This document shows, piece after piece, positions 1 through 64,000 of a stretch of DNA of 64,000 bases. A program made the position numbers and the translations under genes. Numbering within the stretch: position 1 is the first letter of the stretch; each line of letters opens with the position of its first letter. The stretch is taken from the IMG/VR virus record IMGVR_UViG_3300045988_049479, positions 117,652 to 181,651 of that record; one strand, written 5' to 3'. The notes under the pieces are model-generated. The model did not search any database, was not told the origin of the DNA, and saw nothing but the letters and a program-made list of their open reading frames with translations. The DNA is from a virus.

Positions 1-757
1 ACCCAATGTCAGATTCTAATCCCTTAGAACAATCTGTGTATAATAAGTATAAACCATTTAAATTGATATCCTTTTTAGAGCCATTACCTAACTCAACATA
101 ATTATGAGAACACATTGTTCCTTCGCAAGCTATAGAGTTTATGCAGAGTAAATGGTCCACATATACATTCCACGACTCTAATTTAGACCCAGGTTCTGTT
201 ATCATATCATTAGTCTCTACGGTAATTATCTAGTTATTTGCGTCTATGATAGTTTTTAAAGTTTTCTAGTCTTTAGTAAACATAAACTAGTTTACAGGGG
301 TCTCCTATAATGTAGTTGCTAACTTAGACTTATCTCCAACCCAAGCTAGCTTTTGGTTTATTTGTTCAGCGGAGAAATTTAAATTTTTGTAATTTTCCAT
401 TTATTAGATTTTTAATATTGTAAAGTACAATACTTAACAATTTTAAATTATTTATTCACAAGTCCAAAATCTTTTTTGACTTTGTTTTTAATATCCATTA
501 ATTTAGTAAGATATTCTTGATAATCTGTTATGATAGAAGAATCTGTGCTAAGGTTTTTTGTATAACTATTATACGAGTTGATTAAATCAAATTCTTCATC
601 TATGGTTATAAAACTTCTAATAATAGCTCTTACGCAATCCTTATAATTAGGTTGCCCATTAAGTAAAACCTAGATGAAATTGTACTAAGTTTCAAATTTA
701 GTACTGTCTTTCTCATCTAGTATTTCAACTTCAGCCTCAACTTCTCTTATATCGTAA

Positions 758-2032
758 TTATAATAATAAGTACCGTTCCCAAGTTTTTGAATTACCTAAG
801 GACAAACGTTCATTTGTATTCTATTCGGTTCTAACATAAGGTGTTACTTTAAAATTTATAGGAAATTTGTATCTAAGCAAAGAATAATGTAATTTCTTAT
901 TCTTGCTTTTAAAATAATAGGGTTTGTTGTTATACATAAAGTGCACTCTGAAATGGCTATGATAATCAACCACCTCTATGATATGAATATACTTATTATA
1001 AAACTTAGATATATTGACTTCCTTTCCATTCCAATTTGAGAACTTCAAACCAGTCAAAGTTTCTATCTTTTTCAACAAATTCTTAGAATCACAGAATTTC
1101 ATCCAGCTGAAATAAGATCTCATTCTTCTTTCCAATTCTTCTTTATCAATCTTATTTTGCTTATATAGATTTATAAGCCTAAACATTCTCATTTTTATAG
1201 ATTTTCTTAATAGAACGTGAGTGTGATAAAATTTGTAACCTACAAAATCTACTCCTCTACTTTCTACTGGAAATATCTAGTAGTTAGGTTTTAATTCTAA
1301 ATTAAGAACTTGTTTCAAATACAGTTTTATAGATACTAATACATTTCTCAAATAATTCTTGTCATTACCAAGAATCACAATATCGTCAGCATATCGAAAG
1401 TAGTACTTACATTTTAACTCCTCTTTTATCCAGTGGTCAAAATATGTCAGATATAAATTTGCAAAGAACTATGATAGATAGTTTCCAATAGGAACTCCTT
1501 TGGCTGAATATATTATTTCCTTCAATAGACTTAACAGTTTCTTATCCTTTATTTTCTTCTACAACATCTCATACAGGATGTCATGTGTTATAGATGGATA
1601 AAATTTTCTTATATCCATTTTTAGGCAGTATTTAGTTTCATCTGAGTATTTCTACAATACCTTGAATAAATCATACTCTACCTTATGAATCCCTCTGTTT
1701 CTTATAGAGGAATATGTCTAATCTATAAAAATACTGGTCCAGATAGGTTCCATAATATTCATTATAGCATGATGAGTGATTCTATCAGGGTAATATGGAA
1801 GTCTAAAGATTAATCTTTCTTTAGGCTCATATATTATAAATGTACTATATTCAGAAGTCTAATAGATTAGCTATTTTAATTTGTCTGATAATTCCTTATT
1901 TTCTTCTAATCTATTCTTATCATGCTACTTAATACCACATCGAATTGATTTATTTCTTCTAGCCTTATCATCAGCTAATTCGATGTTTTTCAAATCATAC
2001 ACTCGTTCGTGCAAATATCCTACACGTTTCAA
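758..2032 (-). CDS. DGR-type reverse transcriptase, amber-recoded (about 10 in-frame TAG); start codon uncertain (TTG at 2032 or GTG at 2002)
   Basis: Manual minus-strand translation in a single frame from the TAA at 2036-2038 down to the TAA at 758-760. It contains an RLIFRLPYYPDRITHHA stretch, GVPIGNYLS[TAG]FFANLYLTYFD, FRYADDIVILG (YxDD) and a VDFVGYKF thumb motif. Tracker ORF 821..1192 is its C-terminal fragment; it stops at an in-frame TAG at 821-823 and the frame reads on. Confidence 0.8.
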
Positions 2033-2104
2033 TTTTTATATATTTCATCGGAAGCTTTCGAGATTTAACCTACTAACACCCTTCATTTAACACTACGTTG
2101 TCTT

Positions 2105-2119
2105 TTGCCTAGAGGCAAG
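2105..2119 (-). other. Small hairpin (ttgcc-tagag-ggcaa) between TR and RT
   Basis: Inverted repeat read directly from the sequence. Confidence 0.3.
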
Positions 2120-2173
2120 GATATTACTTAGCAAACTAAAAAAATAAAATAAATTGTTCTAAATATATAATAA

Positions 2174-2271
2174 CTCGACATTGGAATTGGCATTGCTGAC
2201 GTCATTGTTAGAATTGAAATAGCTGAGACCTGCATTGCTGCCATTATTCGCGTTGCTGCCTACTAGCAGTT
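2174..2271 (-). repeat. DGR template repeat (TR), non-coding, rich in AAT/AAC codons in the VR frame (ANNGSNAGLSYFNSNNDVSNANSNVE)
   Basis: Aligns base-for-base without indels to 2373-2470 (offset 199) and to plus-strand 28831-28923. Of 25 mismatches against VR1, 23 fall where TR has A on the minus strand. In the VR frame the TR contains stop codons, so it is not coding. Confidence 0.85.
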
Positions 2272-2345
2272 CTTTTTTGCCAATCAACGGTTTTTAGAAG
2301 TAATATCCTACGATTTATATCTAAATCGATTTTCTATATTTTATC

Positions 2346-3521
2346 TTAAGATACTCTATTTAGAGTCCTAAACCCGACATCGGAACCGGCAAGGCCGACG
2401 CCATAGTTAGAATAGAAACAGCCGAGACCCGCATCGCCGCCAAGCTTCGCGCAGCCGCCCACCCGCAGCGTGCGAAGCTCTGTAGAGGTAGCATTGCAAG
2501 AGTGGTAGTCACATATATAAGTTGTAGCTGAGGCTCCAGTACAAGAAGATGGTATAATCTCTGCTGTCTCTCCTAAGTCAAACTCTTTAATGTATCCATC
2601 TTGCGCTACCTCGTATCCTGCTATGGTCTTGCTGCCAATTACGTCAGTAAACTCTTCCTTGTTTGTGGTAGTATACACACTACTGATTTCATTTGCCGCA
2701 GTTCTTTGAATAACTACTCCATCTAGGTTTGTCCAAATATCTCCAAATGGATTATCAAAACCTCTCCATCTTGGAACTTTAAATGTCTTAGTCGCTACTG
2801 TATCTGTTTCGTTTGTTGCAGTACACTCTGGAATAACTAAATCTTTGATTCCAGTGAAGTTACCAATATCATTACAATAACCACATGGAGTAATAGGATA
2901 AGTTCCATTATATCCAGACCAACTTGTAGCAGAGTTACTCCAGTCTGTAACTCCAGGACCAAGTCCTCCTTGACGATAACCATCAGAAGTAAGTTCGGCA
3001 TTATAGGCAGCCTGGGAGTTAAAGTTAGCATATTCTATTACATAGTTCCAGTAGAATATCCATTTATAATATTCATAGCATAATAATTCAGAACCTGCAT
3101 TTGTAGCATAAGTTCTCATATTAGCTCTAGAAACATTAGTTCTAGGTTTTCCTAAATCGCTTCTAAAAGCATCTTTGGTATCAAGTTCAGTAGTTAGATA
3201 CTCATCGAATTGTGCTCTATTTCCACCACCTCTAAATGCTTCTGTAGTATTGACCACAGACACAGCTTTAGGGGTTGCTGACACAGTATTATCAACGGTA
3301 TTTCTATATGCGTCAATTAATAGTTCTGGTATTTCTACCCATGAATCATCAAGCTTTACTAGAGAAATTCTAACCCATCTTTTATTTCCATTAGAGCCTG
3401 ATTTACCATAAAATTTAGGAGTGTGGACTCTTACAGTTCCATCAGTTCCATCGAGCACAGAAGGAGTACTTCCATCTTCTTTGTAAGCCCAATCGTCCGG
3501 ATATAAATAGTAATTTACCAC
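2346..3521 (-). CDS. DGR target protein 1 (putative receptor-binding or tail-fibre protein with a C-terminal variable domain)
   Basis: Tracker ORF of 391 aa with a GTG start. It has no internal TAG although the flanking genes are TAG-rich. VR1 sits at its C-terminus. The frame stays open upstream through two TAGs to a TAA at 3729-3731, so the true start could be TTG at 3720-3722. Confidence 0.7.
   Translation of the reverse strand: MVNYYLYPDDWAYKEDGSTPSVLDGTDGTVRVHTPKFYGKSGSNGNKRWVRISLVKLDDSWVEIPELLIDAYRNTVDNTVSATPKAVSVVNTTEAFRGGGNRAQFDEYLTTELDTKDAFRSDLGKPRTNVSRANMRTYATNAGSELLCYEYYKWIFYWNYVIEYANFNSQAAYNAELTSDGYRQGGLGPGVTDWSNSATSWSGYNGTYPITPCGYCNDIGNFTGIKDLVIPECTATNETDTVATKTFKVPRWRGFDNPFGDIWTNLDGVVIQRTAANEISSVYTTTNKEEFTDVIGSKTIAGYEVAQDGYIKEFDLGETAEIIPSSCTGASATTYICDYHSCNATSTELRTLRVGGCAKLGGDAGLGCFYSNYGVGLAGSDVGFRTLNRVS
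2373..2470 (-). repeat. DGR variable repeat VR1 at the 3' end of the target gene; GC-rich; encodes ...RVGGCAKLGGDAGLGCFYSNYGVGLAGSDVGFR
   Basis: Differs from the TR almost only at TR adenines (A to G, T or C). The protein ends in a GFR motif typical of C-type-lectin-fold DGR targets. The TAA stop follows 27 nt downstream. Confidence 0.85.
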
Positions 3522-5192
3522 ACCGTTATTTGCTACACATCCTCTGTAAGCGGACTAAATAGGGAGGGATTTATGTAATAGTGGGTTTCCTATTCTAGTA
3601 AGGATAGGAGAAGATACGGTAATATCCCATTCTACTCCATAAGAGTATAAGTCTACGTTACTGCTTAACTCTGTGACTTGTTTGCTTAGACTCTATTGTT
3701 CTTTTTGTAATTCTTCCCAAGCAGTATTAAGAGCATTAAATTGTTCCTCTAACTTAGTACTAGTATCTGCCCACTATGCAGTCCCATCTTCAGAAAAGGT
3801 TAAAATCTATCCAAGTGCTCCTCCAGCAGGTATGTGTTTATTTCCAGAAGTAGTTGGGTGTACATAATTATTTGCATTATCTGCAATACCACTAAGTTTC
3901 TGTTTTTCAGTTTCTGTGTAATTAGCTTCAGAAAGTCCTTTTCCTAATTCTTTATCTACCTTACTTTCCAACTCCGTTTTAGTAGCTAAACCACTTATAT
4001 CCTAGTGTTCCTTTAAATAATTTTCATCATTCTATAACTAAGACACTTTAGTTGGAATGGCACTAGATTTTGCATATGTCTAATCTATAACATTTCCAGA
4101 GCCATCATAGGTAGCCTTTAAGTCATATACGGTTTCTCCAACCTTTATAGATTTGATAGCTGCCATATTATTGTATTATTAAAGTTTCTTCTTCTACATT
4201 ATGATCTATTCCTTCTATGGAGGCAGTTAAGTCTTCAACAGCTTTCTACAGTTCAGCCTTGGTAGCGTAGTTCTTTAATGTATCTGGGTCTATTCCAGAT
4301 CCTCCTATATTTCCTCCAACAACTTTTACTGGTTTTGCTGAGTTCTTAAACTACCCTTCAACCCAAATTGTTCCCATACTATTTAAAATATTAATTGTTC
4401 ATTTTCTCCATCTACCTGTACGTTACCAGAACCAGGCTATATTGCATCTATTTTCTTCTACAATTCGTCTACAGCAGCCTTTATTAATTCTTCCACCTCA
4501 GCTTTTGTATAGTAGCGTTCTGTCAGATATTCACTTCTGACATATCCTGTATCCTATATATCTTTTTCTCCATAAGTACAATAGTACGTATCGTTCTCTG
4601 TCTTATTATTTTCAACTAAGTCATCATAATCTGTTTGTGGAAGACATACCAATTTAGGAACCTCTTCTGTAAGAGCAACTTGCTTTCCAGATGCTAATAA
4701 TCTATTGTCTTCTGTAGTAAGTTTAACAGAACTTTCAATAGTCTGTTCAGTTGTTTCATCTTCTGAACTTTCTCCAGTTGTTCCCTATTGTACTTCTTTT
4801 TCGACAATTTTCTAAATAGTAATATCAGAAGTTTCTATAGAGGTTGATTTTAGAAGCTCTGTGCTAAATTCCTTAGAAGCGGCATCCTAATCTTCCTAAT
4901 ATTTCTTCTAGGTAACAAATATAAAATCGTCATCACCAGTTTCGGGAGAATCTCCTCTTAAACTTTCTTTTGTCACATACTCCTCTGCTATCTAATCGGA
5001 AAGGTCGGTTAATGACTATTGAGTGGCGTATGTAGATTGAGCATTTTCTTTTGTAAGAAACTTTTCATCTACCTACGAGCTAGTGTAGTATGCTTTAATA
5101 TCTTCTGTAGTAACGTAGCTTCCTAGTTTCTATAAACCAGAAACAATTTCATCAATCTATGTCTTTGAGTAATAATTAGTAGCAACCCAGGA

Positions 5193-6251
5193 CTAATACT
5201 GATGTGTAGTATGGTAATTTTGATCTAAGTACTCCTTAGTAATATAGACTTTAGCATCATTTGTTACATCATACACATAGTAATATGTGTCAGGTTCTAT
5301 AGCCTCATCTTCTACCAGTTTTAAATATTCCTCTTCAGTTAATGTAACCAGATTAGGAACATCTGACATCATGGCGAATTGGTCTTCTCCAACAAACAAT
5401 CCATCAGATTTAACATCTACTACTAGCTAATCCTTCCCTTCTACTACTGGAGACTTTATCTATCCTACAGTAATACTTTCTAGGGAACCATCTCCATCTA
5501 CCTTTAAAGTCTTATCTAGCTCATCTTGAATAGCCTATTGGTCTTCGTCATACTATTTCTTTGTAACAAAGACAAAATCATCTCCTTCCATTCCTTCTCC
5601 TCTAAGACTTTCTTTGGTAACAAATATGTCATCAGTTTCTTCCTTAGTATAATGGTTAGATAAGGCTTTAGATAACAAGGATTCTGGGTCCTCTAAATCT
5701 AGATCAGTTTTAGGGGCATAATTCTCAGTTAACTCTTCAAGAGTAGCATACTTGGAAAGGTTAGAGATTGTCTAGTCTAAATCCGTTCTAATCTGTACGA
5801 CAGTAGTATTTAGAGCTTTCTATTTCAACTATTCCTCTATCTTTTTACCCCATTCTGCTGATAAATAAAACTAATCATCATCTAGGCTGTCTTCATATAT
5901 ATAATAATATGTTTCTGCATGAAGATATGTTTTATTTTCGTCTATAGGTTTAAAATCTTCTGTGGTATTTTCAGACCATTCCTTATATTCAGCCTCTGTA
6001 CAGGTGATTATCTAAATAGATTCATAAGAAGCTTTCCAACCTTCTTTGTATTTAATCTTAGACTTATCTACTAGCATATAAATATTTCCGTTATCTATAT
6101 TTGAAACGGTCATGCCTTGATAAGCATATTTCTCCGGAATAGAATATAATTCGTCTAAATTATCGACTACTGTTCTATTATCAAGAGGTTTAGGAGTTTC
6201 TACGGTTAAAGCAACGCCTAATGTAGCATCACCTGTATATTTAAATGCCAT
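5193..6251 (-). CDS. Amber-recoded acidic structural protein; ATG at 6249-6251 overlaps the upstream stop as TAATG; 3' end not determined (frame continues below 5193 through TAG)
   Basis: Manual translation from 6251 down through tracker ORFs 6012..6251 and 5193..5399 stays in one frame, interrupted only by TAG (for example 6012, 5871, 5829, 5820, 5772, 5694, 5553, 5535, 5517, 5466, 5460, 5427, 5193). Confidence 0.5.
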
Positions 6252-7840
6252 TATTGTGATAAAGTAAAGTTAATTTGATGAGGCAATGCTGAAGAATAAG
6301 TATCCTTCTTAGTCCATACTTTATAAGGAAATCCATTTATCTATTCAGTAGAAGTTTCCCAGCCACTTAAATCAACATTTAGGTATCCTAGTCCTCCATC
6401 TACTGTAAATGAATTTAGCTAAGTATTACTTCCAGGTAATTTTATAATAGCCTTTCCACTTAATGAAAATGTAATAATTCCAGAAGATTGTCCAAATGGA
6501 ACAAGACTCTATTTGATTAAACTATCTGTATTACCAGAATACCAAGGGTAGGTAGCAGTCACCTATGCTGTAGTTGATATTGAACCAGCCTCCACCCTCT
6601 TGTCTGTAACCTCTCCCTTGTTGTTAATAAGATATTCTCCAGCAGCATAATTTACGGTACCAGAATGCACATAAACACCGATAGAATCATATGTTTCAGA
6701 TTCTACAGGAGAATCATTATAGGTAATAGTTTCTTCTCTACCAGTTTCCTCTCCAGCATCATTTTTTATAAATGTTAAAGTAGGGGTAAGTAAAGCGGAT
6801 CCTACCTCCACAATCTAAGAGGTGAAGCTATAATACAACTAAGGATAAACCAAATCTCTAACAACAGTAGGAAATAATAGAGTGTCTATAATCTCATTAA
6901 ACGGCTTTCCTTTCAATTTTTCAACTGTAGTTCCTTGAATAACAGTAGAAGTAGTATCATCTGGAAGTTCAGTTTGATAAGTAGCTATAGTTTCTAAACT
7001 TGTCTATATATTTGTGATATTCTCAGTATTAGAATCTACTTTAGAATCAGTGTTCTTCTAAGCTTCCTATACTCCCTTAACTTCTTCCTTTACCTCTGTT
7101 AGAGATGGTTCCAGGTCTTTTACATATATTCCAGGTAGAACTACTGTGGAAGGTTCTCCTTCCTCCTCTACTGGAGGAATTTCCTACTGAATCAGATGTA
7201 TTGCATTATCCTCCTACTAAGATAGAATTACTTCTAGAGTATTATCATCCTTTATTTCTATGGTTTTGGAGTTTCTTAGACTATTAGTTATCCAATTCTA
7301 GATGTTTTTGTCAACATCTATATTTTTGATAGACTCATTAATATCCTCTATTGCCTCATTAATCTAGGTTATTTTCTCAGAAAGATTGTTTATGCCAGTT
7401 CTGTTAGATTCAATTTCTTCTTCAAGTTCTTCCTTAAGTACAGTAATAGAAGTTCTGATATTACTTATATCAACTTTTATTTCCTCTATTTCTTCTGTAT
7501 TAGCTTCGTACTAACTTATAAAGAATAAAGCATAATCTAAGGCATCTTTTACAGTATTGATATTCTCTGCAACATCACTAGTATAAGTCCATTTCTATTC
7601 TATGTACTATACTAAATCTTTCTAGGCTTCTATAGTTCCTTCTATATTTCCCCAAAGAAGACTCTACTCATCAGCGATACCTAGATTCTTTCTAACCTTA
7701 GCTCTTTCTAATTCAGTTCTATATTCTCCAAGATAGTTGTTTCTTAGGAGAGGTATAGGTTCACTTTTTATTAAATGTCCTTTCTTTCCACAAGGCTTTA
7801 TATCAGCATTGCTTACCGAAGTATAAATAGGCTGTATCAT
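6251..7840 (-). CDS. Amber-recoded coiled-coil tail-fibre or needle-like structural protein (about 529 codons, about 20 in-frame TAG)
   Basis: Manual translation from ATG 7838-7840 to TAA 6251-6253 in one frame. The only internal stops are TAG. The frame is closed upstream by a TGA at 7847-7849. Heptad-like, E/K/I-rich sequence. Confidence 0.6.
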
Positions 7841-10800
7841 TATGATTCAATAATTGCTATTTAATAAATTCGTGATTATCTAATTTTACGGGTAGGTTAA
7901 TAAAACAAATTAGATTCAAAATATCCTAATAATCTGGTCTATATCCCTTTCTAACCCTTTTAAGGAAATCCTCATACCTTTTAATAGCCTTTCTTTTAAG
8001 AGCATCCACAACCTATACGTTTATGTTCATGGTGATTGTTACAGAATCCACCGCAAGTACGGAACATTGCTAACAATCTTTCAGCTTCCATGAATTGTTT
8101 AAAGCCTATTAAATAATCTATAATGTTAAGTGTCATCCAGATAAAATCTCTTGCAAATATATCTGCATCATGTTCTCTAGTTAGACACTTATTTAATAAA
8201 GAGTCAAAGAGTTTCTTACAGTAGTTAATATAACACTATTGCAGATTTCCTGTAAAGAATACATCTACCTTACATTTTTTGATAGTAGTTCCTTCTATAT
8301 TTCTCTCAAGGATTTCTTTTACAGTACATTCCTCTAGCTCTCCATCTACTTCTTTATATAGTTTCTCTCCATCAGTTATATAGATAGTTTCATAATACTC
8401 CTTGTATTCATCAGATGAATTTTCATACCATTTCATATTAGGAAGAATTATGTGGTCTACTACATAATATCCATCTTCTTTCACCTTAAATGTACAAGAG
8501 TCTAAATCCTCTGTATGGTCATTGAGAAGTACGTCTATCAAAGTAGCATCTCCTATACTAACTTTTATGATAGTATTTAGGGTAGCACTTTCACTATACT
8601 TATAAGAATCATAGGAAGTTACTACCTCTAAATCTTCATCAATATACTATCCATATTCCTTTGAAAAGTCTTCAATAGTTATTTCCCCGTTAATCTGGGT
8701 ATGTATATCAATACTAAATTCCATATTATAATAATTAAGACTCAGTAGTAGGCCATTGACCATATTGAGCAGGAGTAGAAAATGGTTTCCACTTACCTTC
8801 TTGTCGTATACGTCTAGACATAAAAACTGAACTAAATGATAAACTAATATCTTGAGGATAGTCTGTCCATGTATATGACTAACCTTCAGGAGTCGGTGGT
8901 AGACTATTTAATTTACCAGCTGGTTTCCCATTCCAATAATAATTATAGTCATATGCCTTAGTTGGAGTAACAGTCGTTGTTTCATGTCCTTCTGAATCTA
9001 CATATAGAGGATTTCCATCCTCATCTGTTTTCTGCTTATACTCAATAACTGGAGTTATTCCCTCAGTTCTAGTGTATATATTCTAGATAATAGTAGAAAC
9101 ATCGCTTGCCACAATCTCATAAATAGTAGTTCCCTGAGATTCGTCAGCTCCCTAGAAAGTAAATTTAGTTCTTTTCCAGATGTATGGATTCTCTTCAGTT
9201 GGAAGTTCAAAAGTATCAGTCCACTATTTAGTAGATAATTTTATCTCAGATTCTTCAGCAGTATCAGCAGGTAAGTAATGAATCTTAATAATAATATTAT
9301 TTACCGCTTCACTAGAACCAGAAAGATCTGACACCTATTTAAATAGTTTCTTTAAATCTTCTTCCACATTTGATTTGGAACCAGAAGCATTACTAATAAT
9401 TACTGAACCATCTGAAATAGGATAAATCTATTGCTAATCCTTATTATATACAATTGTTCCAGTTGCCATATTAATGTATTTGTCTTATTTTGTCATTATA
9501 TGGATTTCCATCATGAAGCTAAGCTAACTCTATTTCAGTTCTCTTTTCTTCTATATCCATTTGTCTATCTTTATATGTAGAATCAGATTGAGCTTTGAGC
9601 CAGTTAACTTTATATTCTAACTACATTTTCTGCTACTCTAATCCTAATCTCTATTCATCCAAACTTTCTATCTTCTACTAAGCTTTCTATAGTTCTTGCT
9701 GTAACTGCTGTGCCTATTGTGAAGTTTCTTCCAGTTTTTCCTATAGCTGCTATAGCTAATTGTTTTCTTCTTTACGAATCTATACTGCTTTCTTAACCTT
9801 ATATTTAAGGTCTGTAAGACTCTTAGCAGTTAGTGCTTCAAATATGATGTCAGGATCCATTTGCTGACTTTTAACAAACTCTGGAATAATGGCTTTAATA
9901 GTTTGTAAATCTTCCATTACTTCAGAGCTAGAAGTTATATGGATGTCATAATCAGTAACCGTAAAATATTCTGGAAGTGCTGTAAATATCTGCTAGTATT
10001 TATCTCCAAGTATAATAGTACCAGTCAATCCTTTCTTATATGTTATTTTAGCCTAGTTTAGACTATCCAATAATATCTCACAAGTGATTAGGTCCATCTA
10101 CTAGAAATAATGCTTGGTTACTATGTAAGAGTTAGTAACACCTTGCTTAATATTAGTTACAGCATCGTGAGTTTCTATTCCATTTAATCTTTCTCTAAAT
10201 ACTCCAGTTATAGATGATGTAGTTTGTTCTACTGATTGAATTGCTAATTCAATAGCCTATACAGCCTAAGCTTTTAAGGTATCATCAAATCCATTGTATA
10301 TCTAGTTAGGTGCTTGCGCTCCGTCATTTCTCTCTTCCTAAGTAGAATCAATCCACATGATACCACCCTTCTTGTATGCTAACCATTTCTACACTCTTTC
10401 TGGCCATTTTACGCCTAGGTTAGTAGGAAGCAATGACATATCCATGATTACTCCAGCAGTACCGCTGTTAGCTATCAGGTTATCCCTATAATAATTTAAC
10501 AAGTCATATCTATCCTGTAGATGTGCACACTTTAATATCAGAGAGTACGGTTGTTGAGAACGATTTAAGAAATATACCCCATTCACAGACAAAGAGCAGA
10601 AATTAGGATTATCTTTTGACCTCATAACAGTCTTGTCTAGACCTCTCAGAATATATATTTCTTCTCCAATTCTAATGGTATTGTATCTCTACATTACAAA
10701 ATCGTCATCAGTTTCTATCCACTCTACATCATAAACAGGAATTAACTAAAATCTATGAGCACTATATTCATTATCTGGATATCCAGGAATAGTTTCATGA

Positions 10801-11839
10801 TTCTAGTCTTCGTTTACTATAGTACAAGTGTCACCATAAACTCTTCTATAAACTGCAGCTGAATCATCGGCTCTCCATTCATCTTTTAGTCTTTTCAGAT
10901 CTTCTCTAGAGATTTCTTTTCCGTATTTAGCTAATATCTAGCTTTTACTCATCCATTTTCTAACTACTACTCTATACGAATTTCTAACATATGGAGATTC
11001 TGGATTCCTATCTACGAAAGTATTTAAAGGATTCAGAACTTCTATTTCTATGTTAGTTCCAGAAGATGATGATTTTACTCTGAAAAATGTATAGCCAGTA
11101 ATTAATAAATCTGTAAGTAACTATCGGAGTTTAGTTATTAAATCGGTTTCTCTAGACTGCATAATATAATGAATAATATTCTATGCAGCTATCTCATATT
11201 GAGAAATAAAAGACTAATCAATGTCTTGAATAATTTTATCTAACTAAGTCTTCACGGCTTTATCTGTAATATCTTTTCCGTCGATAAATTTCAGAATAGA
11301 ATTACTTAAATGGTCTCTAAGAAATTTAACTATTCCTTTAGTTATTTCTAACTATTTTTCTCTGGTGATATTACTAATGGTATCTGAATCCTTACAAGAA
11401 ATCTTCGGAAGGATAGGGGTTCCTAGATATTCCCCTACTAGAGCATCTACGTGCTTTTTTAGTAATGGTGTAAATTCTACAGAAGTAGGACTACCTATTC
11501 CAAAGTTTTCTTCCAGGTAACGAAACTATTCTGGGTCTCTCTTTCCGTTATAGTAATTATAGGCTTTCTATAATTCGTACTTATCATATACAAGCTCCGC
11601 AATAGCCTCGTTCGTCTTGTCTATCAGTTCTTTTTCTTTCATAACATAAATTATGCTGTTCTGGAGGAAGTTTAGTTGCATTATAGTATTTAACTCTTTG
11701 TAACTTCCTACTTCTTAATTCTTCCTTTATAAATGGGAGAAATTCTTCATCAGGTAAATCAGCTATAATGACTAAAGGCATCTCTGACCTATCAAAGTTA
11801 AACGATACCTTATAACCAACTGGATCTAGGTTCTGAATT

Positions 11840-14200
11840 TCAAGCCCACCTACGTATTCCATTTTGTACAAGTCTCTCATATAACCTAGGATCACTTGTT
11901 TCAATTCTGTATGGGTCATCGTATTCATTTTTTTGTATGTTAGTTTCAAAAGTCTTAGAAGTTGGTATAACCCCAAATCTTTTGATTCCTCTCTCGTCGT
12001 AATAATAACCATAATCTTGGAATTGTTCAACTTCTTTTTCAACAAGCACTGGCTATCTTCCTGACAATTCCTAGTCTGCCAATTCTGTCATTCCCACAGC
12101 TGCTACAATATCGAATTTACCTTTATTCTCATCATTATATCCAGTAAATTGGTCTAACATTTCTTCAAACCATATAGTATGACAGAAATCCTCAATAAAG
12201 GCTGCTGTCAAATCAGTATGTTGTTCTATAATAGTTTTGGTAGCGGGTGTTCCGTACTATTTAGTAGTTCCATTCTTGACGTCTGTTAGAGTAGCTCTAG
12301 GTCTTTTCATAAAGTAGTTTAAACAACCCTTTTCTCTAGCCCAGGTAATCATACCTACACGGGTAGCTTCTATGTTTATTCTACAATTATAGTATCTAGC
12401 TAAACACATAGCTATTTTATAGGCTTCTCTAATGTCATTAGGTCTGTCTTTATACATAGCAACATACTACGGTTCGTTTAGACCAAATGCTCTTCTTTTT
12501 ATAGTTATACAGAAATCAGAAGGATCTCTTGTTTCTTTTGAAGTTTGACTAGCTCCTATATCAATACCGTCTATTCCTGCAACATATAAATCATGCATTT
12601 CTTTGTACGCTGGAGATTCAAATTCTTCTCCCCTTTCCTCGGCTTCCTATCTAAGTTTATCCATCTACTCTTTATACAAATCAGACCATACAGGATGTTC
12701 AAGTATTTTTACTTTTCCGTTAATATTAGGAATCCATTTAAAACCATCTATATTATCCTAGGTGTGTTTATTATTTTTATAGAAATAGTCTATGTATCCA
12801 GATTCTGGTCTTGGTCCTATTTTCTTAAGTCTTATATTAGCTAACTGGTCCGCAATAAGAATCTTGTTGAACTTGTTAACACCTTCAAGATTAAATGCTT
12901 CTTCTGCATTCCAACATCGTTCAGCACACTTCTTTAGATAGTCATCTGGAACTGCTAATAAATTGTCGCGCTCTTCCTATAGATACTTCTTATATTCTAC
13001 TGTATTACATACACCTCTATGGTCCATGTATTCTGAATTTAGAGACTAGACAAAATATGGAATGAAGAACCCACTTTCAATAGTAGTCCCATCCTGGGTA
13101 TAATTATGTCTAAATGGAAGAACTTTGTAAGCTTTTGGATTATAATATATCTTCTTAAGACCTGCTAATGGAGCGCCCATATCACCACCAGTACCTCCAA
13201 ATAACATTGTTCCACGAGGTTTACCTTGAACTTCACAAAGCTCTTGTCCCTACACTACAGCAGTATCTAGTCCAGGCCAAGATCCTGCTTCATCATATAT
13301 TAATAAGTCAACACGGTCTCCACGAATATTAGATGCCTTAGCTCCGTTTATTCCAACTACTTCCGATTTAAATCCAACATCCTCAAACTGTCCGTTTACC
13401 TTAATCTGTTTACCGGACTTCTTTCTTAAGTCTTGGTCAATCAAACGTAGTTTGAAGAATCCTCCTCCTGTACAAGTATTCAAGAATGTTAAAGCATTAT
13501 CAAACTTACTAAAAGTACCTTTAAGGAAGGTATCATTAAAACAGGTAATCATTACTCTGCTTCTTCTGATTACTGAATACATTCTTGCAGATAAGGATGC
13601 ATTTATTTCAGAGAATCCAATAGAACGAGCTTTCATAAGAGCTGCGTGTTTATGCAGAACTCTAGCCATCTATAGATAATGAAAGAACATATAATGAGAT
13701 GCGAAAAATATAGGAAAGTCACTACTTGTTCCTTCTCCAGATGCCTTGTTATCATCAATAATAGGAAGCTAGTAGAAGTTTAGGAAGAAATAGTTATCTC
13801 CAGTAATTGTATAACCATTAACAGTCATTCCATATTTACATCTTCTATACTATTCCTTCCAAAACTCATTATATCTCTTACTATCTTTTAGATATGGACA
13901 ATACTTTCCAGTTTTTCTATATACTTCTCTGGTCTCAGTAAACCAATCTGGGTCGAAATCAAGACCATGTGTTTCATCTATTGGTCTATATCCAGTTATT
14001 TCATAAGATAAAGTAGGGTCAAATACCTCTATCTTATCTCCTCTTTTTACATCCCAATAATCAGCATTTTTGCCTCTTTCCTCTCTTATCTTCTATACTA
14101 GTTCTCTAGCTTCTTTGGCATCCTCTTTTTGTTCTTTCTCTCTTACCTAATCTACTATATTCTAGATTTCTTCAGGTAATATTTTTTTCTTTCTAGGCAT
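11840..14200 (-). CDS. terL: Terminase large subunit-like protein, amber-recoded (about 16 in-frame TAG)
   Basis: Tracker ORFs 13250..13669, 12257..12457 and 11840..12049 are all in the same frame (start mod 3 = 1). I checked 12050-13250 triplet by triplet and found only TAG, no TAA or TGA. An ATG at 14198-14200 begins MPRKKK... A Walker-B-like VDLLIYDEAGSWPG and a C-terminal nuclease-like segment are present. The gene ends on TGA at 11840. Confidence 0.5.
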
Positions 14201-15582
14201 AATTAAAAGTCTCCTGGGTCAAAGCCGTCTGTAGCTCCACCTCTTACAGTAGATTGTTCTGTAAGCTCTTTCTTAACCTGCTCTTCTAGTGTTACTAATT
14301 CTTCATGAACTTTATGAAGAGTAGCCATTTCTTTCATTACCTTTTCAGCTTGAAAGACGGGTTTGCCATTATTATCACGTTCATTTAAATCTACTATAGT
14401 ATCAAAATAATCAATAAACTAGTCAGCTGCTCTTTTAGCTGCTTCTAGAAGTTTTATTGATTTGTTAGAATCCTACAATGCTCGGTATTTTCTACAGGCT
14501 TCCCTGAATAACGGGTCATTAAATTCGGATTCAGATAGTCCAGAGTCACTAATAGCTTCATCATGTCTTTCATGTTCTGAATATTGGCTATAGGGACTCT
14601 TCCAATCAATAGCTAGATAAATGTAAGATAATTCTCTAGTTACTCGTTCCTTGTCAACAGATTTATCTCTCTGTATCAAAGCCTTAAACTCTTTAACTAG
14701 AAGAAGCTCTGGTTCATTTATTTCTAACTATTTAGTTAAAGTGTTATAATTAAATACATTCATACTCATCAATCATTAACATTAACATCTTTAATCTTTT
14801 TATTTCATTTTAGAACCGCATTTACTTACTTTCATTTTAGAACCACAAGCATCTTTCTTAGCATACTTTGTTCTATCTGGAACCCATTTTCCATTTTTAA
14901 AGTTTCCCTTGTGTCCTCTATTTGCCATGACCTCCTAGTCATTATATTTATTAATAGATACAGAATCTCTGGATGCTTCATCCTTTGCAGATTTCATATC
15001 CTTTTTATACTAAGCTCTTCCAGCCTTGAACTTGTCAACTTCATTAGCTTTCTTAGTAACCTTAGTTCCTTTCTATGCTTTTTGGCAAGCTTTGCAGATT
15101 CTTCCTCCCTGTTTAAAATAAACAAGTTCCTCTCCTTCTGGGCATACTCCTTTTAATTTTTTATAGTATTCTAGTTTAGCTCCAAGTCTAGCCATAACTC
15201 CGCCTTGCATCTTCTACATAAATTCTTGATACTTGGCTTTGATTCCATCTTCTCCAAGCTACTCAGCGTAAGCCTATAAATCTTGCTCTGATTGTAGTTG
15301 TATCCCTTGTGCTTGGGCATCTTGTATCAAGTATGCCATGAATGCTTTCTGTAATTCTTCCTAATTAGCCATTACTCTTCTACTTTAATTAAATCCTTTG
15401 TATTAAATACTGCTTCCTGCATTAATCCAGAATCAGTAAACCATCTACATCTTAGTCCTCGTAATCCTTGGTTATCTTTAAATAAAGCTGCTTCTCTTCT
15501 TAGAACAAGCATAACTGGAGAGTGCATTACTTTACACTACCGTAAAGTAACACAATCCCCAGGCTTAAAATAAACTTTTTCA

Positions 15583-16185
15583 TCAATTGTTTCCATGCTT
15601 CAATTCGTCTCTTCTTTCAGTTAGTTTCTCATTAACTACAGCCATGATTCTATTCTCATTAACTACTACAAATCCTAGTTTATAGAATGGAACCATACAT
15701 TCACTAGCTATTGTATAAAATACAATATCTCCAGGCTTCAAGAACTCACACTTATGTCCTACTTCTATCACAGTTCCTACCTTAATAAATTGTTGCTCTT
15801 CTTCAATTTCTCCAGTCTCATTAGATTTATAAGTAGGAGTAAATCCACCTAAATCAGTAATAAGACCGCTTTTAGTAGTTTTTATTTTTTGGAATGGGTT
15901 TTGTTCAAAGGGTTTAATTAATGCATACCCATACATCGGCATAATTTCAACTCCATTCATATCGTTAGATAATGATTTAGCGTAATCCTCTAGTGCCTGA
16001 TTATGTTTAGAGAATTTATCTTCTAACTCATCTACTGCGGTATTAAACTTCTCTTGTTTTTCTCTTAATAATGTTTGGTCTGCAGCCTCTCCATTTAAAA
16101 TAAAATGTTCTCCCGTACCTTCCATTCCAGTTAATGATAGTGCTAGTTTTTCGTTACTGTTTAATTCTGTTCTTAAAGTTTCCAT
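15583..16185 (-). CDS. Protein with C-terminal GroES/cpn10-like domain (standard code, no TAG)
   Basis: Tracker ORF of 200 aa. The C-terminal half reads ...ALIKPFE...KTTKSGLI...VGTVIEVG...KPGDIVFY...AVV, which resembles the cpn10 fold pattern. Confidence 0.4.
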   Translation of the reverse strand: METLRTELNSNEKLALSLTGMEGTGEHFILNGEAADQTLLREKQEKFNTAVDELEDKFSKHNQALEDYAKSLSNDMNGVEIMPMYGYALIKPFEQNPFQKIKTTKSGLITDLGGFTPTYKSNETGEIEEEQQFIKVGTVIEVGHKCEFLKPGDIVFYTIASECMVPFYKLGFVVVNENRIMAVVNEKLTERRDELKHGNN

Positions 16186-16193
16186 AATTCATT

Positions 16194-16577
16194 TTACCAT
16201 TTACATAAATCACAATGTTCATCTTCAATTCTTGTTTTATTCTCTAATATACAACCACATTCATCGCACACTTCCCCAACAGATGTTTGTAATTTATGGG
16301 AACAAGCGTCACAAATTTTTAATCTTTTGGTTGTCAAATCTTGATTTATTCCGAATATATTGAAATATATACTTTTCAATATTGTTAAAGGTTTAATAAA
16401 TATTGCTTTAATCCATTTCCATATCATATCTTCTTCCTCCTTCTCGTTTATATTTTGGACAGTAAGTATATAATGCTTATCTGGTTTATATAATATAGGA
16501 GTTCCATAGATTACCATTTCCCTGCTGGGCAATGTTTCTTTTCGTTTGGAATCTTCTTCTCTAGTAAACATCCACAT
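16194..16577 (-). CDS. Cys-rich zinc-ribbon protein (paralog A)
   Basis: Tracker ORF. C-terminus reads ICDACSHKLQTSVGEVCDECGCILENKTRIEDEHCDLCKW. Confidence 0.4.
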   Translation of the reverse strand: MWMFTREEDSKRKETLPSREMVIYGTPILYKPDKHYILTVQNINEKEEEDMIWKWIKAIFIKPLTILKSIYFNIFGINQDLTTKRLKICDACSHKLQTSVGEVCDECGCILENKTRIEDEHCDLCKW

Positions 16578-16726
16578 CCCTTTATATACCCTTCTTTAGG
16601 GCTTATACTTATATCATTATTCTTTGGATTTAGATACAAATGCCCATTACATAATCCATTATCTTGGTCACATATTGGACAGCGTCTACATATCTCAAAT
16701 CTTTCTTCTATTTCCTCTAGTGTCAT
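16511..16726 (-). CDS. Cys-rich zinc-ribbon protein (paralog B); overlaps paralog A by 67 nt in another frame
   Basis: Tracker ORF. C-terminus ICRRCPICDQDNGLCNGH...GCGCLLEKKIPNEKKHCPAGKW is homologous to the paralog A C-terminus. Confidence 0.4.
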   Translation of the reverse strand: MTLEEIEERFEICRRCPICDQDNGLCNGHLYLNPKNNDISISPKEGYIKGCGCLLEKKIPNEKKHCPAGKW

Positions 16727-16728
16727 AA

Positions 16729-17643
16729 TTAATATTCAATACGTTGACGTTTTCTTTTATTTTCTGCCAATATAGATTCCTTCTTATAGAAGGCTAGCAT
16801 TTTTATAACCTCATCTTTTAGATATGGCAAATGATATACTGTCATATTGTCATTATGGTCGAAATGTACCAAAACCAAATCCTCTATTTCAAACTCTGGA
16901 TTTTTCTTTTGAATCATCCAAGCATAAGTACTTAATTGTAAAGTATAGTGCCAGTAATTAACATCATCTAAATTATTTAGAGGATATTTCATCTTAACAG
17001 AAGTTTTGGTTTTAGAATTGAAGAAACTCTTAGTTTCTATTTTCTTATTGGTCTTCCAGTCTCCTATAATTATCTTATTTCCTCTTTTAACTAATAAGTC
17101 AATCTGTCCTGCTATTCTTAGCTTTCCATCATCCGATACTCTAGATATTAAATACTCAGGATATACACCATTCTCTAAGTCTAATTCATTGTGGTCTTTT
17201 ATACACTCGAACTTGCCACCTATTTGATATTTACTAAGGTCTATGTTCTGTTTCTTTTTATAGAAAGAGTTTTCCAAATCTGCATGGATTTTAGTTCCCC
17301 TCTCGCATGAGTTTCTATTCTCTAAATCCCAAGCATCTAAGATAGCTTGTTGCTCTTTATTAAACTCGTCTTCTGTAATGTTATGAAGTTCAAGTAGAAC
17401 TTTATCAAATTTCTTAGTGTTCAACAAAGACTTTTTTTCTATAGCCCAATCTTCTTTAGGTAAGAGTTTCTCTAGTGCTTTATATGCTGACCAGAACTCC
17501 TTATCAAATGGTTGGGTGAAAGAATGAATTAAAGTCGTTACAGATATAAACTTCTGTTCTGGCTTTGTAACATCATAATAAATATGAGCTTCTTCCTCAA
17601 AAGCTATGTTCCCATTTTGTTTTGTAATTTTACTTTTGTCCAT
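16729..17643 (-). CDS. PD-(D/E)XK family nuclease-like protein (standard code)
   Basis: Tracker ORF of 304 aa. The stretch GQIDLLVKRGNKIIIGDWKT fits a D...(D/E)xK nuclease core. Confidence 0.45.
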   Translation of the reverse strand: MDKSKITKQNGNIAFEEEAHIYYDVTKPEQKFISVTTLIHSFTQPFDKEFWSAYKALEKLLPKEDWAIEKKSLLNTKKFDKVLLELHNITEDEFNKEQQAILDAWDLENRNSCERGTKIHADLENSFYKKKQNIDLSKYQIGGKFECIKDHNELDLENGVYPEYLISRVSDDGKLRIAGQIDLLVKRGNKIIIGDWKTNKKIETKSFFNSKTKTSVKMKYPLNNLDDVNYWHYTLQLSTYAWMIQKKNPEFEIEDLVLVHFDHNDNMTVYHLPYLKDEVIKMLAFYKKESILAENKRKRQRIEY

Positions 17644-17757
17644 TAGTCATAATTCATTTAATCATTTATCACATTTATCTATATTTATTTGATACTTTTC
17701 AAGTATATTAATATTCTTTGTAAGATACAAATCAATAAATAATACATTATATTAAAA

Positions 17758-18099
17758 ATGTCTAACAGTAAGAAAATTACAACATTTGGGTGTCCAATTT
17801 TCAAAAATGGGTCGGGCATTCACATTAAAGAGAAGAACAGAGGCAAATTTACAGCATCTGCCAAGGCAGCAGGAGAATCTGTACAAGAACACGCTAAGCA
17901 TGTACTAAACAATCCTAACGCTACCCCTCTTTAGAAGAAGCGAGCTAATTTTGCTAGAAATGCTTCTAAATGGAAACACGAAGATGGGGCTAAGATACAT
18001 AAACCGAGTGGACATAGGTCTATTCTAGATAATGGATGGATTCCTACTACTAGATTAAAGAAGGGAACTTATGGATTTATTAAAACTAAGAAACGATGA
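17758..18099 (+). CDS. Small very basic protein (113 codons) with one in-frame TAG (17932-17934); plus-strand gene embedded in the leftward module
   Basis: Codon-by-codon manual translation from ATG 17758 to TGA 18097-18099. The tracker missed it because the TAG splits it into fragments under 60 aa. Confidence 0.45.
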
Positions 18100-18173
18100 A
18101 AAACATTATTAAGTGCATTAAAGAGATTGTATTAAGAATATATCTATATTTACTATTTATATTTAAAAAGTAA

Positions 18174-18308
18174 CATGGACTATAACAAAGCAACTTTACA
18201 CGCGGCAACAGGTCGTACTCTCTTACTTCCTGGATGGAGAGGATATTTTTATTGGGATTATTCTAAAAAGGAATTGAATTTCAGAAACGGAGATTATCAT
18301 TTAGATAA
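18174..18308 (+). CDS. Tiny ORF (44 aa) ending TAA TAA
   Basis: Manual translation; no other support. Confidence 0.2.
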
Positions 18309-18605
18309 TAAATAGCTTAGAGAAAAGGGAGTCATGGAGAGAACTGATTGGTACTATATTATATAACAAAATAGGCGAGCCTAGAGATTAGGTTCGCCTA
18401 TTTTTATTTAACATTATACTTTGTATCATAAGTACAAGTGATTCTATTTATACCATCCTCCCACCAAGGTTTATCTGATGGCTATCTAATACCACTTGGG
18501 ATGGTTATTGTAGGAGTAGAAGTTTCTACTATAGCATCTACTATTTTAAATAATGTATCCAAGTCAAATTCTGGAAATTCATTATGTAAGTTTGTCAATG
18601 TCTTT

Positions 18606-18842
18606 TTAAAGTCTATCATATCCCTCAAATGTATTATCAATTATTGCTTTTTCTAGTGTAGTGTCTTTATATAGTCCATTTTTAATTAGATTTCTAACTG
18701 AATTGTCAACTACATTCCATATATCAATCAGTAATGATTTATTCTCCGGAACACTTCTAAGTGTACTTTCTAAATATCCGGCTTTTATCATATTTATTAG
18801 TTGACCGTTAATAAAGACTTCAAATTTAAATTCTTTATCCAT
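18606..18842 (-). CDS. Hypothetical protein
   Basis: Tracker ORF of 78 aa. Confidence 0.35.
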   Translation of the reverse strand: MDKEFKFEVFINGQLINMIKAGYLESTLRSVPENKSLLIDIWNVVDNSVRNLIKNGLYKDTTLEKAIIDNTFEGYDRL

Positions 18843-19010
18843 ATATTTTAGTATATTACACTTAGTCTATTTAATTCATCTAGGTAATCTAGAAACCATT
18901 GTTCATTTTGTTTTCCTTCTTCTGCAACAATCTCAATTAAAGATTCTGCTGCTAGGAGTATAGTTTCAGATAACTCTTTTAAATTTGGCTTAGTTAGTTC
19001 ATTGTATTTA

Positions 19011-19325
19011 TCAGTCAAGTTTAACATAATCCATCCAGTCTTTTATATATGATTTACATTCCTCTAAATCTGGATAGATACTTGCTATAGTGCAACCTGT
19101 TTTTGGATTCCTAAAATGATGGAGTTTTGCTTCCTCATTTTTCTCCTCTTCTATATTTCTATTTAATGTTCTATTCCAGTAGTTGTATTTCTCATCTAGC
19201 ATTTCCTTATCACACTCCTCCAATATTTTCATATTGGGATTACTCATTATTTTGTCATACTTTCTTTTTAAATTAGAAACTTTGACAACATCATTACCAT
19301 TCAATACGACTGCACACTGTTTCAT
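19011..19325 (-). CDS. Hypothetical protein
   Basis: Tracker ORF of 104 aa. Confidence 0.4.
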   Translation of the reverse strand: MKQCAVVLNGNDVVKVSNLKRKYDKIMSNPNMKILEECDKEMLDEKYNYWNRTLNRNIEEEKNEEAKLHHFRNPKTGCTIASIYPDLEECKSYIKDWMDYVKLD

Positions 19326-19549
19326 TTCACTACTTTATAAGTACATATCTTACCTATCTGCTTTCCTTGAATACTTATTTGTGGAAGAAAGTAGCAGGCT
19401 TGATTCTCAAATTCTTGAGGTACAAATATGTAATCAAATCTACATCCAACTACCTTATCGCAAACTTTATTCCAATCATCTCCCTCTTCAATAATAAGGG
19501 TCTTAGCTCCTGTTGGAGTTACAGCATAATTCTCATTTAAATTTATCAT
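19322..19549 (-). CDS. Hypothetical small protein (start trimmed to the MINLNENY... methionine)
   Basis: The N-terminal 25 residues of tracker ORF 19322..19624 are a read-through of the tRNA gene. The first internal Met is taken as the start. Confidence 0.35.
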   Translation of the reverse strand: MINLNENYAVTPTGAKTLIIEEGDDWNKVCDKVVGCRFDYIFVPQEFENQACYFLPQISIQGKQIGKICTYKVVK

Positions 19550-19566
19550 AACTATTAATTTTGGCG

Positions 19567-19638
19567 TTGCCCTACTAGGATTCGAACCCAGACTAAATGA
19601 TTTAGAGTCATCTGTGCTGACCATTACACCATAGGGCA
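19567..19638 (-). tRNA. Amber suppressor tRNA-Gln(CUA)
   Basis: Minus-strand sequence tgcccta-tg-gtgtaatggtcagcac-a-gatga-CTCTAAA-tcatt-tagt-ctgggttcgaatcctag-tagggca-a. The 7 bp acceptor is perfect, the D and T arms are canonical, and the anticodon stem carries one G.U pair. Loop CTCTAAA gives anticodon CTA. The D-arm, variable loop and T-arm nearly match tRNA-Gln(TTG) at 34204-34275. Confidence 0.85.
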
Positions 19639-19775
19639 GTATTTATTTCTCTTTTAGAGATTTATTCTCCGCTGCCAATTTCTCTAGTTCTTTCCTTAGC
19701 TGTTCGTTTTCGTGAAATAAAGCCTACATGGTTGCATTTACATTAGCAAGGAGTATTCTTATTTGAGCTATTTGT

Positions 19776-20177
19776 TCATACATATGCTTTCAGTTGTTCT
19801 ATTTTCATAGTTACCACATTAGATAATGCCATTCTGAATTTAGTAATTCCAGCTCTTACTGATTCCAATTTTCCACTTTCCAAACATTCTTGAATTTTAT
19901 TCAGTTCGGATTCCCCTAGATATTCGCAGACATCTATAAATAAATCATCATCTAAAGATTCTAAGTATTTCTGGAATTTGCCTACTTCTTCATTAGCTAG
20001 ACAGCTTTCCTCTTTCTATCTCTCATAAGATATTAATAAGAATAAAGAATCATCTGTAGATTCCGCTTTAATGGTTAGACCATTACTTGATAGATAATAC
20101 TCCTAGTTCTTATTAATTGCATCAACGAGATTCTTAAACTCGTCCTAATTTAGTAATGTTTCTAAGTCTGTAATCAT
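19776..20177 (-). CDS. First gene of the leftward unit, small protein (133 codons) with 3 in-frame TAG
   Basis: Manual translation from ATG 20175-20177 to TGA 19776-19778. TAGs fall at 20145, 20103 and about 20010. Confidence 0.4.
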
Positions 20178-20279
20178 AATTGTTTCTTTTTTAGTTATAT
20201 ACAACAATACCTTCTGAAAAGTTAAATACAAAGTTAAAAAATTCTAATTCTAATATTATACATATTTCATTTAGTTATC

Positions 20280-20420
20280 CGCAAATGGGTACAGGTACTT
20301 TATATAAATAGCCCCCTGGGGGTTTAATAAATTCGGAATTTATATACAGGTGAAAATTACCTAGATTCCGAAAATTATATGAGAGACTGTTATGGCGGTC
20401 CACAACCCCTTTAGTCCCCC
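20280..20420. promoter_or_regulatory. Divergent intergenic control region between the leftward and rightward modules
   Basis: No ORFs. Contains the palindrome ccccctggggg and the 8-bp inverted repeat ttcggaat...attccgaa with a 25 nt spacer, plus runs of cccccc. It lies between the minus-strand start at 20177 and the plus-strand start at 20495. Confidence 0.4.
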
Positions 20421-20494
20421 CCTGTATATTGATATAAAACTAAAACAAAAACAAAAATCAATTTCCAGTATTAACATTTTAAAATTTTAAGATT

Positions 20495-20941
20495 ATGACA
20501 CTCGAAGAATTGAAAGACCAGAACGTAAGCGCAGTAGAAAGAGCTAAGGCAGTAGTATCAGCATTGGGACTGAAAGGTGACGAACGCTCAGTTGTTGTCG
20601 GCTTGTCAAAGGGCGATAAGTTTAAGTTGGTAGCAATGAACAAGGTAGATTTACCTGCAAATGCCAACCAACCAAACCAAAGCAACTTTACACCGATTAC
20701 ATTTAGCACTGACACAGGTGCAATCATTGGTGCAAAACACTTTGCGGGCGTAGAAATCGACGACGATGCTCCGGCAATCGGTTCAACTCCGTTGGAAAAT
20801 GCCGCTTTCCTTGTTTATTGCATTGACCACAATGTAACATTTAAGGTAGACAAAAAGGTAACGGAAGACATCGAAGCTACCACCGGCCGCCAAGCCTACA
20901 AGAAAAATACTTACAAGCTGGTAGTGGAAGACTATGATTAA
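20495..20941 (+). CDS. Hypothetical protein, first rightward gene; locally GC-richer
   Basis: Tracker ORF of 148 aa with an ATG start. Confidence 0.5.
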   Translation: MTLEELKDQNVSAVERAKAVVSALGLKGDERSVVVGLSKGDKFKLVAMNKVDLPANANQPNQSNFTPITFSTDTGAIIGAKHFAGVEIDDDAPAIGSTPLENAAFLVYCIDHNVTFKVDKKVTEDIEATTGRQAYKKNTYKLVVEDYD

Positions 20942-21957
20942 AAGATTGGGGAGAAATCCCCTTTCTTTTACATACAAATAATCTTTGTAGAAATGGACAT
21001 AAGAAAAAAGTTTAAGACTATAAAGTGTTTGTATAATTGGGGCATAATCTATGACCCAAAGACTAATGAAAAGTTAAATTTCAAATCCAAACGTGTTTAT
21101 TGCGTAACTTCTTGGGCTTGGATTATGACCTATCAAAAGTCAGAAGAAGATATTCCTGAGATAATTAGGATAGTCTTTGTAGATTAACTCTAAGGTACTA
21201 TGAGTTTTAAATAAAGTGCCCACATGAACCCCATCATCGGAACGTTGGTTAACGGGGAAAACAACATCACAACAAATCAAATCAAAGTTTTTGTTTAGTT
21301 TTAGGATTGTATCTGGCAGCTTGGAAAGACAAGCAAAATCTTTATACCTATCTGCTAATAGGTTTAGTGTTCAACGCGAAAATTCGGTAAAGGAAGGAGA
21401 GAAATTGTCCACTAAAAAGACCCTCAATTTCCGGACTTTTTCCGATTTTCAAAAAATCCGCCAGAGTAGGAGTTATATAGCTCACACTCTCTATGGACAT
21501 TATTTAGTATTTAGCCTATAAAAAGGCAACAAAAAGCGAGGCTACGCAGAAGAGCCTAACACCAAAAATAACTGCTACAAATTCTATGTGCATATTCGCA
21601 AACTTGAGCACTATAGGATTTAGGTTGAGCTGTAAGGATTGGTCACTTATAGCAATATTATGAGTACTGCTGATATGTCAGTGACCGTACATATCACATA
21701 TAAAATATGTTATACAATTATGTTAGAAGTTGCCAGGTCTAAGAAGCCTGATTAAAATCTCTAGATAGTAAGAGAGAACCTCATAAGGGTTCATTTTCCA
21801 TCTCGAACCTATTCGCAAGTTTATAGACTAGCTATCTATAAATTTAGTGATGGAATACCAACGAAGTTGGTGTTCCCGCTTTGCGAACGTTGATAACGTC
21901 CTCAGCATGGAAAACTGAGAAATAATCTCCTATCTTATTCTAGATATAGATAGGATT

Positions 21958-22026
21958 TCCCTACTAGTATAATGGATTGCGTCTCCTTTAAAGGAGAAGA
22001 TTCTGGTTCAAGTCCAGAGTAGGGAA
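21958..22026 (+). tRNA. tRNA-like gene (69 nt) with non-canonical anticodon arm (tctcc-TTTAAA-ggaga, 6-nt loop; anticodon would be UUA or UAA)
   Basis: Acceptor tccctac/gtaggga pairs perfectly. T-arm is tctgg-ttcaagt-ccaga. It lies inside a 1 kb ORF-free region. Confidence 0.35.
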
Positions 22027-22628
22027 CTACTAAGTTGCAGTATTCATATTATTGTCGGACCATAATGGGTATGCCCTGAGACTATGCAGTCGTTGTGAAA
22101 CAACTCAAAGTATTGTGGCACAGGAAGGTCTGGTCGTTACTCTTTGCTTATTTTATTAATTTCCATTTTGACTAAAAGGCACAGCGGTGCCTTTACTCTC
22201 AAGATAAGAACAACCTTTACGTGGTTTGAGAGATAAGTAAGCTGCTTTAGCTGAAACTAATAGTTCTAGTAACAATTAAAAATATTTACCATGAAAGAGA
22301 AAATGAAACGTATTGAGGAGTACACTAAAGCAATGAGAGAGCTACTAGATAGACTCTTGGAGCAAAACCCAGATTCAGAGAATGAAATCTATGATGAAAT
22401 ATGGGGAGCTTATGTTGCAGGCATGAAGGTGTTCTTATAACTCCTATTCTAGCTGAGAATTAAAACTAGCTGGCTTTTATCACTCTTTGTAAAAGCTCAA
22501 AAATTAAAAAGAGAAATCTAGAACGGTAAGCCCGGCTCTCTTCATCCTTTAACTGATTTAGAAGTAAAACAGAAATTAGTTGGCAGCCTGGAATAGACAG
22601 GTATTTTTAACTAAAAATTATAGAAAAA

Positions 22629-23093
22629 ATGAACACAGTAGAAATTAACAGCTTAAAGAAGTATTCAGAGTTTACAACAACATTTCGTATTCCATTCAAA
22701 AAGGCAAATGATGTAGAAGCTAAATGCTATACGCCTATGGATGTAATTGACGCTTGGAAAGAAGTATGCATACAGGCGTTAGAAATGAGAATGGAGGCGT
22801 GTCTGTCAATGTTGCTCAGGAACAGAGATCGAGTGATAGAATCCGACGAAGAATGTGTTGTTTTCAGAAAGCCCAACGGACATCTTCATTTCTTCAACCA
22901 CTCCAGCTTTCAGGCTATGGAAGCTCTAGTAGAAGCTCTTAAAGAAGAGGGTCCAATAGTACTCGACTCCCTCCAAGTAGACCAATTATTGAAGGCTTTG
23001 TACTGGATTCCAGAAAAGTTGAAAAAAGATCATCAAGAATTTGGATTTGGAGAATTAATAAGCTGTTTGACCTGCCTAGCCTACAAAGCTTAG
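22629..23093 (+). CDS. Hypothetical protein
   Basis: Tracker ORF of 154 aa. Confidence 0.45.
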   Translation: MNTVEINSLKKYSEFTTTFRIPFKKANDVEAKCYTPMDVIDAWKEVCIQALEMRMEACLSMLLRNRDRVIESDEECVVFRKPNGHLHFFNHSSFQAMEALVEALKEEGPIVLDSLQVDQLLKALYWIPEKLKKDHQEFGFGELISCLTCLAYKA

Positions 23094-23289
23094 GCTGAAT
23101 AAAAAACTCAATAACTTCCCAAGACATTGAGGGCACCAGTTTCTTATTGAAAAGCAAAACTATATCGTAAATTCGATTGATTAGTTCAAAGATGAACGAA
23201 AAGGATTTAAAGCCTTTGTCAATTGATGCCGTATAATGCTATAAATATAAGTTTTAGGTGTAAAATGCGATTAATAAAAGAAAAAGATT

Positions 23290-23883
23290 ATGGAACAGTA
23301 TTTAGATGCAAAAATTAAGAGATTTACTCAAAAGCAATTATTCAAGAAAATAACTAAAGTTAAAACTATGCTAGGTTTAGGAGGATTACATCCTGAGAAA
23401 TACCTAGAAGTTGTACCCGAACATAAAAATTGTGTCCTAGTTGACTTCAATCCAGCAGATGCATTAGTAAGAAGAAATTCTCTTATTGGAGAGTTTGATT
23501 TACTTACTAATTCTCCAGCGGAGAGAAGTCCGCTTAACTTCGTTGATTGTGATTTCTGCAAGTCTATTATAAATAATGGAGCAGATTTACTATATATTTA
23601 TACGAAGATGCAGCTTTCTCCAATTAGAAACAAGTATATCACATTTACTTTTAGTTGTAGAACTGCGGGAGACGAGAGAACAATTGAGTGGTTGGCAAAG
23701 AATTTCCCAGAACTTGATATTCCAAGAAATTACGTGTTTATAAATGATACAAGATGTAAGGAGATTGGATATCGTCAGTATGTTAAACGTATGTATGATC
23801 CAACTAGAGACAGATTCTTAGACATATACAAATACAGAGATTCTGGAGATAACATGATTACCGGACTAATTAAAATCCTCTGA
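23290..23883 (+). CDS. Hypothetical protein
   Basis: Tracker ORF of 197 aa. Confidence 0.45.
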   Translation: MEQYLDAKIKRFTQKQLFKKITKVKTMLGLGGLHPEKYLEVVPEHKNCVLVDFNPADALVRRNSLIGEFDLLTNSPAERSPLNFVDCDFCKSIINNGADLLYIYTKMQLSPIRNKYITFTFSCRTAGDERTIEWLAKNFPELDIPRNYVFINDTRCKEIGYRQYVKRMYDPTRDRFLDIYKYRDSGDNMITGLIKIL

Positions 23884-24895
23884 TGAGTCTTTGAAAATTA
23901 AGACGAAACTACCCATCTTTGGGTAGTCAGGATTAAAAAGAAAAAGAAATGAGAAAGTACAACAGATTAAATTGCGATTCAACTGTTCGCGCAAGATTTA
24001 TAGATACTTGGGGACGAGTAATAACTTTAGTCGGAACCCATGCCTTCGAATATGCCATTCACATAGAAGGAGTAAGAACAGTTACTGAAACATTTGAGAA
24101 TGGAACATTAGCAAGAAAAAGATTTAACGAATTAAAAAAGAAACCATGAGAAAGAGATTTAAGATGAGCAGAATTGCTTCATTAGACAACTATGAGTTGT
24201 CAAGAAAGATTCACGCAATGTACCTCCAAAGATTTCACGAGGAGAACATAGAAGTGATTACAGAGATTTCATCTACATTAGTAATTAAAGAACAAAAGTA
24301 TATTCGGGTATTTGGGAAGTTAATTCCTGTTTCCGAAGAAGAATTGAGAATACATAATACTTTAATATCTGTGAAATGATGGAAGATTTGTTAACAATAG
24401 TAAGATGGGCAATAACATTGCCTGTTTGGTTGCTAGAACATATACTTAAGGCTATGACCTTGATAGTTCTGGTATTGGTAATCGTCGTCATGGCGGTATT
24501 ATATCCGCTATTTCGGTCTATCTGGCGTAAGACAGGACAGTCTGTGATTTTTAAGTATGCAACAAAATGGAGAGGAAACTATCCGCTAACCAAAAAAGTA
24601 TTTGACTTATGGCAATGATGAGAAGAATTACCGAAATAAACGGTGAGATAATTGTGGTAGAAACTATGATTATCGTAGGAGAAATAGTATTAATTACAGT
24701 ACAAATAAATGGAGAACTAGTTCGCTATGAAATATTATCTGTTAGACAGTTATGGGAAGGTCGTTAGGGCCTTCTCAAGCTGGTCTGAGGCTAACAAATT
24801 TCGTATAACTAGAAATAGACCAGATTGGAGGATTGTATGACATACATCGTTGTATTTATAATATTAATCATCATGTGGAAAATGATTGAAGACGA

Positions 24896-25855
24896 ATGAA
24901 AACAGTATTAACCCATACAGGAAAAATCTATGTTGATACAGAACATAGACTAGAGTTCTTAACTGTAGGAGACTATGGTAAGGAGAACAACATCAAGGCT
25001 GATTTCTTAGGTCTAACTAAGGAAATCAATGGAGTAGAGAATACAGCAGTAGACCTAAGCAAGAAATGGGTAGCAACTATTTCAACTCAGAAAGGCTGTC
25101 CTATGCATTGTAAATTCTGTGATGTTCCCAAGTTTGGATTCTATGGAAATGCTTCTATAGAAGATATGGATAGACAAATCCGAACTATTATAGAAGGCGA
25201 AAGTGTCAGAGAAACAGACAGGTTTAATGTACACTTTGCTAGAATGGGAGAACCAACATGGAATGATAATGTATTAGCATTTGGACTTGCTCTCAGAGGT
25301 GTGGTTAAGTCTGCAGGGTTAATAGCTAAAACTGTTCATCCAGTAGTTTCCACGATGCTTCCGAAAGCAAATAATAAGCTTGGAAACTTCTTACAGGTTT
25401 GGTGTAGCATAAAAAATGAGTTCTACAATGGAGAAGCAGGCTTACAGTTTTCAATCAATTCTACAGACGATGAACAGAGAAACGAGCTGTTTGACTCTAA
25501 GAGTTTGTCACTAGCACAAATTTCTCAGTTGGCTAATGAGTTACCAATGCCAGTAGGCAGAAAGTATACTCTAAATTTTCCAGTAACCTCACAAACTATT
25601 CTCGATGCGAAGGAATTGTCAAAGCTATTTGATAGGGAGAAATTTATTGTTAAAATCACTCCTATACATGAAACAGCTTCTGCTATAGAGAATGGTTTCC
25701 AGGTAACTGGATACTCTGATTATGACGTTTATCGTCGCTTTGAACAACCTTTATTGAAAGAAGGTTGGGATGTTATAGTGTTTGTTCCATCTAAGGAGGA
25801 AGATTCTGACCGAATTACTTGTGGGAACGCACTAATCTCTGAAGAAAAGATTTAA
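24896..25855 (+). CDS. Radical SAM domain protein
   Basis: Tracker ORF of 319 aa. GCPMHCKFCDV gives a CxxxCxxC iron-sulfur cluster motif. Confidence 0.5.
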   Translation: MKTVLTHTGKIYVDTEHRLEFLTVGDYGKENNIKADFLGLTKEINGVENTAVDLSKKWVATISTQKGCPMHCKFCDVPKFGFYGNASIEDMDRQIRTIIEGESVRETDRFNVHFARMGEPTWNDNVLAFGLALRGVVKSAGLIAKTVHPVVSTMLPKANNKLGNFLQVWCSIKNEFYNGEAGLQFSINSTDDEQRNELFDSKSLSLAQISQLANELPMPVGRKYTLNFPVTSQTILDAKELSKLFDREKFIVKITPIHETASAIENGFQVTGYSDYDVYRRFEQPLLKEGWDVIVFVPSKEEDSDRITCGNALISEEKI

Positions 25856-25907
25856 CAATTCTTAACTAAGGAGAACGTAGTTCGCTGTATATAATAGCGA
25901 ACACGAT

Positions 25908-25981
25908 GTCCCGTTAGCTCAGTTGGATAGAGCAACAGCCTTCTAAGCTGTGGGTCGTAGGTTCGAATCCTACACGGGATA
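25908..25981 (+). tRNA. tRNA-Arg(TCT)
   Basis: Hand-folded cloverleaf. Anticodon arm acagc-CTTCTAA-gctgt; T-arm gtagg-ttcgaat-cctac. Confidence 0.8.
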
Positions 25982-26221
25982 CTAACAATTAAAAAACAAA
26001 ACTATGATACTATTTATTTATATCTTAGGAGTACTAATGGCATGGTTTCTAATGTATTTAGAAGAGAAATATCGTTATAAGAAGGAAAAGAACTATAAAT
26101 TTACTTTAGGTAATCTGTTATCAAGCATATTCTTTTCTTTATTTTCATGGATTGTAGTAGCAGCGTGCCTAATATCCTTGTCGGATAAAATAATCTTAGT
26201 AGATAAACCCGACTAATTAAT

Positions 26222-26295
26222 GACTCCGTAGCTCAGTTGGTTAGAGCACGATACTTTTAATATCGGGGTCCCGAGTTCGAATCTCGGCGGAGTCA
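26222..26295 (+). tRNA. tRNA-Lys(TTT)
   Basis: Acceptor gactccg/cggagtc; anticodon loop CTTTTAA. Confidence 0.8.
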
Positions 26296-26349
26296 CTCTT
26301 TTTCTTTTATTCCGCTAGTAAACATTTGTTGTGAAACACGTGTTTGCAT

Positions 26350-26422
26350 CTGGGTATAGTCGAGTTGGTAAGATGCTACATTTGGGATGTAGAGACCGCA
26401 GGTTCGAGTCCTGCTATCCAGA
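26350..26422 (+). tRNA. tRNA-Pro(TGG)
   Basis: Acceptor ctgggta/tatccag; anticodon arm ctaca-TTTGGGA-tgtag. Confidence 0.7.
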
Positions 26423-26627
26423 CAAGAAGTAATCAACATTCACTATTAGTACAGCAATTAGGACTGTAGGGTGCCTTTTAGATGAATCCCTGATTACTCC
26501 GATTAACAGAGGCAATGTCCTTAATATCGTTACCACGCACTGCGGCTATTAGCTGTTAGATGATTTGGGGTGCCAAATGGAAGAACGGTAACAGCTATGT
26601 TAATTAGAACGAATCTGTTAATTGTAT

Positions 26628-26710
26628 GGGAGTGCGCCAACGTTGGAGAGTTGGGCTTGACTGTAAATCAAGTGCCTATGGCTTAGAAGGTTCGAATCCT
26701 TCCACTCCCA
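26628..26710 (+). tRNA. tRNA-Tyr(GTA), type II
   Basis: Acceptor gggagtg/cactccc; loop CTGTAAA; long variable arm. Confidence 0.75.
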
Positions 26711-27332
26711 CAAATTTAATGAATATGTTAATAGGATTTTTAGTATTTATTACTCTAGAAATAGCTATAATAGCTACTATAGGGTTTACTTATTTTCACG
26801 AAGATGATAAGAATTTCAAGAATTATCGCAAAGGAAAGAATAGCTGATTTGTTAGACTTAAATTTCGTGTCTAAGATAGAATTAAGACAGGGAAAACAAG
26901 GATTTAATAATCCTGCTATTTGTAGAGTAGAAATCTATTTACTACTTGAAAACGACAAAGAGTACTTTAACTCCAAAATGACTGATATTATGTCATGGGC
27001 ACAAAAGAACAAATGTAACATTGCTTTTACTACTGCTAGTATGGCTCTCAAAGACGGATTTATTAAAGAATCTGCTTTTGATGACTTTAACTATCCAGTT
27101 CCTAAAAAGTATAAGGCATTATGTGATATTTATTCAGCAAGTTACTTTAATCTATTTAATAGAAGAAAGCTATAATGGAAGACAAGTACGAAGGATTATC
27201 TGATGAAGAACTTAAAGAGATTTTCGAAGATATGGAAGCAGACTATTGGATAGACTACTATCAGTCTCTTTGCGAATGAAACGCAGCAGTTGGCTTTCGG
27301 AATCTCTGTCTTAACAAAATGAGTCCGTAATT

Positions 27333-27416
27333 GGGATTGTAACCGGTAATTGGTAGCCGCGCAGACTGTAAATCTGCTCTCTTTTGAGACTGGAGGTTCG
27401 AGTCCTCCCAATCCCA
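27333..27416 (+). tRNA. tRNA-Tyr(GTA), second copy, type II
   Basis: Acceptor gggattg/caatccc; anticodon arm gcaga-CTGTAAA-tctgc; 14-nt variable arm. Confidence 0.7.
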
Positions 27417-28378
27417 CACATTTTAATTAATTAGATTATGACAAAAGAAGAAGCAATTAGAGCTATGTCTGAAGGAAAGAAAGTAAGGCATAGATACTTT
27501 AGTAAAGACGAATGGGTAACTATAAATTCCAGCGGACTATATGAGTTCGAGGATGGTGTAAAAGTTGATTCATCGTTATTTTGGATGGACAGACAGGATT
27601 CCTACTGGAATGATGGATGGAGCTTAGTTTAACTTTAAATAAGAATAAAATGACAACGTATGAGTACGGAAAAGGATACTTGCCAGAAATCTGGTACTAG
27701 TGTAATATTCCAAAAAGAAATTACGCAGTGTAGGGAATGTCCTCATTGTAGAATCGCTCCTGACCCAGACCCTGATGACTGGTTCAATGACGATGATGAA
27801 AAAGCGCTTTGTAAAGAAGCAGGTAATAAACTAATTGAGGGAATGTTAAGACCTTACGAAAGGGTATTAATTCCGGATTGGTGTCCATTAAAAACTAATA
27901 AACAAAAATGAATAGAATTAAGACAAAAGCCTATCTTGAGGTAACTTTAGAGCAGGCACGCGAATGGTATGAAAGCGGTAATGAAGACTTGAAGAAATTA
28001 GCTCTTACTGCATTTAGTGAGGAAATGCTAATTCCTTCCTTTAAAGAGATAGTAGAGTCTGAAGAAGATTATGGTTTTTGGAATACATTAGTATGTCCTC
28101 CAAGCATGACAGAACAACTCAGTTCTCTAGCTAGTTTACAAATAGTTGCTAACTATCTAAATAAAGGATGGATCAAAACAGAAGGTAATACTGGCTATTT
28201 TCTTGGAAAAGGTTCTTCTCTGTCTGGAAAGACGGAAACTGATATAAAAGGAGTGTACGTCGCCATGCATCAAGATGTAAAGTATCCAGGTGTTGTTTAT
28301 TTCAGAACTGTAGCTGATGCACAGAAAGCAGTAAAGATTCTTGGTAAAAAGTTATTGCCATTACTTAAATAATTTGAT

Positions 28379-28452
28379 GGTGTTATTAGTTCAGTTGGCA
28401 GAACGCTACATTGTGGCTGTAGAGGTCAGCGGTTCGAGTCCGCTATAACACC
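28379..28452 (+). tRNA. tRNA-His(GTG) with G-1
   Basis: Anticodon arm ctaca-TTGTGGC-tgtag; acceptor gtgttat/ataacac with an extra 5' G. Confidence 0.75.
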
Positions 28453-28482
28453 CTAATCATGTTTTATTAAATATTATAACGA

Positions 28483-29043
28483 ATGAAAAAGACAATTGAA
28501 ATTGAATGTCCAGATGGTTATAAACCCATCTATAATGCCGAAACTGGCAATGTTGAAATCGTTCCAGAAAACATTATGGGACGGATAAGAACCTATGAGG
28601 ATGCTGTAAACTATCTAGGGTGTGTTACTAGAGATACTATTTACTATAATAGATCTGTAAATTCTCTAGCTAAGTTGCAGACAGTCTTGGATGCGCTAAA
28701 TGAAGGTCACAAGTTCAATCTGTTAACTGGTACTATATGGTATCCCTGGGTTCGCTTCTTTAGAATGAAATCAGTTCCGAAGGATGCAGAGGTCATTGGT
28801 CACTTCCGTTATCAGGGCGAGAAATTCGCGTTGGTGGGCGGCTACGCGGATCTTGGCGGCGGTGCGGGTCTCGGCTATTTCTTTTCTCACCTTGGCGTCG
28901 GCGATGCCGATTCCGGTGTCGGGATGCTAGCGTGCAAATCTGAAGAAATTGCAAAATATGTGTCAACTCAGTTTGGAAAGCTAGTGTTTGATGCTTGTTT
29001 TGCAAGACATTTTGAAGGTAGAGAATTTGAATGGCTTGACTAA
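28483..29043 (+). CDS. DGR target protein 2 (remote, opposite strand from the RT/TR); carries VR2 about 40 codons before its C-terminus
   Basis: Tracker ORF of 186 aa. The stretch ALVGGYADLGGGAGLGYFFSHLGVGDADSGVGM is encoded by the GC-rich 28831-28923. Confidence 0.7.
   Translation: MKKTIEIECPDGYKPIYNAETGNVEIVPENIMGRIRTYEDAVNYLGCVTRDTIYYNRSVNSLAKLQTVLDALNEGHKFNLLTGTIWYPWVRFFRMKSVPKDAEVIGHFRYQGEKFALVGGYADLGGGAGLGYFFSHLGVGDADSGVGMLACKSEEIAKYVSTQFGKLVFDACFARHFEGREFEWLD
28831..28923 (+). repeat. DGR variable repeat VR2
   Basis: A 31-codon gap-free alignment to the TR and VR1. Every mismatch against the TR inside the repeat falls at a TR adenine; one c-to-t lies at the 5' edge. Confidence 0.8.
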
Positions 29044-29522
29044 TGAAAAAGTTCCTTGTATTTATGCTTGCTATGCTCTGGATGAGCGTAGCAGCTTTTT
29101 CTCAGATAACTATATCACAAGAAGACTATGATAAGTTGCCAAGCGATACTAGAACTCAAATTGAGAAGATAACAACAGAGAAAGCTATAAAGGGTGAAAT
29201 CAAAGAAGTATCTGAATATGCAAGTCTCGGAAAAGAGATTGGAGTTGCAGTAAATGAGACACTAAAGGCAGTTGAAGATTCGGCTATAAGAATATCTGAA
29301 TCTAATCTAGGACAAACAGCGATAACTATTGTAGTATGGAAATTACTATATAAGGAGATAGCTGGAGTCGTAATAGGTATACTACTGTTAGGAATATCTC
29401 TATTTTTACTAATAACTGGAAGAGGAAAACTATCTAAAGACGATGAAGATGCTGGCGGATGGATAAGTGTAGTCGGTGGCGCAGTATTCTTTATTTCTTC
29501 TATGATTTGTGTATTTGGCTGA
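29043..29522 (+). CDS. Membrane protein (signal peptide plus C-terminal transmembrane helices)
   Basis: Tracker ORF of 159 aa. N-terminus MKKFLVFMLAMLWMSVAAFS. Its start overlaps the stop of target 2. Confidence 0.45.
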   Translation: MKKFLVFMLAMLWMSVAAFSQITISQEDYDKLPSDTRTQIEKITTEKAIKGEIKEVSEYASLGKEIGVAVNETLKAVEDSAIRISESNLGQTAITIVVWKLLYKEIAGVVIGILLLGISLFLLITGRGKLSKDDEDAGGWISVVGGAVFFISSMICVFG

Positions 29523-30078
29523 GGAGCAGTCCAGGCTATAGGCTGGTGTATTCTAGCTATATTCTGTGTATTATTGCTTCTTGGATGTATATTAGACTAA
29601 CTAATTGGTTAGCCCTCTGGAAGGGTGGCAGAGTCAGGTTTAATGTAATCGTAAAGATGAAAATCTAATACAAATTTTGTAAAAATGAACGCTTGGGAAA
29701 GTTAGTATAAATCTCATCAAGGAAATTTAGGACTAGGAAGAGCTATAGCATACTATACTGCTCATTGCATTCCGGTCCTAATTCCCTTGAATGATACATA
29801 GAAATATGACATTGTAGTAGATAAAGAGGGTTTGAAGAGAGTATCAGTTAAAACTACTCAACATTAGGTAAAGAGTGGAAATTATGAAGTCTTGTTGAAG
29901 AATTGCGGAGGTTCATCTGGAGATTCTAAGATTAGACATTTTGATAATTCTACTTGTGATGTAGTATTTGTAGTAGTTATAACTGGGGACATGTATGAGA
30001 TTCCCTCAAGTGAAATAAATGTTAAAGGAGCCTTGACATTAACCAGTGATTGGGATAAATATAAGGTTTCATTATAAT

Positions 30079-30170
30079 GGAGGTATAAGCCTAATTGCTA
30101 AGGCAGCAGTCTTGAAAACTGCCAGTAATCGTGTAACAGCGATGTGTGGGTTGGAGTCCCACTGCCTCCT
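30079..30170 (+). tRNA. tRNA-Ser(TGA), type II
   Basis: Acceptor ggaggta/tgcctcc; anticodon arm gcagt-CTTGAAA-actgc; long variable arm. Confidence 0.7.
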
Positions 30171-30176
30171 CAATCT

Positions 30177-30249
30177 ATAGGATTAGTGTTAATGGTTAGC
30201 ACGTCAGTCTCCAAAACTGAAAGTAAGAGTTCGACCCTTTTATCCTATG
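30177..30249 (+). tRNA. tRNA-Trp(CCA)
   Basis: Acceptor ataggat/atcctat; anticodon arm tcagt-CTCCAAA-actga; weak T-stem. Confidence 0.55.
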
Positions 30250-30272
30250 CAAATATCAATAACTAAAAACTT

Positions 30273-30491
30273 ATGAAGAGAATTAGATTAATTTGTATGA
30301 TGGCTGTTGTAGCAATAGTTACGGCAGTCTGTTGTTCGTTTACTTCTAGGGAAGACCGAAATCATTTTTCGGTTGAAAAGGTATATACCGACCCTAATAG
30401 TCACATGAATGTCTATAGAGTTTCCGTTCCTGGGAGAGTGTATTACGTACTTCATAATACGACTCAAGGAGGGTTATGTAAATTACTATGA
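30273..30491 (+). CDS. Small lipoprotein-like protein
   Basis: Tracker ORF of 72 aa with a signal peptide and a Cys after it. Confidence 0.3.
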   Translation: MKRIRLICMMAVVAIVTAVCCSFTSREDRNHFSVEKVYTDPNSHMNVYRVSVPGRVYYVLHNTTQGGLCKLL

Positions 30492-31015
30492 GCGAAACTT
30501 ATTATCTCTTAGCAGCCATTTCGTATGGCATTTTTATTGTTCAGTTCATACTCTCTTGGTTTGGTGGCGACACTGACTTAGATGTAGATTTAGATGGAGA
30601 ATTGGACATGGATGTGAGTGATATTGTCTCTTTTAAAGGACTAGTACATTTTGTAATGGGAGCAAGTGGATGGCTTTGTATTAAGCATTCCGTTTCTCAT
30701 TCTATAGAATGGTACGATTATTTAATCGCACTAATATGCGGTATTCTTTTTGTGGTTATACTTTACTACTTATATAAACTTTGTTTAAAACTCCAACATC
30801 AAGTTATTCCTGAAAAGGGTGAAGCCTTAATCGGGAGAATTGGAACAATCACTATTCCTAATGATATTTCTGGTGGTAGTTCTGTTATCTTAGTTGAGAT
30901 AAATGGAATGCTTCAAGAATTGTCAGCTTATGCTGAAGAAGAGCATAAGACGTATAAAAACGGGGACAAAGTGAGAATTTCAAAATTTGAGAATGGAAAG
31001 TATTATTTTAACTAA
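30488..31015 (+). CDS. NfeD-like membrane protein (flotillin partner, C-terminal OB-fold)
   Basis: Tracker ORF of 175 aa. N-terminal transmembrane helices are followed by GEALIGRIGTITIPNDISGGSSVILVEINGMLQELSAYAEEE...GDKVRISKF. It sits directly upstream of the flotillin gene. Confidence 0.55.
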   Translation: MSETYYLLAAISYGIFIVQFILSWFGGDTDLDVDLDGELDMDVSDIVSFKGLVHFVMGASGWLCIKHSVSHSIEWYDYLIALICGILFVVILYYLYKLCLKLQHQVIPEKGEALIGRIGTITIPNDISGGSSVILVEINGMLQELSAYAEEEHKTYKNGDKVRISKFENGKYYFN

Positions 31016-31030
31016 AAAGAATTTTTAAAG

Positions 31031-40458: not shown

Positions 40459-40533
40459 GCAGGTGTGGTGTTAATGGATTGAGCACGCCAGACTTCCAAT
40501 CTGGAGGGGAGAGTTCGAGTCTCTCTACCTGCA
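40459..40533 (+). tRNA. tRNA-Gly(TCC)
   Basis: Acceptor gcaggtg/tacctgc; anticodon arm ccaga-CTTCCAA-tctgg. Confidence 0.75.
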
Positions 40534-40538
40534 CATTT

Positions 40539-40610
40539 GTGGGTATAGCACAATGGTTAGTGCATCGGCTTGCCATGCCGAGGATGTGAGTTCGATTCTC
40601 ATTATCCACT
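40539..40610 (+). tRNA. tRNA-Gly(GCC)
   Basis: Acceptor gtgggta/tatccac; anticodon arm tcggc-TTGCCAT-gccga. Confidence 0.75.
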
Positions 40611-40614
40611 CTTT

Positions 40615-40696
40615 TCCGATTTAGCTCAGTATGGTAGAGCGCCCATACCAATAAAGCATTAGTGGGAGGTCAGAGGTTCAAATCCTTTAATCGGAA
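40615..40696 (+). tRNA. tRNA-like gene (82 nt) with good acceptor, D and T arms but an unresolvable anticodon arm (gcccataccaataaagcattagtgggag)
   Basis: Acceptor tccgatt/aatcgga pairs perfectly. D-arm gctc-agtatggta-gagc. T-arm agagg-ttcaaat-ccttt. I could not fold the middle segment into a 5-bp stem with a 7-nt loop. Confidence 0.35.
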
Positions 40697-40782
40697 CGAC
40701 GAAACAAGGCTCCACAGCAGTTACAAGTTGTAACTGGTCTTATCTCCGAATAGCTAGTCTTACGGGGTGGAGAAGTAGTCAC

Positions 40783-40857
40783 CTCGGTGTACCAGAGTGG
40801 TTTAATGGCTCAGACTGCAAATCTGCTGATTCGTCAGTTCGAATCTGACCACCGAGT
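40783..40857 (+). tRNA. tRNA-Cys-like (GCA), second copy with a weaker anticodon stem
   Basis: Acceptor ctcggtg/caccgag pairs perfectly. T-arm gtcag-ttcgaat-ctgac. Loop CTGCAAA with only a 4-bp stem. Confidence 0.5.
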
Positions 40858-40992
40858 CTCGACGTGCAAGTCTTTTAACTACAAATAGTTAACGTGTCTG
40901 GTTACGTTATCACCCAGTCGTCACCTACGGTTAGAAGGCGTCCCTTATCGTGAAAGGCATCCCTGAGTAGCGGATGTAAATTAGCTACTAAT

Positions 40993-41073
40993 ATCGTGGA
41001 GTAGAGAAGTTGGTCATCTCGCTAGGCTCATAACCTAGAAATCGTCATAAACGGTTCGAATCCTACCTCCGCA
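40993..41073 (+). pseudogene. Degenerate tRNA-like element; CAT anticodon arm (ctagg-CTCATAA-cctag) intact but T-stem and acceptor do not pair
   Basis: The D-stem gaga/tctc and the anticodon arm are fine. The 5' T-stem reads aacgg against cctac, and no complementary acceptor could be found. Confidence 0.3.
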
Positions 41074-41316
41074 ACTAAACTCCTTTTGTGGCTCTGTTAT
41101 TAGATTAATTATTAACAATTTTAAACTTTAATGTTATGAAGAAAGTAATTAATGTTGTAAAGAAAGCTGCTAAATGGTATTTTGAACAGAGTTCTAAGAA
41201 CTACACTTGGTTAGTGTCTGGAACAATACCTCCTCCATACAGAGGACAAGAGTAAAAATATCATTAAAAGGTAAGTACCAATGGGGTACTTACAGATGTC
41301 TGGGAGGAAATAATAT

Positions 41317-41401
41317 GTATGGTTAGCCAAGTGGCCGACGGCAGCGGGCTGTTAACCCGCCGTGAGAAATCCCATCGCAGGTTCGAATCCTGCACCATAC
41401 G
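41317..41401 (+). tRNA. Type II-sized tRNA (85 nt) with anticodon GTT (Asn codons) and a 16-nt unpaired variable region; atypical
   Basis: Acceptor gtatggt/accatac pairs perfectly. Anticodon arm gcggg-CTGTTAA-cccgc pairs perfectly. T-arm gcagg-ttcgaat-cctgc. Confidence 0.5.
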
Positions 41402-41561
41402 CCTTTTTGCTGAACCCTCCTTAGTTTTTAACTAAGCAATAGTAATCCAGCAAACTCTAGACCGATGTGAGGAAGAGAGTCGTCTAGACGGTAGCTAGCA
41501 CTGTAGTACGCAATGGTGGAATAGAAACGGCTAGCATCCACCAATTTTTAATTAATTAGAT

Positions 41562-41927
41562 ATGATAGTACAACCTATTGGAAAGTTTAAACTTACTTAT
41601 GCAAATGGTATAAGTCAAGTTAAGCTGTTAATAACTCAGGAAGACTACAAGTCTATTGTCAAACCTATATTAGATAATATAGCTGAGTTAGAGGCACAGC
41701 GAAGTGGGATTAATAAAAAGAGTAAAAGGTATAAGGAAATTTCGGAAAAGCTTAGAGAACTGAAAAAACCTATATCGGAACTTGGAGAGTTTTTTACAAG
41801 CACGTCTCCTCTTGGATTAGCACTATGGAGTAGTCGCTTCCCAAACTTGATACTTCCGCCTCAACAAGGCGGTGGACATTTTGTTAGATTTGAAAAACTA
41901 GATTTGTATGAAGATAAGGAAGGTTAA
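41562..41927 (+). CDS. Hypothetical protein
   Basis: Tracker ORF of 121 aa. Confidence 0.4.
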   Translation: MIVQPIGKFKLTYANGISQVKLLITQEDYKSIVKPILDNIAELEAQRSGINKKSKRYKEISEKLRELKKPISELGEFFTSTSPLGLALWSSRFPNLILPPQQGGGHFVRFEKLDLYEDKEG

Positions 41928-42626
41928 CTCTACTATCAAAAGACGAGTTCTTAGGGAAGTGTCTAGAGAGTGTAGAAAGAGGAATATGATGGACAAGAAA
42001 GGTGAAATTCCAAATGATATTAAGGACATATGGGAAGCGATTAAAGTATTAACAAAGAGAAATAAACAATTTGCTGTTAGATATGCATCAATGTGATTAT
42101 TGTTGTTGGTATAATCCTGCCAGTGGGTGCTGTGATTGTCCATACGTAATGAGACGGAAAGCGTGTGAGAAGGCTCGTAAACAGAAAGAAGAAAATGAAA
42201 AGCCTAGAAAGTTATAGCATATTTACTAAGCCTAAACTATCTAATCCTGTATCATGGGAGGATATGAAAGAATTTAATACCCATATGAAGGAAGTAGTTA
42301 GAGACTATAAGATTAGGCAAGCTAAAGCTAGAGAAAGCGCTAAGAAAGTAATTATTAAGTAAATACTAACCTGGCAAGGTAAAAATCCAGTCGGGGTCTG
42401 TTAGCATTTATGCTAATAAGTCGAAGCCAGTCCCTGCGTAGTTATAATAGGCAAGCTGAACTTGAGAATTGTTAAACGGATGGTTGCCGTTAAAAGATAT
42501 ATAGTTACAAACTTATGTATCCAGAATATAACTAACTAAAGACTTATCTGGTGATGTTAGGTTATGGAATCCTAACAGTGGAAATTTATGAGTTATGTCA
42601 CCAATTAAAAAGAAAATCTCAAACAT

Positions 42627-42699
42627 GGGCCGTTAGCTCAAATGGCTAGAGCGCTGGTTTTGCACACCGGAAGATAGGGTTCGAGTCCCTGCGTGTCCA
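42627..42699 (+). tRNA. tRNA-Ala(TGC)-like with G3.U70 but mismatched acceptor base pairs 5 to 7 (possibly decayed)
   Basis: Anticodon arm ctggt-TTTGCAC-accgg; T-arm taggg-ttcgagt-ccctg; acceptor gggccgt versus cgtgtcc. Confidence 0.4.
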
Positions 42700-42906
42700 C
42701 AACAAAATTAAATAATTATGAAAGTATACGTAGTCGTAGTGAACCATCATCCAGCTAATGCGCCTCAGAACTATAAAACTGAGTGTCAGATATTTCTGGA
42801 TAAAAAGGAAGCCGAAGGCTATAAGAAAGCCAAGGAAGAAGAATATCCCATACGTTGGGGAGGTGAATACAATCATTGTGAAATATTTAAAAAACATTTG
42901 TAATAT

Positions 42907-42978
42907 CGCGGGGTGTTAGCAGAGGTAGCTAGTCAGGCTCATAACCTGAAGGTCGAGGGTTCGAGTCCCTCTCCCGCT
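42907..42978 (+). tRNA. tRNA-Met(CAT), initiator-like (position 1-72 mismatch)
   Basis: Anticodon arm tcagg-CTCATAA-cctga; T-arm gaggg-ttcgagt-ccctc; acceptor cgcgggg/tcccgct with a C1 x U72 mismatch. Confidence 0.55.
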
Positions 42979-43012
42979 ACTAGTAATTAATTAGATACTT
43001 AATTTTTAGATT

Positions 43013-43438
43013 ATGAATTACGAAAATCTTACCAAAGAAACTCTCCCTGTAGAGTTTCAAAACAGAATCGAACGATTTAATCGTCTATTCTCAGCTGCAA
43101 CCGACCATTCCTTCGAAGAGGATGACTTGTTTGAGTATGAAATGTTATGTATAAAGCAGGCTCTTTCATTCTCGGAATTTTTCCAAGATTTCGGTGATGA
43201 ACAGTATCAAGACTTCTTGAAGCAATATGAGAGCTTATACGACTTAGTTGATGCTATTAAGGACAAACTTCAGTTCTTTGATAACGGACATACTGGAAAC
43301 TCTATGAGCATGAGTTGGCTTTTATTCCGAACTTATCGAGAAAGACCGGAATTAGTTCCGTATATGCACGGATGCTTGGCTCAGCTCGTTGGGGATGAAG
43401 GCTATTATGATGACCGTTCAGATGTTCCAGAACTATGA
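43013..43438 (+). CDS. Hypothetical acidic protein
   Basis: Tracker ORF of 141 aa. Confidence 0.4.
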   Translation: MNYENLTKETLPVEFQNRIERFNRLFSAATDHSFEEDDLFEYEMLCIKQALSFSEFFQDFGDEQYQDFLKQYESLYDLVDAIKDKLQFFDNGHTGNSMSMSWLLFRTYRERPELVPYMHGCLAQLVGDEGYYDDRSDVPEL

Positions 43439-43731
43439 GCGTAATACAACAGGTCTACTTAGCCGAATCAGGTAGTTCTATTTACATAAAGGGAATTAAA
43501 CCTGATAAAGAGAATGAATATTCTGGTGAGATTACTCTAAACGGTAATCCCACTAGATTAGAAAGAAAAGAACGTTACCATATAAGTAACGGTATGCTTG
43601 TTACAGATAGTTATCATATCCCTATGGAGTTCATTATTAGCTTCTTGCAGGCTAACGGATGTGTTCAAGAAGGAGAAGATGGCAAGTCGTATGTTGTTTT
43701 AAGAGAAGTAGAATTTAAATTGAATAACTAA
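43435..43731 (+). CDS. Hypothetical protein
   Basis: Tracker ORF of 98 aa. Confidence 0.35.
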   Translation: MSVIQQVYLAESGSSIYIKGIKPDKENEYSGEITLNGNPTRLERKERYHISNGMLVTDSYHIPMEFIISFLQANGCVQEGEDGKSYVVLREVEFKLNN

Positions 43732-44312
43732 TGTTATCAGTATTATATAGCGAATATAAGCTGTGGGGTTGTCCTAATTGTGGGTGCGATTCCGTTATAA
43801 GTAGTGGAGTTTCTGGAGGAGGTCTAACATCTGGAACTTGTAGACATTGCAAGTTAAAATTTGAAGTTAGAAGCGAAAATCCAATGGGAATAGTCAAATA
43901 TGGCGGCCATCCAGAAAATCCCTCAGACCCGAAATCTAAATGGGTTATGGAAAGCGCAATCAAAATTGAACATCCTAGAAAAGGTATTCCTGCATGGAAT
44001 TGGGAACCAGTTGACGAACGTCCAGAAGAAGGAGAATATTGGAACTCTCGCGGTCCTGGCTATCCAGATGTTTCTGGCTTTGTAAAGACTAAAGCTGCTG
44101 GTGAGCGTATTCTAGCTATGGTGCATGAAGTGTTAGGAACTGACAAGTGTAAGACTTATCTAGATTTCAGACCAAGTGAACCAACGTGGATTCAATTCAA
44201 ATTTCATAAAGACGAGTTTGATATAGAGAAACTAGATTCTCTTACTCGTGATAGTGGAATAATTACTAAAGACATAATCAAACAATGTATTTATGGCAAA
44301 AGTAGTAAATAG
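43731..44312 (+). CDS. Zinc-ribbon containing hypothetical protein
   Basis: Tracker ORF of 193 aa with CPNCGC...CRHC. Confidence 0.4.
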   Translation: MLSVLYSEYKLWGCPNCGCDSVISSGVSGGGLTSGTCRHCKLKFEVRSENPMGIVKYGGHPENPSDPKSKWVMESAIKIEHPRKGIPAWNWEPVDERPEEGEYWNSRGPGYPDVSGFVKTKAAGERILAMVHEVLGTDKCKTYLDFRPSEPTWIQFKFHKDEFDIEKLDSLTRDSGIITKDIIKQCIYGKSSK

Positions 44313-44584
44313 GGCCTCTGATATAATCCAACTTAAAGACCTAAAGGATGGAGAATTTGCAGAAGTGATAGAATGGTTTGAGGATGGAACAGTATCTAAC
44401 GGAGATATAATTCAAAGATGTGGACTTGCACTATTTATATTAGGAAGTTGTTCTTACTATCCTGAGATATTTAGTAAGGGTGCTAGAGACTATACTAATA
44501 CTAAGTTACGAACACTACCTGAGGGTACAACTATAATGTTATAATTTCTTTTTCCAGTTTTCTAATTAAAGATAAACTGGGTAT

Positions 44585-45158
44585 GGGCCTACTTGGATTT
44601 GACAGGCGATTACAAATTATAAGGACGTGTAGAGCGCAATCTCTTTAAACGAAGGAAAAACAATAAATGCTACTTATAGCGAAGTAAGAATGGCAGCCTA
44701 AGCTGCTGGCTTGTTGGTAGACACTATTAACTAAGTCGGGTTACAGGAGAGACCTAGAAACAGAAGAGGTTGAGTATATTGATATAATGGAGAGCTAGGC
44801 TCTAATCCTAGTAATATACTCTTAATCGGAACACTCTAAGAGTTAGTAAGACTGAATCTCCTATGTCATAAAACAGATGGAAGATGTGTTCCATGAGATG
44901 TGACGAATCTCTAAAGTATCATCCCGTTCTCCAACGTAAAATGGAGTGGTGGAGCGACCGTTCGGTCAAGCCCAGTTTGGTAGTTTGTGAACAACTAAGT
45001 CGTAGCCTTACGAGGAGACGTAATTGGTGAATTAACACTCGGCTTCTTAGTAAAACTACCTACATGCTGAACTCAACAGCTGATGTAATAAAAATGAGAC
45101 GCACGTTATCCTTGTAACGAGGGTTGTTTGGACACGGGTTCGACTCCCGTTAGGTCCA
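44585..45158 (+). ncRNA. ssrA: tmRNA (ssrA)-like RNA with G3.U70 acceptor; putative tag ORF at 44636-44701 ends TAA
   Basis: The 5' end gggccta-cttggatttgacaggcg matches the conserved tmRNA 5' pattern (GGGG..UGGAUUCGAC.GG). The 3' end ggacacgggttcgactcccgt-taggtcc-a forms a T-arm plus an acceptor complementary to the 5' end. There is no ORF of 60 aa or more in the 1 kb region. A frame GCA...ATG GCA GCC TAA follows a UAGAGC resume-like context and gives AISLNEGKTINATYSEVRMAA. Confidence 0.55.
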
Positions 45159-45247
45159 CATTCTTTGTAGCAATTCCTGGCACGGGAGGTATCCTGATAT
45201 AAAGATACTTACAAATGTGCATTTTGCACGGTGGTACAAAGAGAAAT

Positions 45248-45321
45248 AGGGCTATAGCTCAACTGGTTAGAGCACCACACTGATAATGTGGAGGTTATCA
45301 GTTCAAGTCTGATTAGCCCTA
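45248..45321 (+). tRNA. tRNA-Ile(GAT)
   Basis: Acceptor agggcta/tagccct; anticodon arm ccaca-CTGATAA-tgtgg. Confidence 0.8.
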
Positions 45322-45388
45322 CAAAACCGCCAGCTCACGCGGTATATAAGAAAGGATTGCCGGACTCGCAGGTGTAACGAGATAAATA

Positions 45389-45461
45389 CCTGCATTTTCG
45401 AGGCTGTGGTGTAATGGCTTGCATATCACACTGTCACTGTGAAGGTTGGGGTTCGAATCCC
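45389..45461 (+). tRNA. tRNA-Asp(GTC)
   Basis: Acceptor cgaggct/agtctcg; anticodon arm tcaca-CTGTCAC-tgtga. Confidence 0.7.
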
Positions 45462-45468
45462 CCAGTCT

Positions 45469-45541
45469 CGGCATTTATTCCCCTGTAGTTTAGTTGGTTA
45501 GAACACGTGATTTGTAATCTCGAGACCTCGGTTCGAATCCG
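45469..45541 (+). tRNA. tRNA-Thr(TGT)
   Basis: Acceptor tcccctg/tggggga; anticodon loop TTTGTAA; T-arm ctcgg-ttcgaat-ccgag. Confidence 0.65.
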
Positions 45542-45578
45542 AGTGGGGGATCTTAACCATTAAATTAGATTAATTTTT

Positions 45579-46253
45579 ATGACTAGATTGGAAAAGTATT
45601 TAGTAGCAACTGCTACTGAGATTATCGAAGCGGAAACAACTGTTTCTCGCTACTTTGTCATTGGAAACGTCAAAGTTAGAGTATCAGACCATTTAAGTAA
45701 AATGAGTGATGCAGACTTACAAGTGATTATTCCATTGAACGGAGGGACTAAGTATATAGTTACTGTTAAAGACAGTCCTGGAAAATTTCTTGTGTGGAAT
45801 GCAACTCAAATAAAAGACTTTATTCCTTCATTGCAGATTATTAAGGGCTTGAAGGAAGGAGTGCAACTTAAGCCAAAACCTAAAGACTCTGCAGTTCAGA
45901 AGATTCAGCTAGCATTAAATAATAGTAATACCGATGGAGGTTCGTTAACGTTTGATGGTACTATTATTGAGTCTAGATTGAAAGAAAAGCAACTTACTTC
46001 CAAACAGCGGGAAGTTTTCAGGAGAACTAAATCTACTTGGGACATTTCTCAGATTGGAACATTACCCAGTATGATTAAAGTAGATTTGGGATTGTCAAAT
46101 GGTTCTGTAAACGAAGATGTGCAGATATTTCTAACTTGTACATCTTTAACCTACAAAGAAATTCTGAACATTTATAAAATAATAGTTGTTGATAACCATA
46201 TGGTTCCAACTATTAAACTGTTGCAAGAAGCTTATAGCTTGATTGTGCAGTAG
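45579..46253 (+). CDS. Hypothetical protein
   Basis: Tracker ORF of 224 aa. Confidence 0.45.
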   Translation: MTRLEKYLVATATEIIEAETTVSRYFVIGNVKVRVSDHLSKMSDADLQVIIPLNGGTKYIVTVKDSPGKFLVWNATQIKDFIPSLQIIKGLKEGVQLKPKPKDSAVQKIQLALNNSNTDGGSLTFDGTIIESRLKEKQLTSKQREVFRRTKSTWDISQIGTLPSMIKVDLGLSNGSVNEDVQIFLTCTSLTYKEILNIYKIIVVDNHMVPTIKLLQEAYSLIVQ

Positions 46254-46256
46254 GAT

Positions 46257-46328
46257 AGCGCCATCATCTAATGGTTAGGATTCAGGCTTTTCACGCCTGC
46301 CATACGGGTTCGAATCCCGTTGGCGTTA
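46257..46328 (+). tRNA. tRNA-Glu(TTC)
   Basis: Anticodon arm caggc-TTTTCAC-gcctg; T-arm acggg-ttcgaat-cccgt. Confidence 0.75.
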
Positions 46329-46385
46329 CTATGTACCCCAGCAGCGGAAGTTGTTGGGGTATTTTTTGTTTAATATAATTAATAA

Positions 46386-46706
46386 TTGATGAGAAAAACA
46401 TTTGAGTTTGTAAAGGTTGGAGGAGTCTGGTTCTATTGGTGGCCAGATTACGACGGAACACCAGAGGAACTAGCAATGGTTGGTGGTGCAGATGAACTTC
46501 TTGATTCTCTAGATAATAAGTTTGTTAGATTGAAGATGGTTGACCCAGCTGCAGCTAAGATAACGTTGTCTAAAATTGAGGAGGATGAATGTGGAGCAAC
46601 TTACTTATGCAAAAGTAAGAATTACAATGACAGGGTATGGATTTGTGCTGTAACTCTATCAGTATTCGGGGAATATCCTCAAAATATTTACCTAAAAGAT
46701 ATGTAA
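46386..46706 (+). CDS. Hypothetical protein
   Basis: Tracker ORF of 106 aa. Confidence 0.4.
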   Translation: MMRKTFEFVKVGGVWFYWWPDYDGTPEELAMVGGADELLDSLDNKFVRLKMVDPAAAKITLSKIEEDECGATYLCKSKNYNDRVWICAVTLSVFGEYPQNIYLKDM

Positions 46707-46709
46707 AAA

Positions 46710-47135
46710 ATGAAAACGTTAAATGAGATTTTAGACAATTACAAAGACTATGCCGTAGTTCTCGATGACCGTTTCGGTTCTAGATTAGCAAAGTTTTTAA
46801 CAGAAGAGCAGTTAGAAAAAATAGGCTTCAAGTACGATGGTGATGAGCCTTATCCAGAGCCTAAGGAATGGACTAGAGAGAATATCCTAGAGCAACTTAA
46901 GTCTGATGTAGAGTTTGGTTTTGAGAAGGCTTTAGACCAGAGAGGCATTTCAGCTAGCCTAATGTTCTACGTGGTACTAAGATGGAATCAAGTTCTAGAA
47001 GAGGGCTTAGAGAATTATCCTGAAGAGAATTATGCTATGTATGGGTTGCCTTTGTTTAAGGCTACTGCTGTAAAGTACGGATGGGAGAATCCTATAGGCG
47101 ACGATAATGGGGACGAAGAGTTCTACAATGAGTAG
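46710..47135 (+). CDS. Hypothetical acidic protein
   Basis: Tracker ORF of 141 aa. Confidence 0.4.
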   Translation: MKTLNEILDNYKDYAVVLDDRFGSRLAKFLTEEQLEKIGFKYDGDEPYPEPKEWTRENILEQLKSDVEFGFEKALDQRGISASLMFYVVLRWNQVLEEGLENYPEENYAMYGLPLFKATAVKYGWENPIGDDNGDEEFYNE

Positions 47136-47323
47136 CGCTATGAAGGAATCTTCTATACTTAAAGCAATTTCTGACGCTATTGAAGAATACGAGGAAAATC
47201 AACAAAGACGAATAGACCTGTTAGAGAGTAAAATTCTGCTATTTGAGAGAGAAAGGGAGGCTTTTATTCGGCATTTGAGAGAAGGAAACATTCAATTATT
47301 AAAGGATTATCTAGGAATTAAAG

Positions 47324-47647
47324 ATGAGTAAGTACTATTTAATTAAGGAATGTAATAATATTCCTTTTATCTTAGGACAGTTCGATAGTATTGAAGAGGC
47401 TGAGGCCGCTCTTCCTTCTACAAATAAGAAGGGAGCTAAGCACTTTGTCGTTTGTTCTACAGAGCAATTAAAGTCAGCAAGGGCGGCTATATCCTACTTA
47501 CAAGAAGAACTTAGAAAGAGTCGAGAGGAGGTACGGCAATGGAGGGATTTAGAACTTAAAACAAGGCTAGATTTCTCAAACCAAATCTGTGAATTATCGA
47601 AGATAGCTAATCTAACTGTAGAGGACCTAACTAAAGTATTGTTATGA
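47324..47647 (+). CDS. Hypothetical protein
   Basis: Tracker ORF of 107 aa. Confidence 0.35.
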   Translation: MSKYYLIKECNNIPFILGQFDSIEEAEAALPSTNKKGAKHFVVCSTEQLKSARAAISYLQEELRKSREEVRQWRDLELKTRLDFSNQICELSKIANLTVEDLTKVLL

Positions 47648-48100
47648 TAGTAAGTTCTCCTTTTGATAAAGATTTGCTTGGACATGAGATAAGGGGTGTA
47701 AATACATCTTACTACGGACTTTCTGCATTGCAGGCTGTAATAAATCATGACGGAATCCGTCAAGATATTGCAAAATATATGTATAGAGACTGCATTGTAG
47801 ATGGAGGACGAAAAGGAGTAATCATAGGATTTGAGGATAATAATCAATTCTTTGATTACTACTATATAGTCTATGTACCAGAGCTAAATACTACTGTATA
47901 TCAATTAGCTAATGATGCGAGATTTATTAATTCAATTGAGATATGAAAGTATATTATATTTCAATTCCCACGGCATATGACGGGCAAGTCCCTATAAACT
48001 ATGAGAAGATCTCTCCTCTTTTTCTAGAGAAGAAAGACGCTATAGAATGGGCGGTAACTCAAAATTACTGGGATATTAGATTAATAGAAGAAGAAGTTTT

Positions 48101-48595
48101 ATGAAAAAGAAAGTTTTAATTATCCTTATGATTAGTATTGTATTCGGATTTGCAACTGGTTATTCTTTGCATCATCTGATACATTTCAATCAGAAACAGG
48201 AGGAAATGGTATTGCTGCCAGAGCATCCATTCTACTTATTGGATGAAGTAAACGAAGAAGTATTGTACAATACTTTGAAGCATTACGATTTTCCAAATCC
48301 AGCAATTATAACAGCTCAGGCTGTTCTGGAATCTGGCAATTTTAAATCGAAACTTTGTAAGGACAATAACAATCTGTTCGGATTGTATAATTCCAGAACA
48401 ATGTCTTACTTCAAGTTCGATAGTTGGATAAGCTGTGTATTCGCTTATAAGCAATTTATCCTTAGTAAGTATAACCCAGAAGAGGATTATTACAAATTCC
48501 TAGACAGAATTGGCTACGCTGAGGATTCCTTGTATGAAAGTAAAGTTAAGGAATTGGAATTAGATATACTTAATAAATATGGAAGCTCAAATTGA
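48101..48595 (+). CDS. Membrane-anchored peptidoglycan hydrolase (GH73-like N-acetylglucosaminidase)
   Basis: N-terminal transmembrane segment. AQAVLESGNFKS...NNLFGLYN resembles the FlgJ/AcmA glucosaminidase motifs (AQAxLESGWG ... NNLFGIK). Confidence 0.5.
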   Translation: MKKKVLIILMISIVFGFATGYSLHHLIHFNQKQEEMVLLPEHPFYLLDEVNEEVLYNTLKHYDFPNPAIITAQAVLESGNFKSKLCKDNNNLFGLYNSRTMSYFKFDSWISCVFAYKQFILSKYNPEEDYYKFLDRIGYAEDSLYESKVKELELDILNKYGSSN

Positions 48596-48926
48596 AGAAG
48601 CTATCAAATTTAGAAAGAAAGCCAATTTCAAGATATTAACTAGATTGAGTCAAATCATTGACCAATATCCTTATCTAAGATTTCACCAAATTCTTATGAT
48701 ATATAAGATTAGTGAGCTGGGAGTGGATAAGTTCAATGAGGAGAGTGTAGAAACTTTGAAGAAGCTAGAGCATGAAATGGTGGAAAAAGGAATTAGTAAG
48801 ATTACTAGTAATAGTTCTGATGGGAACAATACTATTAGTAACTAGGGAAGTAATGGGTTTTGAGACCGCAGTTATGACTGGTCTAACTATTATATTATGC
48901 AATCAAATATTTAACGAATAAAGATT

Positions 48927-50942
48927 ATGAATTTTAAAGATTTCAAGAAAGATGTAGAGTCTGCTTTCAATGCTATGATTGCAGATAATTTATTTGTAGT
49001 TAATGTAGACAAAGACCTTTTGTGGATGAGTTATCTTCTCTCCTTTGAGGACGAAACAATTCGGCAAGATCACAATTGTAATGCTTGTAAGTCTTTCATA
49101 CGTCACTATGGTAAGGTAGTCGCTATAGACCCTCAAACCTACAAGGTGAAAACCTTCTGGGATGATGTTCACACTCCTGGCTATGAAAAGACCGCATCTG
49201 ATTTAGCTAAGCTCGTTAAGGAAGCCGGAATAGGAGATATATTCATTCAGGATGTTAATGAGTTTCACGGTTGTGACCATAATGTGCAACTTCTTCCTGA
49301 TGGAACTACTAGAACTTGGACTCACTTGTACGTGACTATTCCTAACAAGTTTAAATTCAACAAGAGAGTACATCATTTCGATTCTGCCGCAGGTTATCGC
49401 GGAGATGTTAGAGCTAGAGCTGGTGTCTTTGAACGTTCTCTTTCCGAGCTTAAACTAAGTGCGGTAGAAACCGTAATTGAGTTGATAGAGGATAATAATC
49501 TCTATCGCGGAGAAGAGTTCCTAAAGACTCTGCAAGAGTTCAGAAGAACTATGCTTGAGGCCGATAATCTCTCACCAGAGGTTCGCACTAACTATTGTTG
49601 GTTTAACTTCAAATCTCCAATAGCTAAGATTAGAAATACAGCTATGGGAACTCTACTGATTGACTTAAGTAATGGTGTGGACCTGGAAAGAGCTGTTAAG
49701 TCTTATGAGAACATTATGGCTCCATCTAACTATAAGAGACCTACTGCTCTTATTACTAAGAAACAAATTGAGGCTGCTCAGAAGAAGGTTGAAGAACTTG
49801 GGTTAACTGATGCCCTTCCTCGCCGTCATGCTCGTGTAGAAGATATTTCTGTAAACGACGTTCTGTTCGTAAATAGAGATACTCGTGCACGTATGAAAGG
49901 AGGTATATTTGACTCTTTAAAAGAGACCTCAACGGTTAATCCTAAAGAGTATACCAAAGCTACTGAAATCTCAATTTCGGAGTTTGTAACTAATGTATTG
50001 CCGCACTCTAAGGATGTGCAAATTCTTGTTGAGAATAAGCATATTCCTAATTTTGTTACCCTAACTGCTCCAGAGAACCCTGATGCAGGTCAGCTGTTCA
50101 AATGGAAGAATAACTTCGCTTGGGTGTATAATGGCTCTATGGCGGATTCATTTAAGGAGAAAGTGAAAGCAGCAGGTGGTAACGTAAATGGATTCCTAAG
50201 GTGTTCTCTACACTGGTTTAACTATGATGACCTTGACCTCCATGTAACAGAACCTGGTGGTAATGAAATCTATTACGGACACAAGAGAGGATTAACTGGT
50301 GGTACACTAGATGTAGATATGAACGCTGGTTCTGGTAAAACCAGAGATGCAGTTGAGAATATTATCTGGACTGACCAATCTAGACTCAGAGCAGGTCAAT
50401 ATGTAGTGAGAGTGCATAACTTCTGCAAAAGAGAGCATATAGACTTTGGATTCGAGGTAGAAATCGAAATCAATGGAGAGCTTCATAAGTTCAACTATGA
50501 TAAGATGGTGCCAGACAGAGAATATATTACGGTAGCAACTATCAAGGTAGATTCTATTGGTAATATAACCCTAAGTCCGGTAATTGCCGAAGGTGCAACC
50601 TCATATAAGTCTATGAACGAGTGGGGCATTGATACTATGCGTTTCCAAACTGTTTCTTGCATCATGTATTCTCCAAATTATTGGGAAGGTAATGAAATAG
50701 GAAACAAGCACCTATTCTTCATGATTGATGGATGTAAAAATCCTGACCCAGTTCGAGGATTCTTCAATGAATATCTGAGACCCGATCTCGAAAAAGATCA
50801 TAAGAGAGTATTCGAAGCTATTGGCTCTAGAGCTAAAGCAGAATACAACGATAACCAGTTGAGTGGACTAGGATTCTCTAGTACGTCTCACGACGAGGTT
50901 GTAGTTAAAGTTGATAATAAACCATTTAAAATTAAATTCTAA
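48927..50942 (+). CDS. Large hypothetical protein
   Basis: Tracker ORF of 671 aa with no TAG. Confidence 0.5.
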   Translation: MNFKDFKKDVESAFNAMIADNLFVVNVDKDLLWMSYLLSFEDETIRQDHNCNACKSFIRHYGKVVAIDPQTYKVKTFWDDVHTPGYEKTASDLAKLVKEAGIGDIFIQDVNEFHGCDHNVQLLPDGTTRTWTHLYVTIPNKFKFNKRVHHFDSAAGYRGDVRARAGVFERSLSELKLSAVETVIELIEDNNLYRGEEFLKTLQEFRRTMLEADNLSPEVRTNYCWFNFKSPIAKIRNTAMGTLLIDLSNGVDLERAVKSYENIMAPSNYKRPTALITKKQIEAAQKKVEELGLTDALPRRHARVEDISVNDVLFVNRDTRARMKGGIFDSLKETSTVNPKEYTKATEISISEFVTNVLPHSKDVQILVENKHIPNFVTLTAPENPDAGQLFKWKNNFAWVYNGSMADSFKEKVKAAGGNVNGFLRCSLHWFNYDDLDLHVTEPGGNEIYYGHKRGLTGGTLDVDMNAGSGKTRDAVENIIWTDQSRLRAGQYVVRVHNFCKREHIDFGFEVEIEINGELHKFNYDKMVPDREYITVATIKVDSIGNITLSPVIAEGATSYKSMNEWGIDTMRFQTVSCIMYSPNYWEGNEIGNKHLFFMIDGCKNPDPVRGFFNEYLRPDLEKDHKRVFEAIGSRAKAEYNDNQLSGLGFSSTSHDEVVVKVDNKPFKIKF

Positions 50943-50944
50943 TT

Positions 50945-51319
50945 ATGTACAAACAAGCGTCTAAAATGAAGTTGCGCTTTGCAACTAGTAAAGGTAATTT
51001 GAGTGTGGAAGATTTGTGGGACCTAAGTCTGCCTGCATTGGACAGACTGGCAGTGTCCTATGACGAAGAATTAGCCAAGAGTCCTAGAAAATCTTTCATA
51101 ACTAATGATACTCCTAGCAATAGCGAACTGGAGTTAAAGTTCAACATTGTGAAAGATGTTATCACTGATAAGCTGAAAGACAAGGCCGCTAGAGAAGCAG
51201 CTAAAGATAAGGCAGCTGAGAAGGCACGCCTGACTGAACTGCTGGCTAAGAAACAGTCCGAGAAAATGGAAAGTATGTCCGAAGATGAAATCAGACAACG
51301 ACTTGCAGAACTCGGATAA
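50945..51319 (+). CDS. Hypothetical protein
   Basis: Tracker ORF of 124 aa. Confidence 0.4.
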   Translation: MYKQASKMKLRFATSKGNLSVEDLWDLSLPALDRLAVSYDEELAKSPRKSFITNDTPSNSELELKFNIVKDVITDKLKDKAAREAAKDKAAEKARLTELLAKKQSEKMESMSEDEIRQRLAELG

Positions 51320-51685
51320 TTGTGTCGTATTGAAAACAGTTAGTCCACAAATCTTAGATAAACTAAGAGAAAGTGGATTGACTGTTTGTACGTGTTGTGA
51401 ATTTCCTGGTACAGCCTGGTTAGTATTCAGACCAAATATGCCTACATCGGATATTCACGGTGAGGGGTATGACTTCGAAGAGATAGGACTTTTTGGAACA
51501 GAGGCCGTTCTCAAATACTTCGAAGCTAACACTCCGAATTATGTAGATTGCGGAACTGATGTCGATAAATTTATTAACATTTGTTTGCAGTTTAAATAAG
51601 TTAACGGTTTTTAACTTTGAATTTAACACTTGTACTGTTATTATAGTAAGTTGATTAGCGGTACGTGAGTATAGCTAATCACTAT

Positions 51686-51771
51686 GCCCGAATGGTGGAA
51701 TTGGTAGACACGTCAGATTTAAGCTCTGATGCCCAGTAATGGGCGTGTGGGTTCGAGTCCCACTTCGGGTA
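51686..51771 (+). tRNA. tRNA-Leu(TAA), type II
   Basis: Acceptor gcccgaa/ttcgggt; anticodon arm tcaga-TTTAAGC-tctga; long variable arm. Confidence 0.75.
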
Positions 51772-51962
51772 CTAATTTAATATCAATAATATGGAAAGAT
51801 ATATAGAAGAACTTATTGAAATATATAGAAAAAATACTCTAAAGTCAGATGAAGAATTAGAATCTCTGAAGAGTTTACTTAGAAATGTTCATCGTGATGG
51901 ATTTATAGCAGGAGAAGAATCAATAATTAATGTTGTGGATAAACTAACAAAACGTAACTAAT

Positions 51963-52874
51963 ATGAACAGTGTATTTTTTGGAAATGAAGGGTTGACTTC
52001 TACGTCAGCAAACTTCTATGCGAACATCGCACAAGAAATGATTCAAGCAGCACAGGAACGCTTGAATAATGTGAAATTCTTTCAAGTATCTGTAGCCTCT
52101 ATCGGTGGAGGAGAAAAGCAGTTAATGACAGTAGGACAAAAGTCCCTTGACTTTATAAAAGATGATTTGGAAAAGGTCGCTGCCATGAATAGTTTTTGTG
52201 CTTGGGTACGAGAAGCTATCAAAGAGAAAGAAGGAATGATTGGCAAAGTATCTGCTACTATGCTTGATGATTGGGCAGAAAGTCAGGGAATAGGACTGCC
52301 AGAGCAGCCTAAGTATCCAGAAGCTCTACCTTCTCCGACTGAAGAGACTATCATAAAGTCGTGGGATATTAACAAGAGAAATAAATTCCTAAGATTAGAG
52401 GCGTTTGCTTCTACCTATGGAAAGTATATTCATCCAAAAGGAGCCTTTAGTAAGGCACGAAAAGAAGTTCATGCAGCTGAGAATTGTCCTATCTATAAGG
52501 AAGGCTCTGGAAGAGATTTAATTCTCTACTACCAAGACCCTACCATCGAAGTAGAAAAAGTGGACAATATGTTCATGTCTCTTCAAGATACCTATCGTTC
52601 TTACGAGAAGGAGTTAAATGCTCTTAAAGCTGAGCTTAAGGAGGAGGTTAATAAACTTTCTAACACTCAAGAACAAGAGTATCGTGAGAAAATGGCTGAA
52701 TTTAAAGCAAACTACGACAAATATACCTCCGAATTAGGAGAGTTGAGAAGTCGTTTCAATAGTTGGAAAACTTCTGAAATGGAACGTATTTCCAAACTAA
52801 AAATCGCTTTGCCTAAGAATCTTTTAGATATTTTCGAAGAGATTAGGAGACAAGGCGACTCTTCCTCTAAGTAA
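51963..52874 (+). CDS. Hypothetical protein
   Basis: Tracker ORF of 303 aa. Confidence 0.45.
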   Translation: MNSVFFGNEGLTSTSANFYANIAQEMIQAAQERLNNVKFFQVSVASIGGGEKQLMTVGQKSLDFIKDDLEKVAAMNSFCAWVREAIKEKEGMIGKVSATMLDDWAESQGIGLPEQPKYPEALPSPTEETIIKSWDINKRNKFLRLEAFASTYGKYIHPKGAFSKARKEVHAAENCPIYKEGSGRDLILYYQDPTIEVEKVDNMFMSLQDTYRSYEKELNALKAELKEEVNKLSNTQEQEYREKMAEFKANYDKYTSELGELRSRFNSWKTSEMERISKLKIALPKNLLDIFEEIRRQGDSSSK

Positions 52875-52924
52875 TTAGAGGACTTCCGTAGGAAGCTAAC
52901 ATAACATACTTAACAGGAATAATT

Positions 52925-53206
52925 ATGAACAGTATATTTTTAAATCCGCATGGATTTAATCTTTATTCGCTGGCTACACAAAAATTTACAACCCACTCTC
53001 TAATTGAGAGTCTTTGTCTTAGTCTTTGTTAGTGTAGCTAGGTCTTTGACTACGGCTTCATCTTTGCCTGCGCGTTAGCTTCCTACATAGCTCGTCAACC
53101 ACGTGTTGAAGGAGTTACGGAATCCCTTCGGGATTCTAGCCTTTTGCTTCAGTTACAAGTAATCTTTAAACTTGGTGACTATTATCCCAAATTCTCAACA
53201 AGATGA
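52925..53206 (+). CDS. Small hydrophobic protein (93 codons) with two in-frame TAG (53030, 53039); shares the MNS(V/I)F N-terminus with the preceding gene
   Basis: Codon-by-codon manual translation from ATG to TGA. Confidence 0.35.
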
Positions 53207-53266
53207 AGAGGGAGGTTGACCAACCTAATAATGGTACAAGCTCTTCGGAGTGATAGGAGTGGGGAA

Positions 53267-53307
53267 AGTATCTGGTGAAGCACAGATACTGGAACCACTC
53301 TTTTTTT
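53267..53307 (+). terminator. Rho-independent terminator candidate (agtatctg-gtgaagca-cagatact followed by T7)
   Basis: An 8-bp perfect stem followed within 10 nt by tttttttt. Confidence 0.4.
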
Positions 53308-53347
53308 GATAGATAAAATGATTATTAACTAATTTAAATTAAGAAAA

Positions 53348-53521
53348 ATGAAGAAAGTACTATTGCTTTTCGGAATGGTTGCACTGATGTCTGCTTGTGC
53401 AGGTAATACAAAAACTCAGGCTCCAGAAAACGATTCTATCGCAATCGTTAAAGAAGTTGCTGACACAATGAGTGTAGACACTCTAGGTGTGGATAGTCTT
53501 GTAATTGATAGTATTCAGTAA
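53348..53521 (+). CDS. Small lipoprotein (57 aa; lipobox LMSAC)
   Basis: ATG at 53348 begins MKKVLLLFGMVALMSACAGN... and runs to the TAA at 53519. Confidence 0.35.
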   Translation: MKKVLLLFGMVALMSACAGNTKTQAPENDSIAIVKEVADTMSVDTLGVDSLVIDSIQ

Positions 53522-54569
53522 TATGGATTTTATCGCAACCAGAGTCAATGAACTCTTAAGTAGGGTATCTCCTATTAAGCGATGGCTTATTTCTGATGTT
53601 GCGAATGAATATTATCGAGCAGGATATCAAGATGGTCAGAAACTAGTCTACAGAAATGTGTTAAAGGGAAGCGCATTGAGAGAGTTTATCGAAATTCTAA
53701 ATCATTGCGGAATTAAACTTAGTTACAACTTACGTAAGGGTGGGCTACTGGTCAGTGTAAGAACTGATAAGTTGTCCAACTTACAGAATCTTGTTAATTG
53801 TTACAAAAATGAGCAAAACAAAGAGAACAGTCCTGACAAGGGATGATTGTCCCCCATTGGAGGAACAATACAAAAGCATTATGGAGAACTTTGATTTTGA
53901 TAAGGTTCTGGAGTATATGCAGTGGAACAAGAGTCATAGAGAGTATGATGACGAGGGTCGCTGTATAGGCAAAAGTACATGGAAAATGTATGTAGGTCCG
54001 AACGAACACAGAGTTCCCACTCTTTACGAACTATCCAGAAATGCTAGTATACTACTAAGAGAAGTAATGAAGCTGTACAATGACAACAAAAGTCCTTATC
54101 TTTCTATAGCTACTGGACCATTCAAGGTTATTTGCAGATATGGGATGCTGGAACTTATAGCTTGCCTAGAAACTTGGAGTTATGATTGAATTTAATCAGA
54201 TTTTTTGTGAGGATTTGAAAGATGATTTCGAGGAAGCTGGTAGGCATGAGAGAAATTTCGAGTTAGACGAGTTTATTCAGAAGGATTTAAGTAGAGCATT
54301 TGCGTTTGGTTATTGTCATTTAGACTGGATAAAGGAGAAAATGTGGTTTCCTGTTCCTATTAGGAAGGCTTTACGGCATTTAGGAGACGACCTAGAAGAT
54401 TTTGCTCCTCAGCTTAAATGGCTTAACGAAAAATATGGTGCTATAGGAAAGAGAGTTAGAATTGTTGATTACGCAAACTATATTTTAGATAATATATTTT
54501 GTGACAATCAAGACGATTTGCTAAAGATAGCAATATTACTCGGAACTAACATGAGAGTAAATACTGCTG

Positions 54570-55013
54570 ATGAGCAGGCTAGAAGTGTTCACTGATGGAG
54601 CTTTTAGCTCGTCTAGAGACACAGGAGGAGTAGGAGTTGTATTCGTAATTGATGGGGAAAAAGCCTATGAATTTAGTAAGATGATTCCTAATACTACTAA
54701 TAATAAATGTGAGTTGTTAGCAGTAATTTATGCTCTAAATGCAGTAAGTCGTAAAATCGAATCTCTGACTATTTACTCAGATTCTCAGTACGTCATAGGA
54801 TGTGCTACTAAAGGATGGAAAAGAAAGAAGAATGTAGAGTTATGGAATTTATACGACAAGGTCTTAAATAAGGCAAAGCAATTTTGTCCTAATATAGATT
54901 TTTGTTGGGTGAAAGGACATACTTCAAGTTCAGACTTCTTTTCTCAGATGAATAATCTCGCAGATAAATTAGCAGTTGAAGCAAGTCAGGAATATGAAAC
55001 TAAGAAAGAATAA
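54570..55013 (+). CDS. rnhA: RNase H (type I)
   Basis: The motifs EVFTDGA, CELLAVIYAL, IYSDSQYV and ADKLA are spaced as the D-E-D-D residues of RNase HI. Confidence 0.6.
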   Translation: MSRLEVFTDGAFSSSRDTGGVGVVFVIDGEKAYEFSKMIPNTTNNKCELLAVIYALNAVSRKIESLTIYSDSQYVIGCATKGWKRKKNVELWNLYDKVLNKAKQFCPNIDFCWVKGHTSSSDFFSQMNNLADKLAVEASQEYETKKE

Positions 55014-55426
55014 GAATAAGAAACTTATCAAAGAAGCTATGAAGTTTTATCCATTCGATTATGGATTTGTTCTCTCTTTAGAGAAACAAGCCCTAATTAG
55101 AATGTATGAATACTTTAAGGTATCTAGAATTGCGGAAGGCAATGAACGTGTCGAAAAAGAGCTAAATCTAGCACTAAAGCTATTAGATATTGTGCTAGAA
55201 ATAGATTCTGCGTATCACCATGACTTTAGACCTGGGTCAAAGGGATTTGTAGATAGACACATAAATACTAAAAATTGGAATCGATTCCACCCTAAGGCTG
55301 CTGATCTCGATTGGAATACCCCAATCCTTAAAGATTATCTGAGAAGAGAAAAGGCCTGGTACTTATACAACAAACTAAAGTTTGAACGTATGAGGTCTTG
55401 GTGGGATTAATTTAATTAATAGAATT

Positions 55427-56443
55427 ATGAAGAAAATTTTTAGTATTATTTGTTTGTGTTTAATGTGCGTGTTTGCTAGCGCACAAGTTGTTGAAACTGG
55501 AAGTTTGAAAGATAACTGGTATGTTTCTGGTAATGTAGGTACTACAATTTGGGACAACTCAAGAAGTTGGGCTGAACCTCATGATGTATTAGTAAATATT
55601 GCGGTGGGTAAAGAAATTACTCCTATCTTCGGACTAGAGTTAGATATGATGGCAGGTATGAATCAAGGCAGTAAAACGTTCTTCGATTCCCATAACCTTA
55701 CAGCTAATGTAACTACTAATCTAACTAATCTTATTTGTGGATACGAAGGCTCTAGACGTTTATTTGAGCCTGTATTACTGATAGGTGCTGGTTGGTATCA
55801 TACTTATGGTGATGTTTATAATAATGTATCTGCAAGAGGTGCAATTAGATGCAACTTTAATATTACTGATAGTTGGGCACTAAATGTTACTCCAGAGTAT
55901 ATACTACTTCCAAAGACTACTCCTCTAAATCATGAAGTAAATGTTTATGTAGGAGCTACTTACCGATTTAAGTCTAATAAAGGAAACTTTCCTATGATGA
56001 AACTATATAGTGACGCTGAAGTAGAAAGTCTTAATGCTGCCATTAACGAGTTGAGGGCTAAGAATAGCGAATTGGAATCTCGTAAACCAGTAGAAATAAT
56101 TAAGACTGATACTATAGTAGTTACTAAAGTAGAACTTCTTACACCTAAAATTCAGTTTTTACAGAACTCTTCTGAAATCTCTACAACTTCTAATGTTGCA
56201 GTATCGGAGTTAGCAGCTTATATTTCAAATAGTGGTAAGTCATATATGATTGAGGGATATGCTTCTGAAGAAGGTCCAGTAGATTTTAATGACAACTTAG
56301 CTGTAGCTAGAGCAGAATCTATGAAGAAGGCCCTTATCAGTTATGGCGCTCCAGAGGATAAGCTTATAGTTAAAGGCTGCGGAAGCACTACTGAGTTTGG
56401 AGATAGAGAATTTAACAGAATCGTAATCGTAACAGAACAATGA
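55427..56443 (+). CDS. OmpA-family outer-membrane protein (signal peptide, beta-barrel-like N-domain, OmpA-like C-domain)
   Basis: Signal peptide MKKIFSIICLCLMCVFASA. The C-terminus YASEEGPVDFNDNLAVARAESMKKALISYG resembles the OmpA peptidoglycan-binding domain. Confidence 0.5.
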   Translation: MKKIFSIICLCLMCVFASAQVVETGSLKDNWYVSGNVGTTIWDNSRSWAEPHDVLVNIAVGKEITPIFGLELDMMAGMNQGSKTFFDSHNLTANVTTNLTNLICGYEGSRRLFEPVLLIGAGWYHTYGDVYNNVSARGAIRCNFNITDSWALNVTPEYILLPKTTPLNHEVNVYVGATYRFKSNKGNFPMMKLYSDAEVESLNAAINELRAKNSELESRKPVEIIKTDTIVVTKVELLTPKIQFLQNSSEISTTSNVAVSELAAYISNSGKSYMIEGYASEEGPVDFNDNLAVARAESMKKALISYGAPEDKLIVKGCGSTTEFGDREFNRIVIVTEQ

Positions 56444-57505
56444 AATACAAGAAAAAAGTAAAATGGTTAAAGGATAAACAGGCATGGTGGGATAAGCAGG
56501 GAAAAGATTTCCAAGCTGCAACCACTAGACCTGGTTCCGTTAAAACTCGATAATCTATGTTAGCTATTATACTAGCAATAGTCTTGATAATCGCCTTTAT
56601 TTATTACGACCCATATGTAGATATTACAGAGGATAATGTCTTATTATGGTATAATGGTAAGGGATATAGGGAATACATTATTCTGTGGTCCAGAAATACT
56701 AATTAAGTATGGACGTAAAGATTATGTTGATAAGTGATTGTATAGGAGTTGTGCTCTATGCGCTCCTATACTATACACTTTATCATACCTATGAACTAGA
56801 TTATTTAGGTTCTGGAAGGTGGAGAAGGTGGAGAAGAATATCTGTGCCTGGTTGGGCTGTAGTTATAGCCCTAGTGAGCCTATGTCTTCCTCCTGTAGCT
56901 GTCTCGCTTTCTATAGTAAGCTGGATTATATATATGCTTAAGTTTCTCGGCGATAAATATTACGAGGTAGACGTTTCTTTTATTAAGTTTTTATCAAACT
57001 CAATACATGACACGAATATTTAAACATCTAATTAGGATTATTAAGCATAAATACTGGGTAGCACACTATTGTTTCCAGTTAGGTCTTTATTGGCAGGGAA
57101 TAGTACATGACTGGTCTAAGTTTAGCTATACTGAATTTAGTAGGTCAATAAAGTACTGGGACGATGCTATTAGTCCTCTAGCTAATGAGAAAAACATACA
57201 CGGATATTCTGAAACCTTCCTACATCATCGAGGAAGAAATCCACATCACTATGAATATTGGGTTCATAGTTTAGATGAAGGAGGAGTTCCAGCGAAAATG
57301 CCAAGAAAATATGCTTTGGAATTAGTCTGTGATTATCTGGCTGCTGGGAGAACCTATAATAAAGATTTTACCTATGGGAGTGAGTACAACTGGTGGATTA
57401 AATTTCTAAGTTCACCTAGAGCTATACACCCCGAAACCAAGGACTTCGTAACTAAATGCTTTAGGCATTTGAGTGCCGGAGGTAATATTAAATATTTATT
57501 GAAAA

Positions 57506-58330
57506 TTGACTATGAGTAAGATAATAGGGCAAGACAAGTTAATTAAGGAAGTTAATAGAATATTTCAGGTATTTGTAAATAGTAATTGCAAGATAAGATC
57601 GCACTTTATTCTTACAGGTGAGAGTGGGTCTGGTAAGAGCTTTACTATTAAACAGTTATGTGATATGAATGAACTTAACTTTCTAGAAGTTAATGCAGCT
57701 CAAATAACTAAAGAGGGTATTTCTGGAAATAGTTTAAGCAAAATTCTATCTCCGCTTGTTAACTATAGTCACACACCTATCGTAGTCTTCGTAGACGAGT
57801 TTGATAAACTTTTCATCAACGGAAACACTAATAGCCAACTAGCTAATGAATCTACTGCCAGTGTACAGAACGAGTTTCTCAAACTTTTAGAGTCTGATAC
57901 TACTAGTGTTTTTGGCGATTATGGGAAGTACATATCAGTCCCTATTGATAATGTACTATTTGTGTTTGCCGGAGCGTTCAATAATGAGCCTCACATTACA
58001 TTAGATAGACTAAGAGACTTTGGAGTTAAAACAGAGTTTCTTGGAAGAGTAGGATTAATCTACAATACTAAACCTCTCACTCTAGAGGATTTGTATTCTA
58101 TCTTGGAGTGTTCAGACTTGTTACAGAATTATCTTGACTTATTCTTTAATGTGAATAGAGAACAAGTCATTAGTGATTTGAAAGGGTATCTTGAAAGCTC
58201 TTTTCGCAATAATACTCTTGGAGCAAGAACAATTAATACTCTTATTCACCAATACTTTATCAAAGGTGGAAAACTCGAAACTGAAGAAGTAAAAGAAATA
58301 ACTTTTAACAAAAAATTAGAATGGAAATAA
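57506..58330 (+). CDS. AAA+ ATPase (ClpX/MoxR-like)
   Basis: Walker A GESGSGKS; Walker B VVFVDEFDK. Confidence 0.5.
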   Translation: MTMSKIIGQDKLIKEVNRIFQVFVNSNCKIRSHFILTGESGSGKSFTIKQLCDMNELNFLEVNAAQITKEGISGNSLSKILSPLVNYSHTPIVVFVDEFDKLFINGNTNSQLANESTASVQNEFLKLLESDTTSVFGDYGKYISVPIDNVLFVFAGAFNNEPHITLDRLRDFGVKTEFLGRVGLIYNTKPLTLEDLYSILECSDLLQNYLDLFFNVNREQVISDLKGYLESSFRNNTLGARTINTLIHQYFIKGGKLETEEVKEITFNKKLEWK

Positions 58331-59871
58331 TTAATGCTACAGATGGTTACAAATTGGGCCATCACAGAATGTACCCCGAAGGTACTGAACAAGTTTATAG
58401 TAACTGGACTCCTAGAAGTAATAAATACTTCCCAGAAGCAACCGAAGGTTCAGTAGTATTTGGTATTCAATACCTAATCAAAGAATATCTCATTAAACAG
58501 TTTGAGAAAAACTTCTTTAATTTACCAAAGAAGGAAGCTGTGGAGATGTTCTATCGTAGAGTAAACAACTTTGTTGGTATTGAATCCGTTGGGTACAGAC
58601 ATATTGAAGCTTTATATGACCTTGGGTATCTACCAATTCGCATAAAGGCTCTTCCTGAAGGTTCTGTGTGCCCTATTCGGGTTCCCATGATGACCATTAC
58701 AAATACCCTACCCGAGTTCTTTTGGTTAACTAACTACTTAGAGACTATTATCAGCTGTACCTTGTGGATGCCATGCACATCTGCTACTAGAGCTAGGCTT
58801 TATAAGAAAGAGCTACATCGTCATGCTTGCAAGACTGGTTTTCCAACAGATGTAAATCTTGGTTTTTGTTGTCATGATTTCTCAATGCGAGGTATGGCGG
58901 GAATGGAAGCTGCAATCATATCTGGTATGGCGCATATGACTTCTTTTGTGGGAAGTGAGACTATTCCAGCTATTGCTGCCCTGGAAGAATATTATGGAGC
59001 TAATTCAGACGAGGAATTGATTGCTGCTACAGTTCCAGCAACAGAACACTCTGTAATGTGTGCTGGAGGGGAGGAAGATGAGCTGGGCACTTTCAAACGT
59101 CTAATTAATGATTTGTATCCTTCTGGGTTTGTTTCTATTGTATCTGATACTTGGGATTTCTGGAATGTAATTGAAAATTTCTTACCCAAGCTGAAGAAAG
59201 ACATTATGGCTCGTGATGGTAGAGTAGTAATCCGTCCTGATAGTGGAGACCCAGTAGATATAATCTGCGGGTTGAGAACTAATCCTCACTTCAATACCAG
59301 AATGAAAGAAGGTAAGTATTATTGCTGCTATGCTCCGTTTAACGACGATGCAGAGTATGTTGAAGTGTCCGAAGGTCAATATTATGGGGCATATTATATG
59401 CTTGGTAAAATCTTCGGATGGAATACTACTTCAAAGGATTACCGCTATCCTAGCACTAAGGTTGGTCTGCTTTATGGAGATTCTATTACTCTAGAACGTC
59501 AAAAGCAAATCTACTTGAGATTAGAAAACGCTCATATGGCGGCTTGTAATCTCGTTCTTGGAGTAGGTTCATATTCCTATCAGTATGCAAGTAGAGATAG
59601 TCTTGGGTTTGCTATTAAGGCTACTGCTTGCGTAGTAAATGGCGAGTTGAAAGAAATCTTCAAACATCCTAAAACTGATGATGGTACTAAGAACTCTTTG
59701 AAAGGTTTGATTGCTGTCTATAAAGGTCTGGATGGGAAGTATACTGCTACCGACCAGGTCTCAATCGAGGAAGAAAAAGAGGGATGCTTAGAGACTGTCT
59801 TTGAAGATGGTATCTTGAAGAAAGAATATTCTCTTGAAGAAATCAGACAAAGAATTGACCATGGACTTTAA
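58321..59871 (+). CDS. nadV: Nicotinamide phosphoribosyltransferase (NAMPT/NadV)
   Basis: The stretches ATDGYKLGHHRMYPEGTEQVY, IKALPEGSVCPIRVPMMTITNTLPEFFWLTNYLETI, HDFSMRG, VSDTWD and IRPDSGDP match conserved NAMPT blocks. Confidence 0.75.
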   Translation: MEIINATDGYKLGHHRMYPEGTEQVYSNWTPRSNKYFPEATEGSVVFGIQYLIKEYLIKQFEKNFFNLPKKEAVEMFYRRVNNFVGIESVGYRHIEALYDLGYLPIRIKALPEGSVCPIRVPMMTITNTLPEFFWLTNYLETIISCTLWMPCTSATRARLYKKELHRHACKTGFPTDVNLGFCCHDFSMRGMAGMEAAIISGMAHMTSFVGSETIPAIAALEEYYGANSDEELIAATVPATEHSVMCAGGEEDELGTFKRLINDLYPSGFVSIVSDTWDFWNVIENFLPKLKKDIMARDGRVVIRPDSGDPVDIICGLRTNPHFNTRMKEGKYYCCYAPFNDDAEYVEVSEGQYYGAYYMLGKIFGWNTTSKDYRYPSTKVGLLYGDSITLERQKQIYLRLENAHMAACNLVLGVGSYSYQYASRDSLGFAIKATACVVNGELKEIFKHPKTDDGTKNSLKGLIAVYKGLDGKYTATDQVSIEEEKEGCLETVFEDGILKKEYSLEEIRQRIDHGL

Positions 59872-60298
59872 TCATCCTTTTGGGAAAGAAGCTTGCAAGA
59901 AACGACTATTAGAAGAGTATCATAAATACAGAAAGCTAATAGTCGCTTTCGATTTTGATAATACTATTTTCGATTACCATAATACTGGCGGAGATTATAG
60001 TTGCGTTATAGAACTACTTAAAGAATGCTCACTTCTAGGTTTTGAAATGATTTTATTCACCACTGATGAAGATGATTATAAAATTATGGCAAAGCAGACA
60101 ATTTGTATGCGATTAGGAATAGCAAATATTACTTCTAATACTTTATCTGCTCCAAACATTAGTAGTTCTATATTCTCTAAATCTAAGAAACCTTATTACA
60201 ATATCCTCCTAGATGATAGGGCAGGTCTAGAAGAAAGTTATGAAATCTTAAAATATGTAGTAGATGAAATTAAACTTAATCAACAAGGAAATCAGTGA
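59834..60298 (+). CDS. HAD-like hydrolase (tentative)
   Basis: VAFDFDNTIFDY resembles HAD motif I. Confidence 0.3.
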   Translation: MKKSDKELTMDFNHPFGKEACKKRLLEEYHKYRKLIVAFDFDNTIFDYHNTGGDYSCVIELLKECSLLGFEMILFTTDEDDYKIMAKQTICMRLGIANITSNTLSAPNISSSIFSKSKKPYYNILLDDRAGLEESYEILKYVVDEIKLNQQGNQ

Positions 60299-61073
60299 AA
60301 TTAAGTACGATGTTACTAGATTTCCTGATGGAGAGCCTCAGTTTTTCCTTACTGAGGAATTAAACAGAAAGGAATCTATTGATGTCATTTGTAGAATATC
60401 TAATACTGAGGATTTATTCCTCTTAATGCAAGTAGGAGATATTTTAGATAGACAAGAAGTAGAATGGGATTTACACATTACTTATTTAATGTCTATGCGT
60501 ATGGATAGAGTAATGAGTTTTAATCGTCCATTCTCCTTGAAAGTAGTATGTAATATGTTAAATAGCTTAGGCTATAGAAACATATATGTCCTTGAGGCAC
60601 ATTCTAGTAGAACTTTTCATCTTCTTGGTGACAGATGTTTACCTTGGGAATTTGGACACTACTCTTGGATTCCAGCCCAAAGTAATATCGTGTTCCCAGA
60701 CCATGGGGCGAAGGACAGATATGGAAGTAACTATTCTCACTATGGTTATTTAGTCTTCAAAAAGGAAAGAAATCTAGAGACTGGAAGAATTGAGTCCTTT
60801 GAAATAGAGGAGTCTAAGAATTGCTACTATTCTACATTTGTGTTCATTGATGACTTGTGTGATGCTGGAGGAACTTTCCTAGGAGAGCTTAAGGTTCTCA
60901 AAGAGAGATATCCAAATAGCAAGTTTATCATAATCGTATGTCATGCAGTTAATGATAAAGGCCTGGTTAATATGTGTAATAATTTTGACCAGGTTATTGT
61001 ATCTAATTCTCATAGGGATATTAATTATCGTCCCAGCAACGAGAACTTAACTGTAATAGACGTTTGTAAATAA
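60264..61073 (+). CDS. Ribose-phosphate pyrophosphokinase (PRPP synthetase)-like protein
   Basis: An FPDGE stretch near the N-terminus and a PRPP-binding-like VFIDDLCDAGGTF. Confidence 0.5.
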   Translation: MKLNLINKEISEIKYDVTRFPDGEPQFFLTEELNRKESIDVICRISNTEDLFLLMQVGDILDRQEVEWDLHITYLMSMRMDRVMSFNRPFSLKVVCNMLNSLGYRNIYVLEAHSSRTFHLLGDRCLPWEFGHYSWIPAQSNIVFPDHGAKDRYGSNYSHYGYLVFKKERNLETGRIESFEIEESKNCYYSTFVFIDDLCDAGGTFLGELKVLKERYPNSKFIIIVCHAVNDKGLVNMCNNFDQVIVSNSHRDINYRPSNENLTVIDVCK

Positions 61074-62009
61074 CAAAATAAAATGGTAATTGAAGGTCCT
61101 TTTTACAGACTTACTCCCATTAGTGAATCTTCTCCGAGGTTTGACTTGGAATTGTTGTATGATATTGGTGGGAAAAATCCGAGAAAAGAATTTAAAGTGG
61201 AGGGCTATGGCTATCCCCTAGAAGCTGCTATAGAGCGATGTCGCCATTATGCAGTAAGAAAAAAGTTCGGAAAAGATGAAGTTATAACTTTAGGTAGGTA
61301 CTTAGATGAGTTTAAAAAGGCAAAGGAGGAAATTAAACTCGAAGTCTCAGGAGATTCAGGAGATTCTAGCGGAGAGGCTGAATAAGCTTTGTAGATTCTT
61401 AGATGAGGAATATGACGTTAATTGTGGAGGGTGTTGCTATATAGCATACTGTCTAGCCAGGCTACTAAGTAGAGATAAATTCAAGTTCAAAGTCATTATT
61501 TACGAGGATTATGAACTAGAAGAAAAGTTTAGCGAAGTAGCGAGAAGTCATTATCATTATGCGATTTCTATTGGAAAGTACACCATAAACGCAGCAGATT
61601 GTGATGATGACGATAGCTTTTGCAGAAATGTGTATACTGGTGTAAAAGCTTCCGAACTACTATCTCACTATCAGAAATGTAGCTGGAATGACTGTTATAA
61701 TACTCAAAAGAATCAATTCATTTTTAAGACTATAAAGGTATTTTATGACGACCTCACGGAGGACTTACGAGAAGGATAAACAGATTGTGCATACGCATGA
61801 TAAGTTTATCTACTGTAGTTCAGTATATCAAATATGGAGCTGGGGAGCTGCTCTAATGGAAGAAAAATACTACTCTTCTAATAAACCCATTGTATTGAAA
61901 AAGAATCAACTATGCTGTAAGAGGAAGAAATACTCTCTGCATAGGTTCTTTGAATTACAATTTGCTCCCGAAGAATATTTAATTAATAACGGTTTTAAAA
62001 TTGTAGAAA

Positions 62010-62594
62010 ATGAAACAGGATGTGATTGAGTACATGGTAGACTCATTTGTAGACTTTAAGGGTGAAGAACGTAAAATTGTAGCTTGTGCTTTAAGTCAGG
62101 CTGCTGAAGTAAGTGAGGATGATTGTGTCTTAGCAGTAGGTTGGGTGGCTCCCGATGAATACATATGCACAAATGATCCGGACTATACTAGAATCTGTAG
62201 AGTAGTAACCGTTGGTATTGCAGTATGTAATCCTAGTGATACCTTCGATTTGGCTAAGGGACAGAAGAAGGCTTACGATAAGGCTCTTCATGATCCAAAG
62301 TGTCCAGCTATTTATACTACATCTAGAGGTGTAGCAGGTAAAGTGCTGGTAAAAGCATTCTTGGAACAGGAGCTTACTTTCTTGAAAGAAAATCCAGAGC
62401 GTATCATTAAGGGATATAACCAAATGAAAGCTCGGTTTGAAAGAAAAGAAGCCCTCAAAAATGAAATCAAAAATCTCTCTGATAAAGAGAAGCAAGCTTT
62501 GAATCTAGCTAAAGAAGGTATAGATGTAGTTAAATGCGCTGAACTGGTAACTAAAGCCAAAGCAATAGGCGTTGATCTGAATGAACAGGACTAA
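62010..62594 (+). CDS. Hypothetical protein
   Basis: Tracker ORF of 194 aa. Confidence 0.4.
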   Translation: MKQDVIEYMVDSFVDFKGEERKIVACALSQAAEVSEDDCVLAVGWVAPDEYICTNDPDYTRICRVVTVGIAVCNPSDTFDLAKGQKKAYDKALHDPKCPAIYTTSRGVAGKVLVKAFLEQELTFLKENPERIIKGYNQMKARFERKEALKNEIKNLSDKEKQALNLAKEGIDVVKCAELVTKAKAIGVDLNEQD

Positions 62595-63673
62595 GTTTTG
62601 CTATATCTTAATAGCCTTGATGGGATTGTTAATTATTTATTTGCTAATACCTAAGAAGGAAACCACAGTTTCTCCACCTAATGTGCAGGAAATAGTAAGG
62701 GATTCTATAATTAGAGATAGCATCTATATAGTTAACGATTCCATCGTGGAGAAAATTAAGTATATAGACAAAGAGTATGATGAGAAAGTATCTACTATTA
62801 TGTCTAGTTCTGATAGCATCAATTTGTGCTTTTTCTCAGAATACATCGACCGTTACAATAACCAGCGAGCAACTAAAAACAACTAATCTGATATTTGCTG
62901 AGCATCAGAAGTTGTCTGAAACTGTTCCGTTATTGAATAAGCGAATAACTAATCTAGAACTAATAAATAAGAGTTGGGAAAAAACGGATTCTCTTCGTAG
63001 AGTTCAGTTACTGTATTATGGAAACATAATTGAAGATAAAAATAGATCTATTGAAGGTCTTAATAAGTCTTTAAAAAAGAAGCAGAATGTCATTAAATAT
63101 GGCGCTGCTGGTTCATGTGTATTAATATTATTATGCCTATTACTGAAGTAATGTTTAAGGACAAAGATGGTTTTCACTACAAACATCCTGAACGTAGCTG
63201 CACTAGGTGTAAGAATTACCCTTGCTTGCCTAACATGGATAAGCTGCAAGGAGACTTCGCTTCTTATGGTTGTAGGAAGTTCGAGGATATTAATACATTT
63301 GAAGTGTGGAAACCAAAGAAGTAACTTACCATGTCAAATTTGTTGCTGAATGTGAGGACGGGATGGGATACGCTAATTATGTCTTTGAAAGGCTAGAATA
63401 TGATAATCTAGATTACAAGGATATAATGTGTGTTCGATTCCCGAATTGGAACCAGTGTTCTATGAAATTAGGAGATGTCGGCTATGTTTCACTAAGATAC
63501 GTAGAAGAAGGCATCGATAAATGGTACGATGGTAAAGATTTTGTTCCATACAAGGATAGTAATATAATTTTCTTGAAATTTATTCATGAAAAGCCTATCA
63601 TTGAAGATGGACAAATATTATTAGATTAACATTAAAAAGGAGATAAACTATGAAGTATTTTTAAAGAATAATT

Positions 63674-64000
63674 TATGACTGTATTAGGAGATAAGCTGAG
63701 AGAGGCTTTGAGCGATAAAACAAACGACGTTAATAGCTATGTATGGAAAGGACCTAAGGTAAATGGGGTCCAGGAGGAAATTAAATTGGTAGACGCAGGT
63801 TATGACCAGCTGAGACGATTCTACAATCATTGTGAACAAATGTTGTACAACTCTGATACCAAGAATCCGGGTCGTGTAACATTACTCGGAATTGTGTCCG
63901 ACCAAATACAAAGATGTCGTGCAGAGCTTCTTATTAGATGGCTTAGAGCTGAAAAGCAATACACAAACACACGTTGTTTGGAAGACTTGAAAGCTGTTAT
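63674..64000 (+). CDS. Hypothetical protein, 3' end beyond window
   Basis: An ATG at 63674 opens a frame that stays open to the window end. Confidence 0.35.

Follow-up and report, generated by a model that had tools for sequence, protein, structure and literature searches.

Structurally non-canonical tRNA families in the dispersed tRNA island of a distantly crAss-like gut phage

The locus studied here raises the question of whether phage tRNA genes that break the usual structural rules are decayed remnants or genes at work. It lies in the window, the whole stretch of 64,000 nucleotides that we analyzed (positions 117,652 to 181,651 of the IMG/VR record IMGVR_UViG_3300045988_049479), where an earlier note had described a large island of canonical, duplicated, atypical, and decayed tRNA genes. 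The explanation that we consider the best overall, and in which we have moderate confidence, is that of a translation module that includes odd tRNA families and evolves by exchange of cassettes, with most of the odd members probably being working genes rather than wrecks. The island as a whole is of a known kind; its novelty lies in the conserved families of non-canonical tRNAs.

The window is part of a gut phage genome of ~190 kb that is distantly crAss-like. Its large terminase shares 26 to 29% identity with counterparts from crAss-like phages, and contigs of its relatives in IMG/VR reach 178 to 193 kb. The phage probably belongs to the Zeta group, a placement that rests on the ~190-kb size, the recoding, and the distant terminase match and not on a tree; a block of 26 to 29 tRNAs has been reported in Zeta-group phages (PMC12386605). 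The late genes read TAG as sense: ORF coverage of the minus strand at 1 to 20 kb rose from 22% to 83% when TAG was taken as sense, and TAG is found at 22.7 per 1,000 late codons versus 0 per 1,000 early codons. The island is located in the plus-strand, standard-code half, which would hold the early genes, and we infer that it constitutes a translation module there.

With default settings, ARAGORN found 25 tRNA genes at 25908 to 51772, all on the plus strand, and the Rfam model RF00005 returned, at its gathering score, the same 25 plus 42627 to 42699, for a total of 26 tRNA genes, which share a single 26-kb stretch with a tmRNA. The two programs thus confirmed the large mixed island, and 20 mononucleotide shuffles of the region gave no ARAGORN call. 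Since the tRNA genes occupy only 2,156 of 25,864 bases, among about 45 small ORFs, they form a dispersed array and not a tight cluster. All 24 canonical anticodons previously read by hand were reproduced, with none reassigned, and three of the four atypical calls (40615 to 40696, 40993 to 41073, and the Ala-like gene) were accepted, the one at 35069 to 35137 being rejected; a tRNA-Asn(GTT) at 41317 to 41403 was missing from that list. In 27 of 28 tRNA or tRNA-like genes (P = 4e-21), including all five atypical ones, a C directly follows the discriminator base on its 3' side, which points to a common 3' processing context.

The canonical genes (coordinates, ARAGORN score, and Rfam bits given in parentheses) start with tRNA-Arg(TCT) (25908 to 25982; 122.4; 71.5), tRNA-Lys(TTT) (26222 to 26296; 121.8; 70.8), and tRNA-Pro(TGG) (26350 to 26423; 118.0; 66.4), followed by two class II tRNA-Tyr(GTA) genes (26628 to 26711; 109.3; 41.2 and 27333 to 27417; 109.2; 47.4), both carried by most relatives. 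Then come tRNA-His(GTG) (28380 to 28453; 121.8; 64.2), with G-1 and C73, and tRNA-Ser(TGA) (30079 to 30171; 109.8; 48), in which TTGGAGT is the T-loop and the D-loop lacks GG, and of which a second, alternative type occurs in relatives. They are followed by tRNA-Trp(CCA) (30177 to 30250; 110.5; 54.6), tRNA-Ser(GCT) (33050 to 33138; 124.4; 52), tRNA-Phe(GAA), with a 9-nt variable loop (34063 to 34140; 120.9; 67.2), and tRNA-Gln(TTG) (34204 to 34276; 120.9; 66.3). The Ile2-like CAT tRNA at 34989 to 35064 (114.4; 66.7) has a prophage tRNA-Ile(CAT) as its top Escherichia coli match (77.9% over the full length) and is probably a tRNA-Ile2 that would read ATA after lysidine modification. Downstream are tRNA-Leu(TAG) (36632 to 36713; 116.7; 51.6), a first tRNA-Cys(GCA) (39072 to 39146; 114.4; 59.1), tRNA-Gly(TCC) (40459 to 40534; 109.4; 55.1), tRNA-Gly(GCC) (40539 to 40611; 119.6; 67.7), and a second tRNA-Cys(GCA), of class I in this phage (40783 to 40858; 111.1; 52.9). 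Both pairs described as duplicated, Tyr and Cys, are therefore present, but identities within the pairs of 73% (Tyr) and 71% (Cys) rule out recent duplication. The initiator-type tRNA(CAT) F (42907 to 42980; 108.5; 41.4) shows a C1.U72 mismatch and a T stem that covaries in relatives (gaggg/ccctc versus gtcgg/ccgac), and the array is completed by tRNA-Ile(GAT) (45248 to 45322; 119.5; 74.3), tRNA-Asp(GTC) (45399 to 45472; 114.6; 54.7), tRNA-Thr(TGT) (45479 to 45552; 116.2; 60.5), tRNA-Glu(TTC) (46257 to 46329; 112.4; 58.1), and tRNA-Leu(TAA) (51686 to 51772; 119.2; 56.9).

Judging from their sequences, three members belong to structurally non-canonical families shared with unrelated phages. The first is the 87-nt tRNA-Asn(GTT) (ARAGORN 122.1, Rfam 56 bits), which has an extra variable arm, a 7/5 acceptor/T branch, and G73, and which stands in place of the 73-nt class I tRNA-Asn of relatives. 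Extra-arm tRNA-Asn of the same family is carried by phiKZ and coliphage 4MG, and across 19 diverse sequences that include these two, 93.8% of cells pair; the corresponding figures are 63.7% for shuffles and no more than 43% for slid controls. Covariation is seen at 20 of 22 pairs, and G73 never varies. As an extra arm and G73 are also the core of serine identity (PMC9976931), this tRNA could be charged with Ser instead of Asn. The extra arms, with stems of 3 to 4 bp and 3 to 4 unpaired 3' bases, are nonetheless like those of tRNA-Tyr and unlike those of tRNA-Ser, and the discriminator of extra-arm tRNAs fits the anticodon (U in 13/13 for Cys, A in 12/13 for Lys, and G in 21/22 for Asn), so that we favor charging with Asn.

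The second member, tRNA C (40995 to 41075, previously placed at 40993 to 41073; ARAGORN 109.5, Rfam 38.5 bits), is initiator-like, with a CAT anticodon, a C1.A72 mismatch, and A11:U24, and carries a 6-nt insertion within the 5' strand of its T stem. Streptomyces phage GiJojo and unrelated IMG/VR contigs have the same T-stem insertion. Among the 12 distinct sequences of the family, 100% of cells pair, in a comparison where the T-stem region was partly fixed by the search pattern used, with compensatory changes in six pairs and at most 50% pairing in slid controls. The view of C as a decayed gene with a "broken" T stem is not supported, given this family with its conserved insertion.

The third, the Ala(TGC)-like tRNA E (42627 to 42699; Rfam 39.5 bits), reached an ARAGORN call (93.3) only after the threshold was relaxed. 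Its acceptor stem is irregular, and it displays G3.U70 and A73; we computed its minimum free energy fold, and the acceptor possibly consists of 8 bp with one bulged U, next to a 4-bp T stem. KVP40-like Vibrio phages contain a homologue with the same irregular acceptor, identical to E in its acceptor, variable-loop, and T-stem sequences and different at 4/5 anticodon-stem pairs and one D-stem pair, where pairing is kept. Only 1 of the 73 sites of E varies among relatives, versus 76/120 and 41/120 in the flanks, and this contrast, together with the acceptor shared with Vibrio phages, argues against E being a decayed gene. E and C are nearly invariant in the clade, which leaves few independent comparisons on which to base their structures (two versions in the case of E).

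The extra-arm tRNA-Asn, C, and E each retain the identity nucleotides expected for their own anticodon, and we propose that they would be expressed, processed, and charged as ordinary tRNAs. They could instead serve as decoys or regulators, as conservation is a sign of selection and is silent on a role in translation. If they function as tRNAs, as we prefer to think, the altered shape may itself be under selection, most plausibly as a way to evade cleavage or inactivation by host enzymes that act on standard tRNAs.

Two further elements depart from the canonical structure. tRNA B (40615 to 40697; ARAGORN 101, Rfam 52.9 bits) combines canonical acceptor, D, and T arms with a 15-nt loop on a 5-bp anticodon stem, a loop length that makes its anticodon ambiguous. 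Eight variants among relatives have loops of 13 to 19 nt ending with CAT-Y-R and keep the cloverleaf and the anticodon stem, the latter with one compensatory pair; a search of GenBank phages gave no match. Element A (35069 to 35137, plus strand) possesses a 7-bp acceptor with G3:U70, A73, and a canonical T arm, along with an irregular D arm and a 9-nt "anticodon" loop. It was rejected as a tRNA, with no ARAGORN call even at the 85% threshold and no Rfam match even at E≤1. Its fold has a z score of -2.2, it is present in 7 relatives only, where it is identical, and no match was found in the GenBank phages searched.

There are tRNAs for 18 amino acids in the set (19 if E accepts alanine). As tRNA-Val is missing and none of the genes is a clear elongator tRNA-Met, the phage set cannot fully stand in for the host pool. 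U34 anticodons are favored, matching the A/U-ending codons of the phage. Watson-Crick plus G.U/U.G pairing allows the set to read ~76% of codons, and ~92 to 94% are read when U34 serves whole four-codon boxes and ATA is included (35 per 1,000 late codons), a figure that assumes that the CAT tRNA at 34989 is Ile2. This codon match is a one-sided argument, weighed on the phage side alone. The set likely lets the phage translate its own genes, the TAG-recoded late genes included, without the host tRNA pool, which may mismatch the phage codons or may fall to tRNA-targeting defenses; phage tRNAs that evade PARIS, retron, and anticodon nucleases have been described (PMC11464382, PMC11555353, PMC10264068). 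The 2H phosphoesterase and NAMPT genes noted below would fit the same defense context.

We then compared the island across ~35 related contigs and found that its order is kept, while tRNA cassettes have been exchanged or lost, or have undergone fusion at the T-loop. Class I and extra-arm forms alternate at the same position for both Asn and Cys (an 86-nt extra-arm tRNA-Cys replaces Cys copy 2 in L015, L024, L013, and L033), and the position after the Ile2-like tRNA exists in four different states. L014 contains a truncated remnant, and in at least four hybrid genes (C+Thr, F+Thr, E+tmRNA, and Gln+Leu) the junction falls exactly at the T-loop sequence GGTTCGA. Gene turnover is thus real, and the proposed birth and death of tRNA genes holds in this respect but not for the atypical members taken as decayed.

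We propose that two processes shape the island: the replacement of cassettes, and recombination between T-loops, whose sequences are nearly identical from one tRNA gene to another. Resident endonucleases probably stimulate the swaps and hybrids, by analogy with SegB, a T4-type GIY-YIG enzyme that cleaves tRNA genes at the T-loop motif and causes the tRNA region to rearrange (PMC13096335). The candidates are a Seg-like, free-standing GIY-YIG homing endonuclease (36793 to 37437, plus strand; domain 44.9 bits) and an HNH homing endonuclease (36320 to 36622, plus strand), which matches PHROG HNH families (E=1.6e-17) and scores 21.0 bits with Pfam HNH, slightly under the 21.4 cutoff. The GIY-YIG ORF contains three in-frame TAGs and yields the full domain only when TAG is read as Gln; the TAGs are retained in L036 and L020, and paralogues at other loci have sense codons there.

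Outside the island, the amber suppressor tRNA(CTA) (19566 to 19638, minus strand; ARAGORN 124.9, Rfam 66.3 bits) had been attributed to duplication of tRNA-Gln. It shares 78% identity with tRNA-Gln(TTG) and at most 69% with any other tRNA of the window, and sequence identity thus marks it as a paralogue of tRNA-Gln. A second Gln-derived tRNA (21958 to 22027, plus strand; ARAGORN 113, Rfam 49.6 bits) has a 6-nt loop, TTTAAA, and its body is found in relatives with a 7-nt loop and the anticodon CTA or CTG (Gln), in further support of that origin.

The tmRNA at 44585 to 45161 (plus strand; Rfam RF00023, 63.1 bits, cutoff 47) encodes the tag ATYSEVRMAA and contains an insertion of 253 nt that the Rfam model lacks. 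Its alignment shows an acceptor G3.U70 and a tag ORF ending with UAA, and the tmRNAs of relatives score 66 to 76 bits. The RF00023 match, like those of the GIY-YIG and HNH genes, confirms the reported location of the tmRNA and the homing endonucleases inside the island. A 2H phosphoesterase is also encoded there (35276 to 35686, plus strand; Pfam tRNA_lig_CPD 31.1 bits, cutoff 23), with two HxTx motifs, HCTL and HITI, in its translation, and a NAMPT gene is located just downstream of the island.

ARAGORN (default settings) found 28 tRNA genes in the window, 25 of which were located at 25908-51772, all on the + strand, and it made no call in 20 shuffles of the island region. The Rfam tRNA model, used at its curated threshold, returned the same 25 tRNAs together with a gene at 42627-42699, and a tmRNA was found at 44585-45161. 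The island groups 26 + strand tRNA genes in 25.9 kb, in the same window as terminase and portal genes, and is a phage tRNA gene cluster. The tRNA genes cover 2,156 of its 25,864 bases and the remainder is made up of ∼45 small ORFs; among the ∼33 ORFs that were scanned, 22 had no match in Pfam, PHROGs, or NCBIfam. The same tRNA order was found in 34 IMG/VR loci, with local gains, losses, and swaps. The array is real, conserved, and mosaic; four of its five odd members are under purifying selection, and three of them belong to families common to unrelated phages.

The canonical anticodons that an earlier note had proposed from the sequence alone were all reproduced, namely, Arg(TCT), Lys(TTT), Pro(TGG), Tyr(GTA) twice, His(GTG), Ser(TGA), Trp(CCA), Ser(GCT), Phe(GAA), Gln(TTG), Leu(TAG), Cys(GCA) twice, Gly(TCC), Gly(GCC), three CAT genes, Ile(GAT), Asp(GTC), Thr(TGT), Glu(TTC), and Leu(TAA), and the homing endonucleases and the tmRNA that it had placed inside the island were located there. 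Its atypical calls fared unevenly: those at 40615-40696 and 40993-41073 were made by both tools, the Ala-like call was made by Rfam and by ARAGORN at a relaxed threshold only, and the element at 35069-35137 was rejected as a tRNA by ARAGORN at an 85% threshold and had no Rfam match at an E value of ≤1. A high-scoring tRNA-Asn(GTT) of 87 nt (41317-41403) was absent from its list.

We then analyzed the structures of the odd members. Four of them, the big-loop tRNA (40615-40697), an initiator-like CAT tRNA (40995-41075), the Ala(TGC)-like tRNA (42627-42699), and the tRNA-Asn, score 52.9, 38.5, 39.5, and 56 bits, respectively, with RF00005, the gathering threshold of which is 29 bits. None of the four has the canonical class I cloverleaf (7-bp acceptor, 5-bp T stem, 7-nt anticodon loop, and short variable loop). 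The big-loop tRNA has a 15-nt anticodon loop, the initiator-like tRNA has a 6-nt insertion and one mismatch in its T stem, the Ala-like tRNA lacks pairs 5 to 7 of the 7-bp acceptor, and the tRNA-Asn has a 15-nt extra arm region. No CCA is encoded by the tRNA genes of 25908-51772, and a C stands directly 3' of the discriminator in 27/28 tRNA or tRNA-like genes, the five atypical ones among them (P = 4e-21 for a C content of 15.6%); tRNA-Leu(TAG) is the sole exception. Among the canonical members, tRNA-Ser(TGA) (30079-30171, +) has the T-loop TTGGAGT, with a G in place of the near-invariant C56, and the D-loop AATTGCTA, without the usual GG, which may reflect a swapped G19:C56 tertiary pair. Relatives hold either this type of Ser(TGA) or a standard one.

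The phage carries a − strand block (1-20 kb) encoding the large terminase, the portal protein, and a reverse transcriptase. This block makes sense as coding DNA only with TAG as a sense codon, which raises its ORF coverage from 22% to 83%, TAG accounting for 22.7 per 1,000 codons there, and the + strand block that includes the island uses the standard code nearly throughout. The large terminase is 26 to 29% identical to crAss-like terminases and 42 to 45% identical to those of unclassified fecal phage contigs. The longest related IMG/VR contigs are mostly 178 to 193 kb, with many shorter fragments and one of 270 kb, and near-identical GenBank fragments are of human fecal origin. Given the terminase similarity, the related contigs reaching 178 to 193 kb, and the human fecal source, the phage fits the Zeta group of crAss-like phages, a placement that we regard as probable. 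For this group, two papers (PMC7886860, PMC12386605) describe blocks of 26 to 29 tRNAs, suppressors with a CTA anticodon, and recoding of the late genes. The window and the Zeta blocks share a human gut source, genomes of 145 to 192 kb, many tRNAs in one block, a suppressor tRNA(CTA), recoding limited to late genes, reverse transcriptases (of diversity-generating retroelements in the Zeta group, and possibly so in the window), and mobile endonucleases. The window itself has TAG as sense in the − strand block and 28 tRNAs, which, with the length of the longest related contigs, is in keeping with the genome size, the many tRNAs, and the recoded late genes that characterize the Zeta type. The reverse transcriptase (758-1762, −; PHROG E value of 4.5e-89), which has 6 in-frame TAG codons, may belong to a diversity-generating retroelement, a feature described for the Zeta group.

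Several + strand ORFs (39794-40423, 38620-39594, 54080-54595, and 35565-36149) are much longer with TAG read-through, 5 TAGs being found in 39794-40423, so a few genes of the standard-code half may also be recoded, like the GIY-YIG endonuclease gene. Upstream of the island, a RAGATH-14 RNA (21725-21931, +; 156.6 bits with Rfam for a gathering threshold of 149.1) lies 26 nt upstream of a Gln-derived tRNA (21958-22027, +) with a 6-nt loop, TTTAAA. In relatives, the body of this tRNA carries a normal 7-nt loop with either CTA (suppressor) or CTG (Gln). A subthreshold match to the RAGATH-1 hammerhead ribozyme (23857-23933, +; 29.7 bits versus a gathering threshold of 56.3, E value of 0.36), some 2 kb away from this RNA element, is probably due to chance.

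We calculated from the codon counts of late and early genes how much of the phage's own coding the set could read. Watson-Crick pairing with G.U and U.G wobble covers ∼76% of late and ∼76% of early codons, the addition of ATA through the Ile2-like CAT tRNA (34989-35064) raises this to ∼80% and ∼78%, and the further assumption that U34 reads whole four-codon boxes raises it to ∼94% and ∼92%. The best Escherichia coli match of the Ile2-like tRNA is a prophage gene annotated as tRNA-Ile(CAT) by NCBI, which makes it a candidate for tRNA-Ile2, whose CAU anticodon receives lysidine from the synthase TilS. No elongator tRNA-Met look-alike was found among the island tRNA genes. We infer that, with this array, the phage can translate without depending on the host tRNA pool. 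The whole set might be explained by codon compensation alone, the tRNAs supplying A/U-rich codons poorly read by the host and the odd shapes being tolerated as neutral quirks. Indeed, the mostly U34 or G34 anticodons match the commonest codons of this phage, which has 36% G+C (AGA, AAA, GAA, TTA, GGA, and ACA, with ATA through the Ile2-like tRNA), and rare codons such as CGN (Arg) have no phage tRNA. However, the set extends to codons that any genome uses often and includes no tRNA-Val despite 56 to 62 Val codons per 1,000, and the comparison is one-sided, as it uses phage codons only. Moreover, neutral quirks are not expected to stay identical across crAss-like, T4-like, and actinobacteriophage lineages. 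We thus consider compensation unlikely as the whole explanation.

Since the mosaic nature of the island defeats region-wide alignment, we compared the conservation of each element with that of its 120-nt flanks across relatives. The Ala-like tRNA is the most conserved element of the island, with 1/73 variable sites for 76/120 and 41/120 in the flanks. We found a full-length homologue, 80% identical, in 26 KVP40-like Vibrio phages (e.g., phi-Grn1, KT919972). These T4-like myoviruses infect marine Vibrio and are unrelated to the window phage in host and family, and their GenBank records either leave the gene without annotation or mark it as a pseudo "tRNA-OTHER" gene. Both versions have the irregular acceptor strands GGGCCGU and GCGUGUCCA, the same variable loop and T stem, and the TGC anticodon, and they differ at 4/5 pairs of the anticodon stem and at one of the D stem, pairing always being kept. 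In the Rfam register, it has G1-C72, G2-C71, G3.U70, C4-G69, and A73, of which the G3.U70 wobble pair and A73 are the elements of tRNA-Ala identity. The minimum-energy fold is predicted to have an 8-bp acceptor with one bulged U and a 4-bp T stem, in a region that is invariant in both versions and so offers no covariation. This predicted layout resembles the 8/4 tRNAs with a bulged base and a 12-bp branch described by Mukai et al. in 2017 (PMC5389517), except that the bulge would lie in the 3' strand of the acceptor rather than at position 51a. The nev-tRNAs of nematodes (Hamashima 2016, cited in the same paper) are, with the allo-tRNAs and 8/4 tRNAs of bacteria and phages, among the close systems.

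The initiator-like tRNA at 40995-41075 varies at 29/81 sites, mostly because of one divergent copy, for 111/120 and 73/120 in its flanks. It has the C1.A72 mismatch and the A11:U24 pair, both features of bacterial initiators; the other initiator-type CAT tRNA (42907-42980) has C1.U72, and C.A, C.U, U.C, or A.A is found at 1:72 within the family. Of the three G:C pairs that close the anticodon stem of initiators, only two are present in the two window genes (A29:U41, G30:C40, and G31:C39), and all three are present in the Streptomyces phage GiJojo and in several IMG/VR members of the family. The 6-nt insertion (consensus WYAAAC) lies between T-stem positions 51 and 52. GiJojo has it too, in a tRNA-Met of 81 nt, as do a dozen different sequences that come from unrelated viral contigs. 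In the family alignment, 100% of the cells in 19 pairs were standard, versus ≤50% in slid controls, and 6 pairs showed compensatory changes; the evidence is weaker for the T-stem helix than for the others, as the search pattern fixed part of that region.

The 87-nt tRNA-Asn is a member of a family found in other phages. BLAST matches annotated as tRNA-Asn were found in GenBank for phiKZ (89 nt, beside an HNH gene), coliphage 4MG, Cronobacter phage GAP31, Klebsiella and Xanthomonas phages, and others. The alignment of 19 diverse members shows a 7/5 cloverleaf plus an extra hairpin, in which 93.8% of cells pair (63.7% in shuffles and ≤43% in slid controls), 20/22 pairs show changes on both sides, and the pairs of the arm covary. 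This hairpin is that of a class II tRNA, but the anticodon is not one of Ser, Leu, or Tyr, since GTT was present in 19/19. The anticodon and G73 were both invariant in the 19 aligned members. A search for the motif in bacterial and archaeal genomes gave at least 120 matches, and the 120 listed were all due to chance and without a tRNA, the pattern being too loose to inform. A derivation from tRNA-Tyr (GTA to GTT) would agree with the Tyr-like arm, yet identities of 0.695 to 0.706 do not separate Tyr, Ser, and Leu as sources, all three being candidates.

Extra arms are not restricted to Asn. A motif scan of IMG/VR yielded 110 distinct tRNAs with a long variable region and a non-Ser/Leu/Tyr anticodon in the loci analyzed (Asn, 23; Met, 18; Lys, 16; Cys, 13; Ile, 8; others; and Ala, 0), a sample biased by the motif. 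GAAA tips were found in 44/110 arms, a high share that is partly an artifact since the first scan required GAGAAATC; GCAA, GAAUA, and CAGAUUA tips also occurred. An extra-arm tRNA-Cys(GCA) of 86 to 87 nt with the arm AAAGA-GAAA-UCUUU and U73 is present in four relatives (L015 13200-13285, L024 13084-13168, L013 13163-13247, and L033 12690-12776). We also noted a tRNA-Ile(TAT) of 91 to 95 nt with a long variable arm, most loops being CAGATTA, in unrelated viral contigs (L093, L104, L110, L127, L139, L148, and L152). The annotated tRNA-Lys of phage 4MG (L301 1234-1317) reaches 84 nt through additional nucleotides around the D arm and not through a variable arm, which is another unusual layout for a phage tRNA.

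The identity set of tRNA-Asn consists of the G34 U35 U36 anticodon and the G73 discriminator, and the extra-arm tRNA-Asn, with GTT and G73, matches it and would be expected to accept asparagine. A long variable arm with G73 is also the core of serine identity, and an A73-to-G73 change switches class II tRNAs to Ser (PMC9976931); moreover, bacterial allo-tRNAs with non-Ser anticodons insert Ser (PMC5389517), so the extra-arm tRNA-Asn could be charged by seryl-tRNA synthetase and the phage could deliberately mistranslate Asn codons as Ser. Its arm is Tyr-like, however, with a 3-bp stem and 3 unpaired 3' bases, versus 5-bp stems and 1 unpaired base in the tRNA-Ser of the same phages, and extra arms in general have 3- to 4-bp stems and 3 to 4 unpaired 3' bases, a geometry that is found in tRNA-Tyr but not in tRNA-Ser. 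The discriminator also follows the amino acid of the anticodon (U in 13/13 for Cys, A in 12/13 for Lys, and G in 21/22 for Asn), which argues for charging by the cognate synthetase and, with U73 for Cys and A73 for Lys, does not suit seryl-tRNA synthetase. Unlike allo-tRNAs, which combine an 8/4 or 9/3 layout with a long variable arm (PMC5389517), the extra-arm tRNA-Asn has the standard 7/5 layout, with covariation support for both helices, a short arm, its own amino acid's discriminator, and no Ser-accepting look. Among relatives, the class I tRNA-Asn gene of 73 nt and the extra-arm gene of 87 nt never occur together, a cassette of ∼260 bp taking the place of one of 113 bp, so that the extra-arm form replaces the standard tRNA-Asn and is not added to it. 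Serine charging thus appears highly improbable, and cognate charging remains our reading for the extra-arm tRNAs. The spacers 40698-40782, 40859-40994, and 41404-41554 (+) hold strong hairpins (e.g., GTTACA-AGT-TGTAAC) that are poorly conserved among relatives, and the stretch at 41404-41554 moves together with the extra-arm Asn cassette.

The two remaining odd members are restricted to relatives of the phage, neither having a match in GenBank phages. The big-loop tRNA is confined to this clade, about half of the relatives lacking it. Its eight variants all retain the full cloverleaf, with one compensatory change in the anticodon stem, and its loop of 13 to 19 nt always ends with CAT-Y-R. The element at 35069-35137 has a tRNA-like acceptor and T arm, without further support as a tRNA, and was found only in 7 identical copies. 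We rejected its origin as a cut-down tRNA-like domain of the tmRNA, as its identity to the joined tmRNA ends (0.59) was no better than to unrelated tRNAs. A nondecoding role, as a decoy or a regulator, is possible, particularly for these two members; the loop of the big-loop tRNA would not fit normal decoding. Such a role could be extended to all noncanonical members, which would act as decoys or inhibitors that soak up nucleases, aminoacyl-tRNA synthetases, or the rescue or initiation machinery; the element at 35069-35137 and the Ala-like tRNA share the alanine determinant G3.U70 and A73, also used by tmRNA, the acceptor/T half of the Ala-like tRNA is invariant when its anticodon half is free to change, and irregular tRNAs that are charged yet stay outside translation are known (PMC5389517). 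Against this extension, UGC in the Ala-like tRNA and CAU in the T-stem-insert initiator are kept across very distant phages, and all extra-arm tRNA-Asn genes keep GUU and G73, as decoding tRNAs would do. In addition, the extra-arm tRNA-Asn replaces the only standard tRNA-Asn at the same site in relatives, which implies that the two forms are equivalent. As a general account, decoys therefore seem very unlikely to us, and decoding remains the preferred function for these three families.

The tmRNA (44585-45161, +) scores 63.1 bits with Rfam for a cutoff of 47 and is kept in relatives, with lengths of 500 to 565 nt. It has the acceptor GGGCCUA/UAGGUCC with G3.U70 and would encode the tag ATYSEVRMAA followed by UAA. 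Like phage-encoded tmRNAs (e.g., that of Stenotrophomonas phage Yut3), it is located within a tRNA cluster and has a G3.U70 tRNA-like domain and a tag frame that ends with AA and a stop; unlike them, it is 577 nt long, with an insertion of 253 nt where the Rfam consensus has 33 nt.

We then looked into the rearrangements of the island. Besides the Asn cassette swap, the second tRNA-Cys is class I in the window and extra-arm in four relatives, and the site 3' of the Ile2-like tRNA exists in four alternative states, with a truncated remnant in one relative (L014). Four independent hybrid genes are joined exactly at the T-loop: the T-stem-insert initiator with Thr, the other initiator-type tRNA with Thr, the Ala-like tRNA with the 3' end of the tmRNA, and Gln with Leu. 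These hybrids give a concrete picture of how tRNA arrays get reshuffled. The turnover suggested in the earlier note is thus borne out. The Tyr and Cys pairs are not fresh duplicates: they are 73% and 71% identical, respectively, and throughout the clade neither pair has lost a member, which points to old paralogues or separate acquisitions.

This turnover could mean that the island is a nursery in which tRNA genes are born and die, the atypical members being pseudogenes on their way out, as was first proposed. The cassette swaps, hybrids, and truncated remnant agree with it, as do the rejection of the 35069-35137 element by both tools and its few copies, the absence of the big-loop tRNA from about half of the relatives, and the pseudo "tRNA-OTHER" flag given by GenBank annotators to the Vibrio homologue of the Ala-like tRNA. 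However, the Ala-like tRNA holds its sequence at all but one site while its flanks vary freely; this gene, the T-stem-insert initiator, and the extra-arm tRNA-Asn are also found in unrelated phages, where the odd features are preserved and compensatory changes lie elsewhere, and the C after the discriminator is kept in all five atypical genes. Conservation largely refutes decay for these three genes, and we consider the nursery quite unlikely as an explanation of the odd members.

As for possible agents of rearrangement, tRNA-Leu(TAG) is flanked by an HNH endonuclease gene (36320-36622) and a GIY-YIG endonuclease gene (36793-37437). The latter matches Pfam GIY-YIG over positions 1 to 78 of 78 (44.9 bits) only when three in-frame TAGs are read as sense; read in this way, it also shows a subthreshold NUMOD1 match (22.5 bits versus a cutoff of 22.8) and weak HTH matches. 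All three TAGs are kept in two near-identical relatives, and paralogues elsewhere have sense codons at those positions. In T4-type phages, the GIY-YIG endonuclease SegB cuts tRNA genes at the T-loop motif RAWTSGAAC and drives rearrangement of the tRNA region, which in T4/T6 helps the phage escape tRNA-cutting defense (PMC13096335). By analogy, the resident endonucleases may cut at T-loops and drive rearrangement as SegB does. The island shares with the T4/T6 tRNA region a free-standing GIY-YIG endonuclease among tRNA genes (PMC13096335), but its endonuclease is a family-level match encoded by a gene that needs TAG read-through, and its rearrangements, as seen from one genome to another, consist of deletions, hybrids, and cassette swaps rather than tandem amplification.

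Codon usage is the usual explanation for large phage tRNA sets, and escape from tRNA-cutting defenses through point mutations is a more recent one. Our results show a third pattern beside those, architectural tRNA variants that are conserved with compensatory changes and are common to gut crAss-like phages, phiKZ, coliphage 4MG, KVP40-like vibriophages, and Streptomyces phages. We tentatively propose that phage islands carry families of structurally noncanonical but functional tRNAs (such as those with an extra arm for Asn, Cys, Lys, and further class I amino acids, T-stem-insert initiators, and irregular-acceptor tRNA-Ala) that move horizontally between unrelated phages, in which the architecture, not the anticodon, would be maintained by selection, possibly because such tRNAs would be charged and decode while evading host nucleases or other enzymes. 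We infer that the odd architectures are selected for, most plausibly because they would avoid host enzymes that recognize standard tRNAs. This idea gains plausibility from documented cases of escape by point changes and from the position of the island among likely counterdefense genes. Phage tRNAs escape tRNA-targeting defenses in the cases of T5 tRNA-Lys versus PARIS (PMC11464382), T5 tRNA-Tyr versus a retron (PMC11555353), and anticodon-loop variants (PMC10264068). These are phage isoacceptors that differ from host tRNAs, with decoding kept and nuclease recognition blocked, as may also hold for those of the window; the known escape tRNAs carry point changes in the anticodon stem-loop, whereas those of the window are altered in architecture, with an added arm, a T-stem insertion, or an irregular acceptor.

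The large tRNA block of a Zeta-type crAss-like phage is already known, and the three noncanonical tRNA families and their spread across phages are apparently new. The available excerpts of the Zeta papers (Yutin et al. 2021, PMC7886860, and a 2025 paper, PMC12386605) count tRNAs with tRNAscan-SE and discuss suppressors, and they contain no description of extra-arm, T-stem-insert, or irregular-acceptor tRNAs, a tmRNA, or T-loop hybrids. More broadly, within an incomplete coverage of the literature, we found no description of extra-arm Asn, Cys, or Lys tRNAs, of the T-stem-insert initiator, of the KVP40 "tRNA-OTHER" family, or of their spread. GenBank annotates these variants as ordinary tRNAs, as pseudogenes, or not at all, so phage tRNA counts and "pseudogene" flags understate functional tRNA diversity. 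Several carriers are culturable, which makes charging, decoding, and shape-based protection from defense nucleases directly testable.

The island lies among likely counterdefense genes, with a small 2H phosphoesterase that has two HxTx motifs inside it, downstream of the Ile2-like tRNA, and a nicotinamide phosphoribosyltransferase (NAMPT) gene just downstream. A PDB sequence search with the 2H phosphoesterase gave no significant match. The NAMPT gene (58321-59871, +; 112 bits with Pfam) is followed by an ORF (60264-61073, +) with a weak PRTase-CE match (25.7 bits for a cutoff of 27), and the two may form an NAD salvage pair. Such pairs are used by phages against NAD-depleting defenses. Directly upstream of the first tRNA, a radical SAM protein (24896-25855, +) shows weak RlmN/Cfr similarity (34 bits, far below the cutoff). 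RlmN methylates A37 of tRNAs as well as rRNA, and a tRNA-modifying role for the phage protein is conceivable. Finally, an SPFH/Band 7 domain protein of 652 aa is encoded in the middle of the tRNA array (31031-32989, +), and an OmpA-like phage protein encoded at 55427-56443 (+) combines an outer-membrane beta-barrel domain with an OmpA domain.

Follow-up and report, generated by a model that had tools for sequence, protein, structure and literature searches.

A remote second DGR target in a TAG-recoded, zeta-crAss-like phage and the family of its protein in other phages

Results

Organization of the locus

The DNA analysed here (the window) is a stretch of 64,000 nucleotides from a virus (IMG/VR virus record IMGVR_UViG_3300045988_049479, positions 117,652 to 181,651). 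Close to its start, the minus strand carries a diversity-generating retroelement (DGR) made up of a reverse transcriptase (RT) gene, a template repeat (TR) and a tail-fibre-like gene with a first variable repeat (VR1), and a second variable repeat (VR2) is found inside a 186-aa gene on the plus strand (Table 1). The RT gene is located downstream of the TR and is readable only with TAG as a sense codon. Together with the RVT_1 match, an IGNYLSQ motif of the DGR type, (I/L)GxxxSQ, in which the Gln is a TAG codon at 1471-1469, and a catalytic YADD box (YxDD) at 1393-1382 suggest an enzyme that looks functional if TAG is read as Gln, and its nearest relatives in GenBank are the DGR RTs of crAss-like phages, with 57% identity. 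The gene holding VR1 extends beyond a 391-aa ORF and corresponds to the longer, TAG-containing frame given in Table 1.

Table 1. Coordinates of the DGR components, target genes and neighbouring features in the window, and of the corresponding repeats in LoVEphage
Genome	Feature	Position	Strand	Remarks
Window	DGR reverse transcriptase	821..2032	-	RVT_1 1.8e-18; 8 in-frame TAG; ORF may read through to 758
Window	TR (template repeat)	2174..2264	-	Intergenic, between tail-fibre gene and RT gene
Window	Tail-fibre-like target gene 1	2346..4166	-	606 aa with 8 in-frame TAG as sense; phrog_5302 tail protein, E 1.4e-67
Window	VR1	2373..2463	-	C-terminus of tail-fibre gene
Window	Suppressor tRNA, anticodon CTA	19566..19638	-	ARAGORN, labelled 'tRNA-Pyl'; resembles tRNA-Gln
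Window	154-aa ORF, no VR	27908..28372	+	Upstream of VR2 gene
Window	tRNA-His(GTG)	28380..28453	+	Immediately upstream of VR2 gene; conserved neighbour, outside DGR
Window	VR2 gene (target gene 2), 186 aa	28483..29043	+	phrog_11581, E 1.4e-14; no in-frame TAG
Window	VR2 (remote variable repeat)	28833..28923	+	Encodes residues 117-147 of 186-aa protein
Window	159-aa ORF	29043..29522	+	Downstream; start overlaps VR2 gene stop (TAATG); conserved neighbour
Window	tRNA-Gln	34204-34276		74% inverted-repeat match to tRNA(CTA) 19566-19638
LoVEphage (MW660583.1)	TR	49383-49500		
LoVEphage (MW660583.1)	VR1			In tail collar fibre gene
LoVEphage (MW660583.1)	VR2	34004-34116	Opposite	~15 kb away; inside family member 33613-34197

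The order 154-aa ORF, tRNA-His, VR2 gene and membrane ORF is kept in more than 30 relatives of the window's clade, and the tRNA-His does adjoin the VR2 gene as first described. The membrane ORF is the 159-aa ORF, whose sequence shows a signal-like segment at the N-terminus and hydrophobic segments at the C-terminal end; inspection by eye revealed neither a signal peptide nor a transmembrane segment in the 186-aa protein itself. An NfeD/flotillin pair had also been placed in this neighbourhood, and its flotillin half stands as an SPFH/Band 7 protein at 31031-32989 (2e-17), whereas NfeD at 30488-31015 is a sub-threshold hint (E 0.065). The N-terminus of the 154-aa ORF is similar to the N-terminal module found in one subgroup of the VR2 family (hhalign probability 88%, residues 7-89). 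This ORF was considered as a VR-less paralogue of the VR2 protein and set aside, given that just the N-terminal motif is similar; the relation remains a hint. A DNA search of GenBank phages with the VR2 locus returned tRNA matches only.

The two halves of the system differ in genetic code. Reading TAG as sense raises ORF coverage (ORFs of at least 100 aa) from 0.27 to 0.89 in the minus-strand block at 1-19500, against 0.68 to 0.73 in the plus-strand block holding VR2, so that the RT and the VR1 tail-fibre gene belong to a TAG-recoded block and the VR2 gene to a standard-code, tRNA-rich one. A total of 28 tRNA genes were predicted, one with an undetermined anticodon. The likeness of the tRNA(CTA) to tRNA-Gln suggests that TAG is read as Gln, and this tRNA is needed for translation of both the RT and the tail fibre, which are TAG-bearing. 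The earlier placement of VR2 in a different temporal module from the TR and RT is indirectly supported by this recoding split and by the position of homologues among replication and recombination genes.

Avd-type accessory proteins are common, but not universal, in DGR cassettes. No Avd-like accessory gene was found here, there is no room for one between VR1 and the RT, and no Pfam match was obtained for the 121-aa ORF that follows the RT. An IMH-like GC-rich element was sought 3' of each VR and found at neither; the only hairpins there are insignificant stems of 3-5 bp (z ~ -1.9), and VR1 and VR2 have no common 3' flank.

Comparison of TR, VR1 and VR2

When the window was scanned end to end for repeats, without prior bias, a 91-nt inverted repeat with 86% complementarity emerged (2373-2463 / 28833-28923), and a scan of the first 6 kb detected the direct TR/VR1 repeat pair (2172-2269 / 2371-2468), with TR homology reaching 2172-2269 and so extending beyond the 91-nt core. 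The copy at 2264-2174 was assigned as the TR because it is intergenic and adenine-rich, with 30 adenines in 91 nt. When TR, VR1 and VR2 were compared by gap-free three-way alignment of their coding strands, TR and VR2 showed 24 mismatches, and all 24 fall at TR adenines, as the sequence-only reading had claimed. Expressed by class of position, 24/30 TR adenines and 0/61 TR non-adenines are changed in VR2 (hypergeometric P ~1e-16). Between TR and VR1 there are 23 mismatches, of which 22 are at TR adenines, and VR1 and VR2 of this genome differ from each other at 13 positions. At the 3' end, the only consistent, fixed TR/VR difference has G in the VR and A in the TR at 28922.

The same alignment bears out the VR2 peptide first given, ALVGGYADLGGGAGLGYFFSHLGVGDADSGVGM. 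VR2 itself had been placed at 28831-28923, and the end of that interval is right while its start is not, since the repeat begins at 28833. Its location on the opposite strand, about 26 kb from the TR and RT, agrees with the distance of 26,569 nt measured between TR and VR2. The GC skew of VR2 is also real, with a GC content of 66% compared to 38% in the rest of its gene and 36% in the window, and it explains the spurious antisense ORF at 28793-29005, which we recovered along with the 186-aa ORF and whose translation is Arg/His-rich as quoted.

VR2 diversity among related phages

Public viral contigs, mostly of 95-190 kb, contain 36 full-length homologues of the 186-aa protein, and the search with this protein gave 830 clusters at 90% identity, a splitting that is expected of a hypervariable segment. 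Outside the VR, the 17 closest homologues are nearly identical to the window, and their VR peptides are wholly different. In the set of 18 sequences formed by the window and these 17 relatives, the 30 TR-adenine columns of VR2 have a mean entropy of 1.24 bits and 26 of them are variable, compared to 0.005 bits and one variable column among the 61 others, and to 0.011 bits in the part of the gene upstream of the VR. VR2 is thus far from invariant among related genomes.

The TRs of the relatives were located with a 27-nt TR probe in 30 related contigs, and the TR sequence is identical in at least 22 of these. Comparison of each genome's VR2 with its own TR gave 527 mismatches at adenines and 14 elsewhere, and at least 11 of these 14 come from two contigs with chimeric, mis-assembled or indel-bearing TRs. 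The corresponding counts for VR1 across 21 genomes are 457 and 12. VR2 is as diverse as VR1 (mean of 1.27 and 1.25 bits, respectively, at adenine sites), and the per-site entropy profiles of the two repeats correlate (Spearman 0.76), as expected if one TR feeds both. These results make it very probable that VR2 is a genuine and currently active second target of the single DGR of this phage, a large, TAG-recoded, zeta-crAss-like gut phage of ~185-190 kb.

Two other explanations for VR2 were considered. A decayed relic of a former target would owe its likeness to the TR to past homing and would no longer be rewritten, and inactive TR-VR pairs with non-adenine changes have been described in some zeta crAss-like phages (PMC12386605). 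The present data contradict this for VR2: none of the 61 non-adenine positions is mismatched to the TR, VR2 is as diverse as VR1, and in genomes with ~100% identity outside the VR the VR2 sequences are entirely different, all of which makes decay highly improbable. The other explanation is chance or artefact, in which the likeness would stem from Gly-rich coding, from VR1 reads mis-assembled at this position, or from VR1-VR2 gene conversion without reverse transcription. The VR is indeed GC-rich and Gly-rich, and hypervariable repeats are known to upset assemblies, as the two related contigs with chimeric or indel-bearing TRs illustrate. However, the TR pattern with every A replaced by N matches the window exactly three times (TR, VR1 and VR2) and not once in 100 shuffles, with no matches expected in shuffled sequence, which refutes chance similarity from low-complexity Gly-rich coding. 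In addition, the sequences flanking VR2 are unique and keep frame and synteny across 36 independent contigs, VR1 and VR2 of the same genome differ at 13 positions, and gene conversion cannot make adenine-specific novelty relative to an invariant TR. With the 830 clusters from the protein search added, the probability left for chance or artefact is close to nil.

Family and predicted fold of the target protein

The 186-aa protein belongs to a broad, phage-specific PHROGs family with neither a name nor an assigned function, phrog_11581. Neither the protein nor the family alignments gave a Pfam or NCBIfam match, and no match to the protein was found among PDB sequences or, by tblastn, among GenBank phages. 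An exhaustive search of 50%-identity representatives recovered 221 family clusters, most of them of 150-220 aa. The scaffold they have in common begins with a variable N-terminus, followed by two helices, 'IKTFEDAC' and 'KL..I..ALN.GW', and by 'KYYPW', continues with a VR-like segment, 'GG.A..G..AGLG.F.S...VG...A..G', and ends in a C-terminal helix, 'KS.EIA.Y...QF..L' (also K/S-x-E-I-A-x-Y...QF). In the long form, to which the 186-aa protein belongs, an additional beta-hairpin precedes the VR. A whole domain common to the tail-fibre protein and the VR2 family was also sought and rejected, as only the 35-aa VR aligns between them (hhalign, 352-386 against 116-150).

An AlphaFold2 model of the 186-aa protein built on a diverse family alignment reached a pLDDT of 89 and a pTM of 0.82, with the VR segment as its least confident part (pLDDT 61-73); it replaced an earlier model from a shallow alignment of close homologues, which was unusable (pLDDT 49). 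Foldseek comparison of the AlphaFold2 model with the PDB gave nothing at E<=1e-3, C-type lectin folds included, and its fold matches in BFVD are uncharacterised phage proteins only. The C-type lectin fold is otherwise the fold found in DGR variable proteins (PMC8144416), and structure comparison did not detect such a fold (Mtd, TvpA or TaqVP type) around the VR, where the predicted loops are uncertain. The lack of a match to a solved structure is a lead towards a DGR scaffold other than the C-type lectin and not the demonstration of a new fold.

The phrog_11581 family in other phages

Viral contigs were searched with two distant family members, and the loci collected were scanned for adenine-specific repeat pairs. 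At 17 or more loci, short members of the family (120-180 aa) serve as targets of a canonical, local DGR cassette, which typically consists of one to three tandem target genes followed by TR and RT. One such cassette (L119) comes after a Mu-like transposase and a transposition protein, and another (L142) is placed between ParB and a group formed by a RecE-like exonuclease, a replisome organizer and a DnaC-type loader; the DGR-targeted relatives in both match phrog_11581 with E values of 1e-21 to 1e-29. Bacteroides phage Versailles carries a family member flanked by NinB and the replisome organizer. Genome matches in Bacteroidota were obtained in Flavobacterium, Prolixibacteraceae and Sphingobacterium.

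Remote targets in the family are not restricted to the window's clade. In Bacteroides phage LoVEphage, the layout of which was read from a genome joined out of three segments, VR2 is inside a family member (Table 1) and is mismatched to the TR at adenines only (19/19 mismatches), and the gene has methyltransferases, radical-SAM proteins, tRNA-His and RtcB as neighbours. A second clade, formed by phages of ~175 kb, codes for a family protein 32% identical to the 186-aa protein. The TR of this clade is a different one, with VR1 located 369 nt upstream and a remote VR2 in the family homologue, and the core TR/VR mismatches are at adenines only. This layout indicates that the pairing of a tail fibre with a phrog_11581 protein was kept while the TR and both VRs co-evolved. 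The phrog_11581 family is, therefore, a recurrent DGR substrate, found in early or recombination regions of unrelated phages.

Discussion

Phage DGRs are usually explained as diversifiers of tail fibres that widen host range. In the DGR of Bordetella phage BPP-1, which comprises Mtd, bRT, Avd and IMH, adenine-specific mutagenic retrohoming transfers sequence from an invariant TR to the VR, and AAY are the main diversified codons. The system described here resembles it in the adenine-specific change from TR to VR and in the predominance of AAY among the diversified codons. Unlike the BPP-1 system, it has no Avd and no recognisable IMH plus hairpin, it has a second target, which is remote and probably non-structural, and the predicted fold of the remote target has no match to C-type lectin folds of the Mtd type.

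By analogy with the established mechanism of BPP-1, the intergenic TR (2264-2174, minus strand) would be transcribed and the adjacent RT would copy the TR RNA into cDNA with misincorporation opposite adenines. Acting in trans, the cDNA would then overwrite a pair of homologous tracts of 91 nt, of which VR1 is 199 nt upstream of the TR, in the tail-fibre gene, and VR2 is 26.6 kb off on the other strand, in the 186-aa gene. The freely rewritten codons (ten AAY and one TAT) allow ~2e12 protein variants, and the theoretical maximum when all adenine-containing codons are counted is 1.9e16 peptides. The VR2 protein could be made independently of the suppressor tRNA, whereas the RT and the tail fibre would be made only once TAG is sense.

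A DGR with two targets, a tail fibre and a distal, presumed non-structural protein, has been reported in Quimbyvirus ('Quimbyviridae') (Benler et al. 2021, PMC8008677). As in the window, the RT and TR adjoin the tail-fibre target and the second VR is on the opposite strand, distal to the structural module, and the distal target, presumed to be non-structural, has DNA-modification and repair genes nearby (PMC8008677). LoVEphage has the same layout, verified directly, with a remote target in the same family as the 186-aa protein, and the published description of the Quimbyvirus remote target matches LoVEphage, which suggests that it too is a phrog_11581 protein. The systems are not identical, however. 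LoVEphage is a temperate phage of ~71 kb with VR2 at ~15 kb, compared to a zeta-crAss-like podophage of ~185-190 kb and 26.6 kb here, and the RT and tail fibre of the present phage are amber-recoded while its remote target is not, a split that sets it apart from the systems of the Quimbyvirus/LoVEphage type. In addition, Benler et al. (2021, PMC8008677) assigned a C-type lectin domain to the Quimbyvirus remote target, an assignment that the fold searches on the 186-aa protein did not reproduce.

Non-adjacent targets are also known from broader surveys. Many phage-associated DGR targets were found not to be adjacent to the RT, within 50 kb and taken as part of the same prophage (Wu et al. 2018, PMC5758913). 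Those targets have in common with VR2 adenine-only TR/VR mismatches away from the RT, but their positions were catalogued without definition of a target family and crAss-like phages are outside that description. In the later survey of 30,000 DGRs, remote targets were undetectable by design (PMC8144416). As for zeta crAss-like phages, the portions of PMC12386605 considered here describe DGRs with in-frame amber codons in the RT, a GxxxSQ motif and a C-terminal VR in the tail fibre, in most cases without Avd, located in a reverse-oriented virion block opposite in orientation to the tRNA block, all as observed for the present phage. The contigs of 185-190 kb, the 28 predicted tRNA genes and the amber suppression seen here also match that description. 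The targets given in those portions are tail fibres, with extra TR-VR pairs in two phages, and a remote target in the replication/tRNA block is not mentioned in them.

VR2 is, therefore, a solid further example of a known layout and not a new principle, since one other gut phage group has it; non-adjacent phage targets (PMC5758913) and the pairing of a structural with a distal non-structural target in Quimbyvirus (PMC8008677) had already been documented. Three aspects appear to be new relative to the published descriptions compared. The first is the remote target in zeta crAss-like phages, which would be missed by scans of the RT neighbourhood or with the standard code. The second is the recurrence of phrog_11581 as a non-tail DGR target, remote or local, in at least four phage groups, and the third is that the diversifier is recoded while its target keeps the standard code.

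With the VR2 gene placed in the tRNA-rich block that uses the standard code, and with its relatives found among replication, recombination and DNA-modification genes, the protein may be a non-virion, intracellular variable binder of a varying host or competitor molecule, which would imply a role in counter-defence or host takeover. We regard this as the likeliest of the readings considered but a tentative one, with somewhat less than an even chance of being right. The terms 'early' and 'non-structural' are applied to this gene from its genome position.

On the other hand, the protein could be a virion component, an auxiliary receptor-binding or tail-decoration protein, in which case both DGR targets would serve host adsorption. 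Its VR module is common to the tail fibre, most described phage DGR targets are tail proteins (PMC8144416) and the Versailles homologue is labelled 'tail protein' in GenBank. That label comes from automated HHpred-versus-PHROGs annotation, and it may be right or may derive from the VR segment common to the family and to tail fibres. Homology to the tail fibre does not extend beyond the 35-aa VR, the VR2 gene is in the non-recoded block, and members of the family are found in the replication, recombination or DNA-modification regions of four or more unrelated phage groups. A virion role is the main alternative to the intracellular binder, less likely but far from negligible.

A broader and more speculative extension of the intracellular-binder reading is that phrog_11581 is a dedicated scaffold for early, intracellular, DGR-diversified binders in unrelated phages, directed against fast-evolving molecules of the host or of rival phages and possibly with a fold other than the C-type lectin. 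We consider this doubtful at present. If it were true, defence proteins would be an example of the ligands, and the binder would be produced from the standard-code block while the diversifier would be translated only once the suppressor tRNA reads TAG. Variants would then be written late in one infection and tested early in the next.

Examination of this locus shows that surveys restricted to the vicinity of the RT, or performed with the standard genetic code, overlook such targets in recoded phages. The remote target of a zeta-crAss-like phage, that of the Quimbyvirus/LoVEphage type and the local targets found in tandem in small temperate phages of Bacteroidota are linked by a single protein family, and the existence of cultured carriers of the family (Bacteroides phages BI-TP1, PV4-TP1 and Versailles) provides an experimental handle on its members. 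A selected second target outside the structural module that recurs in unrelated lineages points to another use of targeted hypermutation by phages during infection.

Adenine to guanine changes at template adenines preceding guanine

Among the relatives compared, adenines of the DGR template repeat (TR) that are followed by G were nearly always G in the tail-fibre variable repeat VR1 and in the remote repeat VR2 (33/34, for example), while the adenines of the TR's AAY and TAT codons, by contrast, are randomised in the VRs and occur there as all four bases. The TR of the second clade, the phages of about 175 kb with a TR and remote VR2 of their own, likewise has the pattern (CAG>CGG and AGC>GGC). 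Three of the adenines preceding G are synonymous third-codon positions (CTA>CTG, GTA>GTG and GCA>GCG), and since changes at such sites are silent, selection at the protein level cannot be their explanation. A context-dependent A>G bias of the reverse transcriptase (RT) is a possible cause at these positions, as is a constraint acting on the DNA.

Most mismatches at other bases come from two related contigs. When each genome's VR2 was compared with its own TR, 14 non-adenine mismatches were counted, and IMGVR_UViG_3300045988_056908 and _058617 (loci L044 and L056) contributed at least 11 of them. The TRs of these two contigs carry VR-like bases or an indel, and their assemblies appear to be chimeric across the repeats.

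Relatives of the VR2 protein

GenBank annotation of VR2-family members is inconsistent between phages Versailles and LoVEphage (table), and the label given in Versailles may have its origin in the VR module that the family has in common with tail fibres. Beside the VR2 gene lies a 154-aa ORF whose N-terminus ('LEQAREWYESGNEDLKKLALTAF') matches, at an hhalign probability of 88%, the N-terminal module seen in one of the VR2 family's subgroups. Because this module matches but the VR-bearing half is missing, the ORF may be a VR-less relative adjoining the target gene.

Features discussed in this section, with coordinates in the window unless an accession is given
Feature	Position	Remarks
Suppressor tRNA(CTA)	19566-19638	ARAGORN label 'Pyl'; resembles tRNA-Gln at 34204-34276
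154-aa ORF	27908-28372	
TR adenines before G, in VR2 coordinates	28833, 28836, 28840, 28858, 28866, 28873, 28900, 28922	Also the equivalent TR positions in VR1
Membrane protein ahead of SPFH/Band 7 gene	30488-31015	NfeD only a sub-threshold hint (E 0.065)
SPFH/Band 7 (flotillin-like) protein, 652 aa	31031-32989	Long Ala/Glu/Lys-rich region, internally repeated
Repeat family D3	31898-32315	
OmpA-like protein, phage-encoded	55427-56443	Outer-membrane beta-barrel and OmpA C-terminal domains, each about 1e-10
Nicotinamide/nicotinate phosphoribosyltransferase	58321-59871	NAPRTase (3.8e-32) plus NAMPT_N
Weak, sub-threshold PRTase-CE match	60264-61073	After the phosphoribosyltransferase gene
VR2-family member, phage Versailles (L168)	ON453897.1 10181-10762	GenBank 'tail protein'
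VR2-family member, LoVEphage (L152)	MW660583.1 33613-34197	GenBank 'hypothetical protein'

Genetic code and gene content

Recoding of TAG to sense is restricted to the minus-strand virion/DGR block (1-19500), where it raises ORF coverage from 0.27 to 0.89, and a TAG also encodes the Gln of the RT catalytic motif IGNYLSQ; the plus-strand block (20001-64000) uses the standard code. Of the 28 tRNA genes predicted in the window, 26 lie on the plus strand within 25908-51772, where they are scattered among the non-structural block's small ORFs and together cover most amino acids. The region of the plus-strand block also includes genes for an OmpA-like protein and an SPFH/Band 7 protein, the internal repeats of the latter constituting family D3. 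NAD-depleting host defences can be countered by phage NAD+ salvage genes, and the phosphoribosyltransferase, as assigned by its domain matches, would fit counter-defence content in the plus-strand block.

Follow-up and report, generated by a model that had tools for sequence, protein, structure and literature searches.

A predicted phage-borne tmRNA of standard one-piece form, enlarged by exchangeable structured modules, in a TAG-recoding crAss-like phage of the human gut

The tmRNA database holds 97,179 curated sequences, of which 79 come from phages, and about 10 amino acids is the most frequent length of the encoded tag (PMC11915505). Genes interrupted by an intron were flagged in that work by a size range, which includes the 514-601 nt of the family described here, in combination with a bit-score cut-off (PMC11915505). 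Known phage examples, those of huge phages and mycobacteriophages, have phage tRNA genes as neighbours, and their presumed function is ribosome rescue during infection (PMC7162821), and the locus described here is likewise phage-borne and placed among tRNA genes. In recoded E. coli, tmRNA resolves ribosomes at unassigned UAG codons (PMC6207430); since it decides ribosome fate at UAG there, a link between rescue and recoding is testable. Neither the recoding survey nor the paper on zeta crAss-like phages mentions tmRNA or ribosome rescue.

Here, we examine a 64-kb window, meaning the whole stretch of viral DNA under examination, which represents about one third of a genome of about 185 kb. The initial annotation had pointed out a tmRNA-like gene whose sequence features are all found at the positions it gave, with the 5' end GGGCCUACUUGGAUUUGACAGGCG beginning at 44585. 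Judged from sequence, the element is a genuine, phage-borne tmRNA gene of the standard one-piece form, and the best explanation, to which we assign a probability of roughly 0.8, is that it encodes a functional tmRNA. An Infernal search of Rfam had been proposed as the check, with a missing covariance-model hit counting against the idea. RF00023 matches at 44585-45161 with 63.1 bits, where the gathering score is 47 (E = 2.7e-22), and the match includes model positions 1-374 of 374. Taken together with the covariation of the helices, this match is far beyond chance, albeit modest in comparison with the 84-131 bits of normal-length phage tmRNAs (63 bits here). The model for the permuted two-piece form, which had been raised as a possibility, reaches 23.4 bits, below its cut-off of 47, and covers the 5' part alone (RF04321). 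That form is rejected, the order here being the standard one of 5' acceptor strand, tag and 3' acceptor strand. The unusual length had also cast doubt on the 5' boundary, yet the boundaries are right and the length is real: structured modules inserted in the middle of the molecule make it about 50% longer than an ordinary tmRNA (Table 1).

Table 1. Coordinates of the predicted tmRNA gene and its elements in the 64-kb window
Feature	Position	Strand	Sequence or description	Basis or remark
One-piece tmRNA (ssrA) gene, predicted	44585..45158	+	574 nt including discriminator A	RF00023, homologues, covariation
Acceptor stem, 5' strand	44585..44591	+	GGGCCUA	Pairs with 45151-45157
P2 long helix	44603..44630 (5' strand), 45101..45129 (3' strand)	+		Fold and covariation
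Hairpin at PK1 position	44631..44644	+	AGAG-CGCAAU-CUCU	Stem invariant in the clade of the window
Tag frame	44669..44701	+	ATYSEVRMAA; resume codon GCU 44669, UAA 44699-44701	Rfam alignment and conservation
Hairpin H5	44691..44708	+	UGGCAGC-CUAA-GCUGCUG, stop codon in loop	RNAalifold and covariation
Extra hairpin between H5 and PK2	44709..44736	+	GCUU-GUUGGUAG-ACA-CUAUUAAC-U-AAGU	Fold and covariation
PK2-type motif	44738..44771	+	Stem 1 GGGUU 44738-42 / GACCU 44751-55; loop AGGAGA 44745-50; tail AGAAACAGAAGAGGUU	
Expansion module V1	44772..44821	+	Closed by GAGUAUAUU / AAUAUACUC	
Conserved middle block	44822..44856	+	UUAAUCGGAACACUCUAAGAGUUAGUAAGACUGAA	Alignments A2 and A3 show it conserved in two sequence forms
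Long-range helix, downstream strand	44855..44862	+	AAUCUCCU	Two alternative partners
Expansion module V2	44863..44928	+	About 66 nt in the window	Other lineages: about 25 nt
Two small hairpins	44929..44967	+	CUCCA 44929-33 / UGGAG 44942-46; GACC 44956-59 / GGUC 44964-67	
Long hairpin domain	44979..45060	+	Outer stem GGUAGUUU / AAACUACC; second stem ACUAAG 44994-99 / CUUAGU 45046-51; variable core	
PK4-type element	45066..45098	+	Hairpin GCUG/CAGC; loop CUCA 45072-75 could pair with UGAG 45095-98	
T-arm, acceptor 3' strand and discriminator	45134..45158	+	ACGGG-UUCGACU-CCCGU (45134-45150), UAGGUCC (45151-45157), A (45158)	

The gene lies in a stretch (44545-45578) that, as had been noted, is devoid of ORFs of at least 60 amino acids and that also holds tRNA-Ile, tRNA-Asp and tRNA-Thr. 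Within the element itself no ORF is conserved across relatives. Discriminator A45158 is followed by CAU, and the CCA end is not encoded; the tmRNA and 28 neighbouring tRNA genes share this convention of a discriminator, then C, and no encoded CCA. A scan for sigma-70 promoters, with Bacteroidota-type promoters outside its scope, detected none near the 5' end, and the 'terminator' returned by the promoter/terminator scan was rejected as it corresponds to hairpin H5. In some relatives the motif CCTGGCAYGNGAG is located directly 5' of the tmRNA; it does not qualify as a recurrent promoter in the window, where it occurs a single time, directly 3' of the gene. ARAGORN, which had also been proposed as a check, gives no tmRNA in the window or in 44400-45300. 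We attribute this blank to a limitation of the tool, because ARAGORN misses nine of ten expanded copies and predicts a wrong tag for the tenth.

The carrier is, by its gene content, a human-gut crAss-like phage that reads TAG as an amino acid. Its large terminase subunit matches phrog_6681, being 26-29% identical to crAss-like terminases, and its portal protein matches phrog_6547. Both matches appear solely when TAG is read as sense, in support of the earlier view that the gene is phage-encoded. The assumption of TAG recoding is equally borne out: genes in the minus-strand block 448-15372 contain up to 32 in-frame TAGs each, and the phage suppressor tRNA(CUA) is closest to the phage's own tRNA-Gln. 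The tmRNA is situated inside the tRNA array, in the early gene block that uses the standard code, the late genes being TAG-recoded. Pfam scans of 43 window ORFs, the window being about one third of the genome, revealed neither SmpB nor a release factor nor a CCA-adding enzyme.

We recovered 52 distinct, complete relatives, 514-601 nt in length, from viral and metagenomic contigs of the human gut. A scan of all alignment column pairs for helices was too noisy, given the high AU content of the RNA and the acceptance of G·U pairs; it was replaced by an anchor-based extraction per sequence and a hand-built structure, which was evaluated on 30 relatives against slid controls and 500 shuffles. Paired cells amount to 90.8% in the hand-built structure versus 37-48% in the slid controls, and 34 pairs change on both sides versus 6-20 in the controls. 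None of the 500 shuffles reached the observed covariation. Compensatory changes are found in P1, the T-arm, P2, H5, the extra hairpin and the long-range helix.

In the tRNA-like domain, the base pair G44587-U45155 corresponds to G3·U70, the alanine identity element recognized in the initial annotation, and is invariant in all 52 distinct copies, while the discriminator A is kept in 30 of 30 relatives. That annotation had also described a T-arm and an acceptor strand complementary to the 5' end, and both stems carry compensatory changes: the acceptor stem at positions 6 and 7 (U-A/A-U; A-U/U-A/G-C), the T-stem at three positions (helix 18, 100% paired). For P2, 13 sequence variants lead to the same interrupted long helix (helices 2-4, 98-100% paired), with eight pairs that change on both sides.

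The tag comprises 10 codons (44669-44698), with the resume codon placed by the Rfam alignment. A frame of 9-11 codons with the pattern (A/G)x5-8RMAA is kept in all relatives, and all 52 distinct copies end in RMAA. The codons of the last two alanines vary synonymously (GCC/GCG/GCU; GCA/GCU), and the in-frame translation of the sequence upstream of the tag is unrelated across lineages. These three observations argue that the tag is conserved as a peptide. The 21-residue tag AISLNEGKTINATYSEVRMAA proposed initially, starting from a GCA codon, is not compatible with the relatives: its frame is thrown off by an indel of 1 nt, upstream of the resume codon, in about half of the lineages, and in L001 it runs into TAA just before the true resume codon. 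Its start codon and length are consequently abandoned, but its stop is retained (...GCA GCC UAA, 44699-44701). This stop lies in the loop of H5 (helix 6, 97% paired), where one relative (L056) shows a compensatory change from CAGC/GCUG to CUGC/GCAG. A TAA-ended tag had been seen as what a TAG-recoding phage needs. The first stop is UAA in 49, UGA in three and UAG in none of the 52 copies, in agreement with this idea, yet the argument is weak: tmRNA tags usually stop on UAA whatever the organism, and the TAA stop of the tag therefore does not discriminate recoding.

The extra length appears, on the basis of the comparative folds, to consist of stem-closed modules that are swapped between lineages and lie within a long-range helix next to a canonical PK2-type motif. 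At the PK1 position the clade of the window has a hairpin alone, with no second pseudoknot stem evident; divergent clades have a longer stem (AGAGUUG/CAACUCU) and a 3-bp second stem that, judged by eye, seems to covary. The extra hairpin that follows H5 (helix 7) is 93% paired, with double changes, e.g., between A-U and G-C, at six of its 12 pairs. The alpha_tmRNA model aligns with its 3' part at the PK2-type motif, whose stem 1 is 100% paired. The motif is near-invariant in the recovered copies, but it also served as the search pattern by which they were recovered.

Module V1 may contain an inner pseudoknot (AGAG-CUAGG-CUCU-AAU-CCUAG). Depending on the lineage, this site is taken by unrelated variants 31, 46, 51 or 75 nt long, each with a closing stem of 6-11 bp, and a further relative (L057) carries a fifth variant. 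Module V2 also varies in length and sequence by lineage, and the sizes of its indels are not divisible by three. The downstream strand of the long-range helix has two options: either UCUCCU (44857-62) forms pairs in the loop of the PK2-type motif, or AAUCUC (44855-60) does so with GAGGUU (44766-71) in a nested helix. The former has 5-6 bp in all variants, with changes on both strands, and the latter is equally conserved in length. Both helices are mutually exclusive and fit the data about equally well.

Further downstream, the small hairpins (helices 11-13) are 81-100% paired with some double changes, and the outer stem of the long hairpin domain (helix 14) is 96% paired. Its second stem covaries by lineage (ACUAAG/CUUAGU, AUUAG/CUAAU, AUAAG/CUUAU, ACUAG/CUAGU), and 11 of 17 distinct cores fold within the same closing stem. 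In the MAFFT-based test the V1 closing stem and this second stem look poorly paired (69 and 43%, respectively) because MAFFT cannot align mosaic modules; most variants fold with both stems. In the PK4-type element, stem 1 is 100% paired, while the candidate stem 2 is a 3-bp CUC/GAG helix across an A-rich linker, which is invariant and therefore gives covariation nothing to test. A comparison of the expansion with the rest of the 64-kb window for similarity or complementarity yielded chance-level 11-15-mers alone.

A scan of cellular genome contigs for the family motif gave none apart from two MAG contigs, which are probably binned phage, and among annotated phage records the family is absent but for two unannotated GenBank fragments. 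In two relatives (L050 and L065) the 3' acceptor strand is gone and unrelated sequence stands in its place, indicating that the tmRNA gene can be lost. Two others, L055 and L097, have a group I intron in the T-loop of this same type of expanded tmRNA, that of L055 being a clear one (RF00028, 94.4 bits).

By homology with known tmRNAs, we propose that the RNA would be transcribed within the early standard-code block, in the tRNA array, and trimmed like the neighbouring tRNAs, with the 3' CCA supplied by a CCA-adding enzyme. Alanyl-tRNA synthetase would charge it with alanine via G3·U70 and A73, whereupon the tmRNA and SmpB, presumably that of the host, would enter stalled ribosomes. Translation would resume at GCU 44669, append ATYSEVRMAA and end at UAA. 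About 200 extra nucleotides would stay in the mature RNA as the extra hairpin, two cassettes enclosed by the long-range helix and the long hairpin domain. The phage would most likely gain extra or replacement capacity for ribosome rescue during infection. Suppression of TAG should cause read-through of TAG stops and thereby more stalled ribosomes, but we only infer a functional link between the tmRNA and recoding.

A more far-reaching version of this link, which we regard as speculative, sees the gene as part of a code-switching toolkit. The tmRNA would clear ribosomes stalled through TAG, either after read-through of TAG stops in host or early genes or at TAG before the suppressor tRNA accumulates. 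The phage-specific RMAA degron, standing where the host has LAA, would alter the fate of the tagged product, and the modules would bind phage or host factors, or shield the RNA from host nucleases or from defence systems that target tmRNA.

Less probable still is a role other than tagging, in which the RNA decoys or competes with the host's SmpB, tmRNA or ribosome rescue, or acts as a scaffold or sponge via its expansion modules. There is a precedent in mycobacteriophage DS6A, which is reported to produce a tag-less tmRNA-like RNA that inhibits the host tmRNA (PMC11915505). Moreover, the expansions are large, fixed in position and exchanged as cassettes, which suggests an interaction with something, and the 43 scanned ORFs of the window include no SmpB. 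Unlike in DS6A, however, the tag is under peptide-level selection, as seen from the RMAA ending, the synonymous alanine codons, the length of 9-11 codons and the stop in the H5 loop, features a pure decoy would not need. A role other than tagging is further disfavoured by the lack of significant complementarity between the expansions and the rest of the window.

It is quite improbable that the gene contains an intron, such that all or part of an insertion of about 250 nt (about 44714-44966), at a new site, is excised by self-splicing or otherwise to leave a mature tmRNA of normal length. The family's 514-601 nt fall within the range otherwise seen for intron forms, the smallest known intron-form gene measures 545 bp, and introns outside the T-loop may have been missed (PMC11915505). 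The conserved blocks between variable stem-loops also loosely resemble an intron core with peripheral elements, and group I introns do occur in the lineage. Yet permissively filtered Rfam searches give no intron family in the region even at E<=10, the L055 intron, which is detected with the same library, serving as positive control. The first conserved block of the supposed insertion is the canonical PK2 motif of tmRNA, the variable modules are simple stem-closed cassettes, and the insertion is present in 52 of 52 distinct copies, the shortest of 514 nt. A group I intron in the TΨC loop of the window tmRNA was rejected separately, as the T-loop UUCGACU is intact and RF00028 gives no match at E<=10.

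Finally, the idea of a captured host ssrA gene in decay and without function, or of an integration-site remnant, for which one could invoke the frequent use of tmRNA genes as integration sites (PMC11915505), the replaced acceptor strands of L050 and L065 and a covariance-model score that is low for a tmRNA, is largely refuted because pseudogenes do not covary, whereas here every core helix shows compensatory changes across a family of 52 distinct copies with an invariant G3·U70, a tag conserved as a peptide and a motif that cellular genomes lack but for the two MAG contigs.

A functional tmRNA of this kind would mean that the standard one-piece form can reach 514-601 nt by means of exchangeable structured cassettes in the pseudoknot ring, and it would put an RNA for ribosome rescue among the early genes of a crAss-like phage that recodes TAG. 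ARAGORN, on which phage annotation pipelines and the huge-phage survey rely, almost always misses the family; tmRNA carriage by gut phages is thus probably undercounted. The invariant RMAA ending, set against the Bacteroides tag, would constitute a natural experiment in degron specificity, and an RMAA tag may serve as a tunable degradation tag in Bacteroides.

Comparison with known systems defines both what is standard and what is new in this RNA. Similar to the tmRNAs described by RF00023, it has a 7-bp acceptor stem with G3·U70 and A73, a T-arm, a long P2, an Ala/Gly resume codon and a PK2-type motif, followed by a final PK4-type hairpin before the 3' strand of P2. As in canonical tmRNAs the stop codon is located in the loop of H5, and the window tag has the commonest length of about 10 amino acids. 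It differs from standard tmRNAs in the additional hairpin after H5, about 100 nt under the long-range helix, a second cassette and a hairpin domain of about 90 nt, as well as in the hairpin alone at the PK1 position, a tag that ends in RMAA instead of LAA, and its encoding by a phage. Its 574 nt (514-601 nt in the family) compare with 338-420 nt in those viral tmRNAs of normal length that we encountered. The comparison with Bacteroidota tags, which had been suggested at the outset, is informative. The native Bacteroides SsrA tag is GETNYALAA (bioRxiv 10.1101/2025.03.18.644028); the ALAA degron residues are replaced by RMAA in 52 of 52 copies, and the window tag resumes on Ala. Some relatives, however, resume on Gly like the Bacteroides tag (GETEGYLRMAA, GNTEVRMAA, GNTTYRMAA), and these GET/GNT-type tags indicate a Bacteroidota origin of the family, in agreement with the crAss-like terminase. 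Intron-form tmRNA genes are of similar length but carry their intron in the TΨC loop, whereas the extra length of the window tmRNA resides in the pseudoknot ring. The tmRNAs of huge phages and mycobacteriophages are of ordinary size and found by ARAGORN; the family presented here is expanded and belongs to a TAG-recoding crAss-like lineage.

The element is very probably (about 0.97) a tmRNA homologue under selection, and a full functional explanation as a phage tmRNA is likely. Its sequence is as the initial annotation had described it, with the 5' start, T-arm, acceptor 3' strand and G3·U70 all visible and a 7-bp pairing between the two ends of the gene. The tmRNA call made there is borne out by RF00023, the standard tmRNA model of Rfam, which matches 44585-45161 with 63.1 bits (gathering score 47; E = 2.7e-22; model positions 1-374 all covered). 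An ORF scan found no ORF of at least 60 aa at 44545-45578, a stretch that the tmRNA shares with tRNA-Ile, tRNA-Asp and tRNA-Thr. Directly 5' of the gene, past the stop of the preceding ORF, lies a 7-bp inverted repeat, and relatives have another hairpin at this place. The motif CCTGGCACGGGAG, which stands 18 nt 3' of the gene and occurs once in the window, resembles CTCCTGGCAYGAGAGTATAATCRTGC, found just upstream of the tmRNA in the related contigs L045 and L048/L049/L051/L055; it may serve as a promoter-like motif or in processing.

Coordinates of the tmRNA elements and of other features in the window
Feature	Position	Strand	Basis
tmRNA 5' start, GGGCCUACUUGGAUUUGACAGGCG	from 44585	+	sequence read
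Resume codon GCU	44669	+	Rfam alignment
Tag ATYSEVRMAA	44669-44698	+	Rfam alignment and relatives
Tag stop UAA	44699-44701	+	directly after tag
Loop helix, AGGAGA/UCUCCU	44745-44750/44857-44862	+	
Nested helix, GAGGUU/AAUCUC	44766-44771/44855-44860	+	
Expansion module V1	44772-44821	+	
Long hairpin domain	44979-45060	+	
T-arm ACGGG-UUCGACU-CCCGU	45134-45150	+	sequence read
Acceptor 3' strand UAGGUCC	45151-45157	+	sequence read
Discriminator A	45158	+	sequence read
Inverted repeat CCAGUUU...AAACUGG	44555-44581	+	
CCTGGCACGGGAG	45176-45188	+	
Reverse transcriptase ORF	758-1762	-	Pfam RVT_1, 9.8e-17; YADD motif
Large TAG-rich ORF	2346-4166	-	
tRNA(CUA)	19566-19638	-	
RAGATH-14 RNA	21725-21931	+	156.6 bits (cut-off 149.1)
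tRNA-like gene	21958-22027	+	Rfam tRNA model, 49.6 bits
tRNA-Gln(UUG)	34204-34276		
2H-type phosphodiesterase ORF	35276-35683	+	PF08302, 2.1e-07
Over-long tRNA-Tyr(AUA), 83 nt	40615-40697		
Over-long tRNA-Met, 81 nt	40995-41075		
Over-long tRNA-Asn, 87 nt	41317-41403		
Auxiliary genes	58321-59868, 55427-56440, 54570-55010, 31031-32986	+	standard code

A hand-built structure of 18 helices, two pseudoknot stems included, was placed on an alignment of 30 sequences with 69% mean identity. Standard pairs fill 90.8% of the cells (37-48% in slid controls), 34 pairs are altered on both sides (6-20) and the covariation score is 0.190 (0.04-0.07); on four of five measures, all 500 shuffles stayed below the observed value. 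Variants extracted per sequence by conserved anchors show compensatory changes at acceptor stem positions 6 and 7 (UA/AU, and AU/UA/GC), at three T-stem positions and in H5, the hairpin with the stop codon in its loop, where CAGC/GCUG has become CUGC/GCAG in L056. P2, the long helix between the tRNA-like domain and the rest of the RNA, occurs in 13 sequence variants that all fold as one same long interrupted helix, and all 30 copies have A as discriminator. At the PK1 position a hairpin is all that is evident in the window's clade. The PK4-type final hairpin is conserved; a second stem, if it forms, would comprise 3 invariant bp and hence give no covariation signal.

Some relatives differ at the 3' end. 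L071 and L091 have an unusual T-loop, AGCGUUA, where others have UUCGANU, and L063/L080/L092, L088 and L104 have differing acceptor stems with ends ...CAAGUCCA or ...CAUCUCCA. The independent contigs L050 (about 7390-7960) and L065 have lost the 3' acceptor strand and run from CCCGUU into GGCGUUACUAUG... and a terminator-like hairpin; these genes appear to be broken, or to have recombined at the tmRNA 3' end.

In the consensus, the PK2 loop GGAG pairs with the CCUCC that immediately follows. The sole partner of the window's PK2 loop lies about 100 nt downstream, beyond V1, a stem-closed module, and the conserved middle block (44822-44856). This loop helix has 5-6 bp in all distinct variants; its closing pair is A-U, U-A, G·U or U·G depending on the lineage, in the L003 group both strands have gained one base in a coordinated way (GGAGAA/UUCUCC), and L057 has GGAAGG/CCUUUC. 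Loop and strand of the same lineage form a helix of at least 6 bp in 11 of 13 cases, compared to 38% of mismatched lineage pairs. A caveat is that, within one RNA, chance alone gives a 5-6 bp helix with G·U allowed in about 5% of windows. Alternatively, the downstream strand, which both pairings share, could form a nested helix whose length is conserved equally well, or the RNA possibly switches between the two. We favour the loop helix since both of its strands change and its topology is canonical; in either case V1 and the middle block are enclosed by a long-range helix.

According to the Rfam alignment, 253 nt in the window gene stand where the consensus has 33 nt. Because the Alphaproteobacteria tmRNA model recognises 44738-44770 (GGGUUAC-GGAGAGACC-UAGAAACAGAA) as its pseudoknot motif, the insertion starts with a genuine PK2-type element. 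An intron as source of the roughly 200 extra nt was rejected on this opening motif and on a permissive search of the isolated insertion with Rfam, in which no intron family matched even at E<=10. That this library detects introns in the lineage follows from a positive control, L055, where the TΨC loop of the same expanded tmRNA is split after CGCGGUU by a group I intron (L055:7740-7977; RF00028, 94.4 bits). L097 carries the same intron sequence at the same point; both are phage examples of the intron form of the gene. Near the L055 intron lies a RAGATH-34 RNA (L055:10164-10261). The permuted two-piece form or boundary problem that had been suspected is dismissed, as RF04321 reaches only 23.4 bits versus 47.

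The modules were delimited by cutting the RNA at conserved anchors and folding each variant. Unrelated sequences of 31, 46, 51 and 75 nt occupy the V1 site, each with a closing stem of 6-11 bp, and in the long hairpin domain the same outer stem encloses most of the different cores, with a covarying second stem (ACUAAG/CUUAGU, AUUAG/CUAAU, AUAAG/CUUAU, ACUAG/CUAGU). Lineages are mosaic; L014, e.g., has the tag of one clade and the middle of another. The modules hold no conserved ORF and have no match elsewhere within the 64-kb window.

Every lineage has a frame of 9-11 codons from an Ala or Gly codon at the same position. The family tags are ATYSEVRMAA, AAYSEVRMAA, ANYSEVRMAA, AEIAPVRMAA, AEIDYNRMAA, AERSEYRMAA, ATTSVRMAA, GNTEVRMAA, GNTTYRMAA and GETEGYLRMAA, with RMAA as ending in 52 of 52 copies. 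Selection acts on the tag peptide, since the last two Ala codons vary synonymously (GCA or GCU, then GCC, GCG or GCU). The longer frame and earlier tag start proposed initially do not stand: this frame is shifted by a 1-nt indel just upstream in about half of the lineages, meets TAA just before the resume codon in L001, and its translation upstream of the resume codon is unrelated between lineages. As first stop, 49 copies have UAA and three UGA, and none has UAG; in two copies UAG follows the UAA. That a TAG-recoding phage needs a TAA stop is compatible with these counts, which do not tell the hypotheses apart. The most frequent length of a tmRNA tag is ten residues (PMC11915505). In Bacteroides, the native tag, GETNYALAA, acts as a strong degron (bioRxiv 10.1101/2025.03.18.644028); the phage tags resuming at Gly resemble its N-terminus, whereas the phage family has RMAA in place of ALAA.

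Both phage origin and TAG recoding, as initially proposed, are confirmed by the genome context. The first 16 kb of the window have almost no long ORFs under the standard code and are 81-100% covered with TAG as sense, the minus-strand genes at 448-15372 containing as many as 32 in-frame TAGs. When TAG is translated as Gln, one of these genes matches phrog_6681, terminase large subunit (1e-61), and another phrog_6547, portal protein (3e-47); the terminase is 26-29% identical to terminases of crAss-like phages with Bacteroidota hosts. The suppressor tRNA(CUA) is nearest to the phage's own tRNA-Gln(UUG), and it heads a minus-strand block whose downstream genes are TAG-dense. The tmRNA is located in a nearly TAG-free plus-strand block with the 26 other plus-strand tRNA genes. 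CCA is encoded in none of 28 tRNA genes, all but one of which end in discriminator plus C, like the tmRNA. A scan of 43 ORFs in the window, which represents about one third of the genome, yielded neither SmpB nor a release factor or CCA-adding enzyme.

The window has other features. The RAGATH-14 RNA is followed after 26 nt by an odd tRNA-like gene (ARAGORN 'tRNA-???', 2-nt anticodon). Three tRNA calls are over-long, and an AUA anticodon is itself unusual for a tRNA. An ORF within the array encodes a tRNA-ligase cyclic phosphodiesterase domain and may act in tRNA repair. The reverse transcriptase ORF, with 6 in-frame TAGs, and the adjoining large ORF may form a diversity-generating retroelement like that of zeta crAss-like phages. 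Auxiliary genes in the standard-code block comprise a NAMPT/NAPRTase-family phosphoribosyltransferase, an OmpA-like outer-membrane beta-barrel protein, RNase H and an SPFH/Band 7 protein.

In the annotated phage collection there were only two matches, the unannotated fragments MT837398 and MT836666 from Mexican human faecal samples. IMG/VR pattern scans yielded dozens of viral contigs, of which many measure about 185-190 kb, and a metagenome-assembly scan 45 further contigs, the descriptively named ones being human-gut assemblies. The 52 distinct complete copies measure 514-601 nt, without shorter intermediates. Other viral contigs with the same 3' end carry normal tmRNAs (338-420 nt, 84-131 bits), so the window gene is a normal tmRNA in expanded form. 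ARAGORN detects these normal-length viral tmRNAs with sensible tags; it reported none at 44585-45158, missed 9 of 10 expanded copies tested and gave the tenth (L003) a wrong tag. Among 185,579 species-representative genomes only two MAG contigs match the PK2 search motif, one of 130 kb and binned with Muribaculaceae; in both cases it is probably phage sequence that was binned.

The gene has all sequence and structure features for alanylation identity and a tag frame, under purifying selection. By homology, the transcript would be processed, receive CCA at its 3' end and be charged by AlaRS; together with host SmpB it would enter stalled ribosomes, add ATYSEVRMAA and terminate at UAA. In E. coli without UAG termination, tmRNA resolves ribosomes at UAG and decides whether UAG-containing viruses propagate (Ma et al.; PMC6207430). 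Since this phage suppresses TAG, similar stalls and read-through should arise, and judging from context a phage-supplied tmRNA with its own degron is a plausible response. Neither tmRNA nor ribosome rescue is mentioned in a survey of recoding (bioRxiv 10.1101/2021.08.26.457843) or in a paper on zeta crAss-like phages (PMC12386605).

tmRNAs have already been described from huge phages (PMC7162821), and 79 entries of the tmRNA database are from phages. This database distinguishes a standard, an intron and a permuted form, and the only site at which it knows introns is the TΨC loop; to search for new intron forms it combined a size cut-off of 500 bp with a bit-score cut-off, which together left out all non-intron sequences (PMC11915505). 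The initial interpretation stands for tmRNA, phage and recoding, but not for the tag start or the boundary and permutation problem. Like the database's standard form, the window family is standard and intron-less, but it measures 514-601 nt. Its members have cassette-like expansions and a tag ending in RMAA, and the gut phages that carry them are a TAG-recoding crAss-like lineage. The family belongs to the tmRNAs, as a structurally new variant rather than a new kind of element.
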